From NCBI GenBank assembly GCA_963921275.4, contig OZ001293.3, positions 3,232,001 through 3,296,000 on the forward strand: a DNA stretch of 64,000 bases, read 5' to 3'. This document shows, one piece after another, positions 1 to 64,000 of the stretch (its first letter is position 1; every line of letters begins with the position of its first letter). The translations under genes and the position numbers were made by a program. Under the pieces are notes generated by a model that was not told the DNA's origin, did no database searches, and worked only from the letters and a program-made list of their open reading frames with translations. Source of the stretch: an uncultured Hormoscilla sp. GTDB taxonomy: Bacteria > Cyanobacteriota > Cyanobacteriia > Cyanobacteriales > Desertifilaceae.

Positions 1-1068
1 TCGCCTCTACAGGAGATCGGCAATGTTGCTTATCCTTCTGATGTGCTTTCTATCTATATGACGGCCTTTGAGAAGCATCTGGATGTGAAGGCGATTAAAC
101 GGGTGTACTCAAAGGTGGTGATAGACTATGCCTATGCAGTTAATGGTGCGGTGCTACCACAGTTGTTAACCAAGTTTGACTGTGATGTGGTAGTGCTCAA
201 TGCTAGTTTGAACCAGACGCCGCTGTCAGCTAGCGATCGGGAGGGATTGCTCGATCAGTTGGCTCGTGTAGTGGAGGCACTAAGGGCTACTATGGGAGTG
301 CAGGTATCGGCAAATGGAGAACAGCTGATTTTAGTCGATGAAACTGGCAGTCCAATTCGGGGTGAAAGCTTGACGGCGCTGATGGTGCAGATGATGCTGA
401 CAGCTCACGGTGGCGGCGGAACGATAGTGGTGCCAGTGCAGGCGTCGAGTGCGGTGGAACAAATCGCTCGGCGTCACGATGGCAGGGTAATTCGCACTAA
501 GGCTAACCCAGGGGCGGTGATGGAGGCAAGTCACGCCAATCCCCATGTGATACTGGGAGGAAGTGGGGATATGGGTTTCATTTTCCCCCAGCTGCATCCG
601 GGGTTTGATGCCATGTTCTGTACCGCTAAGTTGATTGCAATGCTGAAGCTTCAGGATCTGAGTCTGGGAAAAATTCGTTCGGAGTTGCCCCGGGTTTACC
701 ATAAGCAGTATACTATTCGCTGCCCCTGGAATATTAAAGGAGCACTGATGCGTTATCTGGTGGAAAAACACCCAGCTTCACAGCTAGAATTAGTAGATGG
801 GGTTAAGATTTTTAACCAGCAATCAGCGTCACGAGGTTATGGTAAAGTAGTGACGCCTTCGATATCCCCTGGAAGCGCTACTCGCACTACCCAGGGGATA
901 TCGACAGATAATTGGGTATTGATTTTGCCAGATGCGGGTGAACCCCTAGTGCATATTTTGGCTAACAGTAATGACAGGAGAGTGGTTGATCGCACGTTAT
1001 GGGAGTACCGCAATCTGGTTAAAGACTTTGTCGAGTCGGAACAGGGGGAAGCTGTAAGTAGTTCCTAG
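1..1068 (+). CDS. Mannose-1-phosphate guanylyltransferase/phosphomannomutase family protein, C-terminal part (5' end outside window)
   Basis: Phosphohexomutase-like motifs VVIDYAYA, ELVDGVKI, WVLILPDAGEPLVHI; carries a palindromic in-frame insert at about 826-904. Confidence 0.8.
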   Translation, partial: SPLQEIGNVAYPSDVLSIYMTAFEKHLDVKAIKRVYSKVVIDYAYAVNGAVLPQLLTKFDCDVVVLNASLNQTPLSASDREGLLDQLARVVEALRATMGVQVSANGEQLILVDETGSPIRGESLTALMVQMMLTAHGGGGTIVVPVQASSAVEQIARRHDGRVIRTKANPGAVMEASHANPHVILGGSGDMGFIFPQLHPGFDAMFCTAKLIAMLKLQDLSLGKIRSELPRVYHKQYTIRCPWNIKGALMRYLVEKHPASQLELVDGVKIFNQQSASRGYGKVVTPSISPGSATRTTQGISTDNWVLILPDAGEPLVHILANSNDRRVVDRTLWEYRNLVKDFVESEQGEAVSSS

Positions 1069-1221
1069 GCTGATAATTCCAAATTGGCAAGAATTGGATC
1101 GGACTATGACAACTATAATCTGACAGGGGTTTGGGGCTAAAAACAGGGAATCTGACAAGGAATTGGTAGATAGTGAGAAAATTTGCTAAAATAAAAGAGT
1201 AGCAGAAAGTGAGAAATTTAT

Positions 1222-1800
1222 ATGAATAGCTGCGTTTTGATGGCCGAGATAATTCAAGAACCGCAACTGCGATACACGCCAGACAACCAAACAGCGATCG
1301 CGGAAATGCTAGTGGAGTTGCCAGGGTTGAGGAGTGAAGATCCCACTGGTAAACTCAAGGTAGTGGGATGGGGAAATTTAGCCTCAGAAATCACAGAACA
1401 TTATCACATAGGCGATCGGGTGGTGCTCCAGGGTCGGTTGAGCATGAACACCAGAGAACGACGAGAGGGGTTTAAAGAAAAACGGGCGGAATTAACAGTT
1501 TCTAAAATTTACAGCCTGGAAGCTGCTGCGGTCGGTGCGGACAGGCCAATAGTGCGGACGGTTTCTACCTCTGTAAAGAGCAATGTTGTTTCGCTCAAGG
1601 GACGTAACTCGCCAGTGGAATATGACAGAACCAACAGCGTAGTGGAGGCTCCGACCATGAATAATAGCGTCTCGACTACAGGATATCAATCTTCTTTATT
1701 GGAGACAGACTCCAAGAGCACGGATGAAACAGATCAGTATGGAGAAAGTTACAAGGCGCCAACCATTGATGAATCAGAAGAGGATGAAATTCCTTTTTAA
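1222..1800 (+). CDS. ssb: Single-stranded DNA-binding protein
   Basis: OB-fold start MNSCVLMAEIIQEPQLRYT; acidic tail ending EEDEIPF. Confidence 0.88.
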   Translation: MNSCVLMAEIIQEPQLRYTPDNQTAIAEMLVELPGLRSEDPTGKLKVVGWGNLASEITEHYHIGDRVVLQGRLSMNTRERREGFKEKRAELTVSKIYSLEAAAVGADRPIVRTVSTSVKSNVVSLKGRNSPVEYDRTNSVVEAPTMNNSVSTTGYQSSLLETDSKSTDETDQYGESYKAPTIDESEEDEIPF

Positions 1801-2059
1801 GACGATATTCATGGTTCATGGTAGAGAACATGAACCATGAATAATAGCCCTAGAGATAATCGTGCAAAAAATCAAAGGGATCGTCTACAAAACCAGGAGC
1901 GGGCAAGAGCAAAAATAGGTAATGTATAATGTCAGCCTCGATTTCATCTATATCATCAATGTCAAACAGACAGGAGAGAGCTTTAATATCTCGCTCCCTC
2001 ATTAAAGGGTGCATCCCAGTAGTTAGGTAAGTATTATTACTCATAGTGAGTGCTGTAAA

Positions 2060-2135
2060 GACTCCGTTCAAGCAAGCACAACGATGTCGTAACACCTGGG
2101 GGACATTCTCCTCCTTCCACTGTGCTCCAGATAAC
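2060..2135 (-). pseudogene. ISKra4-like transposase C-terminal remnant
   Basis: SGAQWKEENVPQVLRHRCACLNG; same motif as the remnant at 15412-15585. Confidence 0.5.
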
Positions 2136-2240
2136 GATTCCTTCAAGAGTGGTGAGTTGCTCCGGTACGGTAGCCAAAGCTTGCTCATGGAGTCGGGCCG
2201 CTTCCGGGCTTGAGCATGGGCTTCAATTTGGGCTTGGATT

Positions 2241-2576
2241 ATTAAACTAAGCCAGGGAGTCACCCCGACTCGTCTTCAAAACCGGACGTGACACTTTCGC
2301 GTCATCCGGCTCCTCGGTCTCGTCATCTCTGTCATAGACACGGCCTTTGCTGCCATCCCTGGCAGACTTATAGTCATGGCAATGGTCGTGCAGCAACTGT
2401 AGGTTGGTGTACCAGTCCTTGCCCCCCCGAAAGGTAGGCATTATATGGTCCACTTCCCACCGGTCGCCATCCTTGAACATTAATCCACATATTTCGCATT
2501 TGCCCTTTTGTTTCCTGAGCAGGTTGATTACTCTAGTGCTCACGTCCGGGCTTTTCCGCATTCTCATGCTCCAGTA
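2241..2576 (-). mobile_element. Group II intron 3' fragment C (HNH end of RT ORF, DV, DVI)
   Basis: YWS..CEIC..EVDHI..NLQLLHDHCH, then GAGCCGGATGACGCGAAAGTGTCACGTCCGGTT and terminal TTAGTTTAAT. Confidence 0.85.
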
Positions 2577-2921
2577 ATTAAACTAAGCCAGCGGGTCGCC
2601 CCGCCGACTCGTCTTCAAAACCGGACGTGACACTTTCGCGTCATCCGGCTCCTCAGTTTCGCCATCCTTGTCATGGATACGGCCTTTGCTGCCATCTCTG
2701 GCAGACTTAACATCATGGCAATAGTCATGCAACAACTGTAGGTTAGAGTACCAGTCTTTTCCTCCTCGCGAGACTGGTAGAATATGGTCAACCTCCCACT
2801 TGTCACCGTCTTTGAACTTCAGTCCGCAGTGTAAACACTTACCATCCTGCCTTTTGAGCAGATTAATTACCCTTGTGCTCACATCCGGGCTTTTCCTTAG
2901 CCTTTTGCTCCAATAGACTAG
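2577..2921 (-). mobile_element. Group II intron A, 3' part (HNH, DV, DVI); 5' part lies at 12012-14559 on +
   Basis: YWSKRLRKSPD..CLHC..EVDH..LLHDYCH plus DV/DVI ending TTAGTTTAAT; joins DGNL at 14559 through CTAG. Confidence 0.85.
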
Positions 2922-3520
2922 CATCGCACTCGAAGAACTCCCGGGGTATAGCAGGAACCTAAAAGCATCGAGAAATGATACCAGGGAACGAAGTAACCTC
3001 TTGTGTGCAGTTCGGCTCAACGGGGCCGAACCAGTTAGATGTACGTCCGCGTAGCGTGCGCGGAGCGCATAGCGCAAGCCACGAGGGGAAGGATGTCCTA
3101 AGAAGCAAATGCCCGGGGTAATGCCCGTGGATAAGCTGACGTCGGACGGATATGGTAAGAAGCCTTTGGTGAAAGTAGCCCTAATATGTCGCAAAACTTA
3201 GGAGAAATCCAAAAGTATGAATATGGACTAGAGTCTCAGCCGGGTAAAGTTCAGAGCCCCGATAAATCAGGAATGGGGAAATGTTAGTAAAGAGCGGTTA
3301 GACCGGTTTGCTGAACTACCCTCCGCGAACCTTCCGGAGCTGAAATCATTAACGGTCCAATAGGATTGACCATAAGGGGTAAAATTACAGAGGGTAAGGG
3401 GAAACGGGGTGACCTAATTATTGATGATGATATGCCTAAGGACAAGCCCCAGCGGTGAAAGTCGCAAGTCCGGTTTCGCTCTTGGAGGGTTGGGAAGTGA
3501 TTCCCAGCTCGACCCCGACC
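2922..3520 (+). mobile_element. ORF-less group II intron D, 3' part (rest of DI, DII-DVI, degenerate DV)
   Basis: GGGAACGAAGTAAC, AGAAGCAAATGCCCGGGGTAA (DIII), GCGGTGAAAGTCGCAAGTCCGGTT, terminal CTCGACCCCGACC; no ORF. Confidence 0.8.
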
Positions 3521-5162
3521 ACGCCCTCACGGTAACGTTAATTGTAAAGTTGTAAGTAGCAATACACAGGTCATGAGCACGATTTCCGAATCGATGAATG
3601 AATGAAAGGATACCCCCTGGCCTCGGCTGGAGCGGGTAGTCTTTAAGTTGCAAAAGCGAATTTACAGAGCGGCAATGGAAGGCGTAATAAGCGACCAGTT
3701 CGCAGACTCCAAAGGTTACTGGTAAAATCCCGGGCTGCCAAAAGTCTAGCGGTACGACAGGTAACTCAAGACAACCAGGGAAAGAAGACGGCGGGAGTGG
3801 ACAGTGTAAAAGCACTGACCCCAAAGCAACGCTCAGAACTGGTAGGACGGATTGAAATCTCAAACAAGGCCAAACCTACACGTCGTGTATGGATACCAAA
3901 GCCGGGGAGAGAGGAGAAGCGTCCTTTAGGAATACCAACGATGTACGACCGTGCGACACAGGGACTCCTCAAGATTGCGCTCGAACCCGAATGGGAAGCG
4001 TACATGGAAGGGAACTCCTATGGATTCAGACCGGGTCGGGGATGCCACGATGCAATCAAGGCAATATTTAACAGCATCAGATATAAACCCAAGTGGGTAT
4101 TGGATGCCGATATTGCAAAATGTTTCGATAAGATTGACCACAAAGCGCTAATAAAAAAATTAAATACAACGTCACCAATCCGTAAGCAGATACGGGCATG
4201 GTTAAAAGCCGGGGTGATAGACAAAGGAGAATGGCATGCAACCGAAGCGGGAACACCCCAAGGGGGAGTCATATCACCACTACTAGCCAACATAGCCCTA
4301 CATGGACTAGAGGAGGCAGTAAAGGAACTCGCCAGGACACAAAAAGAAAAGCAAAAGCTGACAGTAGTCAGGTATGCTGATGACTTTGTGGTAATGCATG
4401 AAGATAGGGGAATGATAGACAGAGCGCAGATAGTGGTGGCAGAATGGCTAAAGGGAATAGGGCTAGAATTGAAAGCCGAGAAGACAAAAATAGCTCATAC
4501 GCTAAAAGGAGAAAGCCCGGGGTTTGACTTCCTGGGTTTCAAAGTAAGGCAATATGAGATAGGTAAATACAGAACCGGCAAGTCAACCAACGGAACACCC
4601 CTAGGATTCAAAACCCTAATCAAACCCAGTAATAAGTCCATAGGGAAGCATAAAGAACGGCTATCAGAAATGGTGGCCAGCCATAAAGCAGCACCACAAG
4701 CAGCCTTAATAAGTAAGCTAAACCCGATAATACGGGAATGGTCAAACTATTATAGGACAGTGGTAAGTAAAGAAACATACAGCTACATGGACCACTACCT
4801 ATGGACCATTCTCTGGCAGTGGGCAAAAAGGAGACATCCCAATAAATCCAGTCATTGGATAGCTCGTAAGTACTGGTCCCTGAGTGAGGACGGTAAATGG
4901 CGATTCCGGTGCCAAATAGGAGAGGAAGAAATAACGCTGTACAGACACTCCGAAACTGAGATAATCAGGCACATAAAAGTGAAAGGTACAGCAAGCCCAT
5001 ATGACGGGAACCTTACATATTGGAGTACGAGATTAGGCAAAAGCCCCGAGCTAAATAAGAGGGTAGCAACGCTACTCAAGAGACAAAAGGGAAAGTGCCA
5101 ACAATGCGGATTAACGTTTATGGATGGTGACAAGTGGGAAGTTGACCATATCAAGCCCCTCT

Positions 5163-6308
5163 CATTACTGGTCGGGGTCGAGTTGTCCCTCGCGGGACAA
5201 TCCTCCCATTCGGAACCTGAAGAGCGACTTTCACCGCACACGGCTACTGGTTGGTAAACCCTTGTCACGGGTAGGATTACTAGGGATTACTCCCGTTGTC
5301 CCTTGCCCTATGAAATATAGCCCCTTTATGGTCAGTCATGAACTAGTTGAGTACCTAACTCCGGAAGGTTTACGGGGGAGAACTAGAAAACCACTATGAC
5401 CGTTCTTTACTAACAGGTGCCCGTATGGGGCCTCTAAATTTTTTACCCGGTTAGGATTTCAGTCCATCATTACTACCTAGTGTTGCCACTGGTTAAGCAC
5501 GTTTAGAGGGCTACTATCTCCTAGAGCTTTTTACCATATCCGTCCTACGTCTGCATATCCACAGGCATTACCCCGGGCATTAGCTTCTTAGGACCTCCCT
5601 CCCCACGCGGGCATGCGCTAGGCGCTGCGCGCACGCTACGCGGACGCACATCTGACTTGTCCATCTGGACAGCACCGCTCTTGTCCGGAACGTTCCCTGG
5701 TATCATTTCACGAGGCTTTTAGGTCTCCCCTATACACCGGCAGTCATTTCGGGTACGATATCAGTGACGTGCAACCACTGATACGCGGACTGCGTGCGCA
5801 TTTTGCACCAAGCGTGTCAGCCTCTTTTCGCTTGTTTAAGATGACGATGCTTACAGGGATTCGCTTGCTCTAACCATGAGCCTCTTTCCGATCGCGCAGC
5901 GTGGCGCAGCCATGCGGCGTCGGTCTCTGGGCTGAGACCTTATCCTACATTTGTCCTCGGGAGGCACCACGGTAATGTTACTCCGCAGCACCTCACGCGG
6001 TCACCCCCGTACCTGGGGGAAGGGGAATTGAACCCCCATGATGACCAGAGTTGCTGGTATTAACCAGCCCGGCGATCGCCATATTTCAGACTTACGCCAA
6101 AACGATTCGCACCACATATTTCTTAACATTTCTCTCTGTGGCCACTATGGGGGGTGAAACCCTGATTACTTCGTAAGTCATTCTCAATAAATTCAATAAT
6201 TTATCAAGAAAGAGGTCGGGATTTTTGTCAACCCCCGTTGAGGATGCTAAGTCTCAGAATCTTTGTACCATAAGGGTTTTAAGATTGTAAAGAATTATGC
6301 GAGTAATG
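5163..6308. mobile_element. ~200-bp MITE-like element in the RT HNH region, itself interrupted by intron E
   Basis: After removing intron E the left end CATTACTCACATATTTCTTAACA matches the reverse complement of 6286-6308 at 20/23. Confidence 0.6.
5170..6112 (-). mobile_element. ORF-less group II intron E (943 nt)
   Basis: 5' GTGCGAATCGTT; DV GTAGCCGTGTGCGGTGAAAGTCGC; 3' CTCGACCCCGACC; no ORF. Confidence 0.85.
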
Positions 6309-6658
6309 GTAAGCTCATTAGGGGGTAAAAACCAGTACGACAACCTACAGTTACTACACAAACATTGCCACGATATAAAGACTGCCAGCGATGGTAGTCA
6401 CAGCCGTACCCATGACAAGGGTGGCGTTACTGAGGAGCCGGATGATGCGAAAGTATCAAGTCCGGTTTTGGAGACGAGTCGGAGGGGTGACCCTCTGGCT
6501 TAGTTTAATAGTGCTTGGTGATGAAGGCGAACCGAAAAGCTCATATCCGTATAAATATTTATATTTTATGTTTGACAAATTGTCAGATAGATTACGTATT
6601 ACAAAATGTCGTGCAATGGCAATCGTACCGAGTAATTACATATTACTTAGCATATTAC

Positions 6659-6735
6659 GGTGGTGGGTCACAGGTAGTGATTTGACTACGGTCCAGGATT
6701 TCAGGTGCTAAAATCACTACTTGTGACCCACCACC
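6659..6735. repeat. Palindromic MITE-like element (GGTRGTGG(G)TCA..GTAGTGATTT ends); relatives at 23085-23217 and about 26531-26563
   Basis: 25-bp near-perfect inverted arms; overlaps the stop of the metal-binding protein gene. Confidence 0.7.
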
Positions 6736-7697
6736 CCCCTATCATCTTTCTGGGCTAGCTCAAAAGGCTGGTACTTCCCGCCTAGGGCTTCCACGATCGC
6801 CCGCGTATTCGCCACCATCATGTTAACATAGGAATCCCCCTCACTCCCAGGTGCCCCGATCGAATCAGAATAAAGTTCCTGTGGTGACAATTTTACCCCA
6901 GCTTCTGCTGCCACAGTCTTAATCAACTGAGGATTAATCGTTGTTTCGGCAAAAATAGCGGGAACACCCGTATCTTTCACCGCTTGCACCAGCTGCTGCA
7001 GGGTTTTAGCACTGGGTTGTTCTTCCGTGCTGATCCCAATTAGGGTACCAGAAACTTCTAGCCCATAAGCATTAGCATAATATTGAAAAGCATCATGGGT
7101 AGTAATCAATTTGCGCTTACTTGCTGGAATGGTTTGAATTTGCTGAGTAATCCAAGTATCCAACTTTTCTAATTCCCCTGTTAGCCGTGCCGCATTTTGG
7201 GTAAATTCCTCTCGGTCCTCTGGGGAAAGTTCTATTAATGCATCCCGCATGGCATTTACTATCAGGATGACATTTTTCACATTTCCCCAAACATGAGGAT
7301 CTGGTACAGTTTCCCCATACTGTTCTAGCTGTAATGGCTGCACTACTTCCCCAACTGCTACCCGCGCCTTCTCCCCCATTGCGTTCATCATCTTAATTAA
7401 CCCAGGCTCTAAATTATAGCCGTTATAGAAAATTAAATCAGCTTCCTCCAAGGCTTTACTATCTTGCGGTACGGGTTCGTAAATATGGGGGTCCGCGCCC
7501 GGTTCCAGAATACCCGCCAGCTGAATTTCCTCTCCTGCCAGTTGGGCGGCCAAATCATCAAGGATGGTGCTAGTTGTCACAACTAATGGTCGATCGCCCC
7601 CAGATAAGGTCTGATTCCCACTCCGTTGGGTGCATGCGAATAAGGCAAAAGGTATCAAGAATCCCAGGCAGATCCGAGACACATAAGCCTTTTTCAT
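6717..7697 (-). CDS. mntC: Mn/Zn ABC transporter substrate-binding lipoprotein
   Basis: Lipobox LFAC, GADPHIYEP, PDPHVW, TTHDAFQY, LYSDSIG; start placed at MKKAYV. Confidence 0.85.
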   Translation of the reverse strand: MKKAYVSRICLGFLIPFALFACTQRSGNQTLSGGDRPLVVTTSTILDDLAAQLAGEEIQLAGILEPGADPHIYEPVPQDSKALEEADLIFYNGYNLEPGLIKMMNAMGEKARVAVGEVVQPLQLEQYGETVPDPHVWGNVKNVILIVNAMRDALIELSPEDREEFTQNAARLTGELEKLDTWITQQIQTIPASKRKLITTHDAFQYYANAYGLEVSGTLIGISTEEQPSAKTLQQLVQAVKDTGVPAIFAETTINPQLIKTVAAEAGVKLSPQELYSDSIGAPGSEGDSYVNMMVANTRAIVEALGGKYQPFELAQKDDRGVVGHK

Positions 7698-7832
7698 CCC
7701 TCGTTCCCTGGTGACCCCTGGGAACGTAAGGCCCGGTGCTAAGCCCGCGCTGGCAGGCTTTGTTTGTAGTCGCACCCGTTCTCTGGTTCCCGCCTGGGAA
7801 CGGGTGCGGGTTATACCCCGCTGAGTAACCAG

Positions 7833-7885
7833 TGATATCATATACATTCATATTGATTTCATTTTGATATCATCATCTTTTCATT
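7833..7885. promoter_or_regulatory. Five phased ATGA direct repeats (10-11 bp period) in the divergent mnt promoter; candidate ManR (OmpR-family) operator array
   Basis: TCAT at 7838, 7848, 7859, 7870, 7881. Confidence 0.5.
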
Positions 7886-7924
7886 TTTTGGGTAAGATAG
7901 TCAAGGTGAGTAGAGAAATAAATC

Positions 7925-8722
7925 ATGAAGACCCGGAAATTATTTACCGAGCGCTCGCCATCGGGGAGTTGGGCAGGATCTCGGGCGGCGCCAGGGATTA
8001 CCATTAGCGATCTGGGGGTGAATTATCGCCAGTTGCAGGCACTACAGGATATCAACTGTGTAGTACGAGGGGGACGGCTAACGGGAATCATCGGTCCGAA
8101 TGGGGCAGGGAAAAGTACCCTACTCAAGGGGATGCTGGGCTTAGTTCCCAGCGCCACTGGCACGGTACTGTATAATGGTAAACTGCTGATAGCGCAACTG
8201 GAAAAAGTGGCCTACGTGCCCCAGCGATCGCAAATCGACTGGACTTACCCTGCTACGGTCTGGGATGTGGTGATGATGGGTAGAGTGAAGAAAACTGGTT
8301 GGTTGCGTCCCTTTTCTGCCACGAGTCGGCATATTGCTGCTGATGCCTTAGAACGCTTAGGGATGGGTGCCTATCGCCACCGCCCGATCAGGCAACTATC
8401 GGGAGGACAGCAGCAGCGGGTATTTATTGCTCGGGCGATCGCGCAAGAAGCAGAAATTTTCTTTTTTGACGAACCCTTTGTGGGCGTGGATCAAAAAACC
8501 GAAGCAGTAATTTTCGATATTTTTCATGAACTTGCCGCTGCTGGTAAAATAGTACTAGTCGTCAACCACGATTTGGGACAATTGATCGCTCACTTCGATG
8601 ATTTGATTTTACTGAATAAAGAATTAATTGCCTCTGGTTCCCGCCAGCAGGTACTCACAGAAGAATACCTGTACGGTGCCTATGACGGTAAAGTATTTTT
8701 CTTTGCACAAGAGGCAGCTTAA
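7925..8722 (+). CDS. mntA: Mn/Zn ABC transporter ATP-binding protein
   Basis: GPNGAGKST, YVPQ, LSGGQQQR, FFDEPF. Confidence 0.87.
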   Translation: MKTRKLFTERSPSGSWAGSRAAPGITISDLGVNYRQLQALQDINCVVRGGRLTGIIGPNGAGKSTLLKGMLGLVPSATGTVLYNGKLLIAQLEKVAYVPQRSQIDWTYPATVWDVVMMGRVKKTGWLRPFSATSRHIAADALERLGMGAYRHRPIRQLSGGQQQRVFIARAIAQEAEIFFFDEPFVGVDQKTEAVIFDIFHELAAAGKIVLVVNHDLGQLIAHFDDLILLNKELIASGSRQQVLTEEYLYGAYDGKVFFFAQEAA

Positions 8723-9570
8723 TGTTAGAAAGTTTAATCGAACCGTTGCAATATAGTTTCATGCAGCGATCGCTTACGATCGCCATTTTAGTCGGCCTCA
8801 TCTGTTCTGTAGTCGGCAGTTATCTGATGGTGCAGCGACTGGCCCTGTTGGGTGACGCTATCAGTCACTCCGTACTGCCCGGACTGGCGATATCCTTTCT
8901 GTTAGGAGCCAATATTTTTGTCGGTGCCTTCATTTCCGGGGTACTCAGTACCATGGTAATTGCCTGGATATCGAAGAGATCGCCCATCAAAGAGGACGCC
9001 GCCATGGGCATAGTCTTCTCCGCCTTTTTTGCCCTAGGCATTACTCTGATCACCATCATCCAGAAAGACAACAAGATCGACCTCAACCACTTTCTGTTCG
9101 GCAACATCCTCGGCGTCACCACTACCGACTTGCGGGATACTGCCATCATTGGGGCCTTTGTCTTATTAGTAGTGCTGCTGCTATACAAAGAATTGCTCTT
9201 TTATACCTTTGACCCTCTGGGGGCCCAAGCAGCTGGGTTACCCGTACACCTGCTCAACTTTGGATTAATGGTACTCATCGCCCTCACCATTGTTGCCAGT
9301 CTCAAAGCTGTAGGCGTCGTGTTAGTGCTAGCATTGCTGATTACCCCAGGCGCAACAGCTTATTTGTTGGTCAAGCGACTGCACCAAATGATGATTTTAG
9401 GGGCAGTCATTGGGGTTGTTGCCAGTGTCAGCGGCATGTACCTCAGCTACTTTTTAAACTTGCCTTCCGGTCCAGCTATAGTTTTAGTAGTATCAGGATT
9501 TTTTGTGCTAGCATTGCTGTTCAGTCCCACTCAAGGCATTTTCACTCATTCCCAGTCTGGAAACGGGTAG
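8722..9570 (+). CDS. mntB: Mn/Zn ABC transporter permease
   Basis: GDAISHSVLPG, LFGNIL, multiple hydrophobic segments. Confidence 0.87.
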   Translation: MLESLIEPLQYSFMQRSLTIAILVGLICSVVGSYLMVQRLALLGDAISHSVLPGLAISFLLGANIFVGAFISGVLSTMVIAWISKRSPIKEDAAMGIVFSAFFALGITLITIIQKDNKIDLNHFLFGNILGVTTTDLRDTAIIGAFVLLVVLLLYKELLFYTFDPLGAQAAGLPVHLLNFGLMVLIALTIVASLKAVGVVLVLALLITPGATAYLLVKRLHQMMILGAVIGVVASVSGMYLSYFLNLPSGPAIVLVVSGFFVLALLFSPTQGIFTHSQSGNG

Positions 9571-9758
9571 TAGCCACAAATGCGGAAGCATTTCCATCAG
9601 GCGAGGAAGCCAGGCAAGTACAACTCACTATTGAAAACAGACAAAAAATCAGGTCCATTCCTGAGAGGCCAGATGTAAAGGGGTGTGGTTAAAAGTAGTT
9701 GATATCCTGGCCAAAAGGATTGCGCTGCGCGCACACGGCTACGCCTACGCGAACGACC

Positions 9759-9927
9759 CTGGCAGATTACAGCGTAGCGCACGTAATACTTATTTGCCTT
9801 TTCTATGTAATCATTTGTAGTACAAAACCAGGCAGGAGCCGATCTGGCAGATTACAGCGTAGTGCACGTAATACTAACTTTGCGTGTTATATGTAATCAC
9901 TCGTAGCATAAAACTGGGCGGGAGCCC
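9759..9927 (+). repeat. Two imperfect ~85-bp tandem units, each with GATTACA..TGTAATC arms
   Basis: CTGGCAGATTACAGCGTAGYGCACGTAATACT occurs at 9759 and 9844. Confidence 0.7.
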
Positions 9928-10138
9928 AACCGGTTAAATAGTCAAGATATGATCTTTTCTCTACCAACTGGTTTTGGCCACACCCAATGTAAAGACGAAG
10001 CATAAGGGCAACCATTTTTCATATCTGCGATCTCCCTCATGCTTCGACCTTACCAGGTAACAACGCTGCTTTTAAGACCGGTTCTCAGATCTCAGTCCGG
10101 GCCCAACCCTTGCAGACCAGACTCCGATCGAGATCTAC

Positions 10139-10777
10139 TCAAACTTTTGACTTTTGTGGAGCTGACTTAGCACTACCACTGTGGGCAGTTTTACCATTTT
10201 GGATATTCCCATCCCGGGGCATCAGTAGACCATATCCGCCGTGGTTGCGTTCGTACATCACATTGATCTCCCCCGTTTCGGCATTGCGGAACATCAAGAA
10301 ATCGTGGCCCACTAGCTGCAACTGTTCTAAGGCTTCTTCTACCGTCATCGGCGGCATGGGAAAATACTTCGTCCGCACCACTTCCCTGGGCAGAGATGGG
10401 GTGCGTGAGCCCATCAAATCTGACGCCACCGGGGTCTCTTCCACAGCCTCTACGGTTTTGACTGTCTTCTTCTGTTTGTCTTCGCGTTTTTCCTTGTATT
10501 TACGGAGACGGCGGGCCATCTTATCTGCGACTACATCAATGCTAGCGTATAGATCCTCGCTGCTTTCTTCCGAACGAATAACTGTACCGTTTGCATAAAT
10601 CGTCACTTCCGCTGTCTGATTGGCATTTATCCGGGAATTGTGGGCTACCGACAGATTTACATCCACTTCTGTGGTTAAACTCTCAAAATGGATCACTGCC
10701 TTTTCAATTTTTTGCTGTACGTACTCGCGAATTGCCTTGGTGATTTCTATGTTTTTTCCCTGGATAACAAGCTTCAT
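10139..10777 (-). CDS. hpf: Ribosome hibernation promoting factor (LrtA, long HPF)
   Basis: [36 protein letters not shown]. Confidence 0.95.
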
Positions 10778-10936
10778 AAAGCTTCCTCCCCTCGAAGTTT
10801 GGGTTATGTTTCTACCTTAGCACGATGTATTCTACAAAACAATCATTGTTAAAATATATTTCATTCCTTGACAATGATTAATCTTTGTACTAGCAATTTG
10901 GCTTTTAATAAAGATAAAATTTCCTCTTATTTTGGC

Positions 10937-11689
10937 ATGGTTTCGACTTATCCCTCTTCCACAACAGCGATGTCTCTGGGGATCGCCTTAAGCACTACCC
11001 CAGAGACATGGACCCCCCAACGTCGGTGTTGGCTATTAAATCAAGGTGTGGTGCCTTATGCAGTTGCCTGGAAATGGCAGCAGCAGCTAGTTGCCAGACG
11101 GCGCGACAACCCAGAACTAGATGATGTTCTGATCTTGCTGTCCCATCCGCCGGTGTATACCCTGGGACGAGGTGCCAGTCTGGAACATCTCCAGTTCTCA
11201 CTAGCTGACAGTACCTGCGAAGTTCATCGTATAGAAAGGGGAGGTGAGGTAACATACCATTGCCCTGGTCAACTGGTAGGCTATCCGATTTTGAATCTCC
11301 GCTATTATCGACAGGACTTGCACTGGTACCTGCGACAGTTGGAAGAAGTGGCGATCCAAACCCTGGCCGTTTACGGATTAAAGGGCTATCGCCTCCCTGG
11401 GTTGACCGGCGTCTGGCTTGACGGGCGCAAAGTGGCCGCGATCGGCATCTTCGTCAGTCGTTGGATCACCATGCACGGCTTTGCCTTAAATGTTTCTCCC
11501 AACTTAGCAGGATTTGAGCGCATTGTCCCCTGCGGCCTTCCCGAGCGACCGGTAGGCAGCTTGGCAGAATTTCTTCCAGAGATTAACATAGAGGATGTAC
11601 GCCTGGCGATCTCTGCTGCCTTCAGTCGCGTTTTCCAAGTGCAGCTAGAGCCGATCGAGTTAGGCAATTCAGGGTGCATCGTTGTTTGA
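10937..11689 (+). CDS. lipB: Lipoyl(octanoyl) transferase (start uncertain)
   Basis: [44 protein letters not shown]. Confidence 0.93.
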
Positions 11690-12616
11690 AATTTGAATGC
11701 CTATCCATCAGGTTGCATAAGATGTCTATTTTTTCACCTTTTGACTACAACCATGAAGCAGATCGAGAGCTAATCAGTATTAGTTCCCCAGTCATAGCTG
11801 CCCAACTTCTTTTTAGAAGAACCACACACCCGCAAGCCTAACAATACTACCATAATAGTTGCGATCGGAGCATCTGCCGCCCCATCTGCCCCAGCTTTAA
11901 TGAGGGTGCATCCCAAAGTTTCGCTAAGTACAAATACTGAGATTTCAGAGAGAGGCTTTGAGGATAATCTATAAAAGTACTCTTCATCCTGGTAGAAGTC
12001 ATGAACCCAGAGTGCGATTCGTTTAGCATAAACTAACTTGACACGAGTCAAGAAGGGGGACCGCTGGCAGGGTTTATTAGCCCTGACAACTTACAGATGA
12101 TGGTGGTGAAAGCCCACCCCTCCAGGTGCAGGAGTGACAGCACCCTCCCCACGGTAGCGATGGCATCAATCCGTGAAGCGGGAAGGAAAGGCGTAATGAC
12201 TGGCAGCCTAAACTGGTCATCGCTAAGCAAGTAGCTATGATGAGCATAATGCGAAGATTTGCAACGTCGTTACATGAAACCAGCGGAATAAGGCTAAACA
12301 CGCTGGCCCAAAAGGGAAAGGATAATGGTCACTGGCGGATATATTCCTGACCAGTAAGCACTGACAATAAACCCGGCGTAAGGAACCCATCTAAAGTTAC
12401 AAATAATCATCGGTAGGAACGAAGTAAACCGGTTGCAGTACTCTCCATCACCGGTCGATAGATGGAGTAGCCACCACAGGCGTAACATCTGCTCTCCGGA
12501 AGGCAGGTCACAACCGGGAAAGATTGAGTGGAGAAGCAAACGCCCGTCTGTAATGGATGGGATAAGCTGACGCCCTCACAGTTTCGTCAATTGTAAAGTT
12601 GTAAGTAGTAGTGAAC

Positions 12617-14559
12617 ATGTCACGGAATTCAGTCGAAAGACAAGAGTATGAATGGAAGGAGGTGCCCTGGCAAGAGCTGGAGCGCCGAGTCTTTAAGCTA
12701 CAAAAGCGAATTTACAGAGCGGCACAGGAAGGCAACAAGCAGAAAGTTCGCAAGCTCCAGGGACTATTGAACAGGTCATGATCCGCGAAGATGATAGCGG
12801 TTCGTCAGGTAACGCAACAGAACCAAGGGAAAAAGACGGCAGGAGTGGATGGTGTAAAAGCGCTGACCCCAAAGAGTCGTTTGAAACTGGTAAGCCAAAT
12901 CAAAGTCACCAGGAAGGCTAAGGCCAAACCTACGCGGCGCGTATGGATACCAAAGCCAGGAAGGGATGAAAAACGGCCATTAGGAATACCGACGATACAT
13001 GACCGCGCACTTCAGGGATTGGTCAAACAGTCGCTCGAACCCGAATGGGAAGCGTACATGGAGGTTATGCATAAGGACCGGTCGAAGATAGAGAAGGCGC
13101 AAGGAGTGATTGAAAAGTGGTTGAGGGAGATAGGACTAGAGCTAAAAGCCGAGAAAACGAGGATATCCCACACTCTGGAAGGAGAAAACCCAGGATTTGA
13201 TTTCCTAGGGTTTAACATCCGACAATACAGAGTAGGAAAATATCAAAGCGGCAGAAATGGCCACGGAACCCTCCTAGGATTCAAAACCATAATCAAGCCT
13301 AGTGACAAATCCATAAGAAATCATAAAGAGCAACTATTGCAGATAGTACGCCGCCATAAAGGAGCACCACAGGAGGCTGTGATAGCAAAACTGAACCCGG
13401 TAATAAGGGGGTGGAGTAACTATTTCAGAACGGTGGTAAGTAAGGTCACTTACAGCTCTATGGATAAACACTTGTGGGAATTGCTATGGCAATGGGCGAA
13501 GGGAAGGCATCCCAACAAATCGGGTAGATGGATTGCCAGAAAATATTGGGCCCTGACCGGGAGTGACCGGTGGAGGTTCACTGGAAAAACAAAAGGTGGA
13601 GACATCGTAAAACTGGCCCGCTACACTGAAACTGAAATAGTCGGATGGGGTCGAGCCGGGAATCGCTTCCCGACCCTCCCTTGAGGAACCGGACTTGCGA
13701 TTTTCACCGCATCCGGCTACTGGGTACTAGGCCCTTTTCATAGGTAGACTTAATAGGAATTACTTCCGTTAGCCCTTGCCGCCTGTCTTTTCTTCCCTTC
13801 CTGGTTTAGCGAGTGGTTGTTCTGATAACCGTTAGTATCACCATTTTCAAGTCAGTTTTACCAGTTATCCATACCTTATCCTCCACTTGCGTTTCGGATT
13901 AGTTCCGTGGCTTTTTAGGATTACTCATTCCAGCAGCTTCCTAGTATCACCGACCCACGTCAGCGCTGGCTACCCAGCATCATCTACATTACTGTAGATG
14001 TTATCCCAGGAATTACCCCGGGCATTCGCTTCTTGGGCCATCCCTCCCCCCGTGGCTTGCGCTTAACATCTAACTTGTCCTGATGGACAGCACACGAGAG
14101 GTTACTTCGTTCCCTAACAACATTTCGCGATACCTTTAGGTCCACACTATACCCCGGGAGCTATTTGAGTACTATATTAGCCAGAGTCTAAAACTAATAC
14201 TAGCTACCATTTCCTTTTTAGGCCAGCGCATATAGCCTTATTTCGCTGGTTTCTTATAACGGGCTTGCACATGTTTGCCTGCTCTAACCTTGGATATCTT
14301 TCCTAGCGGCGTCACCGGCTTAGGCTGCCAGTTATCCTACATTTGAGTCCTCGCTTAGCACCACGATGATGTCGCTTCGTAGCACCGAGGACCGGTGTCA
14401 CCCCCGTACCTGGGGGGAGGGGAATTTAACCCCCATGCGGTCAGAGTTCCCGGCTAATGAAACCGGGCTAGCGTTCCGTGTTTGACCACGTTAGGCTAGA
14501 ACGAATCGCACAGACACATAAAGGTAAAGGAACAGCAAGCCCGTTCGACGGTAATCTAG
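12617..14559 (+). pseudogene. ltrA: Group II intron RT pseudogene (TGA near 12779, in-frame deletion of the RT core including YADD, antisense intron insertion)
   Basis: EPEWEAYME joined directly to VMHKDR; compare the intact core at 3797-5160. Confidence 0.88.
13643..14511 (-). mobile_element. ORF-less group II intron F, copy 1 (869 nt)
   Basis: 5' GTGCGATTCGTTCTAGCC, DV, 3' CTCGACCCCATCC; flanks rejoin as TEIV|RHIKV. Confidence 0.9.
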
Positions 14560-14616
14560 CAAATGAAACCAGACCAGACTTTCACCGTCACCGGTTTACG
14601 CCTGAACGAATCGCAC
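14560..14616 (-). mobile_element. 5' end of ORF-less intron D (internally deleted); continues at 2922 on +
   Basis: GTGCGATTCGTTCAGGCG start; ends CATTTGCTAG. Confidence 0.7.
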
Positions 14617-15169
14617 CTGCATATCCTATCCATTACAGACAGGCGTTGGCTTCTCCTCGAAATCTTTCCCAGATACAACCTGCCTTCCGGAGAGCAGATG
14701 TTGCGCCTGTGTGGCTACTCAACCTATCGACCGGTGGTTGAGAGTATTTACCTGGTTTACTTCGTTCCTCTAGATGATTGGTCGTAGTTTTAGGTGGACT
14801 CTATATGCCGGGTTTGTTGTCAGTGCTTATTGGTCGAATTACAACCGCCAATGACCTGTATCCTTTCCCTTTTGGGCCAGCGTATCAGCCTTTTCGCTGG
14901 TTTGGTATAACGACACTTATGAGCCTTTGCTTTTGCTCACCATGACTACTTGCTTGACGGTAACCGGTTTAAGCTGCCAGTTATTGCGCCTTTCTCTCCC
15001 GCTTTACGGATTGATGCCATCGCTACCGTCGGAAGAGTGCTGTCACTCCTGCACCTGGAGGGGTGGGCTTTCACCACCATCATCTAAAAGTTGTCAGGGC
15101 TAATGGAACCCTGCTAGTGGTTCCATTTTTTGACATGTGTCAAGTCATTTTACAATAAACGAATCGCAC
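14617..15169 (-). mobile_element. 5' part (DI-DIII) of group II intron B
   Basis: GTGCGATTCGTTT start; colinear with 12012-12570; ends GGATATGCAG, which joins ACGCCCTCAC at 3521. Confidence 0.85.
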
Positions 15170-15411
15170 GGTAATCATCACATAATACATTTATAGTGCA
15201 AAATGTAGGTTAAAAGATAAGGATCTCGGCTTGGTGCCATTGATACTTCCCTGTAGGCACAAACAACGAGTTACAGAACAAGTACAATCCACGATTAATT
15301 TGCTGACTAATATGGAGACTTTACATCCCGATCTGTTGCTTCAGCACAACATTGAACCATCTAGTTACAAGGATGGCTTGGGCGCATCCCACTTATAGTA
15401 AGTATTTATAC

Positions 15412-15585
15412 TTATAGATTAAAACTAAGCTGATTAGAGTTTGGGAATTGACCATTGAGATAGGCGCGCCGACGACCTAGAACTTGAGGTACATTTTCCC
15501 TTCTCAACTGTACCCCAGAAATTTTGACAGGTCGCCCAATCTGTTTAATAGTTGATTCAATAGAACCAGGCCCAATTGAAATTAC
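15412..15585 (-). pseudogene. ISKra4-like transposase C-terminal remnant
   Basis: IGPGSIESTIKQIGRPVKISG..ENVPQVL..AYLNG. Confidence 0.65.
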
Positions 15586-16089
15586 TATGGCTGCGCTACC
15601 CTTCGCCATCGGCATGAAAATAGTAATAATTGACAAGGAGATGGCGATGTTTCTTGAGATAGACAATAAAGTTATCTACCTCTTTATTGTCCCAACCCTC
15701 AAAGAGAGGGATTGCATTTTCTACATCGGGAGAGCATCTCACTTTGGTATTTGCGAATGGCGTAGTATAAATGGTCGGCCTTGGCCTGGGTTTATAATAC
15801 AAAAAGTACAAATAATACGCAATCTATTGAATTACGCGAGTTACTTTGTAGTATAAATGATCGGCCTTGGCTCGGGGGTCTGGTCAAAAGCAGTTGATAG
15901 AGCAGAGAATATATTTGTCGCGCAGATGCCTAGGCAATGTCTCCGGAGTAGTGCGAATAGCGCTCTCCGGAGACATTGAAGGAGAAATTGTCTAGAATAT
16001 TTCGCGTGATTGGCTTGCTTGCTAATTTTTACCCAGTATAACCCAACCGTTTTTGACCGCACCCGGGGTGCGGTCAAAACCAGTTGATA

Positions 16090-16255
16090 AAAACTTTGAG
16101 GCTTTACTACTTCCCAGAAGGGAGAAGTCACTTTGGCCGCCTGCGCTCTCGAAGCCTAGTCCTGAAAAATCGGCATCTCCTCCGCTTCTGGTGGCAGTGA
16201 GAAAGCATCTGGACGGTATCGCCGGTTAAAGCCCGAGGCCATTGCCCTTAGCTGC
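16090..16255 (-). pseudogene. Degenerate partial copy of the 5' part of the methyltransferase at 20077
   Basis: RRYRPDAF..MPIFQD*..KVTSPFWEVVKPQ; 37/38 nt identity to 20290-20327. Confidence 0.7.
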
Positions 16256-16972
16256 ACCTAATTTGAGCGCGATCGCTGGCACCACGACCCAGCACTAAAA
16301 GGACGATCGATCGGTTTTTTCTGGCGAGCAGTTGCAGCTTGCGCCTCCCCTATGATATGCTGCTATACTCGCAATAGTTGGATTATGTTGATCGGAACTA
16401 CGGAAGCAGCGGCTCTTTTAAGCATTTCCGCCCAAAGAGTCAGGCTGCTATTAAAGCAGGGTGTGGTCAAAAGTAATTGATAGAGTAGAGGAGAAAAGCT
16501 GTCCCCTTGGGTCAATTATGATAATCATTATCATTCTCTTTTACCAAGGAGAACTTTGGTTCACAGCATGTAAGCAGGTGGGCGTAAATCAACTGGCCTC
16601 TGTTAAGAAATGTCTTATCGCGCCCATCTACTTCTGGAAGAGGCTTGAGCGCCAACTTAACAAAACTTTACTGTCGTTGAGTTGACTTATGCACAGCTAC
16701 TTATCAATAGTATATAATGTGGTTTTGTGGGATTTTTTTGTAATATCTGTACAAGCATTCTGGGCAATTTATAACCTATAAGTTGCTCTGCACGTGGCGA
16801 ATGCGCTCGTGGGGCTCCGGACGACTGCATGGCGACTACCCCTGGAGCTGCACTGGCCCTTACTGCGCTGGGATCTTCTGTACTCTTAAATAATCACACT
16901 CCAGCAGCATATTTCAAGCCAAGTCGTAGTCTTGAAGCAGTCAAACTTCTTAACAGGAAGATATGGTTATTA

Positions 16973-18260
16973 CTACCCTGGTATTTTTGCTCGGAGGGTC
17001 TCAAGTTGCCAAAAATCCGACCAGCAATTATTAGCTTGTAGAATGAGTAGCCCTAACATCGGATTAATATTATCAGGATGCCAAGTCGCCCCGGGAATCT
17101 TTAACCTTTTTTGGGGTATATAGCGATGAGCACTTTCAATTTCTCCTGAACCGATGGGTAAACCTAAGGAGAGCAACCGGTGATAATTAATACAATCAGA
17201 AAAGCCTTGCAGATACTTACACAAACGAGATAAACGCTCTTGACCTTTTGCGGTGAGCAATGCCTTCCTGCTTCCGAGACATTCTGGAAAATTTGTCAAC
17301 AGTTGCTGTACTTTCCCTGCATCAATTTTCGATAGTTCTTCATTTACCAAATCTTGTTTTTCGCTTCCCTCCAGCCCCAGAGCTAGCGCGACGGCGTCGC
17401 GGCGTATCAGCGGTTTCATAAAGATGTTGTTTGAGATGACAACGCTCCAGGATAAATTGCAAGTTGTTAAATTGTAAGTTGTCAAATTGCTCCTGGAGTT
17501 CTGAGGGTAGCCCATTACCACCATCTCCGACTGCATAGACGTGACGCGCGTAGTGACATCCCTTGATCTATTGCTGCACTTACCAATTGATTTACAAGGA
17601 TAGGATACTTGCTCATTTATGCTAGAAAATTGCGCTTTTCTTTGTTTTGAACTGGACTTTTCTTACCAACTCTGACTTCTCGCCACTAGTTCGCTCTTTT
17701 TTCGGCAGTTGCCGTTTTTTTGTTAACTGCTGGGTTTGAGCTGATTGGAAAATGCCAGTACTCAGATGACTACCATCAAGTTCCACCAAAATTTGATCAA
17801 CTCTAGGTCTGACATCGAGGGGTTTATCATATTCTGCTCTTGAACGTTCTAGTCGTTGGGAAACATACTCCTCTGCCTGGGGAGCAATTTTGACTACCGC
17901 TCTTCTAAGGAGATAAGGATCAATACTCCACCCATAGTGTTGTTCAAATTGTTTAGCTGCTTGTTGATAAGATTGACTGATTCCCAAAGATACCAATCGC
18001 GCATCGCGTAGCGTGGCGCAGCTATAGCTTTTATCTTAGCTGGAGAACGACATCGGTAATGCCTAATTGGTTTTTGACTGCAGGAGTCCCCTGGGAAAGT
18101 CTTGCGGTTCCATAAATAGGGTGATTCTACCTCTATCGGACCAAAAAGCACTCCATATTTTATTCGTATTTGACGGTGAACCTGATATCCTTTTTCCAAG
18201 TCATCTGTTGTCAGTTGAGAACTTAAGTAGCTCAAAATCATCGACATTAGTTGCCGATTA
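16973..18260 (-). mobile_element. ISKra4-family transposase pseudogene (fragmented)
   Basis: LFGPIEVESPY, LVELDGSH, GLPIGSGEIESAHRYIPQKRLK. Confidence 0.75.
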
Positions 18261-18499
18261 AGCGTAATAGCTTGAAAATTTCTCCTCTGAACGGATCTGT
18301 ACCTTATTCGTGCTCAGAAGATTCTCGGGAGCGAATGGTATTAAACAACGATTGACAAACTTCCGTATTGGACATCTGTATAACGTCAGTTCGATAGTTG
18401 TCAGTTGTTAGTTGTCAGTACTATATCCTGTAGCATGTGCTCTTGTTGCAAACAGCAAAAATACGGCTCTTCTCAATTTAGTATGCTAAATTGATGCTA

Positions 18500-19184
18500 A
18501 AAGCACCAGCAAAGTAGACTACGCAAGCGAAAATTATCCAAATTTTTAAACCCATATCCCTGACGCTTAATTAACTTGAGACGGTTATTTATTCCTTCTA
18601 CAGTTCCTTGAGTTGTCCTCGATTCAAAATAACCAACCACTTCTCCAAATCATCGAATAATTGTCCTCACACACAAAAATACTCTTTGGCCGAGCCAATC
18701 AATTAAAAGTAAGGTAGGATTTGCCTCTTTTTCAGATCTCTCGTAAATATTCCGTAGCTGTTCCTTGATGCGGTGCATTTCCCCTAACGATTTTTTCTTG
18801 AATTTCTCTCAATTTTTTTGTTCATTGTTCAAATATTTTTCATTTCTTTCTCATTTTTTAGCAACTTTACTTTTGTTTAACCCTGATCATATCGCCTTGA
18901 CGCTTATTTTTAATTTTATTAGTGGCATTTTTGATCTTTTTTCTTTCAGCATCTAGTTCTTCATTTACCTGTTTAAATACGTGAAAACGCTCGGCGACAA
19001 CTTCAGCATTCGGCTCTGTCACTAAACTTTTATACGGTTTCCACAGGTCGATACTTACTTCTTCTATACCATTTAAGACATCATCACCCCATGATAGCAA
19101 GACTTCTCGCAAATCTTCTTGTCGTCGAGACGGGACGATTTCCAAAAGTTTGCTATTATCAATGTCCACGCCATCTACGCCCAT
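18500..19184 (-). mobile_element. ISL3-family transposase remnant
   Basis: IEEVSIDLWKPYK..PNAEVVAERFHV; downstream GTVEGINKRLKLIKRQGYGF. Confidence 0.8.
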
Positions 19185-19594
19185 AATCTTCTAGAATTGT
19201 TTGCGGAGAATCCGGAGATACTACAATTAATAATTCCCCATCGTCTTAATCCAGCAACCTAAGGAGCATGTCCCCAAACTGAACGTTTTTGTTCTAATAT
19301 CATTGATTCTTTAGCTTTTAAGTTGCGGAACAGAGTTTGAGCTGCTACCAGTTCTCCTTGATTATTAGTAACTTGGTCTGTTTTACGAATTCTAATTCTA
19401 AATAAATTTTATTCTTTAACAAAAAATTAAACCATTCTTTTCTAACAAATTCTCTATCTCCAGCTAAGTAATCAATCCGTTCCAAAAATATTCAAAAAAC
19501 CATTATACTTTTTCGTTCTTCAGTATTGCCTTTTTTGTTTAATAAAGAAAATTGAAAATTCTCTTCCATTATTAGCAATAAATTGTTTGTATTT

Positions 19595-20012
19595 TTATTT
19601 CCATACAACAGTTCGATCTAAAGTCAGCACCCATTTATGATGACTCAGACGTAGAAAATTTACTATAGCTTTAGCATGAGCCGATTCGTCAATCTTGAAT
19701 GATTTAAAAAACCTTTGCAGAGGTTTATAATTAGAATAAATTTGAGCTCCTGTCGCAATTTGAACCAAATTTACAGTTTTTACAGCAAATAAAGCTATCA
19801 AAAAATTAGACAAGAAGTTAATTCTTGCGGCATGCCATTGAAAAATTTATTTTAATTCTTTTGAGAGTAAATCAATGTGATTCATAATTACAGGTTATGT
19901 ATGAGGACTTAGTCGCTCTTAGCATAAGTCACGTAGTAATGTCAAGGTTTTACTTGATATCGCTTGAAATCATTTATTGGTATGGGTTGAGCGCGTTTTG
20001 TCCTGTACTGAG
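19595..20012 (-). mobile_element. IS4-family transposase 5' remnant with probable left end
   Basis: FLIALFAVKTVNL..SNYK.LQRFF..LTLDRT; end CTCAGTACAGGACAAAA. Confidence 0.7.
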
Positions 20013-20076
20013 GATAGAGTGATGGCGAAATATACATCAAGTCAAGGTAAATTGTAGATGAGGAGATTTAAGTTAG

Positions 20077-20823
20077 TTGTCACAGCGAATGTCAAAACAA
20101 AGTAAGGGTAAGGGGCTGAAGGATGGTGAATGGTTCGGTGGGGCTAATGAATCAGATGTCTGGCAGGGGCAGTTAGCAGCGGTGGCCTATCGTTTTAACC
20201 AGCAATACCGGGGAGATGCTTTCGATCTGCCGTCAGAAGTGCAGGCCATGCCGATTTTTCAGGAGTGGACTTCAGGGTCACTGACGGCAAAAGTGGCTTC
20301 TCCCTTCTGGGAAGTAGTAAAGCCTCAAAAGGGTGACCTCTGTCTGGATCTAGGCTGTGGGGTGAGTTTTTTGATCTATCCCTGGCACGAGTGGGGCGCT
20401 TTGTTTTACGGTCAGGAAATTAGCACGGTGGCGCAGTCGGGTCTGAATAGTCGCGGACCACAGCTGAATTCTAAGCTGTTTAAGGGAGTAGAGTTGTCGG
20501 CGGCGCACCAGCTGAATTATCAACCCTCTCAGTTCGATCTGGCGATCACCACTGGTTGGAGTTGCTATTACTCCTTGGATTACTGGGAGGTAGTGATGTC
20601 CGAAGTGAAGCGGGTACTCAAACCTACGGGGATGTTTGTGTTCGATCTCCTAGATCCAGAAACTCCCCAGGCTGAAAATTGGGCGATCCTGGAAACATAT
20701 ATGGGGGCGGAGGTATTTTTGTCATCTCTAGCAGATTGGGAAAAAATAATCGAATCAACGGGTGCGAAAATCCTCAAACGCAAACGAGGAGAATTATTTA
20801 CCCTTTACGGGGTAAAATTTTGA
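20077..20823 (+). CDS. Class I SAM-dependent methyltransferase
   Basis: LDLGCG, FDLAI, VKRVLKPTG. Confidence 0.85.
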   Translation: MSQRMSKQSKGKGLKDGEWFGGANESDVWQGQLAAVAYRFNQQYRGDAFDLPSEVQAMPIFQEWTSGSLTAKVASPFWEVVKPQKGDLCLDLGCGVSFLIYPWHEWGALFYGQEISTVAQSGLNSRGPQLNSKLFKGVELSAAHQLNYQPSQFDLAITTGWSCYYSLDYWEVVMSEVKRVLKPTGMFVFDLLDPETPQAENWAILETYMGAEVFLSSLADWEKIIESTGAKILKRKRGELFTLYGVKF

Positions 20824-21013
20824 TCTGTGGTCAAACGTCGGGCGGGCGTCTCGCCTGCCCGAGAAAAACCCAGGCCCGATAATTAGGTCGAAGAAGGCGG
20901 GGCAATACCATTTTTTTAAGGATATGATAGACTAGAAGCGCCAGGAGTCTAGATTTGGGGTTATTGTTCTCCTTCACAAATTTAATAAATTGCTATAAGG
21001 GGAAAGATACAAG

Positions 21014-21853
21014 ATGTCGGGTACAACGGAATCTTCAGGGGGAAGAATTTGGCTGATTGGCGGGACAACTGAAAGTGCTCAACTGGCACGGAAACTCGCC
21101 CAATCCCAAATTTTATGTACTGTGACTGTAACTACTACAGCGGCCCGATCGCTCTATCGGCTTTCGCCTTATGTGCGGGTGCAGGTGGGTTCGATATCCC
21201 CCAGAGGGAAGGCGCTTAAAAGCACTACCCCAGAGATATCGCAGATAGATGCTGCTATGATAGATGATTTTTTGCAGCAAGAGCAAATTGTGGCGATTTT
21301 GGATGCTACCCATCCTTATGCAGTGGAAATTTCCCGGATGGCGATCGCAGCCGCCGTCCAATATCACCTTCCCTATCTCCGCTACGAACGTCCAGAATTA
21401 AAGAACCACCCATGGCAGGCGATCGCCTGCTTAGAAAGCTTCGAGCAATTGCTAGCAGGAGATTACCTGAAAGGACAAAGAGTGCTGCTAACAGTGGGTT
21501 ATAAACCCTTACCACTGTTCGGTTCCTGGCAAGAAAAAACCACTCTATTTGCCCGCATCCTCCCCTCACTCACATCCCTAGAAACCGCATTAGCAGCTGG
21601 TTTCACCTCCGATCGAATTATTGCCATCCGTCCTCCTGTCCCCGCTAATATAGAAAGGGAACTCTGGCGTCATTGGCAAATTTCCCTGGTTGTTACTAAA
21701 GCTTCTGGCGTAGCTGGGGGAGAAGATATTAAGCGCGCTGTGGCAGCTGAGTTAGGCATTCCTTTAATTGCGATCGCCCGCCCCTCTGTTAACTATCCCC
21801 AACAAACCAGCGACTTATCAGTTGCCATAGCATTTTGCTTGGCTAATTGCTAA
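21014..21853 (+). CDS. cobK: Cobalt-precorrin-6A reductase (CbiJ/CobK)
   Basis: WLIGGTTES, LDATHPYA, YLRYER, VVTKASG; in-frame insert at 21192-21241. Confidence 0.9.
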   Translation: MSGTTESSGGRIWLIGGTTESAQLARKLAQSQILCTVTVTTTAARSLYRLSPYVRVQVGSISPRGKALKSTTPEISQIDAAMIDDFLQQEQIVAILDATHPYAVEISRMAIAAAVQYHLPYLRYERPELKNHPWQAIACLESFEQLLAGDYLKGQRVLLTVGYKPLPLFGSWQEKTTLFARILPSLTSLETALAAGFTSDRIIAIRPPVPANIERELWRHWQISLVVTKASGVAGGEDIKRAVAAELGIPLIAIARPSVNYPQQTSDLSVAIAFCLANC

Positions 21854-22922
21854 TTTTTAGCATTTCTCGAGCGGCAGTATCTTGAGTAATTATCTTTCCC
21901 TGGCGATCGAACAAAATCGTACCTACCTTGAGAGATACATCTGCATATTTTTGTACGTAATCCTGGGATTTTTGGCTAATCTTTTCCGCCAGGTATCCGA
22001 ACACAGCTTCAGCAAGTCCCAGCATGAGAAGTTCCCGATAAGCAGCATCAGCAGTTTTAGCATTTAACACCCCTTGCACTGCTGGCATACTGCCCCCCAT
22101 TTGGACTACAGCAGCGCTGATAATTTCTAATTTAGCATCAGCTAGATGATTGGAAGTGTTAAAAATGCCTCCAGCTAGTTTAATCAACTTACCCTGATAT
22201 CCAATCAAAAGTACAGATTCAGCACTGCGCCACCCTGCTTCTACTAATAAACTACCTATCCAGTTTCCAGTTTGCACGACAGTTGTTTCTGGTATTGCTA
22301 ACCGCCGGGCAACTTGCAGACCATTGCTACCCAGACAAAATACTAGATGGGACTCGTCTTTAACTTTCTGCTGCAAGTCTTGGCGAAACGCTTCTAGATG
22401 GTCAGCAGCAGAAAGGGGTTGGCTGATGCCACTGGTTCCTAATAAACTTAATCCTTCTATGATACCAAAAGCTTCATTAGAGGTACGTTGGGCTAGCTGA
22501 CGACCCTCCGGCAGGATAATACAAACAGTTGCGGTTCGATCTGGAGGAATGAGGGGCAATAAATTAGTCTGAAACAGTTTGCGAGCATAGCTATAAATGG
22601 CCGGTTGTCCAGTGGGAGTTTTCCCCAACCCGGCCCCCGCTTCTAGGACTAAACTTTCCCTGCCTCGGGAGTACAATTTTACCCAGGCCCAGATTTGAGT
22701 ATTGCGCGTCAAGTCTAAATTATCTCCCGGGTCGCTAATGGCGATCGCCAATGCGGAACTAGCATCCAAACTTGCCACTTGGTGGATAGGAATATCTGCC
22801 GATCCCGGCAGCAAGTCCAGGGATATTGCCTGTTTAGCGTCTGTGGGTTCTATCAAATGAACCAGGGCCGCCTTAGCAGCAGCAACAGCGAATACTGGTA
22901 ACGTGTAGCCTGTGCGAGCCAT
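21843..22922 (-). CDS. cbiD: Cobalt-precorrin-5B C1-methyltransferase
   Basis: RTGYTLP, DPGDNLDLT, RTSNEAFGIIEGLSLLGTSG, GKLIKLAGG. Confidence 0.92.
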   Translation of the reverse strand: MARTGYTLPVFAVAAAKAALVHLIEPTDAKQAISLDLLPGSADIPIHQVASLDASSALAIAISDPGDNLDLTRNTQIWAWVKLYSRGRESLVLEAGAGLGKTPTGQPAIYSYARKLFQTNLLPLIPPDRTATVCIILPEGRQLAQRTSNEAFGIIEGLSLLGTSGISQPLSAADHLEAFRQDLQQKVKDESHLVFCLGSNGLQVARRLAIPETTVVQTGNWIGSLLVEAGWRSAESVLLIGYQGKLIKLAGGIFNTSNHLADAKLEIISAAVVQMGGSMPAVQGVLNAKTADAAYRELLMLGLAEAVFGYLAEKISQKSQDYVQKYADVSLKVGTILFDRQGKIITQDTAAREMLKISN

Positions 22923-23391
22923 TTATAAATCCTAGGACGAGCAACATGAGCTGTCCCTTGTCAGAATAGAGGACGGGGTAATATTTATTATAACTCATAT
23001 CTTGGACAAGAGGCTCTGCCTCTAGAATATCGTGCCAGTCTGAGAGTCCGCAGGGTAATATATACTGCGGGACAAATAGCTAAGGGTAGTGGTCAAGATG
23101 TAGTGATTTAACTATGGTCCTGTGTTCCCCCTTTTGTGCTCCTAACGCTCCCAACACAGCCCTCCCAGGGTTTCAATGGCTAAAATCACTACTTGTACCC
23201 TCGCCTGACCCACTACCTAGCTAAGTTGTGCCTTTTAGCTGCTCTCAGATGATATCCTCACGCAGGACTCCTTCAATTGACACAATTAAATCAGCACCGT
23301 CGGCTAAAGAGGGAGTCTGGAAACCGACTAAAAGCTGTCCAGCCAGCACTTTTTTGACAATGGTAACAGCTGTATAGGCTGTTAGGGTATA

Positions 23392-23590
23392 GTTATTCCA
23401 GCTTTTTACAAATGCTGCACTGGCAATTCAGCACCCTATTGCCTGTTTAACAACACCCGACAGAGCTTAGAGCTAGCCACGCACCCCAAGGTGTCATGAC
23501 TGGAATAACGCTTACATTCACGGTGAGCTTGACCGACCTGATTAGCCTTGAACAGATTTAACTGTCTTTAGCTAGGGTTTGTGGTTGGTC
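23392..23590 (-). ncRNA. omegaRNA/HEARO-like scaffold without an adjacent IscB/IsrB ORF, probably 3'-truncated
   Basis: GACCAACC..GGTCGGTC 5' hairpin; GCGTTATTCCAGTCATGACACCTTGGGGTGCGTGGCTAGCTCTAAGCTCTGTC; GTTAAACAG..CAGTG..AAAAAGCTGGAATAAC, with GTTATTCCAG/CTGGAATAAC pairing. Confidence 0.65.
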
Positions 23591-23686
23591 GTGGAACTAG
23601 TATTCTTCAATGGCGCCTGTTTTACTAAACACCGGTCAGATCTGGTTCATAACAATTAATAATTAATCATGAACCATGACCAATGA

Positions 23687-26275
23687 CTAACTTCTGAGGC
23701 TGACGCGGAATTTGGACAGTAGGGCATCTCGGACTTTTTGATGAACCAGTTCAACCTCAGACTCGGTGAGGGTCCGATCGTTTGCCCGATAGATCAACCG
23801 AAACGCCAAACTCCGCTGTCCCGCTGGCACATTGTCACCGCGATATTCATCAAACAACTCCAGTTCGGCCAGTAAACTGCCACCAGCTTTACCTATCTCC
23901 CTGGAGATATCCGCCACCGATACCTCTAGTGGGGCGAACAAAGCAAGATCGCGATCGCTCGCTGGGTAGGTAGAATAGCTGGAAAACTCAGGTGTGATGT
24001 GAGAATCTTGAGACAGGTAATCTACCATGAGATCGAAATCCAGCTCAAAGCCGTAGACTGCATCGGGTAACTCCAGTTGTTGGCGCAGTTGGGGATGCAG
24101 TTGGCCAAACACACCCAGACGTTCTCCTTGTAACCATAAGGAAGCAGTACGTCCCGGGTGCAGGCGCTCGTCGGACCAGTCCGGTTGATACTCTACTGGA
24201 CAACCCAACCTTTCAAATACAGTTTCCAAGACCCCCTTGGCCTCGTACCAAGTCATCGGTTGTTCCCGTCCGCCCCTGGGCCACTTGCCAACAGTCCGAT
24301 CGCCCCCCATAATACCCGCGATCGACTCAGCTTCCATTAACCCATCTTCCGATCGCCAGAATATCCGACCAATTTCAAAGCCATTGAGCAGGCCATTTCC
24401 CTGTTCCAGGTTATACTGGCAGCTTTTAATCAGACCTGACAGCAGTTCTGTCCGCAGGCTGGAGTATTCTGTAAATAGGGGATTGGCAATATTTACCTGG
24501 CGATCGTCCTCCGACGGATTCACCGAGTAAGAGTAATGCATTAACTCTGTCAGACCAGCAGCCCGAAAAGCGGCACGAGACCGCCTGATGACCATTTCTT
24601 CAATAGGAAGAAAACCCAGTTCCGCCTGAGTCGGCAAAGTAGAACAGAAGTTATCGTAGCCGTAGACCCGAGCTATTTCCTCAATCAAATCAATTTCCCG
24701 TTCCAAGTCCCGATAACGATGGGGTGGCACCGTCACCGTCCAGACTCCCTCCGTGTTTGGAGTCAGCTGACATCCCAGCACCTGCAGGATCCGCTCGATT
24801 TCCCCTGGCGGAATTTCCCCGATTGTTTCTTCGATGCCCGAGGGGTTATCGCCATGCGTCCCGATTTTTCCGGAACGGTGGGCATCGAAATCGAGTTCTA
24901 CATCTCCTAAAACCTGGTATACTCTCGACTGGCGCAACTCAATTTTCCGAGACCAGGCTGATTTTTCCGGGCGGCTGTCAGCCATTGCTTGGGCTACCGA
25001 TTTTGCCGATGCCAACTCCGTCAACAACTGCACCGCACGACTGCAAGCTACTTCCAACTCCGCCTGGTTCACTCCTCGCTCATATCGGGCCGATGCTTCC
25101 GTCCGTAACCCTTGAGTCCGGGCCGAGCGACGGATCGCCGCTGGGTCAAACAGCGCTGCTTCTAATACTATCGATGTAGTTTCGGAATCGACCTCTGTTT
25201 GAGAACCCCCCATTATCCCAGCTAGGGCAACTGGCTTGTCATTAGCAGTAATCAGTAGATTTTGTGTTTGCAGGGTCCGCTTTTCGGAATCTAAGGTTTG
25301 CAGTGCTTCCCCCTTCATAGCATAACGAACCCCAATTGTCAAGTAATCTCCCCTCGCTGCCTTCGGGGTTTTTGCAACGCATCCCGAAGGCAGCGAAGCT
25401 ACTGCTTGCAGGCGGTCGAGATCGAAGGCATGGAGAGGCTGACCCCATTCCAACATAATGTAATTGGTGACATCCACCACATTGTTAATCGGTCGCACCC
25501 CGGCGTTCAGCAGGCGCTGCTGCAACCACCTAGGCGCAGGGCCAATTTTAATCCCGGAGAGCGCCGTTCCTATGTAGGCCAGGCATGGGTGGGTTTGGGA
25601 TATTTCGATCTGTAAACTAGATATCTCCTCTGGGATAGAAATATCTGCAGTCGTGTCGTAAGGGCGGTACGAGTAGTGCGCCCCTTTAGACCTTGAAGCC
25701 GGTAACTTCAAGGTGCCTCCGGTCAGGGCGGCTACTTCCCGGGCCACGCCTACCATACTCAAGGCATCAGCCCGGTTTGCGGTTGAAGTCAGGTCTAGAA
25801 CTACATCATCCAAGCCCAGCAGCGATCGCACATCACTACCCACCTGAAGATGAGGGCGATCGAAAATATGAATTCCGGCTGATTTCTTTTCCAACCCCAG
25901 TTCCGCCAAGGAGCAAATCATCCCCTCTGAAGCCACGCCACGCAGTTTAGCCCGTTTGATCTTCAAATCTATTTTCGGCAGATAGGTACCCACAGTGGCC
26001 ACTGGTACATAGATATCTGCCTTGGCATTAGCGGCTCCACAGACAATCGGCAACGGCTGGGCGGCCCCTATGTCCACCTGACAGATCTGTAGCTTGTCAG
26101 CATTGGGGTGTTGAATGGCGTCAATTATCTTTCCCACCACCACCCCATCCGCCCAACTGCGGCGATCTTCGATCTCTTCGACCTCAAATCCTGCCATTGT
26201 CAAGGTTTCGGCTAACGATTCTGGCTCACGCGTCAGTTCTACCAGTTCTCCCAGCCAGTTCAGTGATATCCGCAT
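23687..26275 (-). CDS. pheT: Phenylalanine--tRNA ligase beta subunit with three in-frame repeat insertions
   Basis: [44 protein letters not shown]. Confidence 0.96.
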
Positions 26276-26668
26276 GTTTTTGATTCTGTCAGTTGTCAGT
26301 TGTCAGTATTTTAATGGGCGTTGCGCAAGGTCAGGATGATTTCATACCATACTGTCGCCGCCGGAGCGCAGTCACTAGCATAAGTTTCTGATAATAAATT
26401 TCTATATCGAGCGCAATATATTATCTAGCGCTACGTGCGTATAAGCAATGAAAGAATTTTGAAGAAAGAATTTTGAAGTATGTTTCACACCGTTCATACC
26501 CTGTGCTATCATATGTTTAATAGTTAGTAGGGTAGTGGTCAAGATGTAGTGATTTGACTACGGGGAGCTGCTTCGCGAACGGGACAGACCTGAAAATGAC
26601 ATTCCCAGGCAGATCCTGGGAACGAGGCTATAGCAATCCTATTTGATTTGTGAACTAAAAGATGCCCA

Positions 26669-26700
26669 GAAACCCGGTTTCTTTAAGAAACCGGGTTTCT
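26669..26700. repeat. AGAAACCCGGTTTCT-type REP palindrome downstream of psaD
   Basis: AGAAACCCGGTTTCTTTAAGAAACCGGGTTTCT. Confidence 0.65.
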
Positions 26701-26769
26701 CAATTTTCACAACGGTAAATTGCTGACAATGAACAATTTCCTTTTAGCTATTAGCGTGATAGGACTATT

Positions 26770-27198
26770 CTAGACATCATAAGGCTGCTTGCCGCTGAAC
26801 TTGAGGGTGGCGGGTTCTGGGTTGCTGCCGATATTCCGATCGATCTTGCCGTTATATTCACGCCCTTTGTTCACCTTTTCGGGGAAGACGCCGTCTGCTG
26901 GATGCAGGAATTGGGTTTCACCGTTGGGAAAAACGCGGTAAATCTTGTAGTCGTTGATCTTGAATTTGGGGCGCAGCTGCCGGTAGGCGAGGGCGAGGCA
27001 TTGTTCCTTGCGGGCCAGATACAGCAGATTGTCCCCTTCCCGCATGATCGCAGCGCCACCTGTGGGCATCTCGAATACTTGCTCTTTGGAGCTGTTCCAG
27101 GTGATGGCGTACTTTTCTTCAACAAGAGCGCAGGTTAGCAAGCCGCCGGTGCTGCCGCCGAAGATGGGGGGTTGTCCAGTCAGTGTCTCACTCATCAA
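26770..27198 (-). CDS. psaD: Photosystem I subunit II
   Basis: [39 protein letters not shown]. Confidence 0.97.
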
Positions 27199-27274
27199 TC
27201 TTTAAATGTAAGGGTTTTAGGCATAATATCATTGCGATGACCTTTGGCTAAAGTTTTTGTAACAGTTCTTTAAA

Positions 27275-29389
27275 TTAACGCGCTTGTGTCCGCCGCCCAG
27301 AACTGCTTCGATGTACTCTGCGCGCGCTACTCGCACTGCGCGATCGCACATTAATCGCACATCGAGTCTTGCTTTGACGAGGCTTATTACTCTTTTGGGT
27401 CGGAGTGTTGGACTTGCGATCGGCAGAGGTTTCGGCGATGGGAAGGGTGAAATGGAACTGACTGCCTTGGTCTTTGCCAGCCGATCGGGCCCAAAGAAGC
27501 CCTCCCCAATTCTGGACTACCTGACGGCAAATGGCTAATCCTAAACCGGTGCCGCCGGTGGTGCGCCGCAATGCGCCTTCTTCCTGATAGAAGCGATCAA
27601 AGACGGCCTCCAAGCGATCGCTTTCAATGCCGCGTCCAGTATCGCAGACGCAGACTTCCACCATCCGGTCGGCATTGCTATGGGCGGCAATGGTGACTTG
27701 GCCGTCTGGCTGGGTGAACTTAAAAGCATTGTCGATCAGTTTACAGAGCACTTGTACTAACCATTCACCATCGACCTGTACTAGTGGCAGTTCTGCTGGC
27801 AGTTTGATGGTAGTCTGGGGCAGCTGTTTGCTCATCTGACGGCTGCGGGCGTTGCTGATGGCTAAGTCGATGCATTCTTGTAGGGGTAGGGGTTCTGGGT
27901 TCCATTCGACGCTACCACTTTCTAAACGGGAAAGGGTGAGGAAGTCGCCGATCGCTTCCCGCAGCCGTTCGGCGTCGCCTAGTGCAGTGTTGAGCATGAC
28001 TTGCCGCAGGTCTAGTGGCATGTCGGGTTCGTTGGCCAGACTTTCTAGGCAAACTTGAATTGTGGATAGGGGGGTACGCAGTTCGTGACCTGTGATGGCG
28101 ATCAGGTTGCGCGTGGTGCGATCAAGGGCTTCTAGTTGCTGATTGAGATCTTCCAGGTTGGCGTAGGCTTCCGCTTGCATCAGGGCGACTCCTACTTGGG
28201 TGGCGATCGCTGTTACTAATTCTAGTTCATCTTTTTCCCAAGAGTGTGAGTCTCGGTGGTGTAACTCGATCATGCCCAGCAGCTGATCTTTATATAGTAC
28301 GGGTACGAGGAGCCAGGACTGAATTTTCCACTTAAGCGTAGCAGATGCTATTTGTTTATTGTTCGCCAGGCGGGGGTCGGTCAAACTATCTTCTACATAT
28401 ACTGGTTCAAGCTGCTGTAGCACTTCCTGAAATAGGAGAGAAGCTTGCAACTGCCAACTTTGTCCTACTAGGGAGGGAAAGTCGTCAACTCGATATTCAT
28501 AGAAGATGGTGGCGACTTCGTCTGATGCTTTACAGCGGTAAATCAGACAGCGGCTGGTTTTAAGTGCTGTCCCTAGTTCGCTGACGGCGACTTGCAAGAT
28601 TTCTTCAGGATTGAGCGATCGCCTAATAGCATCTGTAATTGAGTTGACTAGACGTTCTTTCTGTTCCTGGGCGGCTATAGCATTATAAGCTTGAAGTAAT
28701 TTGTACTGACCCGCTTGCAGGTAAGTCATCAGACGTTCAGCAAAGGGTGCTGGATCGATGTTCACAAATCGGTCTGTCACCCCTGGATTTTCGAGCATAC
28801 TTCGCGCCCTGGATATTTTAGCAGCTAATTCTGGTCGGTATGTCAAGATCCGATCGAGTAATAACCCTGCTGCTGTGCAACTGACTGCACGGTTAAAGGT
28901 CCATATGCCTTCAAAGCGGCGGTATTGGTCGTGGATGTTGTAGGGGCAGTGCGAGTGGTGCGATCGGAGTACATCGTCATTTAGTAAGGAGACCTTCTCT
29001 GGGACAGAAATATCTCGTTCGCGGCAGAGTATACAACTAGCATATTGCCGTTCGACAATTACCAGATGCCACTCTGACGACAGCTCATCTTTGGGAGCAA
29101 AAGCTACTGTTTCGTAGGTCCCGGATGCGTTCTTAAATTCTGTTTCGGCTGCTGCTAGCACGTATACCTGTGGTGTTATCTTCCCAATGCGTCCATAGCG
29201 GTGGGCTTCCTGACGATAATACTGTGCTTGTTGGAAGTTGGCAATTACCAATGGCTGGTCTGACCCTGCTAGCACTTGGTCTTCCATTGCATGCGAGAGT
29301 GCTATTAAGGAGGGCTTAAAGTAATTTTGGGGTCGCAGCTGGGGTTGGGCTTGCAACAATTCGTCCAATACGGAAGTAGAAATACTCAT
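27275..29389 (-). CDS. DICT-GAF sensor histidine kinase
   Basis: ALSHAMED (DICT), GAF, HELRTPL, NAFKF, DTGRGI, GGTGLGL. Confidence 0.9.
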   Translation of the reverse strand: MSISTSVLDELLQAQPQLRPQNYFKPSLIALSHAMEDQVLAGSDQPLVIANFQQAQYYRQEAHRYGRIGKITPQVYVLAAAETEFKNASGTYETVAFAPKDELSSEWHLVIVERQYASCILCRERDISVPEKVSLLNDDVLRSHHSHCPYNIHDQYRRFEGIWTFNRAVSCTAAGLLLDRILTYRPELAAKISRARSMLENPGVTDRFVNIDPAPFAERLMTYLQAGQYKLLQAYNAIAAQEQKERLVNSITDAIRRSLNPEEILQVAVSELGTALKTSRCLIYRCKASDEVATIFYEYRVDDFPSLVGQSWQLQASLLFQEVLQQLEPVYVEDSLTDPRLANNKQIASATLKWKIQSWLLVPVLYKDQLLGMIELHHRDSHSWEKDELELVTAIATQVGVALMQAEAYANLEDLNQQLEALDRTTRNLIAITGHELRTPLSTIQVCLESLANEPDMPLDLRQVMLNTALGDAERLREAIGDFLTLSRLESGSVEWNPEPLPLQECIDLAISNARSRQMSKQLPQTTIKLPAELPLVQVDGEWLVQVLCKLIDNAFKFTQPDGQVTIAAHSNADRMVEVCVCDTGRGIESDRLEAVFDRFYQEEGALRRTTGGTGLGLAICRQVVQNWGGLLWARSAGKDQGSQFHFTLPIAETSADRKSNTPTQKSNKPRQSKTRCAINVRSRSASSARRVHRSSSGRRTQAR

Positions 29390-29487
29390 TAATTCTTGTT
29401 TTCGTCCAGTCTGGACTTGTTCATATATGATTATTGTATTCTATCGGAAACCTCTACCCCCTTCCTCAAGGTAGTGTTACCCTAGAA

Positions 29488-29552
29488 AGCCCCACCCTAA
29501 AGCCCCACCCTAAAGGGTGGGGCTACATGAACGAAGCCCGCCTGCGCGGGCT
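29488..29552. repeat. REP-like element (AGCCCGC..GCGGGCT family); relatives at about 7741-7773 and 62341-62395
   Basis: GCCCCACCCTAAAGGGTGGGGC followed by AGCCCGCCTGCGCGGGCT. Confidence 0.65.
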
Positions 29553-30010
29553 ATTCTGGGATTCCTAGGATTTCGCTAGTTGTAAAGATTTGTGACATTT
29601 ATCCATTGGTTCGATCGGGCTTCCCTGTGATTCCCATGATTTCACTAATTGTAAAGATTTGTAACAATTACTGGTTCCCTGGGAATGCCTGAAAACGATC
29701 GCCCCTTGACGGAAAAGTGGCGATCGCCTATTATGAAAGATAGTACCTGTTAGATTGGTTATGGCATCAAAGACTTGGCATCAGTTAATCAAACAAGCCC
29801 AGACGCTGACCTATGACGAACAGCAGCGTCTAGCGGCACATTTGGATAAGATGATTCACCAGCAAGATCCATTTTGCAAGGGTCCGAATGAACAATCCAG
29901 TCAAGCTGCTGACTAGATTATAATCTTTTGGGAATCTCCTGCGGACAGTAGTAACTTAAATTGATTAGATATGTTGCCATCATAGGAAGTCTTACAGAAC
30001 GTTCCTAAAA

Positions 30011-30320
30011 ATGCCAACAACTCTGAAAATTGAAGCACAATTGTCCCGAATTACTAAAAGCCGTCAGACAGTTTACCTTGTCCGAATTAGAACAGTTTGT
30101 TCGCCAAGTTATTGCTTTACAGGCTCAACGCAAAGCGCCCAGTTTCTCCTCTGAGGAGACGAAATTGTTGCTAAAAATCAATCAGGGCATTCCACCGATA
30201 TTCAAGAACGCTATAATGCATTAATTACCAAGCGGCGAAACTTAACTCTGACACCAGATGAACACGCAGAGTTGTTATGCCTGAGTGACCAAGTTGAGGC
30301 GCTAGCAGCTCAGCGAGAAG
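30011..30320 (+). pseudogene. Frameshifted small hypothetical protein
   Basis: ELLKAV..ELEQFVRQV..LLLKINQGIP and LTLTPDEHAELL in different frames. Confidence 0.5.
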
Positions 30321-30340
30321 TTGACATTAAAGTCTCAAAA

Positions 30341-32138
<1,798 letters not shown>

Positions 32139-32342
32139 CCCCAACCCAATGGGGATAACCGCTTCAAAACCACTACCGGTCCTGGGCCTAGGCCCAGAAC
32201 CGGTAGTCTGGCGGTGCGGTACTTCCCAGAGTCGGATTTTCGGGGTGCATCTATGGGACGTCAAGGACAAGATCGAGTCAATTTTGCAGGAGTTGGGGTC
32301 AACCATTGTATCTTATCCTTGACACCCATCGATCCGGACCTT

Positions 32343-32445
32343 CGATGTGCGACGGGCGCACTACTCGTACTGCCCGGCTGTATCACTTGACAAGCATGAG
32401 ATCATATCGTCTGCATGCTTGTCAAGTGATGCAGTTCGCACATTG
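32343..32445. repeat. Composite hairpin element (TCACTTGACAAGCATG..CATGCTTGTCAAGTGA); second copy at about 50833-50926
   Basis: Long perfect arms and a flanking CTACTCGTACTGCCC motif in both copies. Confidence 0.75.
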
Positions 32446-34737
32446 ATGCCAAATCTTGATCGTCATATCCTGGGCACCACTCACCAAGGTTTGACCATCG
32501 GAACTAAAAGCAATTGTTCTGACTCCCCCTGTATGTCCTGATAATGTCTCTACTATTTTCCCTGTCTCTAAATTCCAAATCTTGATCTTCTCGTCGCTAC
32601 TGCCACTCGCTAAGAGTTTACCATCCGGACTAATGGCGATCGCATATACTTTCCCTGCATGTCCGCTGAGAGTCTGGACTAATCCACTGGTAGCGGGATT
32701 CCAGATTTTAATGGTATTATCGCTACAACCGCCTACTAGCATTTGCCCGTCCGCAGTGATGGCAACGGCGTAAACCGTGACTGCTGGTTCCAAATTACAC
32801 AGGGGTTTATCGCTGTTGACATGCCACAGCTGGAGAATGCCCTTTTCCTTCTCGGGATTTCCTCCCCCAACCGCTAGCATCTGTCCGTCGGCACTGAAGG
32901 CCAGGGCATAAATCTCCTGTTCCACACAGTAGCTGGTACGTATTAATTCTCCGGTGGCAAAATTCCACAGCTGTACTGAACCATTTAGAGCTACTGGATC
33001 TGCACCCCCACTGGCCATCTTCTGGCCATCGGGACCGATCGCTACTACCGTTGTCCAATCTCCCGTTTCTAAGGTCCCAACCCTTTCTCCTGTTTCTAAA
33101 TTCCAAATCTCTATCTCTCCTGTGGCACCCACTACTGTCTGGCCATCCGGACTGAGGGCGATCGCGCTTACGGATATTTCTGCTGCATCTAGCTTCAGGG
33201 TTTGCTGCAATTGTCCCGTACTGACATCCCAAACCCCGATCGCCTCATAATCACCGCTAACAATTGTCTGGCCATCCGGACTGAGGGCGATACTCCTGAC
33301 TACACTTGCGCTTCCCGTCAGAGTACGGATGCATTTCCACTCCCTATTTTCATCTGAAGATATTGGAGTTGCGAGTGCGACTGCTGGCCCTTCCTCTTCT
33401 CTAATCTCTTCATCATCAAAGAAATCATCATCATCTTCCAATTCTATTTCTGGGGTTGACTTGCTTGGTTTTCTCCTGTCAATCCCCTGGAGCCTATTTT
33501 CCAGCCATTTTTCCGCCTTATTATATAAGCTGCTACTCTCAGGCGTTTTGCTTGCAGGAGTCTTTGCTAGTAAACTTGACAGAGATAACTGCAAGGCATC
33601 ATACTGATTTTTCAAATTCTCCATCTGCGATCGCAGCCATTCCGACTCTTTTGCCCTTTCACTCTCCCCTCGCCCACGGGATTCCCAGGCAGCATACTGA
33701 TTTTTCAACTGGGATATTTCTGCTATGATTGGCTCCAGATTATGGATTTCCCTCGCCTCGCGCTGTTTTAAATCTCGATCAATTTTGTTGACTTTTTTAC
33801 CAAGTTCTGCGATCGCACTCTCAAACCTTTCTGGGGTAACAGCTGATGAGGGGAGGGGCAAATTCTCTAGATGCTGAGTAATATTGACAATGTTCTTCAG
33901 CAGACTGGCCGATTCTACTGACAGCTGGGCGATATTCTCTCCCATCTCATCCAGTTGGCTAGATGTTGTCTGTAAACTCTCGATCTGAAAGTCAGCGAAA
34001 CGAGTTTGCATCTCTTTCTGGAGGGCGGTAATTCTTTCTACAAGCTGACTGAGATCGCTTTCTGTAGAATTGCTGCTGGAACTGGTTACATTCTCTAGCT
34101 GATGCTTGACAGTCTCCAGGGATGACTGTAACCGATTGTATTGCGATCGCAGCTGTTCGTAATCCTTGCGCATCGCCTCCAGATGCATCGATTCTGCGGT
34201 AATCATTTCTGTAATTATCCGGGTTAACCTACTTTCGGCAGAGTCGATCTTTTCAGTTACGGGCAAATTCTCCAGGCGTTGGAGGATATTAGCGAGAGAT
34301 TCCAGCAAGTAGCTAGATTGGTTGCGCAGTTGTCCGATATCTTCTTGAATCTGATTAATATCAATCGCCTCTAACCCATCCATGCGATCTTGCAATCTTT
34401 TTTGGCTAGTGGTGATTTCAGCTGACAGTTCTTCGATCGATTCTTCTATTCTATTAAAAGCTAAATCAGCGGCCATTGCTAAAATTGAGGAGCGGAGAGC
34501 CTCAATATCTTCTGATAGTTGCTGAGTTACCAGAGAAGTTTCAGCTGTATGGCTTTGGTCGTATTGCTGCTCTAACTTTTGCCGATTTAACAGATTCAGC
34601 AATAGTGCGAGAGACACCGGTGCTGCTACATAGGCGACATGTTCTAATATTACAGCTAAACCTGCACCTACAGCTGAGCCAATAATCGATATATATTCAG
34701 CAACTTCTAGCCACTTGCGGTTATTTTCCATTGTCAT
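32422..34737 (-). CDS. Coiled-coil plus WD40-repeat protein
   Basis: N-terminal TM pair, heptad-rich middle, repeated SPDGQ..GH..IKIW units. Confidence 0.88.
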   Translation of the reverse strand: MTMENNRKWLEVAEYISIIGSAVGAGLAVILEHVAYVAAPVSLALLLNLLNRQKLEQQYDQSHTAETSLVTQQLSEDIEALRSSILAMAADLAFNRIEESIEELSAEITTSQKRLQDRMDGLEAIDINQIQEDIGQLRNQSSYLLESLANILQRLENLPVTEKIDSAESRLTRIITEMITAESMHLEAMRKDYEQLRSQYNRLQSSLETVKHQLENVTSSSSNSTESDLSQLVERITALQKEMQTRFADFQIESLQTTSSQLDEMGENIAQLSVESASLLKNIVNITQHLENLPLPSSAVTPERFESAIAELGKKVNKIDRDLKQREAREIHNLEPIIAEISQLKNQYAAWESRGRGESERAKESEWLRSQMENLKNQYDALQLSLSSLLAKTPASKTPESSSLYNKAEKWLENRLQGIDRRKPSKSTPEIELEDDDDFFDDEEIREEEGPAVALATPISSDENREWKCIRTLTGSASVVRSIALSPDGQTIVSGDYEAIGVWDVSTGQLQQTLKLDAAEISVSAIALSPDGQTVVGATGEIEIWNLETGERVGTLETGDWTTVVAIGPDGQKMASGGADPVALNGSVQLWNFATGELIRTSYCVEQEIYALAFSADGQMLAVGGGNPEKEKGILQLWHVNSDKPLCNLEPAVTVYAVAITADGQMLVGGCSDNTIKIWNPATSGLVQTLSGHAGKVYAIAISPDGKLLASGSSDEKIKIWNLETGKIVETLSGHTGGVRTIAFSSDGQTLVSGAQDMTIKIWHQCANCIT

Positions 34738-34839
34738 TGTTATTTGTTAGTTGCGTAGGACGGGCGTCTCGCCTGTCCGATCGCGGCAGCGCCGCGCCAG
34801 CCGTAGGTTGCGTAAGACGGGCGTCTCGCCTGACCACTT

Positions 34840-36252
34840 TTACATTGCCAAAATCAGCCGTGCAATATTAAAATAAATTAGCACCCCCAACACATCAACG
34901 GCTGTCGTAATAAACGGTGCTGACATCAGCGCCGGATCTAACCTCAGGTAACGAAACAAAAAGGGCAGACTGGAACCGGCAACAGACGCCAGTAGGGAAA
35001 TTGCCATCAGAGAACTTCCTACCGCGAGGGCAACAGAGAGATTCCCATCCAGCCAATAGGCCCAGATTGTCACGAGTGTACCTAGTGTAGCGCCAAGTAA
35101 GGCTCCCGCGATCGCCTCTCGCCCAATCACCTGGACTACGCCCAGGGAGCGAATCTCATCGGTATTCAACCCGCGAATTACCACCGTCGAGGACTGAGCG
35201 CCCACATTTCCACCCGTGCCAGTCAGCAAGGGGATAAAGGCCGCCAACACTGCCAAGCGAGTCAGCAGATCCTCTTGGGACTTGATAATTGAGCCAGTCA
35301 CTGTATTGGTCAGCAGCAAAATCAACAGCCACATCACCCGTCGGCGGGCTACCGTGAGTAAATTTGTCTGAAAATAGTTATCACCGTCCGACTGCACCCC
35401 GCTGAGAGCATAAATATCTTCGGTAGCTTCCTGTTCGATAATGTCAATCACGTCATCGACGGTGATAATCCCTACCAGACGCTGTTCTCTGTCGGTGACT
35501 GGCACTGCCAGAAAATCATAGCGCTGAATCAGTCGCGCCACTTCTTCCTGGTCCGTGTCAGTATGGACAAATACCGGGTCGCGGGTCATGATCTCGCCAA
35601 TTCGACTCTCGGGCCCTGAAGTGACTAAATCCCGCAAAGACAGAGTCCCCGTCAGGCGTCGCGCCGTGTCGGTGATGTAGAGGTAATAGATGGTTTCGCT
35701 GACGTGGGATAAACTGCGAATGCGATCTAGGGTTTCGCTGACGGTAAAGTTTTCTTTGAGCGAGATATACTCTGGAGTCATAATCCGTCCAGCCGTATCC
35801 GATTCGTATCCCAACAGCAGGTTGGTCGCTTGGCGTTCTTGTGGACTCAGTTGGGCCAGTAAACGCTTAACGACTTTGGCGGGTAACTCGTCAAATAGCC
35901 GCGCCCGGTCATCTGGCGACATTTTCTCGACAATATCGATCACTTCCTGACGCTGAAATTTTTCCAGCAGGGTCTGCTGGACTGTCGAGTCGAGATTTTC
36001 ATATACTTCGATCGCCTCTGCTTTCGAGAGCAAGCGGAAGGCGATCGCTTGCTGGGTTTCGGGCAATCCTTCGATCATCTCGGCAATATCAGCCGGTTGC
36101 ACTGGTTTGAGGATCGCCTTAGCGCCCTGGAAGTCTGCGACTTCCAGCAGCGCTTGCAACTGCGATCGGACTAACTCGCACAGTTCGTGGCGCGAGATCG
36201 TCTGGAGGGAAGAAGTAGTGTTCTGTGTCAAGTTAAACCCTCCTAGTTCCAT
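34840..36252 (-). CDS. mgtE: Magnesium transporter
   Basis: CBS pair (TAGRIMT, GIITVDD), GGNVGAQ, DPALMSAPFITTAVD. Confidence 0.95.
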   Translation of the reverse strand: MELGGFNLTQNTTSSLQTISRHELCELVRSQLQALLEVADFQGAKAILKPVQPADIAEMIEGLPETQQAIAFRLLSKAEAIEVYENLDSTVQQTLLEKFQRQEVIDIVEKMSPDDRARLFDELPAKVVKRLLAQLSPQERQATNLLLGYESDTAGRIMTPEYISLKENFTVSETLDRIRSLSHVSETIYYLYITDTARRLTGTLSLRDLVTSGPESRIGEIMTRDPVFVHTDTDQEEVARLIQRYDFLAVPVTDREQRLVGIITVDDVIDIIEQEATEDIYALSGVQSDGDNYFQTNLLTVARRRVMWLLILLLTNTVTGSIIKSQEDLLTRLAVLAAFIPLLTGTGGNVGAQSSTVVIRGLNTDEIRSLGVVQVIGREAIAGALLGATLGTLVTIWAYWLDGNLSVALAVGSSLMAISLLASVAGSSLPFLFRYLRLDPALMSAPFITTAVDVLGVLIYFNIARLILAM

Positions 36253-36789
36253 CTATATTATCTGCTGCCCTTTAGTCTAAGATGTCGATCGCCGCTACGC
36301 AACGTTTGCAGTTAGACACACTTGACGGCTTATCCCGTTTGTAGTAAGCGCAAAGAGCGCTTATCTTTGGGTAACTTGCCTAGTTGCCGATCGCGTAGCG
36401 TGCGCGCAGCGCAATCATTATTTTTACCAAACTGTATCTAATCTAAAATTCCGGGTATTTTTCAAGAGCAAGTTTTTCTCTTCTTTGATTAAATCCCCAT
36501 TACATCTGACTGGCAGACGCTCCTGGTAAGCTTTCCTCGCTATCTTATAGTCTGAAGAGGTTAGGTAAATCTCGATCTGACGTAGCTTACTAATAACAAC
36601 TCCGATTATCGTAACTATCCCGGTTGCTTCTCTCACTTCTATCACCATTCCTTGAATCTCGATATCGATCGCCTTGGTGAGCAAATCACTTAAAATCTCT
36701 AGCTGCGGCTGCGCTAATTCGCTTTTCTACTTTTTCCAGGGTGGCGATCGCCTCTTGGATACGCGCTGCATAATCTGCCAAATCTAATT

Positions 36790-36970
36790 GCGGTGTCTGG
36801 AGCGTGCCGATGGCGCTACGCATGGCTGCTGCCACGCTGCGCGATGTGGGGCACTGTTTGCAGCCTGGTCCTTCAGGACAAGAGCCCGGTGTCTGGAGCG
36901 TACCGATCGCGTAGCGTGCGCGCAGCGCATGTCCTTCAGGACAAGAGTACGCTCCAGACACCGGAGCGGA
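36790..36970. repeat. Cluster of nested small dispersed repeats
   Basis: CGGTGTCTGGAGCGT x2 plus an inverted copy, GTCCTTCAGGACAAGAG x2, GATCGCGTAGCGTGCGCGCAGCGCA. Confidence 0.7.
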
Positions 36971-37496
36971 AGATGCCGGACGAGGCAGCAGAATTTCCCA
37001 CGAGTTTTCCGCTCCCGTGTCGATTCTCTAAATCGCTCCCTTATCATTATATAACCTAAGTTGCTACCTATAGAACCTCAACTCCTTGCAAAGCGCCAAA
37101 ATCAGCCAAAATCAGCCAAAATTACCTTGTGATTTACCCCAAAACAGCATTTTGGCGAATAAATTTACCAAAATGGCTGTCTGGGAGGTCGCAATTTTTA
37201 TAGGTAGCAACTTGAGTTATATACTCTGCCCTTTTCCTGCCAACCTTGTGCAAGCAAATGTGCAGCTATTTCCTGGAAGTCTATGGCCTTAAGAACTTCG
37301 CTATCTCTAACTATCACTTTCATGGGTTACCTCCTTGGCTAATGTACTCTATCATTTCATTAACTGATTCTACTGTAAACTGATTACTGCGGGGTAAAAC
37401 AACTGTCACAGTTTGTTTATTTTCCGTACCTGGTCGATCCCGTAGCGATATCCGGTGCTAAGACCAACTATAAGCCTGCTGTTGTCAAAGTTTCTT

Positions 37497-38011
37497 ACCT
37501 CAACCTCAACCTCAACCTCGACCTCGACCTCGACTTCAACCTCAACCTCAACCTCGACCTCAAGCTCTACCTCGACATCGACTTCTACCTAAAACAGCAG
37601 TTTCCCGATCGCGAAGACCGTAACAACCGAGACACCAAATATAAATCGGAAGAAGTGCTACGTCAACTAGAACAGCAGCTTCCCGATCGCGAAGACCGTA
37701 ACAACAACTGGTGGCGAGAAAATGGTTCTGCATGGATTGAGCAATTAAGAGCTATAATGATTAAATACTGCGGTCATGACTGGCAGCTTAACGATAAGCA
37801 GAAAGAATCACTGAATAAGTATCACTATGCCAATAAGTTGCTGCTAGATTGCCTCAATAGCGATTCGGATTTCAGTAGAGAGATTGAAGATACTTTGTTT
37901 CTGCCTATTTCTGATATTCGGGAACGGCAGAGACTGCCCATCACAGAGCGATCGCCCATTCTAAAGATTCTGTGGCGAGGACTGATAAGCAGCATTAGCA
38001 AAAATAATTAA
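37497..38011 (+). pseudogene. NACHT NTPase C-terminal remnant with CTC(A/G)AC hexamer tract
   Basis: (LN/LD)n-type repeat, then QQLPDR..WWRENGSAWIEQLR..GHDWQ..YANKLLLDCLNS; no NTPase domain upstream. Confidence 0.6.
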
Positions 38012-38128
38012 TCTAGCATCATTTTAGTATAATCAACAGCTAAAATAACAATATTTTTAGTCGATTTTAACCGACTTGAGCTATTAGCAGGGGGTTTGAA
38101 CCCCCTGCGGGGTAACTAGTAAGAGGAA

Positions 38129-39442
38129 ATGAGTTTAACTACGATCAATGCCTTGAGTTTATTTTCTGGCTGTGGCGGGTGCAGTCTCGGTCTCAAGCAA
38201 GCCGGATTTGCTGTTAAACTGGCAGTGGATATTGATGCCGACTCTTGCGAAACTTATGCTGTTAATCTGGGACGGGAAACTCTCTGGCCCGTCGATCGCG
38301 TAGCGTGCGCGCAGCGCATTCTTTCTCACGTTCAGCCAGCAGAATTGTTAGGCCGATCGGGCCTGGACCCCACCGTTCCGGAAAAATCGGAACTAGATAT
38401 AATAGTAGGCGGACCTCCTTGTCAAGGATTTAGTTCAGCCGGGAGCAAAGATTGGGCAGACCCCAGAAATATATTATTGAAAAAGTTCGTGAAAATTGTC
38501 ACCAGTTTGCAGCCCACATGGTTTATCATAGAAAATGTCGAGGGTTTGCTCACCGCTAAAGAGGGCTTCTTTACGATCGAGGCGATCGCCAGATTCCTAG
38601 AGGCAGGTTATTGGGTGAAAGCGAAAAAAGTCTACATGGAACAGTACGGCTTACCGCAAAAGCGCAAGCGGGTATTTGTGGTCGGCAACTTGGAACAATG
38701 TCAGTTTGAATTTCCCCCAATAACCTACTACAACTCAAATCAACTGTCACTGTTCGATTTTTCGCGCAGCGATCTGCACCCTCAGCTATCCATCCTCGAC
38801 GCCATTGGGGACTTGCCAGCAGCTTCCGAATCGGGTATAGTAGTTTATGATCGATCGGGCTACGGTCCACTTCGCCGCCAAGACGGTAAACCAGTGCTGC
38901 ACCATCAACTCAAACAAGTGAATAGTCTCACCCAAGAGAGAATTAATTTGCTCGCCCCCGGTGCCACCATGAAAGATTTGCCAAAACATCTGCAACATGC
39001 CAGTTTTAACAGACGTGCTACCAGAAGAGTTATGGATGGCACCCCCACGGAAAAGCGCGGGGGCGCACCGAATGGCTTAAAGCGCTTATTGGCAAAGGAA
39101 CCCTCCCTCACTATCACCTCTGCTTCTCCTAGGGAATTTGTCCACCCGATCGAGAATCGACTGCTAACATTGAGAGAATGCGCCCGCCTTCAATCTTTTC
39201 CCGACTGGTACGAATTTCAGGGATCCTGGAGTTCAATTGCCACTCAAATAGGCAATGCAATTCCCCCAATGTTTATGAACTTACTAGCTACATATATTGG
39301 GGCGATCGCCACTTGGGAGGCAAAGAGAAATTCCCCAGGACGTTGGTTAGGAATTGATGCCACCAAATCTCGCAGCAAGAGTCCCAAATTAGCTAAAATG
39401 CTGGCCGAACTAGATCGCAAAACCTACAACTATGTTAGATAA
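38129..39442 (+). CDS. DNA (cytosine-5) methyltransferase
   Basis: LFSGCGG, GGPPCQGFS, IENVEG, QKRKR, RECARLQSFP, QIGNAIPP. Confidence 0.92.
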   Translation: MSLTTINALSLFSGCGGCSLGLKQAGFAVKLAVDIDADSCETYAVNLGRETLWPVDRVACAQRILSHVQPAELLGRSGLDPTVPEKSELDIIVGGPPCQGFSSAGSKDWADPRNILLKKFVKIVTSLQPTWFIIENVEGLLTAKEGFFTIEAIARFLEAGYWVKAKKVYMEQYGLPQKRKRVFVVGNLEQCQFEFPPITYYNSNQLSLFDFSRSDLHPQLSILDAIGDLPAASESGIVVYDRSGYGPLRRQDGKPVLHHQLKQVNSLTQERINLLAPGATMKDLPKHLQHASFNRRATRRVMDGTPTEKRGGAPNGLKRLLAKEPSLTITSASPREFVHPIENRLLTLRECARLQSFPDWYEFQGSWSSIATQIGNAIPPMFMNLLATYIGAIATWEAKRNSPGRWLGIDATKSRSKSPKLAKMLAELDRKTYNYVR

Positions 39443-40404
39443 AGAAACTCGTCAGTTAATTAACAAAGCCCGAACTCTAGGCGGCACGGGACTTTCTGTA
39501 TTTCTTGAAGATGACGAACTTTTACGAATCTGTGCCGTTGCTGCTATAGATTTAGACCGACAGCAGTTAGTCAACAATATTACGATGAGTGCAAATCTAG
39601 CAAATGGTTACTACGGGACACCTCTAGAATGGTTCGGGCAGCCAGTTTCCCCAAAAGTCAACTTCGAGGAGACATTTTTAATTCTCAAGCAGGCTATAGA
39701 AGACTTTCCGACCTACTTCAAGGTATTATGCGAACTGCATAAGTGTCGCTGAAATTATAACTAATATTGAAATATCAATCCATTCCGGAAATGGAACAGA
39801 TTGTCCCTCGCCGTTTGCTAGAATTCGGGTTGCGCCCTTCTGAAACACTGGCCTCTTGGTTAGTATGGGGAAAATGGCTTTATGACATCGATGATGGGTC
39901 TGCTCAAGAATCTGGTTACCTGCTTGAACCTATCTTGGCAGCGGCGATCGGTGGCGTTCCCTTTGCTGCTGCCAAGTCTCCCGTAATGCGGACAATTAAT
40001 CTACAAAAAGGACGGCAAGTAGACTGCCTTGATGGTAAACTAGCTTATGAGTTTAAGATGCGGGTTACGTCGCCGCTAGTGATCAGGGGAGATTCCAGGA
40101 GGAACTTGATTTCGCCCGTGATTGGTACGAGTCAGGTTATTCTCCCGTTCTGCTTGTTTTAGACTCTACGCCATCTTCCCGATTGGATGATATAATGGCA
40201 GGGTATTCCCGATATGGTGGTGGCGCTTACATGGGAAATGATGCCTGGAATCACATTAATGATCGTGCTGGAAAGGTGATGGGTAAGTTCGTTCAGAAAT
40301 ATGTGAGAACTCCTCTTCTTGAAGTGGACAGCACCTATACAAGTCTGCAAACGATTAGCCTGGTTAACTTGGGGACAACAATTAGAGTTCAGATGGGCGA
40401 TTGA
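39432..40404 (+). pseudogene. Putative type II restriction endonuclease, inactivated by a stop and frameshifts
   Basis: Overlaps the MTase end; QVDC..YEFK PD-(D/E)xK-like motif; three collinear ORF pieces. Confidence 0.65.
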
Positions 40405-40616
40405 TGCTTCGACATATCCCGGGATCTACCCTCGATGTGCGATGCGCATCGGGAGTAATAACCGGTGGACAAAGGGCCATAGGACCGGTTTGTCGGGGCG
40501 GGGGCCCTACCGACTCCCAGGACCTTTTTATCCTGCCGCCTGGACGGGCTTCAGCTATATATAATGAAAGGCTGTCAATGAACTATAGCAAACGTAACAT
40601 ACGAGCGAAAACCACC

Positions 40617-42419
40617 ATGCGAACTCATTACTGCGGCGAACTGCGCGCAAACCACGTTGGCGAAACTGTCACCCTCTGCGGTTGGGTGGACCGTCGCCGC
40701 GATCATGGTGGCGTGATTTTTCTCGATCTGCGCGATCGCTCCGGTGTTGTCCAAATTGTCAGCGATCCGGAACGGACGCCGGACTCCTACCTCTTGGCAG
40801 ATCGCCTGCGCAGCGAATATGTCGTGCAGATCTCGGGTCGGGTAACCCACCGTCCCGAGGAGTCTCTCAACCCCAAACTGCCTACCGGGGAAGTGGAAAT
40901 CTATGCCGACCGGATCGAACTGCTGAATGGGGTTAACAAGCAGATGCCTTTTCAAGTGGCCGCTGCGGAGGCGGAGTCCGTGCGAGAAGACCTGCGCTTG
41001 AAATATCGGTATTTGGACTTGCGGCGCGATCGCATGACGCGGAATCTCCAGTTGCGCCACGCCGTAGTCAAAGCGATCCGCCGCTACCTGGAAGACGAAC
41101 AAAATTTCATAGAAATCGAAACCCCGATCCTGACCAAGTCTACCCCAGAAGGGGCGCGGGACTATCTGGTCCCCAGTCGCGTTAATCCCAGCGAGTGGTA
41201 TGCTTTGCCCCAATCACCCCAGATATTCAAGCAGTTGCTAATGGTATCGGGGTTCGATCGCTATTACCAGATCGCCCGTTGCTTCCGGGATGAAGACTTG
41301 CGGGCCGACAGACAACCGGAGTTCACCCAGTTGGATATGGAAATGAGCTTTATGTCCCAAGAAGATATCCTCCAGTTGAATGAAGGGTTAGTCTGTCATA
41401 TCTTCAAGACCATTAAAGGGATAGAATTACCCCGTCCTTTCCCCCGCATGACCTATGCGGAAGCAATGGCCCGTTACGGATCCGATAAGCCCGATACTCG
41501 CTTTGGTTTGGAACTGGCCGACGTCTCTGACGCGGTCAAAGATTGCGGGTTTAAGGTCTTTTCAGGGGCGATCGCCTCCAGTGGGATAGTAAAAATCCTG
41601 CCCATTCCCGGCGGGGACAAAGCTATCTCCAACGTGCGGATCAAACCCGGTGGGGACTTGTTCAAGGAAGCTAGCGAAGCAGGTGCCAAAGGTTTAGCCT
41701 ACATCCGGGTGCGGGAAGGGGGCAAGCTGGACACCATTGGCGCCATTAAAGATAATCTCAGCTCCGAACAAAAAGAGGAAATTGTCAAGCGATCAGGGGC
41801 AGAACCAGGACATTTGCTATTATTTGCCGCCGATGCCGCCGATGTGGTCAACAAAACTCTGGATCGACTGCGGTTGGCGATCAGCAAAGAATTAGGGTTA
41901 ATAGATGAAAGCAAGATAGACCTGCTGTGGGTAACGGAATTCCCGATGTTTGAATGGAATGCCGACGAGAAGCGGTTAGAAGCATTACATCACCCCTTTA
42001 CGGCCCCCCATCCCGATTTTTCCGGAACGGTGGACCTAGAGGACTTGAAAACAGCCAGAGCCTGCGCCTACGATTTAGTGTATAATGGCATGGAGATAGG
42101 CGGCGGCAGTTTGCGGATATACCAGCGGGAAATCCAGGAAAGAGTCTTTGACGCGATCGGCTTATCCACGGAAGAAGCCTATAGCAAATTCGGCTTTTTG
42201 CTAGAAGCCTTTGAATATGGGACGCCGCCCCACGGAGGGATAGCCTACGGTTTAGACCGGATGGTAATGTTATTAGCAGGAGAAGAGTCAATTCGGGATG
42301 TAATTGCTTTTCCCAAAACCCAGCAGGCGCGGTGTTTGTTAACAGACGCCCCGGCGGGAGTGGATAAGAAACAATTGAAAGAATTGCACGTAGCTTCTAC
42401 TTATAAACCCAAGAGTTAG
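40617..42419 (+). CDS. aspS: Aspartate--tRNA ligase
   Basis: [48 protein letters not shown]. Confidence 0.97.
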
Positions 42420-42422
42420 TCA

Positions 42423-43146
42423 ATGACAAATCTGGATAATTTGACTATCCATAGTTTCCGGAGACTGCAAGAGATCGACTTGCAGTCCTTGGGGCAAATA
42501 AACCTGTTTGTTGGAGTCAACAACTCCGGCAAAAGCAGCGTAGGCGATATCAACATACTGTCGTCCCTTAGACTCCCTAGCATGGCTAAATACCGCATCG
42601 AGAAATTAAGTCATCTCGCAAACCCCAGTTGGAAGCCCTCAAGTGGCTGTTTCCCCAGAATAGCACAGTCGGGGAATTCTATCAGGGAGAAATCCAGATC
42701 TCAGGGGATGGTAAATTTAGGGTAAGGGAGTTGATGATTTAGAAACAGCCATTCATACCTGAGTACTTAAACCTGCATTATCGTGGCTAGTTCAAGCCTG
42801 TCAGCAGATGGACGTACAGCTATTTGCAACAACTCACAGTTTGGAAACCGTAGACGAACTATTGGACGCTTCTGAAGCAATAGCAGATTTAGTTCTCTAT
42901 CGGTTATATCCAGGGCAAGCGCAAGAAAAATTTTGCATGTGGTATGGACCCACGAAAATTGCGAGTGGACTGTGCCCTATTCGCACTTCTTGAAGGCAAT
43001 CATTCTCATGATAGTTGATAATAGATGCCCCAAGCATGATTCTGGCGCTTACCCTGCGGTTATATTCACGGGAGTCGCGGACGAAATTGATCCGAAACGA
43101 TTGGAAACGGCTGTGGGAAGATGTAGGTATGGAGGTGCGCTGGTGA
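42423..43146 (+). pseudogene. Decayed copy 1 of the AAA/ABC ATPase
   Basis: Same N-terminus (GVNNSGKSS) and C-terminal pieces (VQLFATTHSLE) as 43294-44454, with deletions and frameshifts. Confidence 0.8.
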
Positions 43147-43293
43147 GGTATGCTATTAGAGTGGAATTGTTTGCTGGCATTGGCGGGTTGCGATCTAGCA
43201 TGGCATCTGCTAACATAGAATGGGCGAATGATATCAGTTAACTTGGCTGTCGAGTTTATGAAAGTAATTTTTGTCAAGGGGCGATCGTCTTCA

Positions 43294-44454
43294 ATGAAAA
43301 ATCTGGAAAATTTAACTATCCATAGTTTCCGGGGGCTGCCAGAGATCTGCTTGGAGTCCTTGGGGCAAATAAACCTGTTTGTCGGAGTCAACAACTCCGG
43401 CAAAACCAGCGTGTTAGAGGCGATATCAACATACTGTCGCCCATTAGACCCGCTAGCATGGCTAAATACGGCATGGCGTCGAGAGATCAAGTCATCTCGC
43501 AAACCCCAGTTGGAAGCCCTCAAGTGGCTGTTTCCCCAGAATGGTACAGTCGGGGAGTTTTATCAGGGAGAAACCCATATCTCTGGGGATGGCAAATTTA
43601 CGGTGAGGGAGTCCCGATCGATCTATCAAGAGTTTGAAGAAATTTGGGCAGATCCCGATCGCAGCATTGGTCGGGCGTTCCCATCAGCGGGGAATTTAGC
43701 TTACGACATCGAGGAGGTAAATTTAGGTCCTGCTACTGTTGTGCGGGGTGCAGAAGTACAGTTGAAAGCTACAATAGAGAAAGAAGAAAAGTTGCCCGAT
43801 CTGGAAATATCGGAAAGCTTCGTAATATGGGAGAATAGGAGTTTCGTCAAGCGGCGCCAACCTGGGACTGGGGAAGGAAAATCAGAGATTATGCTGTCGG
43901 TTGATGCGGTGACACCATTTGCTCACGCGATCGAACAGTTACAAGTAGAATTGCTATCAGAAGCGACTTTAGCGGGATTCAAGCCAGAAGTCATCAAATT
44001 ACTCCAGGTAATGGATAAAGAAATCGATGACTTACAAATATTATCGCATCGCGGGGATAGTCCGAGGCTCTATGTTAGCCACAAACAGACAGGAATGGGG
44101 CCATTAAGTGCTTGCGGAGAGGGAGTTTGTCGTCTGCTGTCCATCGCCTTAACTTTGGCCAAAGTGCGAGGAGGAGTTCTACTGATTGATGATTTAGAAA
44201 CTGCGATTCATACTGAAGTGCTCAAACCCTCATTTTCCTGGCTGGTTCAATGGTGTCAGCAGATGGACGTGCAGCTATTTGCAACAACTCACAGCTTGGA
44301 AACCGTTGACGAACTCTTGAGTGCTTCTAAGATAGCACCAGATTTGGTGCTATATCGATTATATCCACGGGAGTCGCGGACTAAATGGCTGAGAATAGAT
44401 CGCGATCGACTGCAACGAGTGCGGCAAGATTTGGGTATGGAGGTGCGCTGGTGA
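43294..44454 (+). CDS. AAA_15/AAA_21-type ABC ATPase (copy 2, intact)
   Basis: Walker A GVNNSGKT, Walker B LLIDDLETAIH, H-loop ATTHS. Confidence 0.88.
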   Translation: MKNLENLTIHSFRGLPEICLESLGQINLFVGVNNSGKTSVLEAISTYCRPLDPLAWLNTAWRREIKSSRKPQLEALKWLFPQNGTVGEFYQGETHISGDGKFTVRESRSIYQEFEEIWADPDRSIGRAFPSAGNLAYDIEEVNLGPATVVRGAEVQLKATIEKEEKLPDLEISESFVIWENRSFVKRRQPGTGEGKSEIMLSVDAVTPFAHAIEQLQVELLSEATLAGFKPEVIKLLQVMDKEIDDLQILSHRGDSPRLYVSHKQTGMGPLSACGEGVCRLLSIALTLAKVRGGVLLIDDLETAIHTEVLKPSFSWLVQWCQQMDVQLFATTHSLETVDELLSASKIAPDLVLYRLYPRESRTKWLRIDRDRLQRVRQDLGMEVRW

Positions 44455-45227
44455 GGTATGCTATCATTGGGGTTGAGGGACCGCAAGACCAAGCATTTGT
44501 TGGCAAGGTACTCAAGCAGCTACTGGGTTTCAAAGATTTTAGAAAGGAGTTGGGAGGATTAGAGGATAATTTGGACAAGTTCTGGCGCAAGTTTAAACCA
44601 AATTATCCCAAAGACGGAAATTTGTACAAGCGTCTGGATATGCCATCGATCCTGTATAATGATTCAGTTTCGGTGGCCATATATCCAGGAGAGGGGAGTA
44701 ACTTAGTGAATAGTTTGGATGAGTTTATCCGAAATAATCCTCCTTATCAAGAAGAACTGATGGCATTTGGGATTGTAGCAGATGCCGATCGGAAAGCGCC
44801 AGATGCGGTTGTGAAACCCTACTGTAATTGCTTTCGCAGCTATTTCCCTAATTTTCCTGACCTTGCTGGGGTGGTCGATACCAGCGTTCCTCGCACGGGA
44901 ATATACGTGTTCCCCGATAATGTTAACCCGGGAGTGTTGGATACTTTGCTATGTCTTTGTGGAGAAGTTGCTTATCCCGAGTACCTGGAAAGGGCCCAAG
45001 AGTATCTTGACAAGTTCTCGCCAGAGGAGAGAAAATCTCTGAAGTGGAAACCGTTCGATCGGGAAAAGGCCCTAGTTGCTACCGTGGTCAGCGTGCTGAA
45101 ACCGGGGAAAACCAATACCGTGAGTATAGCAGATAATAATTGGGTGAGTGGGCAAACGGAAACTGAGGTGACGGCGCTAGCTAATTTCAGAGATTTTTTG
45201 AGGGAACTTGTGAGTGTGGATGGATGA
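44451..45227 (+). CDS. DUF3226-like TOPRIM-fold protein (copy 2, intact)
   Basis: GVEGPQD and GIVADAD motifs; VFPDN..G.L; GTGA overlap with the ATPase. Confidence 0.7.
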   Translation: MRYAIIGVEGPQDQAFVGKVLKQLLGFKDFRKELGGLEDNLDKFWRKFKPNYPKDGNLYKRLDMPSILYNDSVSVAIYPGEGSNLVNSLDEFIRNNPPYQEELMAFGIVADADRKAPDAVVKPYCNCFRSYFPNFPDLAGVVDTSVPRTGIYVFPDNVNPGVLDTLLCLCGEVAYPEYLERAQEYLDKFSPEERKSLKWKPFDREKALVATVVSVLKPGKTNTVSIADNNWVSGQTETEVTALANFRDFLRELVSVDG

Positions 45228-45375
45228 AAAAGGATAAACTAAAAGCTGTGGAATTGTTTGCTGGTATTGGCGGGTTTCGCCTATGGCATCTGCTAACATA
45301 GAATGGGCGAATGATATCAGGACACTTTGCTGTCAAGTTGATGAAAGTAATTTTGGGAAAGGGGCGATCGTCTTA
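45224..45375 (+). pseudogene. 5' fragment of the 48133 C5-MTase (another at about 43160-43292)
   Basis: MKKDKLKAVELFAGIGGFR, near-identical DNA to 48133-48290. Confidence 0.8.
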
Positions 45376-45376
45376 A

Positions 45377-47367
45377 ATGAAAAATCTGGAAAATTTAACT
45401 ATCCATAGTTTCCGGGGGCTGCCAGAGATCTGCTTGGAGTCCTTGGGGCAAATAAACCTGTTTGTGGGAGTCAACAACTCCGGCAAAACCAGCGTGTTAG
45501 AGGCGATATCAACTTACTGTCGTCCTTTGGATGGGGTCGAGCCGGGAATCGCTTCCCGACCCTCCCTTGAGGAACCGGACTTGCGATTTTCACCGCATCC
45601 GGCTACTGGGTACTAGGCCCTTTTCATAGGTAGACTTAATAGGAATTACTTCCGTTAGCCCTTGCCGCCTGTCTTTTCTTCCCTTTCCTGGTTTAGCGAG
45701 TGGTTGTTCTGATAACCGTTAGTATCACCATTTTCAAGTCAGTTTTACCAGTTATCCATACCTTATCCTCCACTTGCGTTTCGGATTAGTTCCGTGGCTT
45801 TTTAGGATTACTCATTCCAGCAGCTTCCTAGTATCACCGACCCACGTCAGCGCTGGCTACCCAGCATCATCTACATTACTGTAGATGTTATCCCAGGAAT
45901 TACCCCGGGCATTCGCTTCTTGGGCCATCCCTCCCCCCGTGGCTTGCGCTTAACATCTAACTTGTCCTGATGGACAGCACACGAGAGGTTACTTCGTTCC
46001 CTAACAACATTTCGCGATACCTTTAGGTCCACACTATACCCCGGGAGCTATTTGAGTACTATATTAGCCAGAGTCTAAAACTAATACTAGCTACCATTTC
46101 CTTTTTAGGCCAGCGCATATAGCCTTATTTCGCTGGTTCCTTATAACGAGGCTTGCACATGTTTGCCTGCTCTAACCTTGGATATCTTTCCTAGCGGCGT
46201 CACCGGCTTAGGCTGCCAGTTATCCTACATTTGAGTCCTCGCTTAGCACCACGATGATGTCGCTTCGTAGCACCGAGGACCGGTGTCACCCCCGTCCCCC
46301 GTACCTGGGGGGAGGGGAATTTAACCCCCATGCGGTCAGAGTTCCCGGCTAATGAAACCGGGCTAGCGTTCCGTGTTTGACCACGTTAGGCTAGAACGAA
46401 TCGCACAGACCCCCTAGGGTGGCTAAATACGGCATGGCGTCGAGAGATAAAGTCATCTCGCAAACCCCAGTTGGAAGCCCTCAAGTGGCTGTTTCCTCAG
46501 AATAGTACAGTCCCCGTCGGGGAGTTTTATCAGGGAGAAACCCATATCTCAGGGAATGGCAGATTTCCGGTGAGGAAGTCGAAAGCGATCTACCGAGAGT
46601 TTGAAGGAACAAAGCCATACCCTGATAAAATTGAGGATGACATTGAATACGAGGAAACGCAAACTGTTAGAGGTGCAGAATTAGAGCTAAACGTTGTCCA
46701 ACTCAGTTCAGATTATTTGCCATATAAGCATGAGGAATTATCGACAAATTTTCAAATTTGGGAAAATGAGCGTTTTGTTAATCGTGGCAGGCGCTCAAAA
46801 ATAGAGCTGCCAGTCGAGACAGTCACTCCAGTTTCTCACCGCATTGAGAAGTTACAAATGGAATCGTTATCAAAAGCGACTTTCCATGAGTTAAAGCAAG
46901 ATATCATCAAATTACTCCAAGTAATGGACGAGGGAATTATCGACTTAGATGTTCTATACGATACTGGAGGTACTCCGAGACTTTATCTCAAGCACAAACA
47001 GATAGGGCGATCGCCGTTAAGTGCTTTCGGTGATGGTGTCCGTTGTCTGCTGTACATCGCCTCAAGTTTGGTCAAAGTGCGAGGGGGAGTTCTGCTGATT
47101 GACGAACTAGAAACAGCCATTCATACTGAAGTGCTCAAACCCTCATTTTCGTGGCTAGTTCAATGGTGTCAGCAGATGGACGTGCAGCTATTTGCAACAA
47201 CTCACAGCTTAGAAACCGTTGACGAACTCTTGAGTGCTTCTAAGATAGCACCAGATTTGGTGCTATATCGATTATATCCACGGGAGTCGGAGACTAAATT
47301 GCTCAGAATAGATCGCGATCGACTGCAACGGCTGCGGCAAGATGTGGGTATGGAGGTGCGCTGGTGA
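45377..47367 (+). pseudogene. AAA/ABC ATPase copy 3, join(45377..45528,46407..47367), interrupted by an antisense intron
   Basis: CCT TT|A GAC restores CRPLDPL; LLIDELE, ATTHS. Confidence 0.85.
45529..46406 (-). mobile_element. ORF-less group II intron F, copy 2 (878 nt, 7-nt internal duplication)
   Basis: Near-identical to 13643-14511 and 56762-57632. Confidence 0.92.
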
Positions 47368-48143
47368 GGTATGCTATCATTGGGGTTGAGGGACCGCAAG
47401 ACCAAGCATTTGTTGGCAAGGTACTCAAGCAGCTACTGGGTTTCAAAGATTTTAGAAAGGAGTTGAGAGGATTAGAGGATAATTTGGACAAGTTCTGGCG
47501 CAAGTTTAAACCCAACTATCCCAAAGACGGAGATTTGTACAAGCGTCTAGACATGCCATCGATCCTGTATAATGATTCTGTTTCGGTGGCAATCTACGCA
47601 GGAGAGGGGAGTAACTTAGTGACTAATTTGGAGAGCATTATCTCCGCTCATACTCCCTATCAAAAAAAACTGATGGCATTTGGGATTGTAGCAGATGCCG
47701 ATCGCAAAGCGCCAGATGCGGTTGTGGAACCCTACTGTAATTGCTTTCGCAACTACTTTCCTAATTTTCCAGATCGGGCTGGGGCGATCGATACCAGCGT
47801 TCCTCGGACGGGAATTTACGTGTTCCCCGATAATGTTAAACCGGGAGTGTTGGAGACTTTGCTATGTCTTTGTGGGGAAGTTGCTTATCCCGATTACCTG
47901 GAAAGGGCCTAAGAGTATCTTGAGAAGTTATCGCCAGAGGAGAGAAAATCTCTGAAGTGGAAACCGTTCGATCGGGAAAAGGCTTTAGTTGCTACTGTGG
48001 TCAGCGTGTTGAAACCGGGGAAAACCAATACCGCGAGTATAGCAGATAATAATTGGGTGAGTGGGCAAACGGAAACTGAGGTGACGGCGCTAGCTAATTT
48101 CAGAGAGTTTTTGAGAGAACTTGTGAGTTTTGATGAAGGATAA
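47364..48143 (+). pseudogene. DUF3226-like TOPRIM protein copy 3 with a premature stop
   Basis: CAA in copy 2 is TAA at 47910-47912; frame continues to 48143. Confidence 0.8.
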
Positions 48144-49284
48144 ACTAAAAGCTGTGGAATTGTTTGCTGGGATTGGCGGGTTTCGCCTGGGCATGGCAGC
48201 TGCTAACATAGAAACGGTATGGGCGAACGATCTCAGTACAGTTTGCTGTCGAGTTTATGAAAGTAATTTTGGTCAAGAGGCGATCGTCTTAGGGGATATT
48301 AGCAAAATCAATCCTGAAGAGATCCCCGAACACGACATTTTGACAGCGGGTTTTCCTTGCCAACCCTTCAGTCCGGCGGGTAAGAAACAAGGGGTGCGAG
48401 ATCTACGCGGAACGCTTTTCCAGCGCATTGTGGAAATTCTCCAGGTCAAACAACCGCAATATTTTTTGCTCGAAAATGTGAAAAGAATTCTGACAATGGA
48501 AAAGGGTCATCACTTCCGAGTAATTTTATCGGCATTGGTGGAGTTAAACTACGCGATCGAATGGCGGATCGTTAATCCGATAATATTGGGAATTCCCCAA
48601 AGTAGAGAAAGAGTTTTTATTATGGGAACGAAATGCGATCGGTTGAGTCCAATACCCGACTTAGAAAGATTATCAGTATTTTTGACCGATAATGATGGGG
48701 ATAGTTTAGGAAATTGGGAAAATGGTCTGTTGCCAATTAGGGAGGTAAGCAGTAAGAACTATAACTGGGGTATTGCTTACAATAATCAGATGTATACTCA
48801 GCAGTTACCACCATTGCCTGACATCAAACCCAGAAAGAAACTGAAGGATATTCTCCAATATGATTCCGAACTCGGTACCCAGTTTGATTTTACTGCGGAC
48901 ACGATCGATCGCATCAAGCAGAGTCAAGCAGTAAATCGCTATTGCAATGGGGTGGAAATATTATATAATCAGAAAGGAGGGGCGCGTTTGGGATATACTA
49001 TATTTGGGATTAACGGTGTGGCATCGACCTTAACGGCATCAACATCAAGGCATTACGAACGGTATCGGGTAGGCGATCGCTTTCGCCGGTTAACGCATGT
49101 CGAGTATGCCCGTTTAATGGGATTTCCTGATGACTGGTGCCGGGTGGCGAGAGTCTACGATCGATATGCCTTATTTGGGAATGCGGTAGTGCCAGCTTGT
49201 GTAGAGTGGATCTGCAAAAGAATTGGCCAGCAAAATTTTGAATTAAAGCATCCACAATGGCAACAACTGACTTTAGCAATTTAA
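48133..49284 (+). CDS. DNA (cytosine-5) methyltransferase
   Basis: ELFAGIGG, GFPCQPFS, LENVK, QSRER, ARLMGFP, GNAV. Confidence 0.93.
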   Translation: MKDKLKAVELFAGIGGFRLGMAAANIETVWANDLSTVCCRVYESNFGQEAIVLGDISKINPEEIPEHDILTAGFPCQPFSPAGKKQGVRDLRGTLFQRIVEILQVKQPQYFLLENVKRILTMEKGHHFRVILSALVELNYAIEWRIVNPIILGIPQSRERVFIMGTKCDRLSPIPDLERLSVFLTDNDGDSLGNWENGLLPIREVSSKNYNWGIAYNNQMYTQQLPPLPDIKPRKKLKDILQYDSELGTQFDFTADTIDRIKQSQAVNRYCNGVEILYNQKGGARLGYTIFGINGVASTLTASTSRHYERYRVGDRFRRLTHVEYARLMGFPDDWCRVARVYDRYALFGNAVVPACVEWICKRIGQQNFELKHPQWQQLTLAI

Positions 49285-49302
49285 AATAGAGAGTCGCAGA
49301 AG

Positions 49303-50797
<1,495 letters not shown>

Positions 50798-51142
50798 CGC
50801 TATGGCGCAAAGGAGTTGCCAAAAATCCGCAGTCGATGTGCGACCTGTATCACTTGACAAGCATGCAGACGATATTATCTCATGCTTGTCAAGTGATACA
50901 GCCGGGCAGTACGAGTAGGACATCGAAGGCGATCTCATCTTTGAGTTTACCACTCAGTTGAGGCGGGTTTGACATCACCGATATAAACAAATAAAGTTGC
51001 ATGTTTACGGGAGAATATTTGACATAACGGGTAGTGGAGGGTGGGCACCGCCCACCCTACGTTCGATATAATCTTTCCCAACCCACAGCAGCTTCACGCA
51101 GGTGGGAGGGACCGCATAGTATTGTTCCGGTTGTAGAATCAA

Positions 51143-53815
51143 TTACTCATCCTCTATCTCCTCATTCTCCATTAACAAGACATACTCCTCAATTTGCTTT
51201 GCCAAGTGAAGAGGTAAGGGAAGTTTGAGTGCTTCGTCATATTGGAGTGCAATATGTCGCAGTTTATGTGTCAGCGCTGCCCAGGGAAATACCTCATCTC
51301 TAGGTTGAAGACAGGCAACAGTTATTTCAAATAAACCAGGATTCCAGTAATATTTATGAGGTGATTTATTCTCTCCTGCTTTCGATTGATTAGGGCTGAG
51401 ATCCCTAAACTTCTTCGACTTTTGGTAAGTGCTAGCAAACACTCGATCGCCCATTTGAAAAACGCCCTCGGCAAACCCCTGTTGATTCCGATCCGGTTTT
51501 TGGGCATACCACTCTGGTGTTTCGTTACTCTGACTATCGCGAAGGCGCAAGATCCGAAGTCCTTTCAGGCGATTAATGTTGAGTGACCTTCCGTTGTTGC
51601 CAAAAGCCACAGTTTCGGTTGATATCTGTCCGTTGTTCAGCCAGGACCAAGTGCTTCGCAGGTTCTGAGCATGGCAGAGCAAGAGAGTGTCTCCCAGTGG
51701 CAAAACGTCACCCTTCAGTTTCTGCTCGATGAAGGACATAGCTTGTCCTTTACGATCGACTCCTTCTCGGGCAATTTTCAGCAGCGCCTCTCGATAAGGC
51801 AGCCAACTATCAAAACCAGGCGCGATCGCCTTTATTTCCGTGGTGTCCGATGCCATGTAAACCATCACTGGCACTCGCTGAGTAGTGCCATCTGCACTGG
51901 TTGGCGCATTCTGTTTAATTAACCACAAACCAACGTAGTTGAGCCGTTCTGGCAATTTGAGCTGCTTAGTATTTTTCTTTCTATCTTCTGTAAGAACTAT
52001 CTTTGGAGGCCCGACCTGTACTCCCATCTGACGCAGAAGATCGAGGAATCCAGTGATGGAACTATGGGACAGATTGGGATTATCAACGCTCATAAATTGC
52101 GTTATGCGTCCGGCGATGGCAAATCCCCGCCTGAGAGCGTTGTAGGGATCGCGATCGCTCTTAAAATTCTCCTTGCCTGCGATTTCGATCAAGGCTACAG
52201 TTACAGATGATGCTTGGGGAACTTTTTCTGCTATTTCTTTACCGCGCTGAATAATTGCCTGTTGTCGTCTGTCCCTTCTATTTCCCATATCGGAGTTAAG
52301 TTGCAACTCATCACCAAGAGCACCCAATGGCTGCGCCTGTATATTCAGGGTAAATTCCAGGTCGGGAAATTTGTAGGGAAATGAGGCGGATGCTGGAATT
52401 CCCAGACAATGACTGACAGATTTTATCAAAGTATCGCGTGTTGTCTCCCGTTGATACCAGATTTCTATTGTTAGGCGGCGATCGCTGACTGCTTCACTTA
52501 TGCTGACTGCTTCACTTATAGCGCCGCTAAGGACAGATTGAGTTTGTTGCAGCGTCTCCATCTTGGCTTCTGCTAGTTCTTCACCATCTTTTGCAGGTCT
52601 CGGCAACTCTGGAGATTGCGGGATAGAAGCAACATGAAACTTAACCCTCTGAGGCATTTCTACGAATTCCCACTCTGGTGCTATCAGGTTTGCTATCTGT
52701 TCGGCAAGCAGGCGACGGTCTGCTGGTGAAAAACCGGCATCAACCCGATGATCGGGTTTTATGCCATTTCGGAAAACCACCGCTTCGTTAGGACTGCCAT
52801 TCAGGTTTAGTGCTGAGGTCGGATATGCCACGATCTCCTCGGGAGTAGGAAAGGGCTGTTGAAGGTTCAACCTGTCTAATAAGGGTACTAAATTGCTGCC
52901 CCAATTTAGGCGGTACTGCGACTTATTTTGTTGCTGTTCCGATGCTGACAAGCGCTTCCATCCGATCGGCGCTACTTGAAAACTGTTTGAATTGTGCAGT
53001 TCCTCAAGCCAAGGAACTTTAGTGAGTAGATAAACACTGGTTTCTTCGCCACCAGGAATACTACTTTTTGGCTGACTAACCCAGCGCCGCAGACTCAGGT
53101 CGCAGTGGAGTACCGGGAAACTTTGGAAAGGCACTGTCTGAAGAGTAAAAGTAATCACAACAGACCAGTACCAACTGCTACGCTTGTCAGCATAATCGAG
53201 TGGCGGCCAAGAGACCAGTTCAGCCCCCTTGCTGCCAATAGGCAGCGGTGCGCGTCGAAAGCGGAGAAGATCCGAACCAAATTCAATCGATATGTTGTCT
53301 TGACTCAACTTGGCTGCCAAAACGTGGGGCAGCAAGATAAAGTTATTATTGCCTCTCAGTTCTGCCGTGCCGTTAGCTGCTGTCGTCCAGGTCCCTACAT
53401 TCACTGTCGTTGCTTCCCACTGCAAATCCTCTTTTGGCAGCTTTTTCAGCAAAGCGGTAATTTGCTTCTCAGAAGCCTTCCCATCAAATTGCGTTCTTAC
53501 CCAAGCATTGAAAATTAAATACAGCGCCTGTATATTGATAGGCATTGCACTGTACAGCCAAGGTTGCACCTTACTTTTAGCGGCGTTAGGAGTAATGTAG
53601 ATCAGGTCTGGCACCAGTGCCCGGAGGGCTTTGTTCAGCGAACTTATCGGCACGTTAGTTTTATCTACGGGACGGCGCGTAATCTCTGCCTGTAAATTCC
53701 TTAGCTCTGATTTCCATTTTTCAGGAAACTTGAGAATCTGAAAAGTCTGCGGTTTCAGAGGTTTGCCCTCTGGCAGACGAAAGGAAAGAGTCCGTAATTG
53801 GTCATAGATCGGCAT
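51143..53815 (-). CDS. pPIWI-RE module PIWI-like protein (pPIWI_RE_X, MID, RNase H-like)
   Basis: ISSLNKALRALVPDL, TLQTVP, LRRW, GRITQF, LRLR..ETPEW, LPLPLHLAK; last gene of a REase-helicase operon. Confidence 0.85.
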   Translation of the reverse strand: MPIYDQLRTLSFRLPEGKPLKPQTFQILKFPEKWKSELRNLQAEITRRPVDKTNVPISSLNKALRALVPDLIYITPNAAKSKVQPWLYSAMPINIQALYLIFNAWVRTQFDGKASEKQITALLKKLPKEDLQWEATTVNVGTWTTAANGTAELRGNNNFILLPHVLAAKLSQDNISIEFGSDLLRFRRAPLPIGSKGAELVSWPPLDYADKRSSWYWSVVITFTLQTVPFQSFPVLHCDLSLRRWVSQPKSSIPGGEETSVYLLTKVPWLEELHNSNSFQVAPIGWKRLSASEQQQNKSQYRLNWGSNLVPLLDRLNLQQPFPTPEEIVAYPTSALNLNGSPNEAVVFRNGIKPDHRVDAGFSPADRRLLAEQIANLIAPEWEFVEMPQRVKFHVASIPQSPELPRPAKDGEELAEAKMETLQQTQSVLSGAISEAVSISEAVSDRRLTIEIWYQRETTRDTLIKSVSHCLGIPASASFPYKFPDLEFTLNIQAQPLGALGDELQLNSDMGNRRDRRQQAIIQRGKEIAEKVPQASSVTVALIEIAGKENFKSDRDPYNALRRGFAIAGRITQFMSVDNPNLSHSSITGFLDLLRQMGVQVGPPKIVLTEDRKKNTKQLKLPERLNYVGLWLIKQNAPTSADGTTQRVPVMVYMASDTTEIKAIAPGFDSWLPYREALLKIAREGVDRKGQAMSFIEQKLKGDVLPLGDTLLLCHAQNLRSTWSWLNNGQISTETVAFGNNGRSLNINRLKGLRILRLRDSQSNETPEWYAQKPDRNQQGFAEGVFQMGDRVFASTYQKSKKFRDLSPNQSKAGENKSPHKYYWNPGLFEITVACLQPRDEVFPWAALTHKLRHIALQYDEALKLPLPLHLAKQIEEYVLLMENEEIEDE

Positions 53816-56800
53816 TTATGCCTCCTATCTTTTCAATAGCTGTATAAAATGGTCCATAGAGTGCCTGCACCAGTTCCCGTTCTCGGGGCGCGATTTCCCT
53901 CTCAGAATCGGTGGCAAAATAAGGACGCAACACTTCTTTGATGCTGACTAACAGACTGGTTATTGGTTCGTCGCCTATATCGTCATTGAATGCAGTGCGC
54001 CGAGCAAAAGCAGCATCGCAGAAAAAGACTTCCGCTTGACAGCCACCCCTTATCAGACGCCAGATCGCCTGCCAGATGGAAACCAACTGATTCCATGTTA
54101 CAGCTTCTCGATCGTTTTCGCGCAGACTGCTGTAAATCATTGGCAAACTCATGAGATGACGCCAGCGAACGTAAGCCTCTTTACGGAATGTATTCCCAAC
54201 TCGATCGAGTGTTAGCAAACCATCCTGCTGTATATCCTGGGTAGTGCTAGTGCTAATATCGCTCTGTTGGGATACAGCACATTGAGCGGTCAGCCATTCG
54301 GTGTCGGCGTAATGTTCGATCGCCCAACGATTGATAGAATGAAGGGCATAGCTGATATCATCGGGACGGGGATGGGGACGCACGAGAAAATAAGCCGCGC
54401 CAATGGCAGCTTTATCCTCATCATTGAGAATATTATGTCCGCGCTCGATCGCCATCAAGGGTGCAATCAAAATCCAAGCACCCGTCTTGTCAAACTGATG
54501 TACGAGTCCCCGTTGTATCCCTCGCTCTCCAGTTCCCCCCTTACTCCATTGCGTACCAAACTCATCATCATCGCGAACCAGACGCAGAACTTGTCCGCGC
54601 CACTCAGATCGAATGTTTTCCAGATGTGTTTGGGCCAGTTTCGCCTGATCGTAACTACCTACAAGCAATAGAATGCGCTGACGCCCAACTTCTAGTTCAT
54701 CTCGTTTTCGCTCTAGTCTACTCGGACCGCCTAAACCGCCTGGTTTTGCCAATTGATTGAGCAGTTCTTTGAGTGCCCCTTCTCGGTCGTGGCTGCCAGA
54801 AACAGTAATTGGTTTGTTCTCTCGATCGTAAAATGGACTGAATTCAAAGTAGCTTTCTTGAATTGCCTGTAATTCTTCCTCGGGCGATCGCAGCACTCCC
54901 GCCACTGGTACCTGTACGTGATATCCCGGTGCTTTTCCTGCCCAACTTGTTCCTGAAAGCAACAAGACTGATGGTCCGGCAATGCCATCGCTGGCAAATA
55001 GTTCGTGCAGGTGCAGTAAGAACCAGCGTCCCACACCCATGCACTTGAAAAACCGCAAATCTCCCGGTCCGCTGTCGCTGGAACTGACATATTGGAAAGC
55101 TAGCACGTTACCCATCGGAGCCACGGGAATCACTCCTTCATAGTCTCTGGGCGGACTGTAGAATAACATCGAACTTTGCTCTTGTAACTTCAGAGGCTCT
55201 TCCACATGTTTCCAGTCCCGCAACATCCGGTAAAGTCGGTTTTGCAGCACTGCCACTAAGAGGGCAAATGGAGTTTGCACTATAGCATGTTCTCGTCGTT
55301 CTTCTGTCAAGGTGACATCAGGCTCTTTATTCTCATCGATCCATTCACCCAGGCGCAGGCGCAGCAGATCATCATCTATAACCGCGATCGCGAGCCGAGT
55401 CAGTTCGCACAGAGGGTTGTTGCTGCGATCGCCGAGGGGATCTCCGATGTAATTATTAAATTCTTCCATCAGTCGGCGATAGCCTTGATGCTTGTCGCGT
55501 GTCTTCTCGCGAGCGCCAGAAAGAGCGATCGCCAACTTGTCTAGAATTAGCCAGTCTGTAAAGTATTCTCTCCGATCGATCCACTCCCTGAGCGCTGGTT
55601 GTGGTTGACTCAGGATGAGGGCATAGATGCGACTCGTTGCCGTCTGCACCATGTCATGGGCTTTGCACCAGCGATCGACATCCGGATCGACCAATTGTCC
55701 GCGTCCCCCTTGATTTAGCTGCTGCACCACTGGTTGCTGAACTTGACTAAACCATCCATCCCCTTTCTGACCGAATAGCTTTTCCCCGGGACTGAACAAA
55801 CTGTCGAGTTGCACTTGCACTTGGTCGGCTTCATCAACAATGACCAAGTCGCTGCGACGATACACTAACTCGGAAAAACGAATGCTTTCCTGGTTTATTT
55901 GTGGCGCGACGCGACTGTAAACTAAGCTAGCTGGCGTAGCAATCCAAATTTTGGCATCCACTAAGTCCCGCTGTACCTGATGAAACGGGCAAGCACTATA
56001 GAGAGGACAAGCATAGGTTTTACTTGTATCTGGTTGTTCTTGTTCTTCATCATCTGATTCACTGGTGGGAGAGAGTGCCAGACAAGGCTGTTTGCCCGTT
56101 AAGAAAGGTTTTGCCACATCCCGACGCAGTTCGCTTAAAGGACAAGCGGTACTCAGCCACCGGAAACCGACGTGTTCTTGATTGAATTTTTCTAAGGGAT
56201 GTTCGGCATTCCAGGCACGGTGCAAGCGGTTAGTATGGCGATCGCGGTTGGATGCACCCAACATGGGAGCAACGGAGATCCCTAAGCGATCGAATAGTCG
56301 AGCGCGGTTCAGGGCCGAGATCACGTCTCCGACGACGATCGTTACGTGGAGTTCCTGTTTAGCAGCCCAAACTGCCAAGATATCCATTAAAGTTGATTTC
56401 CCTGAAGACACCATCCCGATCAGGTGCATCAACCCATTAAATGTTAGCTTCTCAGCACGAGTGAGGGTGTCATCGGAACCAAACAGGTCTAGGCGTACCC
56501 TGGATAGACGTTCTTTCCAGTTACCGTCAGACTGAGTATCCATCCACCGAGCAGTCTCCAGCAAATCTTCCCAAGTAACAGTAATTGTCTGTCTTTGATT
56601 AATCCCCGTCAAGTCGTGACCAGACGGTGGCGGAAATACCAACTCCTCAGCCAGATCGACAGTGACTCGATATTTGCCATCGCTACACTCGTACTTACCA
56701 GCAGTAGCCCATTTAACCGAGTTTTTCCGATGGGGTAGAGGTTCTTCAAGAGTCTTCCCGTGGATGGGGTCGAGCCGGGAATCGCTTCCCGACCCTCCCT

Positions 56801-58032
56801 TGAGGAACCGGACTTGCGATTTTCACCGCATCCGGCTACTGGGTACTAGGCCCTTTTCATAGGTAGACTTAATAGGAATTACTTCCGTTAGCCCTTGCCG
56901 CCTGTCTTTTCTTCCCTTTCCTGGTTTAGCGAGTGGTTGTTCTGATAACCGTTAGTATCACCATTTTCAAGTCAGTTTTACCAGTTATCCATACCTTATC
57001 CTCCACTTGCGTTTCGGATTAGTTCCGTGGCTTTTTAGGATTACTCATTCCAGCAGCTTCCTAGTATCACCGACCCACGTCAGCGCTGGCTACCCAGCAT
57101 CATCTACATTACTGTAGATGTTATCCCAGGAATTACCCCGGGCATTCGCTTCTTGGGCCATCCCTCCCCCCGTGGCTTGCGCTTAACATCTAACTTGTCC
57201 TGATGGACAGCACACGAGAGGTTACTTCGTTCCCTAACAACATTTCGCGATACCTTTAGGTCCACACTATACCCCGGGAGCTATTTGAGTACTATATTAG
57301 CCAGAGTCTAAAACTAATACTAGCTACCATTTCCTTTTTAGGCCAGCGCATATAGCCTTATTTCGCTGGTTCCTTATAACGAGGCTTGCACATGTTTGCC
57401 TGCTCTAACCTTGGATATCTTTCCTAGCGGCGTCACCGGCTTAGGCTGCCAGTTATCCTACATTTGAGTCCTCGCTTAGCACCACGATGATGTCGCTTCG
57501 TAGCACCGAGGACCGGTGTCACCCCCGTACCTGGGGGGAGGGGAATTTAACCCCCATGCGGTCAGAGTTCCCGGCTAATGAAACCGGGCTAGCGTTCCGT
57601 GTTTGACCACGTTAGGCTAGAACGAATCGCACCGACTCGATCGCGGTTAGAACAAATGCTGACTTCCCGGGACGAAAACGGTTCTAGGTTCTCGTCTACA
57701 TTGAAACCTCGCAGAATCTCGTCTACTTGGCGATAGCGCTGCAACGATCGCTCCCAATTGTATTTGCTTCTAAATTGGGTGAGAATATGGCGGGCATTAC
57801 CTAGCATCCGATGTTGTTTTTCACTCCAGTTTGCTGCTGACGCCACGGGAAACGGATAGCCCGTCAGCAACACCCATAGGGCAATGGCCGGGGCATCCGA
57901 GTCCAACTGAGACAAGAGATAAAGCCCCAACTCAATATCACAAAATGTGGAAAAATTCAAATCCGTTGCTGTTTGCTTCAGGCGATCGCGTATTGCTTTC
58001 AGTTTCTCTCGCCATTTACTTGTATCGCGCAT
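53802..58032 (-). CDS. pPIWI-RE DinG-like SF2 helicase (pPIWI_RE_Z), join complement(57633..58032,53802..56761), 1119 aa
   Basis: MRDTSKW start, GMVSSGKST, VDEAD, Cys cluster, LSGTSW, ERGHNILN; junction GTC G|AC GGG is open into the 946-aa ORF. Confidence 0.85.
56762..57632 (-). mobile_element. ORF-less group II intron F, copy 3 (871 nt), sense to the helicase
   Basis: Near-identical to the other F copies. Confidence 0.92.
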
Positions 58033-58281
58033 TTACTTCTTTCTCCCTAGAACGTCGGTACTGATAACCGGGTTTCTGCGAATGGTTCTAACCCAAGCAA
58101 TACTATCTTGCATTTCTAGGCGATCGCGCCACATCCCTACAAACGCTGAATTTTCTAAATTTAACGGTTTTGGTGCTTGTTCGTAGCGTTCCTTGAGAGT
58201 AGCCACAAAATCTAAAACCCGTTGTCGATCTGTTTCAGAAAGGGTGATAAAGTCACTTGTTAAGCGTTCAATATCAAGCAT
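58033..58281 (-). CDS. Small DUF2281-like (antitoxin-like) protein
   Basis: QRVLDFVATLK..FVGMWRDR..DSIAWV. Confidence 0.5.
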   Translation of the reverse strand: MLDIERLTSDFITLSETDRQRVLDFVATLKERYEQAPKPLNLENSAFVGMWRDRLEMQDSIAWVRTIRRNPVISTDVLGRKK

Positions 58282-58450
58282 AAATTTCTCCTTTTTTATG
58301 AAAATTGGGTTCTGACTAACCGCCAAAATCTGCACGACACTCACATGGGATTGGTCGCCATCGCCTGTAGTAACCTTTGAAAACATACTATTTCAGTAAA
58401 CAAACTTTTACTACTCAATTCCAGAAGTCCCGAAGTTTCTAGCTTCTACT

Positions 58451-58888
58451 TTACGGACGATCTAGCTTGCGTTTTACATCTTCAATTAACTCCTTCTCAA
58501 ACTTGGCCTTAATCTGCTTGGGAAGCCCTGTATGGTTGCAAAATGCTCGTTTATAATCGGAACGTTGTTGCTGGCGATCGTCTGGGAAGACGAAGTAACC
58601 TTGCTTCCAAGGTGGGTCGCTGGGAATCAGCGGATCTTGCTGCTTAACTTTCCGTGCCAACAAGAAAGGATCTTTCCAATCTTTAACATCGATCGCCCAT
58701 GCCTCGCCGTCTGGGAAAACAATTCGCAGATCGTAGCTGTCAAAATTAGGCCATAGTTCCACTTGCAGTTCCAACTTTTCCAGTTTATCAGCCAATCGGA
58801 GTTCGGCGCGACCGGGTGCCGCTACAAACCGCCGTGGTCCTCGCTTCAACCAAAGCACTCCCTCTTTTTGGGGAACCTGACGCCACTG
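58451..58888 (-). pseudogene. pPIWI-RE-associated REase domain, N-terminally truncated
   Basis: PGRAELRL, LWPNFDSYDL, WAIDVKDW, VFPD; no upstream ORF continuation. Confidence 0.8.
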
Positions 58889-59257
58889 GCAATTAGATGT
58901 AAAGTCAACTCGTCGAACGATAGCGCTGGTTCATTGTAGCTAGCAGTCATTCCACCTCCCGGTATTTATGCAGAATCCACGTACATCTACTATAGCTCGA
59001 CTTGAATAAAAAGTCAACTCTCAATTTCTTCTACCCCAGGACTTACACTCGCTCCCTGTGTCTCGCAGGGAACGAAACATCCCGAGGCTCTGCTCGTGTC
59101 CAGAGACACCCACCCTAATAGGGTGGGTGCTCTCGGACACGACCTCCAGAAATGAAAAATTTGCTCTGCCGACAGGATCTTATCGTGATTGAAGAGGCCA
59201 TTGATAGCCCGCTTCTAACCATGCTGGTCGATCCACGGAGGGTAGTTCAGGCCACGA

Positions 59258-59290
59258 GGGGTTAGGGGTTAGGGGTTAGGGGTTAGGGGT
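59258..59290 (+). repeat. (GGGGTTA)n heptamer tract
   Basis: 4.7 perfect units. Confidence 0.85.
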
Positions 59291-59310
59291 ATTGAGTAAG
59301 CTTGCAAAAA

Positions 59311-59541
59311 AAAATACTTTATGTGAAAAAAAATTGACTTATTTTTGGCAAAAATAAGCTTAATGTCAAAAATAATAAACTTATTTTAGCCAAAAATAAA
59401 TTTATTAAAAACAATAATAAACTTATTTTTTAACAAAATAAGTTTATTATAATTAATAATAAACTTATTTTCGGTCGTAATAAACTTATTTTCGGTCGTA
59501 ATAAACTTATTTTCGGTCGTAATCGACTTATTATCTGTCAA
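59311..59541. repeat. About eleven 21-bp tandem units with palindromic core AATAANNTTATT
   Basis: Unit starts every 21 bp from 59311 to 59521; three perfect AATAAACTTATTTTCGGTCGT. Confidence 0.85.
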
Positions 59542-59787
59542 CACCCCCAACACCCAACTTGCCTTGGCCAGAGTTGCGACATGCTATGTGGGGTTGTTCT
59601 GCAATAGTTTAACCATTTACTCGATTTTCTCTCCTGGGGCTTGGGGCCTTGGGTTTCGGGCTTAGGGCTTAGGGCCTAACCTAGCCTTGCTCGCCTTTCA
59701 CTACCTTAACCCATTTTCCTTCTGACTGTGAAGTGTTCTACCGAAAAATTTTTTGGGCTTTTTCAACATTACCACTATACTGCACAA

Positions 59788-60482
59788 ACTATAACGTTTG
59801 TCAAGTACCCCTGCTCCAGCTTTTTTGATGCCGAAAATCAAGCTTTTCGGTCGAATCGAAAGGGAATAGCTTGAGTATTGTTGCTCAGTCAAAAGACTAG
59901 ATTAGCGGTCGATGTCTGGTTTGCCGCCTGGTCTCCTGGGTAGTGCGAATAGCGCTCCCAGGAGACACGGCCTGTGTGCCGTAAGCGCTGCGCTGGGGGC
60001 GCAGCCATGTCCCCTGGGACAAGAGCACAACAGGAGATATCGAAACCGAACCCAAACCACCGGTACTCGCTCGCATTTGGTCGAGGCTTCGGGTATCCAC
60101 GAATCCTACAAGTCTGTAAACCTTTGCCTAGTCACCGGTGGACAGAAAAATCGCATTTTAGAGAAGCTTCAGGTATCCACAAATCCTACAAGTCTGTAAA
60201 CCTTTGCCTACTTACCTTCGCTGTATCCTGGGAGCTTGATGTCCCCCGGACGCACGGCGAAACCCGGGGGACATCATACTCGCACTACCCAGGATACAGC
60301 GGTGGTGTCTCTGGACACGAGTGGTTCGTTGTCTCGGATGCAGGGCATCGCCTCATAAGTAGATCGGGCTGGAGGAGCGTTACAATAGCCACAAGAGCGA
60401 TAAAATAAACCGCAACCCTTAGGCCCCCACTACTTACGGCGTCAAAAAAGCTGGAGCAGGGGTACTTGACAAACGTTATAGT
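59788..60482. mobile_element. ~700-bp element bounded by ~46-bp inverted repeats
   Basis: ACTATAACGTTTGTCAAGTACCCCTGCTCCAGCTTTTTTGA and its reverse complement at about 60442-60482; no transposase inside. Confidence 0.7.
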
Positions 60483-60582
60483 GGTAATAATATGTCATGG
60501 CGAGGTCTATTTCCTGTTTATCCAGGGTGTGATCGCTACCGGAGACTCCTTTAATACTTGCAGTTTCTGACATACTGAATTC

Positions 60583-61785
60583 TCAATTTAGTGGTAAGTC
60601 GTCGAACAGGCGCATAAACTTGCGATCGATATAATCTTTCCAAACCCACAGCAGCTTCGAGGGACCGCAACCCCAGTTCCCCCGAGAGGCGATCGCCCGT
60701 CCATCACCGGTGCCAATCAAACTCAAAATCTCCTGCTGAGGTCGATAGGGTTGTAGAGGTTTGGACAGCAACATCTGCTGCAAATTCTCAAACAATGGTT
60801 TTCCCTGACGGACTGCAAATACTCCCGCTTTCGGACGCTGATAATTCTTCATCGTGGCAATGTCCCCAGCGGCAAATACCTGCCCGTAAGAGACCGATTG
60901 CAGGGTATCTTCTACGAGGATAAAACCTGACGAGTCCGTTGTCAACCCCGATTCCCCCAACCAACTGGGTGCTGATGCTTGCGTTACCCAAAAAATGCGA
61001 TCGCACTCAACGGTCAAACCCGACTCGCACCGCACCCGTCCGGACTTGACTTCCGGGGTCTTCCGCGTGCTCTTGTCCTGAAGGACTCGGCCAGACACCG
61101 CGCAAACATTTTCCTGTAAGTGCAGTTGGATACCGCGCTGGAGCAGAATTTTCTCCAGGCGTTGGCGCACCCAGAGATTGTGAGAATTCATCAATTCCCT
61201 GCCCCGATGGAATAAATGAATCTTCACATTTTCTCTGCCGATAACTTTTCTCAGGCGTTGTTGCATTGTCAGCGCTAGTTCTACACCCCCGGCGCCACCA
61301 CCAACAATAGCAATAATTATGGGTTTTGTTCCTTCTGTGGTAACCTCAGATAGCAGTTGATTCCAAGCTTGCAAAAATTGCGGTACGGGTTTGGCGGCAA
61401 TAGCGTAGCGTGTATCTGCTGCACCAGGTACGGATATTTTTGCTGGCGTGCTGCCAATGTCAATGGATAATAAGTCAAAGGTTACTGCTGGGCGATCGGC
61501 ACAGAGGACCCGATGATTTTCTAAGTCTAAACCAATTGCCCGATCGATATAGATCTGGGCTTGAGCAAACTGACAAAGATGTGGCAAGTCAATGTGACAT
61601 TCATCGAAATTATAAAAGCCTGCCACGTGACCCGGAAGCATGCCAGAATAGGGGGTATGGGAACGGTCCGTTATCAGGGTGAGGTGTACCCCTGGTAATG
61701 GGTTGAGGCCAAAGAGGCGCAGGGCGATCGCGTGAGAGTGACCGCCACCAATTAGCACTAAATTCTTAGGGATAGATTGTTTCAT
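60583..61785 (-). CDS. FAD-dependent pyridine nucleotide-disulfide oxidoreductase (SelD-associated family)
   Basis: LIGGGHSH, PYSGMLPG, VGGGAGGVE, FAAGD, PKAGVFAVRQG. Confidence 0.88.
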   Translation of the reverse strand: MKQSIPKNLVLIGGGHSHAIALRLFGLNPLPGVHLTLITDRSHTPYSGMLPGHVAGFYNFDECHIDLPHLCQFAQAQIYIDRAIGLDLENHRVLCADRPAVTFDLLSIDIGSTPAKISVPGAADTRYAIAAKPVPQFLQAWNQLLSEVTTEGTKPIIIAIVGGGAGGVELALTMQQRLRKVIGRENVKIHLFHRGRELMNSHNLWVRQRLEKILLQRGIQLHLQENVCAVSGRVLQDKSTRKTPEVKSGRVRCESGLTVECDRIFWVTQASAPSWLGESGLTTDSSGFILVEDTLQSVSYGQVFAAGDIATMKNYQRPKAGVFAVRQGKPLFENLQQMLLSKPLQPYRPQQEILSLIGTGDGRAIASRGNWGCGPSKLLWVWKDYIDRKFMRLFDDLPLN

Positions 61786-61931
61786 AGATCGCTGGCACTG
61801 GTTCAGTTTGATTCCCTTGAGAGTAGACCACAATTTCATTTGCTACGGCAGTAGGAATCACTATAGTCCCTACCATCTTTTGTAGCAAAGATAGATGACC
61901 AATCTTGGCAAAAGCAATCAAAGGAGTGGTA

Positions 61932-62228
61932 TTACTGATCTTCACCTATGTCGCCTCGCAAATGAGCAATTCCCCTTAATTCTACCTCTAGTTCCGATTC
62001 ATCATAATCGAAAATCCCTATCCCTTTACTGGCTAAAATTTCCATAAATTCCAGGCGGTTAATTCCGGCCAATTCTGCCGCTTTTCCGAGAGATAGTTTT
62101 TTTTCTTGAAAATAAGCGATCGCTGCCAGCAGTTCGATCTGATGTTTTAACTCAGCGCTGTCTATTTTTAAGGCTGCCAGTAGATTAAGAGGAACTTCAA
62201 AAGTAATGGTTTCTGTCTTCATAGCCAA
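61932..62228 (-). CDS. UPF0175 family antitoxin-like protein, followed by a truncated PIN-like remnant (about 61860-61945)
   Basis: LSLGKAAELAG; downstream SNTTPLIAFAKIG. Confidence 0.75.
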   Translation of the reverse strand: MAMKTETITFEVPLNLLAALKIDSAELKHQIELLAAIAYFQEKKLSLGKAAELAGINRLEFMEILASKGIGIFDYDESELEVELRGIAHLRGDIGEDQ

Positions 62229-62450
62229 TCCCTGCTATCATCTAACAATCTTATCACACTTTCTCACCTATTGTCAACGATCGCCCCTGAGGGGAATCTC
62301 GATCGCCAGTCACCTCGGGCGCATCTCACTTTTGTAATCTAGCCCGCGCAGGCGGGCTTTGTTCGCGTAGCCGGGCCCTTTAGGGTTCGGGCGGCTAAGC
62401 AAATATGAGATGCACCCGTCACTTCCTCACCAAAAGCGACTATTTCTGCT

Positions 62451-62792
62451 TCAGCACCAGCAAAGTAATATCATCATATACTTTTTGCGCTCCCATATGC
62501 CGCCGTCCGACCGCTTCGATAAGACCATCTGTTGCAATTTTTGAGTCATCTCTAGTTCCGCACTCATGCGCATATTTTCCGCTTTGAGTCTCTCATTTAG
62601 TTTCGTAATTTTCTGGTTCGCTGCGGCCAATTGGGCCGTGGGATTGGCCACATTTTGTTCCAGAGTCTGGTAGAACTGGGCATAATCGCGATCGTTTTCA
62701 TCTATTTTCCCTTCTACTGCAATCCCCGGTCCCTTGACAGGTATGATCTGATAGGATATCATACTTGTCAAGGGACACAGAATAGTAATCAT
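62451..62792 (-). pseudogene. Fragment of a PP2C/SpoIIE-type regulator
   Basis: LNERLKAENMRMSAELEMTQKLQQM..DDITL-like end. Confidence 0.5.
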
Positions 62793-63109
62793 ATTTTGCT
62801 CATCTCTTCTTCACCGTTGAACAGGATATCTACCTTGGCAGCAGTCCGACTCTCTCTACTTTACCAATAAATATCTCATTATTAGTTACCCAAATGTTAA
62901 ATTATATTAATTTCTCTATTAAGTTTTATTATCTCTACAGGCGATCGCCTTGCAGCAACCGGAGCATGTCAAGTTTTAGAATTGCTAATTGAGAATTGCT
63001 AATTGAGAATATCTCTAACTACGAACTACGAACCGCGCAGGCGGAGTTTGCAGCCTGGTTGCGAGGAACGAAGCAATCTCGAACTACTCCCCTCCGAGAG
63101 GAATGGAGA

Positions 63110-64000
63110 TCGCAACTCTGTACCAACAGGGAGGAGCTACACTTAAGTTTACCACCATATTTATCCTCGACAATCTGCCGAGAGATAGACAACCCCAACC
63201 CCGTCCCCTTGCCTGGGGGTTTAGTAGTGAACAAATGCTCGAATACGCTTGCTTGCACTGACTCTGACATGTCCGGACCATTATTTTTAATCCTGATCGC
63301 CAGATATTGACTGCCATTGTCGCAATTTCCGTGCTAATAGTAATCTGATTGGGTTCAGCCTTAATTTGCTCGTAACTCCGTCCCTGATCATACTCATCCA
63401 GGGCATCAATGGCATTCTTCATCAGATTCATAAACACTTGTCCGAGATAGCATGGGACTTCTGGCAACTCACCATAGTTTTTGACGATCTGAATTGACGG
63501 GCGGTTTTGGTTAGCTTTCAGGCGATGGCTTAAAATCATCAGGGTGCTGTCAATGCCGTAGCTGTGTCTCCCCTTTTGTGCGGCTATGATGTCCCCCGGG
63601 TTTCGACGATGCCTGAGGGGTTGCCTGCGTTGCATCCCGATTTTTCCGGAACGGTAGGCATCGAAGTGCGTCCGGGGGACGCAGTGGATGTTAAACTTTA
63701 CCTTGCTAACAGTATCAGCACGGGAGAAGGTTCCCATGCAGTGGCTAATTTGAGTAATGCGGTTTGTCCCTGCTTGCATGGATTCTATCATTTCTGGCAA
63801 ATCTTTGACTAGGTACTCTAAGTCAATAGCTTCCATCTCCTCCGATATTTCGGCCACGGGATGGGGATAATGTTTTTGGTAGAGATCGATCGGGTTGATT
63901 AAATCTTGGACACACTCGCGGGCATGACTGATATTGCCAGCGATGGAGCTGACTGAGTTGTTGATTTCGTGGGCAACCCCTGCGGCTAATTGACCAACTG
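63110..64000 (-). pseudogene. Sensor histidine kinase C-terminal part, frameshifted and carrying repeat inserts (5' end outside window)
   Basis: AGVAHEINN, QVFMNLMKNAIDA, FTTKPPGKGTGLGL in a shifted frame. Confidence 0.8.

Follow-up and report, generated by a model that had tools for sequence, protein, structure and literature searches.

ORF-less group II introns of two related families that probably spread in trans in a Hormoscilla chromosome

In Thermosynechococcus elongatus, TeI3 introns, which lack an ORF, are mobilised in trans by TeI4 IEPs (Mohr, Ghanem and Lambowitz 2010, PMC2882425). A second point of reference is the cyanobacterial, CL2-type subgroup IIB2, described as combining a stem-less EBS2 with the 5′ consensus GUGCGAUUC; introns of the Trichodesmium type contain no ORF, and their splicing therefore depends on a maturase encoded elsewhere (PMC4649490). 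The DNA analysed here is a stretch of 64,000 nt (the window) from an uncultured Hormoscilla sp.; one of its proteins, P0121, places it on a contig of 6,879,066 bp. No paper in the literature searched links Hormoscilla with group II introns or introns. Two sets of repeated elements in the window, designated F and G, are very probably related families of group II introns without an ORF, of cyanobacterial IIB2 (chloroplast-like) type, spread in trans by a reverse transcriptase (RT) encoded elsewhere.

The window holds five copies of these elements: three of F, all on the minus strand, and two of G, both on the plus strand (Table 1). The 26-nt 5′ end matches the window five times, against 0.00 matches expected from shuffles. 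Every copy begins with GUGCGAUUC, the GTGCG start agreeing with the group II consensus GUGYG in all five, and GTGCGATTC is found in both families. Identity between the two families is about 73%. F2 shows no substitution relative to F1, from which it is separated by one 7-nt duplication in domain I, and differs from F0 at three places, a substitution and two 1-nt deletions. Across 835 nt, G0 and G1 do not differ. These figures bear out the preliminary description, which had reported F as present three times with few differences and G as present twice and apparently identical. The G-to-A change of F0 falls inside EBS2, with a deletion adjoining it; therefore, the differences between copies are not all neutral. 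In every copy, similarity breaks off precisely at GTGCG and at 4 nt past CTCGACCCC. Comparison of the flanks revealed no target-site duplication at any of the five copies and no relationship among the five insertion sites, again as first described. Neither family contains an ORF: the longest open segments (58 aa in F2, 68 aa in G0) support the earlier view of the elements as non-autonomous, and no Pfam RT match was found within them. Likewise, blastx against the RT pieces of the window uncovered no RT-ORF remnants, the apparent matches being overlaps with antisense or neighbouring introns.

Table 1. Introns, pairing elements and host genes in the window.
Feature	Positions	Strand	Remarks
F0	13643-14511	-	869 nt; antisense in RT ORF of dead intron P; G-to-A in EBS2 and two 1-nt deletions
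F1	45529-46406	-	878 nt, with 7-nt duplication; antisense in PDC-M38A (AbiLi-like AAA ATPase) gene on plus strand
F2	56762-57632	-	871 nt, equal to family consensus; sense in PprDinG helicase gene of pPIWI-RE island
F2 EBS1	57309-57304	-	
F2 EBS2	57376-57372	-	
G0	30651-31485	+	835 nt; sense in leucine-rich-repeat (LRR) gene
G0 EBS1	30972-30977	+	
G0 EBS2	30905-30909	+	
G1	49787-50621	+	835 nt, identical to G0; sense in type II restriction endonuclease gene
F2 host	53802-58032	-	PprDinG with N-terminal Z domain; exon 1 58032-57633, exon 2 56761-53802
G1 host	49303-50797	+	type II restriction endonuclease (REase); exon 1 49303-49786, exon 2 50622-50797
P	12012-14561	+	RT-bearing intron, 5′ end intact; RT ORF dead
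Q	3520-6509	+	RT-bearing intron, 5′-truncated; DV/DVI 6433-6509
E	5170-6112	-	ORF-less, ends ...CCCCGACC; antisense within HNH region of Q; 3′-end lineage of F/G
H	2920-3520	+	ORF-less, 5′-truncated, ends ...CCCCGACC; sense in Q just upstream of RT ORF
X	15169-14617	-	5′ part of P-like intron; 82% identical to P, inverted
Y	14616-14562	-	55-nt intron 5′ stub carried by X, at site matching that of H in Q
R1 + R2	2241-2903	-	tandem 5′-truncated RT-intron 3′ ends; each HNH C-terminus and DV/DVI, ends TTAGTTTAAT

The elements have the features of group II ribozymes. The Rfam model for domains V and VI (DV/DVI; RF00029) scores 44.4-46.6 bits at all five copies, above the gathering score of 40; domain V retains its AGC and domain VI a predicted bulged branch A. 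A consensus fold of five family representatives obtained with RNAalifold comprises 221 predicted pairs; compensatory changes occur at 82 of these, and the covariation term amounts to -27.5 kcal/mol. EBS2 appears in the fold as a single-stranded stretch, 3 nt past a helix, and is thus stem-less. Together with the 5′ consensus GUGCGAUUC, this points to subgroup IIB2 for the predicted ribozymes of F and G. Position +1 is A at four of the five F/G copies; in the alignment of the five representatives it has no covarying column, so that none could be designated EBS3.

All five copies lie inside ORFs, with F2, G0 and G1 in the sense orientation and F0 and F1 antisense. Removal of the element restores the host in four of the five cases, namely the DinG/Z-domain ORF, the REase, the LRR repeat frame and the RT ORF of intron P. 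The gene interrupted by F2 has an ortholog without interruption (P0122; 1117 aa, 91% identical). When the G1 host is compared with profile PDLC03454, exon 1 corresponds to profile positions 1-161 and exon 2 (50624-50794) to positions 163-217; this REase gene adjoins its Dcm methylase (48130-49284). The exons of the G0 host join as 165 aa + N + 216 aa, and do so only with the intron ending GACT, while exact removal of F0 leaves ...TETEIV joined in frame to RHIKVK. The F1 host, which also has an upstream stop, has a paralog (43228-44454) whose corresponding site is empty and whose sequence surrounding it is 94% identical. Once F1 is removed, each host codon at the junction agrees with this paralog, which assigns the two bases following CAT to the insert. 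Although three of the five copies fall in defence genes, these genes fill about one quarter of the window, and a preference for them was discarded as not significant (rough binomial estimate ~0.1).

The 3′ end of a group II intron is usually AY and lies 7-8 nt past the branch A, as it does in the Rfam consensus. The host-gene reconstructions place the 3′ end of F and G elsewhere, 4 nt beyond CTCGACCCC, yielding ends in CC or CU, not AY, 9 nt past the predicted branch A. The terminal nucleotides are ATCC in F, GACT in G, GACC in E, H and the inner intron of locus L001, and AGCC in locus L003 and the outer intron of L001. The canonical ends defined by Rfam (…CCCCAT, …CCCCGAC) were ruled out because the host frames fail with them. 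A 360-aa frame open across the F1 junction had been considered as proof of such ends; the paralog alignment showed it to be open by chance. The five before/after junctions thus give the mobile unit a 3′ end other than AY.

To score target pairing, EBS2 was taken as the 5 nt directly after cgUUA, a position in agreement with the IIB rule as published in PMC8643678, and EBS1 as 6 nt, giving a maximum of 11 Watson-Crick matches. Of 12 elements compared, 7 have EBS2 paired at all five positions with IBS2 at -13 to -9. F0, F1, G0 and G1 each reach 9/11 and F2 reaches 7/11; among the 127,968 sites of the window, 9/11 or more is attained by 8 (F) and 9 (G), and exchanging the EBS sequences between families leaves just 2-4 matches. 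F2 is the outlier, and judged by its target sequence it alone looks ectopic. G is mismatched at position -4 in both copies, and an EBS2a-IBS2a pairing occurs in two of the five copies only. The preliminary description had quoted loop and exon sequences that were all recovered, i.e. AGACTC with 5′ exon ends GTGTCT, GGGTCT and GAGTCG for F, TGCACT with TGGGCA and AGCGTA for G, and CACGT with ATGTG for E. From these it had concluded that the introns move in trans by reverse splicing with relaxed, low specificity. Reverse splicing is supported by the exact boundaries and the lack of duplications. The low specificity was overstated because EBS1 alone had been scored; with EBS2 included, four of the five copies reach 9/11. 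A score of 9/11 is also reached on the antisense strand at the EBS1 loop of G itself, at 30972 and 50108, and both sites are unoccupied. Self-targeting of this loop was considered and rejected, the one case of an EBS1 loop with an antisense intron in it (locus L001) being explained by the EBS1/EBS2 of the inner intron.

The window carries further introns and intron fragments. The RT ORF of P has suffered a W-to-stop change, the loss of ~125 aa from its RT domain, YADD among them, a 1-nt frameshift further on, interruption by F0 and a 3′ truncation. That of Q likewise has a W turned into a stop and, close to 3684, a frameshift, its HNH domain being split by E plus 202 nt; the site at which H is inserted in Q is empty in P. 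The two RT introns P and Q belong to a lineage that ends in GGCTTAGTTTAAT, and the ends of F, G, E and H consist of CTCGACCCC plus 4 nt, which confirms the initial observation that both RT ORFs are broken and have ends differing from those of F and G. In Q, R1 and R2, domain VI and the 3′ end are unlike those of F/G, and domain IV of F/G has no similarity to that of P or Q. Within the window, therefore, F and G do not behave as deletion derivatives of a co-resident RT intron. A nesting of F0 in the short intron Y was excluded when tblastn with intact RTs assigned both F0 flanks to the RT ORF of P.

No intact RT gene is present in the window, where the earlier statement that an intact helper is lacking holds. 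For the genome it probably does not. Among 120 RT clusters listed, 15 are assigned putatively to the 6,879,066-bp contig, and three of these 15 (P0003, P0017 and P0018) have RVT_N, RVT_1, GIIM and HNH domains all complete, although the HNH motif of P0003 has Q in the place of its first His. At least three full-length RT/maturase/HNH proteins are thus probably encoded elsewhere on the contig. A cognate helper of F and G is therefore putative, because no RT-bearing intron with a domain IV, domain VI or 3′ end of F/G type was seen among the RT introns of the window and F and G contain no RT remnants.

Presumably, an RT/maturase from an ORF-bearing intron elsewhere on the chromosome binds the F or G transcript, aids its splicing and remains on the excised lariat. 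The resulting lariat-protein particle would locate DNA sites complementary to EBS2 (5 nt) and EBS1 (6 nt); there, the intron RNA would reverse-splice into one DNA strand and then be copied to DNA. Since pairing with DNA would be blind to the direction of transcription, both sense (three) and antisense (two) copies would arise. Sense copies would be removable from the host mRNA and antisense copies would disrupt the host gene permanently. Hence, the PprDinG helicase, the type II restriction enzyme and the LRR protein look broken and are probably intact once spliced; the PDC-M38A ATPase and the intron RT are truly inactivated by the antisense insertions. In this scheme, the identity of the helper RT and the present-day splicing and mobility of F and G are what we infer. 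A further proposal, to which we give a small chance, is that F, G, E and H form a long-lived, purely ORF-less lineage with a CY 3′ end shifted by two nt (9 nt after the branch A), which has no cognate RT intron left and hijacks the RT/maturase of another lineage. If so, expression of the restriction enzyme and of the pPIWI-RE helicase gene would depend on the helper maturase.

Alternatively, F and G might be immobile relics whose spread relied on RT genes now dead (e.g. those of P and Q), with the sense insertions being plain knock-outs. The dead RT ORFs of the window agree with this, as do the failure to find an RT intron of F/G type there, the mutated EBS2 of F0 with its adjacent deletion, and the 7-nt duplication in domain I of F1. 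We consider it unlikely, since G0 equals G1, F2 retains the family consensus with an intact domain V, full-length RT/maturase proteins lie putatively on the same contig, and the three sense hosts keep frames that splicing would restore exactly. Less probable still is that the copies are old and have been kept identical by gene conversion between dispersed copies, with no recent burst. Many intron copies and fragments are closely spaced here, the inverted P and X copies indicate that intron DNA does rearrange in this region, and identity alone cannot date an insertion. Conversion should however have erased the private changes that persist (the 7-nt duplication and the three differences of F0), and it leaves unexplained the intron-free PprDinG ortholog and the empty site in the paralog of the F1 host. 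The near-identity of copies in unrelated hosts, together with the uninterrupted 91% ortholog of one of these, thus supports the recent spread originally proposed. That the repeats are assembly or segmental DNA duplications rather than retroelement insertions has only the close similarity of the copies in its favour and is barely conceivable, given that similarity ends exactly at the intron boundaries, that all flanks differ in five different host genes and that copies bear private indels.

Among the matches listed, the closest relatives of these introns in other genomes occupy at least three loci from two Hormoscilla MAGs; they are ~91% identical and their flanks are unlike those of the window. 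One of these loci (L002) is a 5′ intron fragment only, with neither domain V nor RT.

The introns nested in introns recall the Methanosarcina nests, in which ORF-less and RT-bearing introns insert in the ORFs of other introns (Dai and Zimmerly 2003). Those hosts are archaeal; here the host is a cyanobacterium and F0 and E are antisense to the RT ORF that they interrupt, therefore no spliceable twintron is possible. T. elongatus offers a closer parallel, being a cyanobacterial chromosome with many near-identical ORF-less IIB introns and with introns inside introns at a conserved position immediately upstream of the RT ORF (PMC2882425), as seen here for H in Q and Y in X. However, the T. elongatus introns are described as IIB1, whereas F and G show the IIB2 5′ consensus; its ORF-less introns are ORF-deletion derivatives with visible remnants, in contrast to F and G, for which the window has neither remnants nor an RT intron of the same lineage; and few of its copies lie inside genes (PMC2882425), against five of five inside ORFs here, two of them antisense. 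In subgroup, F and G resemble the introns of Trichodesmium erythraeum, which are filamentous-cyanobacterial IIB2 introns that begin with GUGCGAUUC, have a stem-less EBS2 and no ORF, and lie in sense orientation in protein-coding genes (PMC4649490). Splicing of the Trichodesmium introns is backed by RNA evidence, while F and G are known from their sequence; conversely, the Hormoscilla introns differ from those described in Trichodesmium by forming multi-copy, near-identical families with antisense insertions (PMC4649490). As such, F and G provide a clean natural example of the multiplication of protein-less group II introns, and the genome, apparently rich in such introns (15 of the RT clusters listed), is therefore useful for studies of helpers and their parasites. 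Their spread is a new case of an already known kind of parasitic RNA, and fits the Thermosynechococcus and Trichodesmium precedents.

The window belongs to a cyanobacterial chromosome, with housekeeping genes including pheT, aspS, mgtE and cbiD/J. Rfam places group II intron domains DV/DVI at eight positions in it, five of which are the copies of two ORF-less families, F (F0, F1, F2) and G (G0, G1), approximately 73% identical to one another. The two G copies do not differ at any of their 835 nt. F2 has the consensus sequence of its family; relative to it, F1 carries a 7-nt duplication, and F0 a single substitution plus two deletions of 1 nt each. Similarity stops sharply at both ends of the copies, the flanking sequences are unrelated, and comparison of the flanks of all five revealed no target duplication. 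The longest open segment within an intron is 58 aa in F2 and 68 aa in G0. The preliminary description of these copies proved right in every checkable detail; its interpretation was partly supported.

All F and G copies start with GUGCGAUUC, the 5′ consensus of subgroup IIB2 according to sections of a Trichodesmium paper (PMC4649490), and retain the AGC of DV. Among the matches listed, their closest relatives outside the window lie in Hormoscilla MAGs. Alignment of five sequences (F2, G0, two relatives from Hormoscilla, and E, an ORF-less intron of the window) gave a consensus fold of 221 pairs. Since compensatory changes affect 82 of these, the F/G lineage has evolved under structural constraint.

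The 3′ ends placed by Rfam (…CCCCAU in F, …CCCCGAC in G) were contradicted by reconstruction of the host genes. Removal of 871 nt at F2 joins a Z domain gaplessly to a DinG helicase, exon 1 matching the Pfam Z domain at positions 4-111 and exon 2 at positions 116-167, with PADLOC PprDinG matched at positions 11-95 and 109-924; a 91% ortholog of this host (P0122, 1117 aa) is uninterrupted. Removal of 835 nt unites REase profile positions 1-161 and 163-217 at G1 and regains an LRR repeat (…ELG-N-LSNL…) at G0, and removal of 869 nt at F0 regains …TETEIV/RHIKVK. For the F1 host to agree with its 94% paralog in every codon at the junction, the two bases after CAT must be counted as insert. At L001, a Hormoscilla MAG locus with one intron inside another, the outer intron requires the extended 3′ end to be in frame, and the inner one fits exactly the empty site in a second MAG locus, L003. 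Together, these reconstructions and fits establish that the mobile unit ends four nt past CTCGACCCC (ATCC in F, GACT in G), at the coordinates of the preliminary description. This places the end 9 nt past the predicted branch A, with CY instead of AY as the last two bases.

Features of the window, with pairing at the target sites of F and G (G·U taken as match)
Feature	Position	Strand	Host or description	Orientation in host	EBS1-IBS1	EBS2-IBS2
F0	14511 (5′ end)	minus	RT ORF of intron P	antisense	5/6	4/5
F1	46406 (5′ end)	minus	PDC-M38A ATPase gene, partner PDC-M38B/DUF3226	antisense	6/6 (one G·U)	4/5
F2	57632 (5′ end)	minus	PprDinG of pPIWI-RE island	sense	5/6	2/5
G0	30651 (5′ end)	plus	LRR protein gene	sense	4/6	5/5
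G1	49787 (5′ end)	plus	type II REase adjoining its Dcm methylase	sense	5/6 (one G·U)	5/5
Q RT ORF	3573-5167 + 6315-6500		W-to-stop, frameshift near 3684; HNH split by intron E + 202 nt
P RT ORF	12617-13642 + 14512-14561		W-to-stop, ~125 RT-domain residues including YADD lost, further frameshift, F0 inside, truncated
R1, R2			C-terminal stubs only
P, intron 5′ part	12012-12567	plus	3′ part missing
X, P-like 5′ part	15169-14617	minus	3′ part missing
Intron-in-intron site	3520; 14616/14617		…ggatangcng/acgccc
Segment after E	6113-6314		202 nt between E 5′ end and resumption of Q HNH ORF
pPIWI-RE island	51143-58858	minus	complete, three genes: REase 58451-58858, DinG helicase + Z domain (split by F2), pPIWI-RE protein 51143-53815
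117-aa ORF	58033-58386		no known family, between genes of pPIWI-RE island
PDC-M38A/B (DUF3226) modules	42420-47912	plus	three tandem diverged copies; middle, 43228-45227
GCGTAGCGTGCGCGCAGCGC	3049, 5622, 36393, 36909, 38298		20-nt GC-rich palindromic word
HEARO (IscB-type omega RNA)	23392-23510	minus	partial match, adjoining pheT
AT-rich array	59308-59517		~10 units of 21 nt (…AATAAACTTATTTT…)
Direct repeat	60071-60216		80 nt, after the array
CRISPR-DR28	29530-29553	plus	35.7 bits
CRISPR-DR28	62340-62363	minus	36.6 bits

We took as EBS2 the hypervariable 5 nt between a conserved cgUUA and the next hairpin. This location agrees with the IIB rule set out in part of PMC8643678, by which three nt separate the helix from EBS2, the middle one being EBS2a. 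The pentamer is fully complementary to exon positions -13 to -9 in 7 of 12 elements (G0, G1, E, the RT-bearing intron P, the L001 inner intron, and the introns of L003 and L002, a third MAG locus), which validates the assignment. The relaxed, low-specificity targeting originally proposed had been scored on EBS1 alone and is not supported once EBS2 is added: by Watson-Crick pairs only, F0, F1, G0 and G1 each score 9 of 11 (F2, 7), a level of at least 9/11 reached by only 8 sites for F and 9 for G among 127,968 on both window strands. Occupied sites account for two of the top 8 for F and two of the top 9 for G, and the insertion sites give 2-4 matches with the other family's EBS. Thus, targeting by F and G is specific, and F2 is the sole copy that looks like an ectopic insertion. 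Against a perfect fit stand a mismatch at -4 in both G sites and the pairing of EBS2a in only 2 of the 5 copies. The EBS2 carried by F0 itself (TAAGA) pairs at 3/5 with its site, less well than the family consensus; presumably this change is a later mutation. A search for EBS3 in the F and G introns did not find it.

The sense copies F2, G1 and G0 could be removed from their hosts by splicing; the antisense copies F1 and F0 cannot be removed from host mRNA. Three of the five copies lie inside defence genes, yet such genes occupy about a quarter of the window, and we do not read this as an insertion preference. Of the PDC-M38A/B copies only the middle one looks intact, the first being a 100-aa stub and the third holding F1; repeated short Dcm-methylase 5′ fragments adjoin these modules.

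As initially described, the window holds no intact helper: every RT gene found there (Q, P, R1, R2) is broken or a stub. The RT introns also end differently from F and G, in GGCUUAGUUUAAU rather than CTCGACCCC plus four nt, and their ORF continues through DV into DVI, features that set them apart as a lineage distinct from F, G, E and a further ORF-less intron, H. Neither DIV similarity nor ORF remnants common to F/G and the window RT introns were found. For P0121, a protein encoded in the window, the reported contig is 6,879,066 bp long; a contig of this length also carries 15 of the 120 RT clusters listed for Q. Three RT proteins there match the RVT_N, RVT_1, GIIM and HNH models over the full length of each model: P0003 (591 aa; DQ instead of DH in the HNH motif), P0017 (596 aa) and P0018 (588 aa). 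They make candidate helpers in the same genome.

Several introns are nested. A recurrent site just upstream of the P-type RT ORF holds H in Q and a short 5′ stub, Y, in X, and is empty in P; it resembles the twintron site of T. elongatus. P and X share one intron 5′ part in inverted orientation; the two copies are 82% identical and face each other with their 3′ parts missing, which suggests rearrangement between intron copies. The segment following E matches nothing elsewhere in the window or in L001-L003, which means that E is not a simple insertion into Q. In the MAG locus (L001:3514-4438, minus strand), the inner ORF-less intron interrupts an F-like intron, in antisense, at the EBS1 hairpin loop, pairs with its site at 5/5 (EBS2) and 5/6 (EBS1), and wrecks the exon-binding loop of the outer intron. 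Among other repeats, GCGTAGCGTGCGCGCAGCGC has 5 occurrences (0.01 expected), two of them within H and E, where the word is a small insertion compared with F and G. The HEARO match (model positions 77-191 of 211) scores 77.8 bits, slightly short of the gathering score of 83. The two isolated CRISPR-DR28 matches barely exceed theirs (35 bits); no CRISPR array surrounds either, so they are probably dispersed repeats.

No paper in the literature searched mentioned group II introns, or introns at all, together with Hormoscilla, and some cyanobacteria are recorded, in part of PMC8919778, as having over 100 group II introns. F and G closely follow the pattern presented for Thermosynechococcus elongatus in portions of PMC2882425, where RT-bearing introns are outnumbered by ORF-less ones that depend on them, pair well with their sites through EBS/IBS and are inserted into other introns too. 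They are similar also to the ORF-less introns of Trichodesmium, where, in the sections of PMC4649490 concerned, 10 of the 17 introns that splice have no ORF and rely on trans maturases. F and G differ in that no cognate RT intron is visible for them, the 3′ end is non-AY, all five copies lie within ORFs, and two are antisense knock-outs. These departures are matters of degree, and the spread of F and G is another example of an already known type of system.

Follow-up and report, generated by a model that had tools for sequence, protein, structure and literature searches.

Recent group IIB introns in a restriction endonuclease gene and a pPIWI-RE helicase gene of an uncultured Hormoscilla look like intron invasion, not a splicing switch for immunity

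The window analyzed here is a 64,000-nucleotide stretch of a 6.88-Mb cyanobacterial chromosome whose closest named relatives are Hormoscilla MAGs. On its forward strand lies a type II restriction-modification (R-M) pair. A C5 cytosine DNA methyltransferase (MTase; 48130 to 49284; 384 aa; PF00145, E = 4e-74; PADLOC MTase_II, E = 5e-87), uninterrupted by any intron as the initial annotation had it, is followed by a restriction endonuclease (REase; NspV-like in relatives) in two exons, at 49303 to 49786 (PADLOC REase_II PDLC03454, profile positions 1 to 161 of 220; 95% identity with a Hormoscilla protein of 219 aa) and 50622 to 50797. The exons are separated by an 835-nt group IIB intron on the same strand (49787 to 50621). 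Rejoining the frame computationally by excision of this intron yields a REase of 219 aa (ER|NLPLDE across the junction), exactly as first described. Of 110 columns at which 90% or more of 120 homologues agree, it matches 108; one of the remaining two is an I/L change and the other the masked junction codon. The REase carries no second lesion, and the unspliced gene would encode a 175-aa product without the conserved C-terminal quarter. The genes are adjacent and co-directional and keep their conserved residues, as in the type II pair of C5 MTase and NspV-like REase that is its closest known counterpart (PADLOC PDLC03272, PDLC03454). This predicted system differs from that pair in that its REase is split by an intron and complete only once that intron is removed.

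On the reverse strand follows a pPIWI-RE island: a PIWI gene with an open frame (51143 to 53815; 890 aa; PF13111, PF18157, PF13032; PADLOC PprPIWI), a DinG-type helicase gene in two exons (exon 2, 53802 to 56761, PprDinG E = 3e-211; exon 1 with domain Z, 57633 to 58032, PF18155 E = 8e-31), a small inserted gene matching nothing in Pfam or PADLOC (58033 to 58386), whose downstream partner (143 aa in the related locus L105) is mostly deleted here, and a nuclease pseudogene (58451 to 58950). The helicase exons are separated by a second intron on the reverse strand (56762 to 57632; 871 nt), the removal of which restores a helicase of 1119 aa (RV|DGKT), again as initially annotated. The nuclease retains its start and C-terminal REase domain and matches the PprRE profile only at 218 to 324 of 340. 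In blastn comparison with intact alleles of 369 and 372 aa (L104 and L105), it has lost about 607 bp, comprising the Y domain, with a frameshift. Helicase motif VI (QxxGRxxR) reads QAIWRLIR, with a Trp codon at 54060 to 54062 where Gly is found in 116 of 118 matched homologues (one more was unmatched) and in all four close relatives; in SF2 helicases, exchange of this Gly for Trp is expected to abolish activity. Splicing of the helicase would moreover place Asp in a column that is Tyr or Phe in 103 of 103 cases. Overall decay of the helicase through excess substitutions was considered and not seen, private substitutions numbering 14 of 746 against 10 to 22 in relatives. Four relatives have intact, intron-free operons (nuclease 369 to 375 aa, helicase 1090 to 1104 aa), and no complete island was found in two congeners, G002 and G003, that are 94% and 97% complete. 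Given the nuclease deletion, the motif VI Trp and the poor pairing of the intron site described below, pPIWI-RE is in all likelihood non-functional here irrespective of the intron; the island looks to be in decay, with the intron as one among several lesions. Burroughs et al. (2013; PMC3702460) describe pPIWI-RE as a three-gene system with the nuclease as the first gene of the triad. Their order of REase, DinG helicase with domain Z and pPIWI-RE, all on the same strand and with ends that overlap, is kept here, but this REase is frameshifted and lacks its Y/zinc-ribbon half, the helicase is interrupted and altered in motif VI, and a small additional gene lies between the first two genes.

On the other side of the R-M pair, a defence-like AAA_21 ATPase gene (45377 to 47367, forward strand; PADLOC candidate PDC-M38A) is split by a further intron (45529 to 46406) on the reverse strand, antisense to its host. 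This copy is unable to splice from the ATPase mRNA, and its removal also restores the frame (371 aa). Neither this third interrupted gene nor the further pPIWI-RE lesions had been noticed in the initial annotation. The adjoining DUF3226 partner (47364 to 47912, forward strand) stops at 182 aa, while a DUF3226 paralogue at 44385 to 45227 extends to 280 aa.

The insertions in the REase and helicase genes are genuine chloroplast-like group IIB introns with correctly placed junctions. Both lie in coding-strand orientation and lack an open reading frame (ORF), the longest frames being 57 and 58 codons, as the initial annotation had noted. Rfam recognizes group II domain V/VI at eight places in the window, two of them in these introns (RF00029, gathering cut-off 40 bits): 50543 to 50620 on the forward strand in the REase intron (46.6 bits) and 56764 to 56840 on the reverse strand in the helicase intron (44.4 bits). 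In a fold check that covered the EBS1 hairpins, D5/D6 and the J2/3 context, the domain V/VI hairpins of the two introns folded with z-scores of -2.65 and -3.64, respectively, and D3 fragments folded no better than shuffles. Both introns begin with GTGCG, satisfying the 5' GUGYG boundary. Of four boundary pairs tried for the REase intron and six for the helicase intron, the frame was kept only by the reported pairs and their one-base-shifted twins, which lack the GTGCG start. The canonical 3' AY is absent; the REase intron ends in GACT and the helicase intron in ATCC. The last base is T in 72 of 72 full-length copies of the family to which the REase intron belongs (family A) and C in 139 of 139 full-length copies of that of the helicase and ATPase introns (family B), with variable sequence beyond. 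Sister intron families end in TAAT at the equivalent position, and J2/3 covaries with the last intron base (gamma-gamma'; GGA with C in 140 introns and AGA with U in 115, together 255 of 259 matched introns), so that these 3' ends are a variant and not mis-called boundaries. AY-type ends at 50620 or at 56763 to 56764 were rejected, as they break the frame and conflict with the flanks of the copies. Exactly positions 49787 to 50621 are missing in G001 to G003, three of four same-genus genomes and the three that cover the site, and intron-free 219-aa relatives of the REase read ERNLPLDE across the junction. DNA contigs from four of six sequencing runs were also compared with the locus; being DNA, they bear on alleles and not on splicing. 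In a run from another study, contigs bridge the REase and helicase sites without either intron. An assembly artefact was discarded, since contigs of two runs (X2 and X4) cross from exon into intron at the helicase and the flanks differ between copies.

These introns belong to a genome-wide swarm. A domain V/VI profile search of the genome gave 501 matches, every one on the main contig, and for 420 introns both ends could be paired, which together make up 6.6% of the chromosome; 62 of the 420 are nested (twintrons). Family B contributes 141 paired introns and family A 72. The 72 A and 139 B copies that are at least 97% identical share a target consensus complementary to the EBS loops, at 49 and 96 distinct top-level sites, respectively. 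Among 358 top-level junctions, 102 are sense, 52 antisense, 184 intergenic and 20 at gene edges (junction codons masked), so that 154 fall within called frames; genes were called with a simple in-house ORF caller instead of standard annotation. Of 58 long introns, 29 hold an open frame of at least 540 aa with YADD, the size of a reverse transcriptase (RT). When a driver RT was sought by DNA likeness, six RT-intron families shared only short stretches with A or B.

EBS1 and EBS2 positions were chosen by eye from the target consensus, in which the +1 position that would pair with EBS3 is conserved. The REase intron has EBS2 UCUAG at about 50041 to 50045 and EBS1 UGCACU at about 50108 to 50113; the helicase intron has EBS2 UAAGG at about 57372 to 57376 and EBS1 AGACUC at about 57304 to 57309. 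The target flank is A-rich at -14/-15. The REase site pairs at 10 of 11 positions with intron A, as well as do 15 of the 49 A sites. The helicase site pairs poorly (EBS1 5 of 6 with -1 unpaired, EBS2 2 of 5), and pairing as weak as this is seen at only 5 of the 96 B sites. The base that gives the junction Asp is the one left unpaired with EBS1 at -1; in run X5, the intron-free helicase allele carries a base there that does match. Stronger pairing at sense sites, a possible trace of selection for splicing, was not seen (8.94 at sense against 8.90 at antisense and intergenic sites, p = 0.91). In the MTase gene, a crude and uncalibrated search for targets turned up no strong site for either family.

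The insertions in the REase and helicase genes are, by comparison of genomes, recent and private to the host lineage: the three congeners covering the REase site and four related helicase loci all lack them. Both R-M genes are intact in G002, in G003 and in G017, a more distant genome, whereas in G004 the REase is deleted after about 41 codons and in G001 the MTase is deleted and the REase has a stop at codon 8; the locus has decayed more than once within the genus. Within the host genome, the REase occurs in three copies, all holding intron A in the same place; two of these are fragments truncated at the 5' end and unaccompanied by an MTase. Flank identity among the copies is 92 to 94% and intron identity 99.5 to 99.8%, suggesting that the intron homed separately into a common target, with later conversion between intron copies as an alternative. 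Since truncated fragments carry the intron at the same site, it appears to be drawn by its target and not by gene function.

Genome-wide, the sense bias is mild. Antisense inserts were rarer than expected from score-matched empty targets in both family A (3 of 49 against 17%, p about 0.04) and family B (18 of 96 against 28%, p about 0.04), both p values being uncorrected. Sense inserts were not in significant excess over matched targets (p = 0.27 for A, 0.17 for B), and genic sites were inserted as often as matched empty ones (p = 0.77 and 0.54). The gene ychF, which had appeared to be broken by an antisense intron, proved to be an upstream-extension artefact, the insertion preceding the position where the gene probably starts; it was kept in the matched-target orientation counts and dropped from the gene-class counts. 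Orientation in strict defence hosts (6 sense to 1 antisense) did not differ from that in other hosts (45 to 21, p = 0.67).

For gene class, the larger exons of 71 genes with A or B introns were combined with four window hosts, less the one artefact, covering 74 of 79 hosts; 4 of the 79 A/B hosts (near-duplicate paralogues) and 26 of the 55 hosts of other families were left out of the host scan. Controls were 240 length-weighted intron-free genes drawn from 469 candidates, taken from 40 regions of 20 kb at even spacing. What stands out clearly is that core genes are avoided: they make up 4 of 74 hosts against 58 of 240 controls (p = 0.0002, classified by hand). Strict defence genes account for 5 of 72 hosts against 9 of 240 controls (p = 0.33) without the two genes that prompted the question, and 7 of 74 (p = 0.067) with them, a count that leans toward enrichment, as PADLOC was applied to those two window genes and not to control genes without a Pfam match. 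Adding toxin-antitoxin and Uma2 genes gives 11 of 72 against 16 of 240 (p = 0.031). Among non-core genes alone, the contrast fades to 5 of 68 against 9 of 182 for strict defence (p = 0.54) and 11 of 68 against 16 of 182 for the broad set (p = 0.11). Defence-like hosts may be in about twofold excess, but the numbers are small and do not establish it; in the genome-wide check that the initial annotation had suggested, enrichment in defence genes is weak.

Whether such introns splice can be judged in part from where they sit. Sense ORF-less introns of families other than A and B interrupt enolase (codon 264 of 430), zwf, prfC and an intein-bearing gene of 1158 aa in mid-gene, and each of these genes has a single tblastn match in the genome. 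This placement in single-match housekeeping genes such as enolase suggests that the intron group splices. The enolase intron is missing in G001 to G003, and the enolase gene of G004 has a different, RT-bearing intron in sense. A family A intron lies at codon 488 of 1572 of glutamate synthase, for which a 46% paralogue exists; insertions in ribD and queG are only about 20 codons from the gene end. Introns are known from cyanobacterial housekeeping genes, and RTs act in trans on ORF-less introns (PMC4424553); in the cases tested in PMC6003770, group II introns reduce host mRNA to 28 to 45%. A promoter and terminator scan gave no excess over shuffles. Because A and B avoid core genes, their splicing would seem too inefficient to be cost-free. 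We consider it about an even chance that useful REase is made after splicing; the enzyme may be produced at a reduced level, as a by-product.

Retrohoming filtered by purifying selection probably explains both defence-gene introns, with any attenuation as a by-product. Two recent, non-autonomous group IIB families would have spread by retrohoming, their RNA pairing through EBS1, EBS2 and EBS3 with any matching DNA target of about 13 nt, then reverse splicing and being reverse transcribed with the help of an RT that an ORF-bearing intron supplies. Retrohoming is precise, and exact insertion on either strand would leave a frame that is restored on removal. Selection would then filter the inserts, leaving those in core genes and in antisense under-represented, while dispensable genes (defence, adhesins, TPR/LRR, signaling) would retain theirs. 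The REase, otherwise intact and well paired, would be either silenced or lowered in output through maturase-assisted splicing, and not subject to an evolved gate. The pattern looks like intron invasion and not a splicing switch for immunity.

The initial annotation had proposed that defence is gated or attenuated by splicing. In one respect this stands: full-length REase and helicase trivially need splicing, and the 29 RT-size frames could provide a maturase in trans. A gate specific to defence is unsupported. In its adaptive form, introns in toxic nuclease and helicase genes would delay or dampen defence relative to the MTase, or switch it through maturase supply. In favor of such a gate are the intact REase frame at one of the best-paired sites, the intron-free MTase and the measured lowering of host mRNA (PMC6003770), and other sense hosts include two GmrSD genes and type ISP, Eco57I-domain and HEPN genes. 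We nevertheless hold it to be highly improbable. An Eco57I-domain methylase gene is itself a sense host, and among the controls, genes for XamI REase, HsdR, HsdM and Cas6 are intron-free; nor is an intron-free MTase a sign of gating, this being the default state where 79 of 5789 called genes carry A or B. The insertions are recent and lineage-private, without a counterpart in any congener covering the REase site, and identically placed in non-functional REase fragments; another copy sits antisense in the adjoining ATPase; and an intron identical to dozens of copies leaves no locus-specific control. The sense bias extends across the genome and is not more pronounced in defence genes, where enrichment is weak. 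With the pPIWI-RE system broken by independent lesions, an evolved gate at the helicase is excluded in practice. A narrower proposal, that a maturase pool shared in trans among hundreds of ORF-less introns sets the level of spliced REase against the intron-free MTase, strikes us as quite unlikely; if true, restriction would rise and fall with retroelement activity, and a shared, proto-spliceosomal splicing service would touch bacterial immunity.

Decay of dispensable genes, which the initial annotation had named as its alternative, fits better than a gate. In its strongest form, both genes are dead, their ORF-less introns giving no useful splicing in vivo and the knock-outs having become fixed by drift in a host-associated lineage. 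Other evidence makes this nearly certain for the helicase, and avoidance of core genes even in sense, pairing no better at sense sites, and the ribD and queG insertions so near the gene end all agree with it. As an account of both genes it is tenable but doubtful, given that intron mobility itself requires splicing, that antisense insertions are depleted, and that introns sit in mid-gene in enolase, zwf, prfC, the intein-bearing gene and glutamate synthase, with G004 enolase holding a sense RT intron of its own. The sense bias might also be mechanistic, the RNP favoring the non-template strand where DNA is transcribed, or one of the two replication strands, with no bearing on rescue by splicing. 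A replication-related strand bias of ORF-less introns has been reported (PMC8919778), and the equal frequency of genic sites and matched empty targets is compatible with it, but the fourfold deficit of core genes, which are well transcribed, would go unexplained, and we regard this account as unlikely.

For the preferred reading, retrohoming filtered by selection, the mechanism is already known, and the REase and helicase introns are a local case of an intron burst in dispensable genes. In Thermosynechococcus elongatus, the ORF-less introns number 17 and the ORF-bearing ones 8, few of them within genes, and TeI4 RTs were shown to mobilize TeI3 in trans (Mohr et al. 2010; PMC2882425). Those introns are likewise ORF-less, chloroplast-like and IIB, with families defined by EBS, twintrons and intact RT introns elsewhere in the genome, and TeI3c with the TeI4c RT selected A-rich -14/-15, as in the targets here. 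The present genome differs in having about 420 paired introns, with 154 of 358 junctions in called frames, and in hosts that include R-M, pPIWI-RE and single-match housekeeping genes; mobilization in trans is, for this genome, what we infer. Miura et al. (2022; PMC8919778) give a maximum of 101 introns per genome among 1790 representative bacterial genomes, a figure for representative genomes beside which their supplementary tables may hold higher, non-representative counts, and report a similar expansion of CL-type introns in the filamentous cyanobacterium Arthrospira platensis; the 501 domain V/VI matches here, where most paired introns are ORF-less, exceed that maximum but were obtained by different methods. 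Ll.LtrB, in the ltrB relaxase gene (Qu et al. 2018; PMC6003770), is likewise a sense intron on whose splicing host output depends and by which it is lowered, an effect shown also for EcI5 (IIB) and BhI1; that intron is ORF-bearing, single-site and measured, and its host is a relaxase gene, not one for a restriction enzyme. Narrow full-text searching of the open-access literature yielded no report of a restriction endonuclease gene that holds a group II intron and none on introns in Hormoscilla.

Restoration of a frame by exact removal calls for caution as an argument, as it holds for every group II insertion on either strand. Most of the significance comes from the genome-wide swarm and not from the REase and helicase pair: with several hundred introns, and sense copies in enolase and other such genes, the genome is of larger value as a test bed for trans-splicing of ORF-less introns. 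At the REase, an intron-free allele with an identical target is present in G003, making the locus a handy reporter.

Sense-oriented ORF-less introns lie mid-gene in housekeeping-type genes on the main contig (C1) of the source genome (G000), namely, enolase (1799446-1801634; locus L158), zwf (6446254-6448716; L160), prfC (2134219-2136713; L161), glutamate synthase (5579212-5584762), and an intein-bearing 1158-aa gene (848310-852697; L159) that, judging by a motif, is a putative class II ribonucleotide reductase. The enolase gene of the same-genus genome G004 (L170:559-3000, G004:C14) also holds a sense group II intron, which, unlike that of the source genome, encodes an RT (598 aa). Enolase, an essential gene, has thus been invaded independently in G004 and the source genome.

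Genome-wide, ORF-less families end four bases past CTCGACCCC, with variants GACT, GACC, ATCC, and TAAT, and these variable 3' ends are accompanied by γ-γ' covariation. Their putative branch A would lie 9 bases from the intron end. RT-bearing introns across the genome mostly have TTAGTTTAAT as their 3' end.

Within the window, an LRR-protein gene (30272-32138) contains a sense family A intron (30651-31485) that is 100% identical to the intron of the restriction endonuclease gene. A paralogue of this LRR-protein gene, at C1:3350903, contains two. Antisense family B insertions recur in DUF4347/LRR/cadherin adhesin-like paralogues (L028, L044, L048, and L070), apparently at a common site. Window positions 1850-6510 and 11700-14511 are crowded with fragmented RT introns, domain V/VI copies arranged in tandem, and ORF-less introns that are nested.

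Three tandem AAA_21/DUF3226 (PDC-M38-like) units occupy 42423-47912: a fragment, an intact pair, and one with an antisense intron and a premature stop. At 38129-40162, another C5 MTase is followed by a partner gene broken into 106- and 131-aa frames; a search for a family match to this partner found none, and the two are likely a further decayed R-M pair. Rfam CRISPR-DR28 matches occur singly at 29530-29553 and 62340-62363, neither of them in an array, and probably represent a dispersed short repeat. Upstream of the pPIWI-RE island, an AT-rich stretch (59270-59520) carries tandem repeats, comprising three copies of a ~23-nt unit and CCCTAAC repeats.
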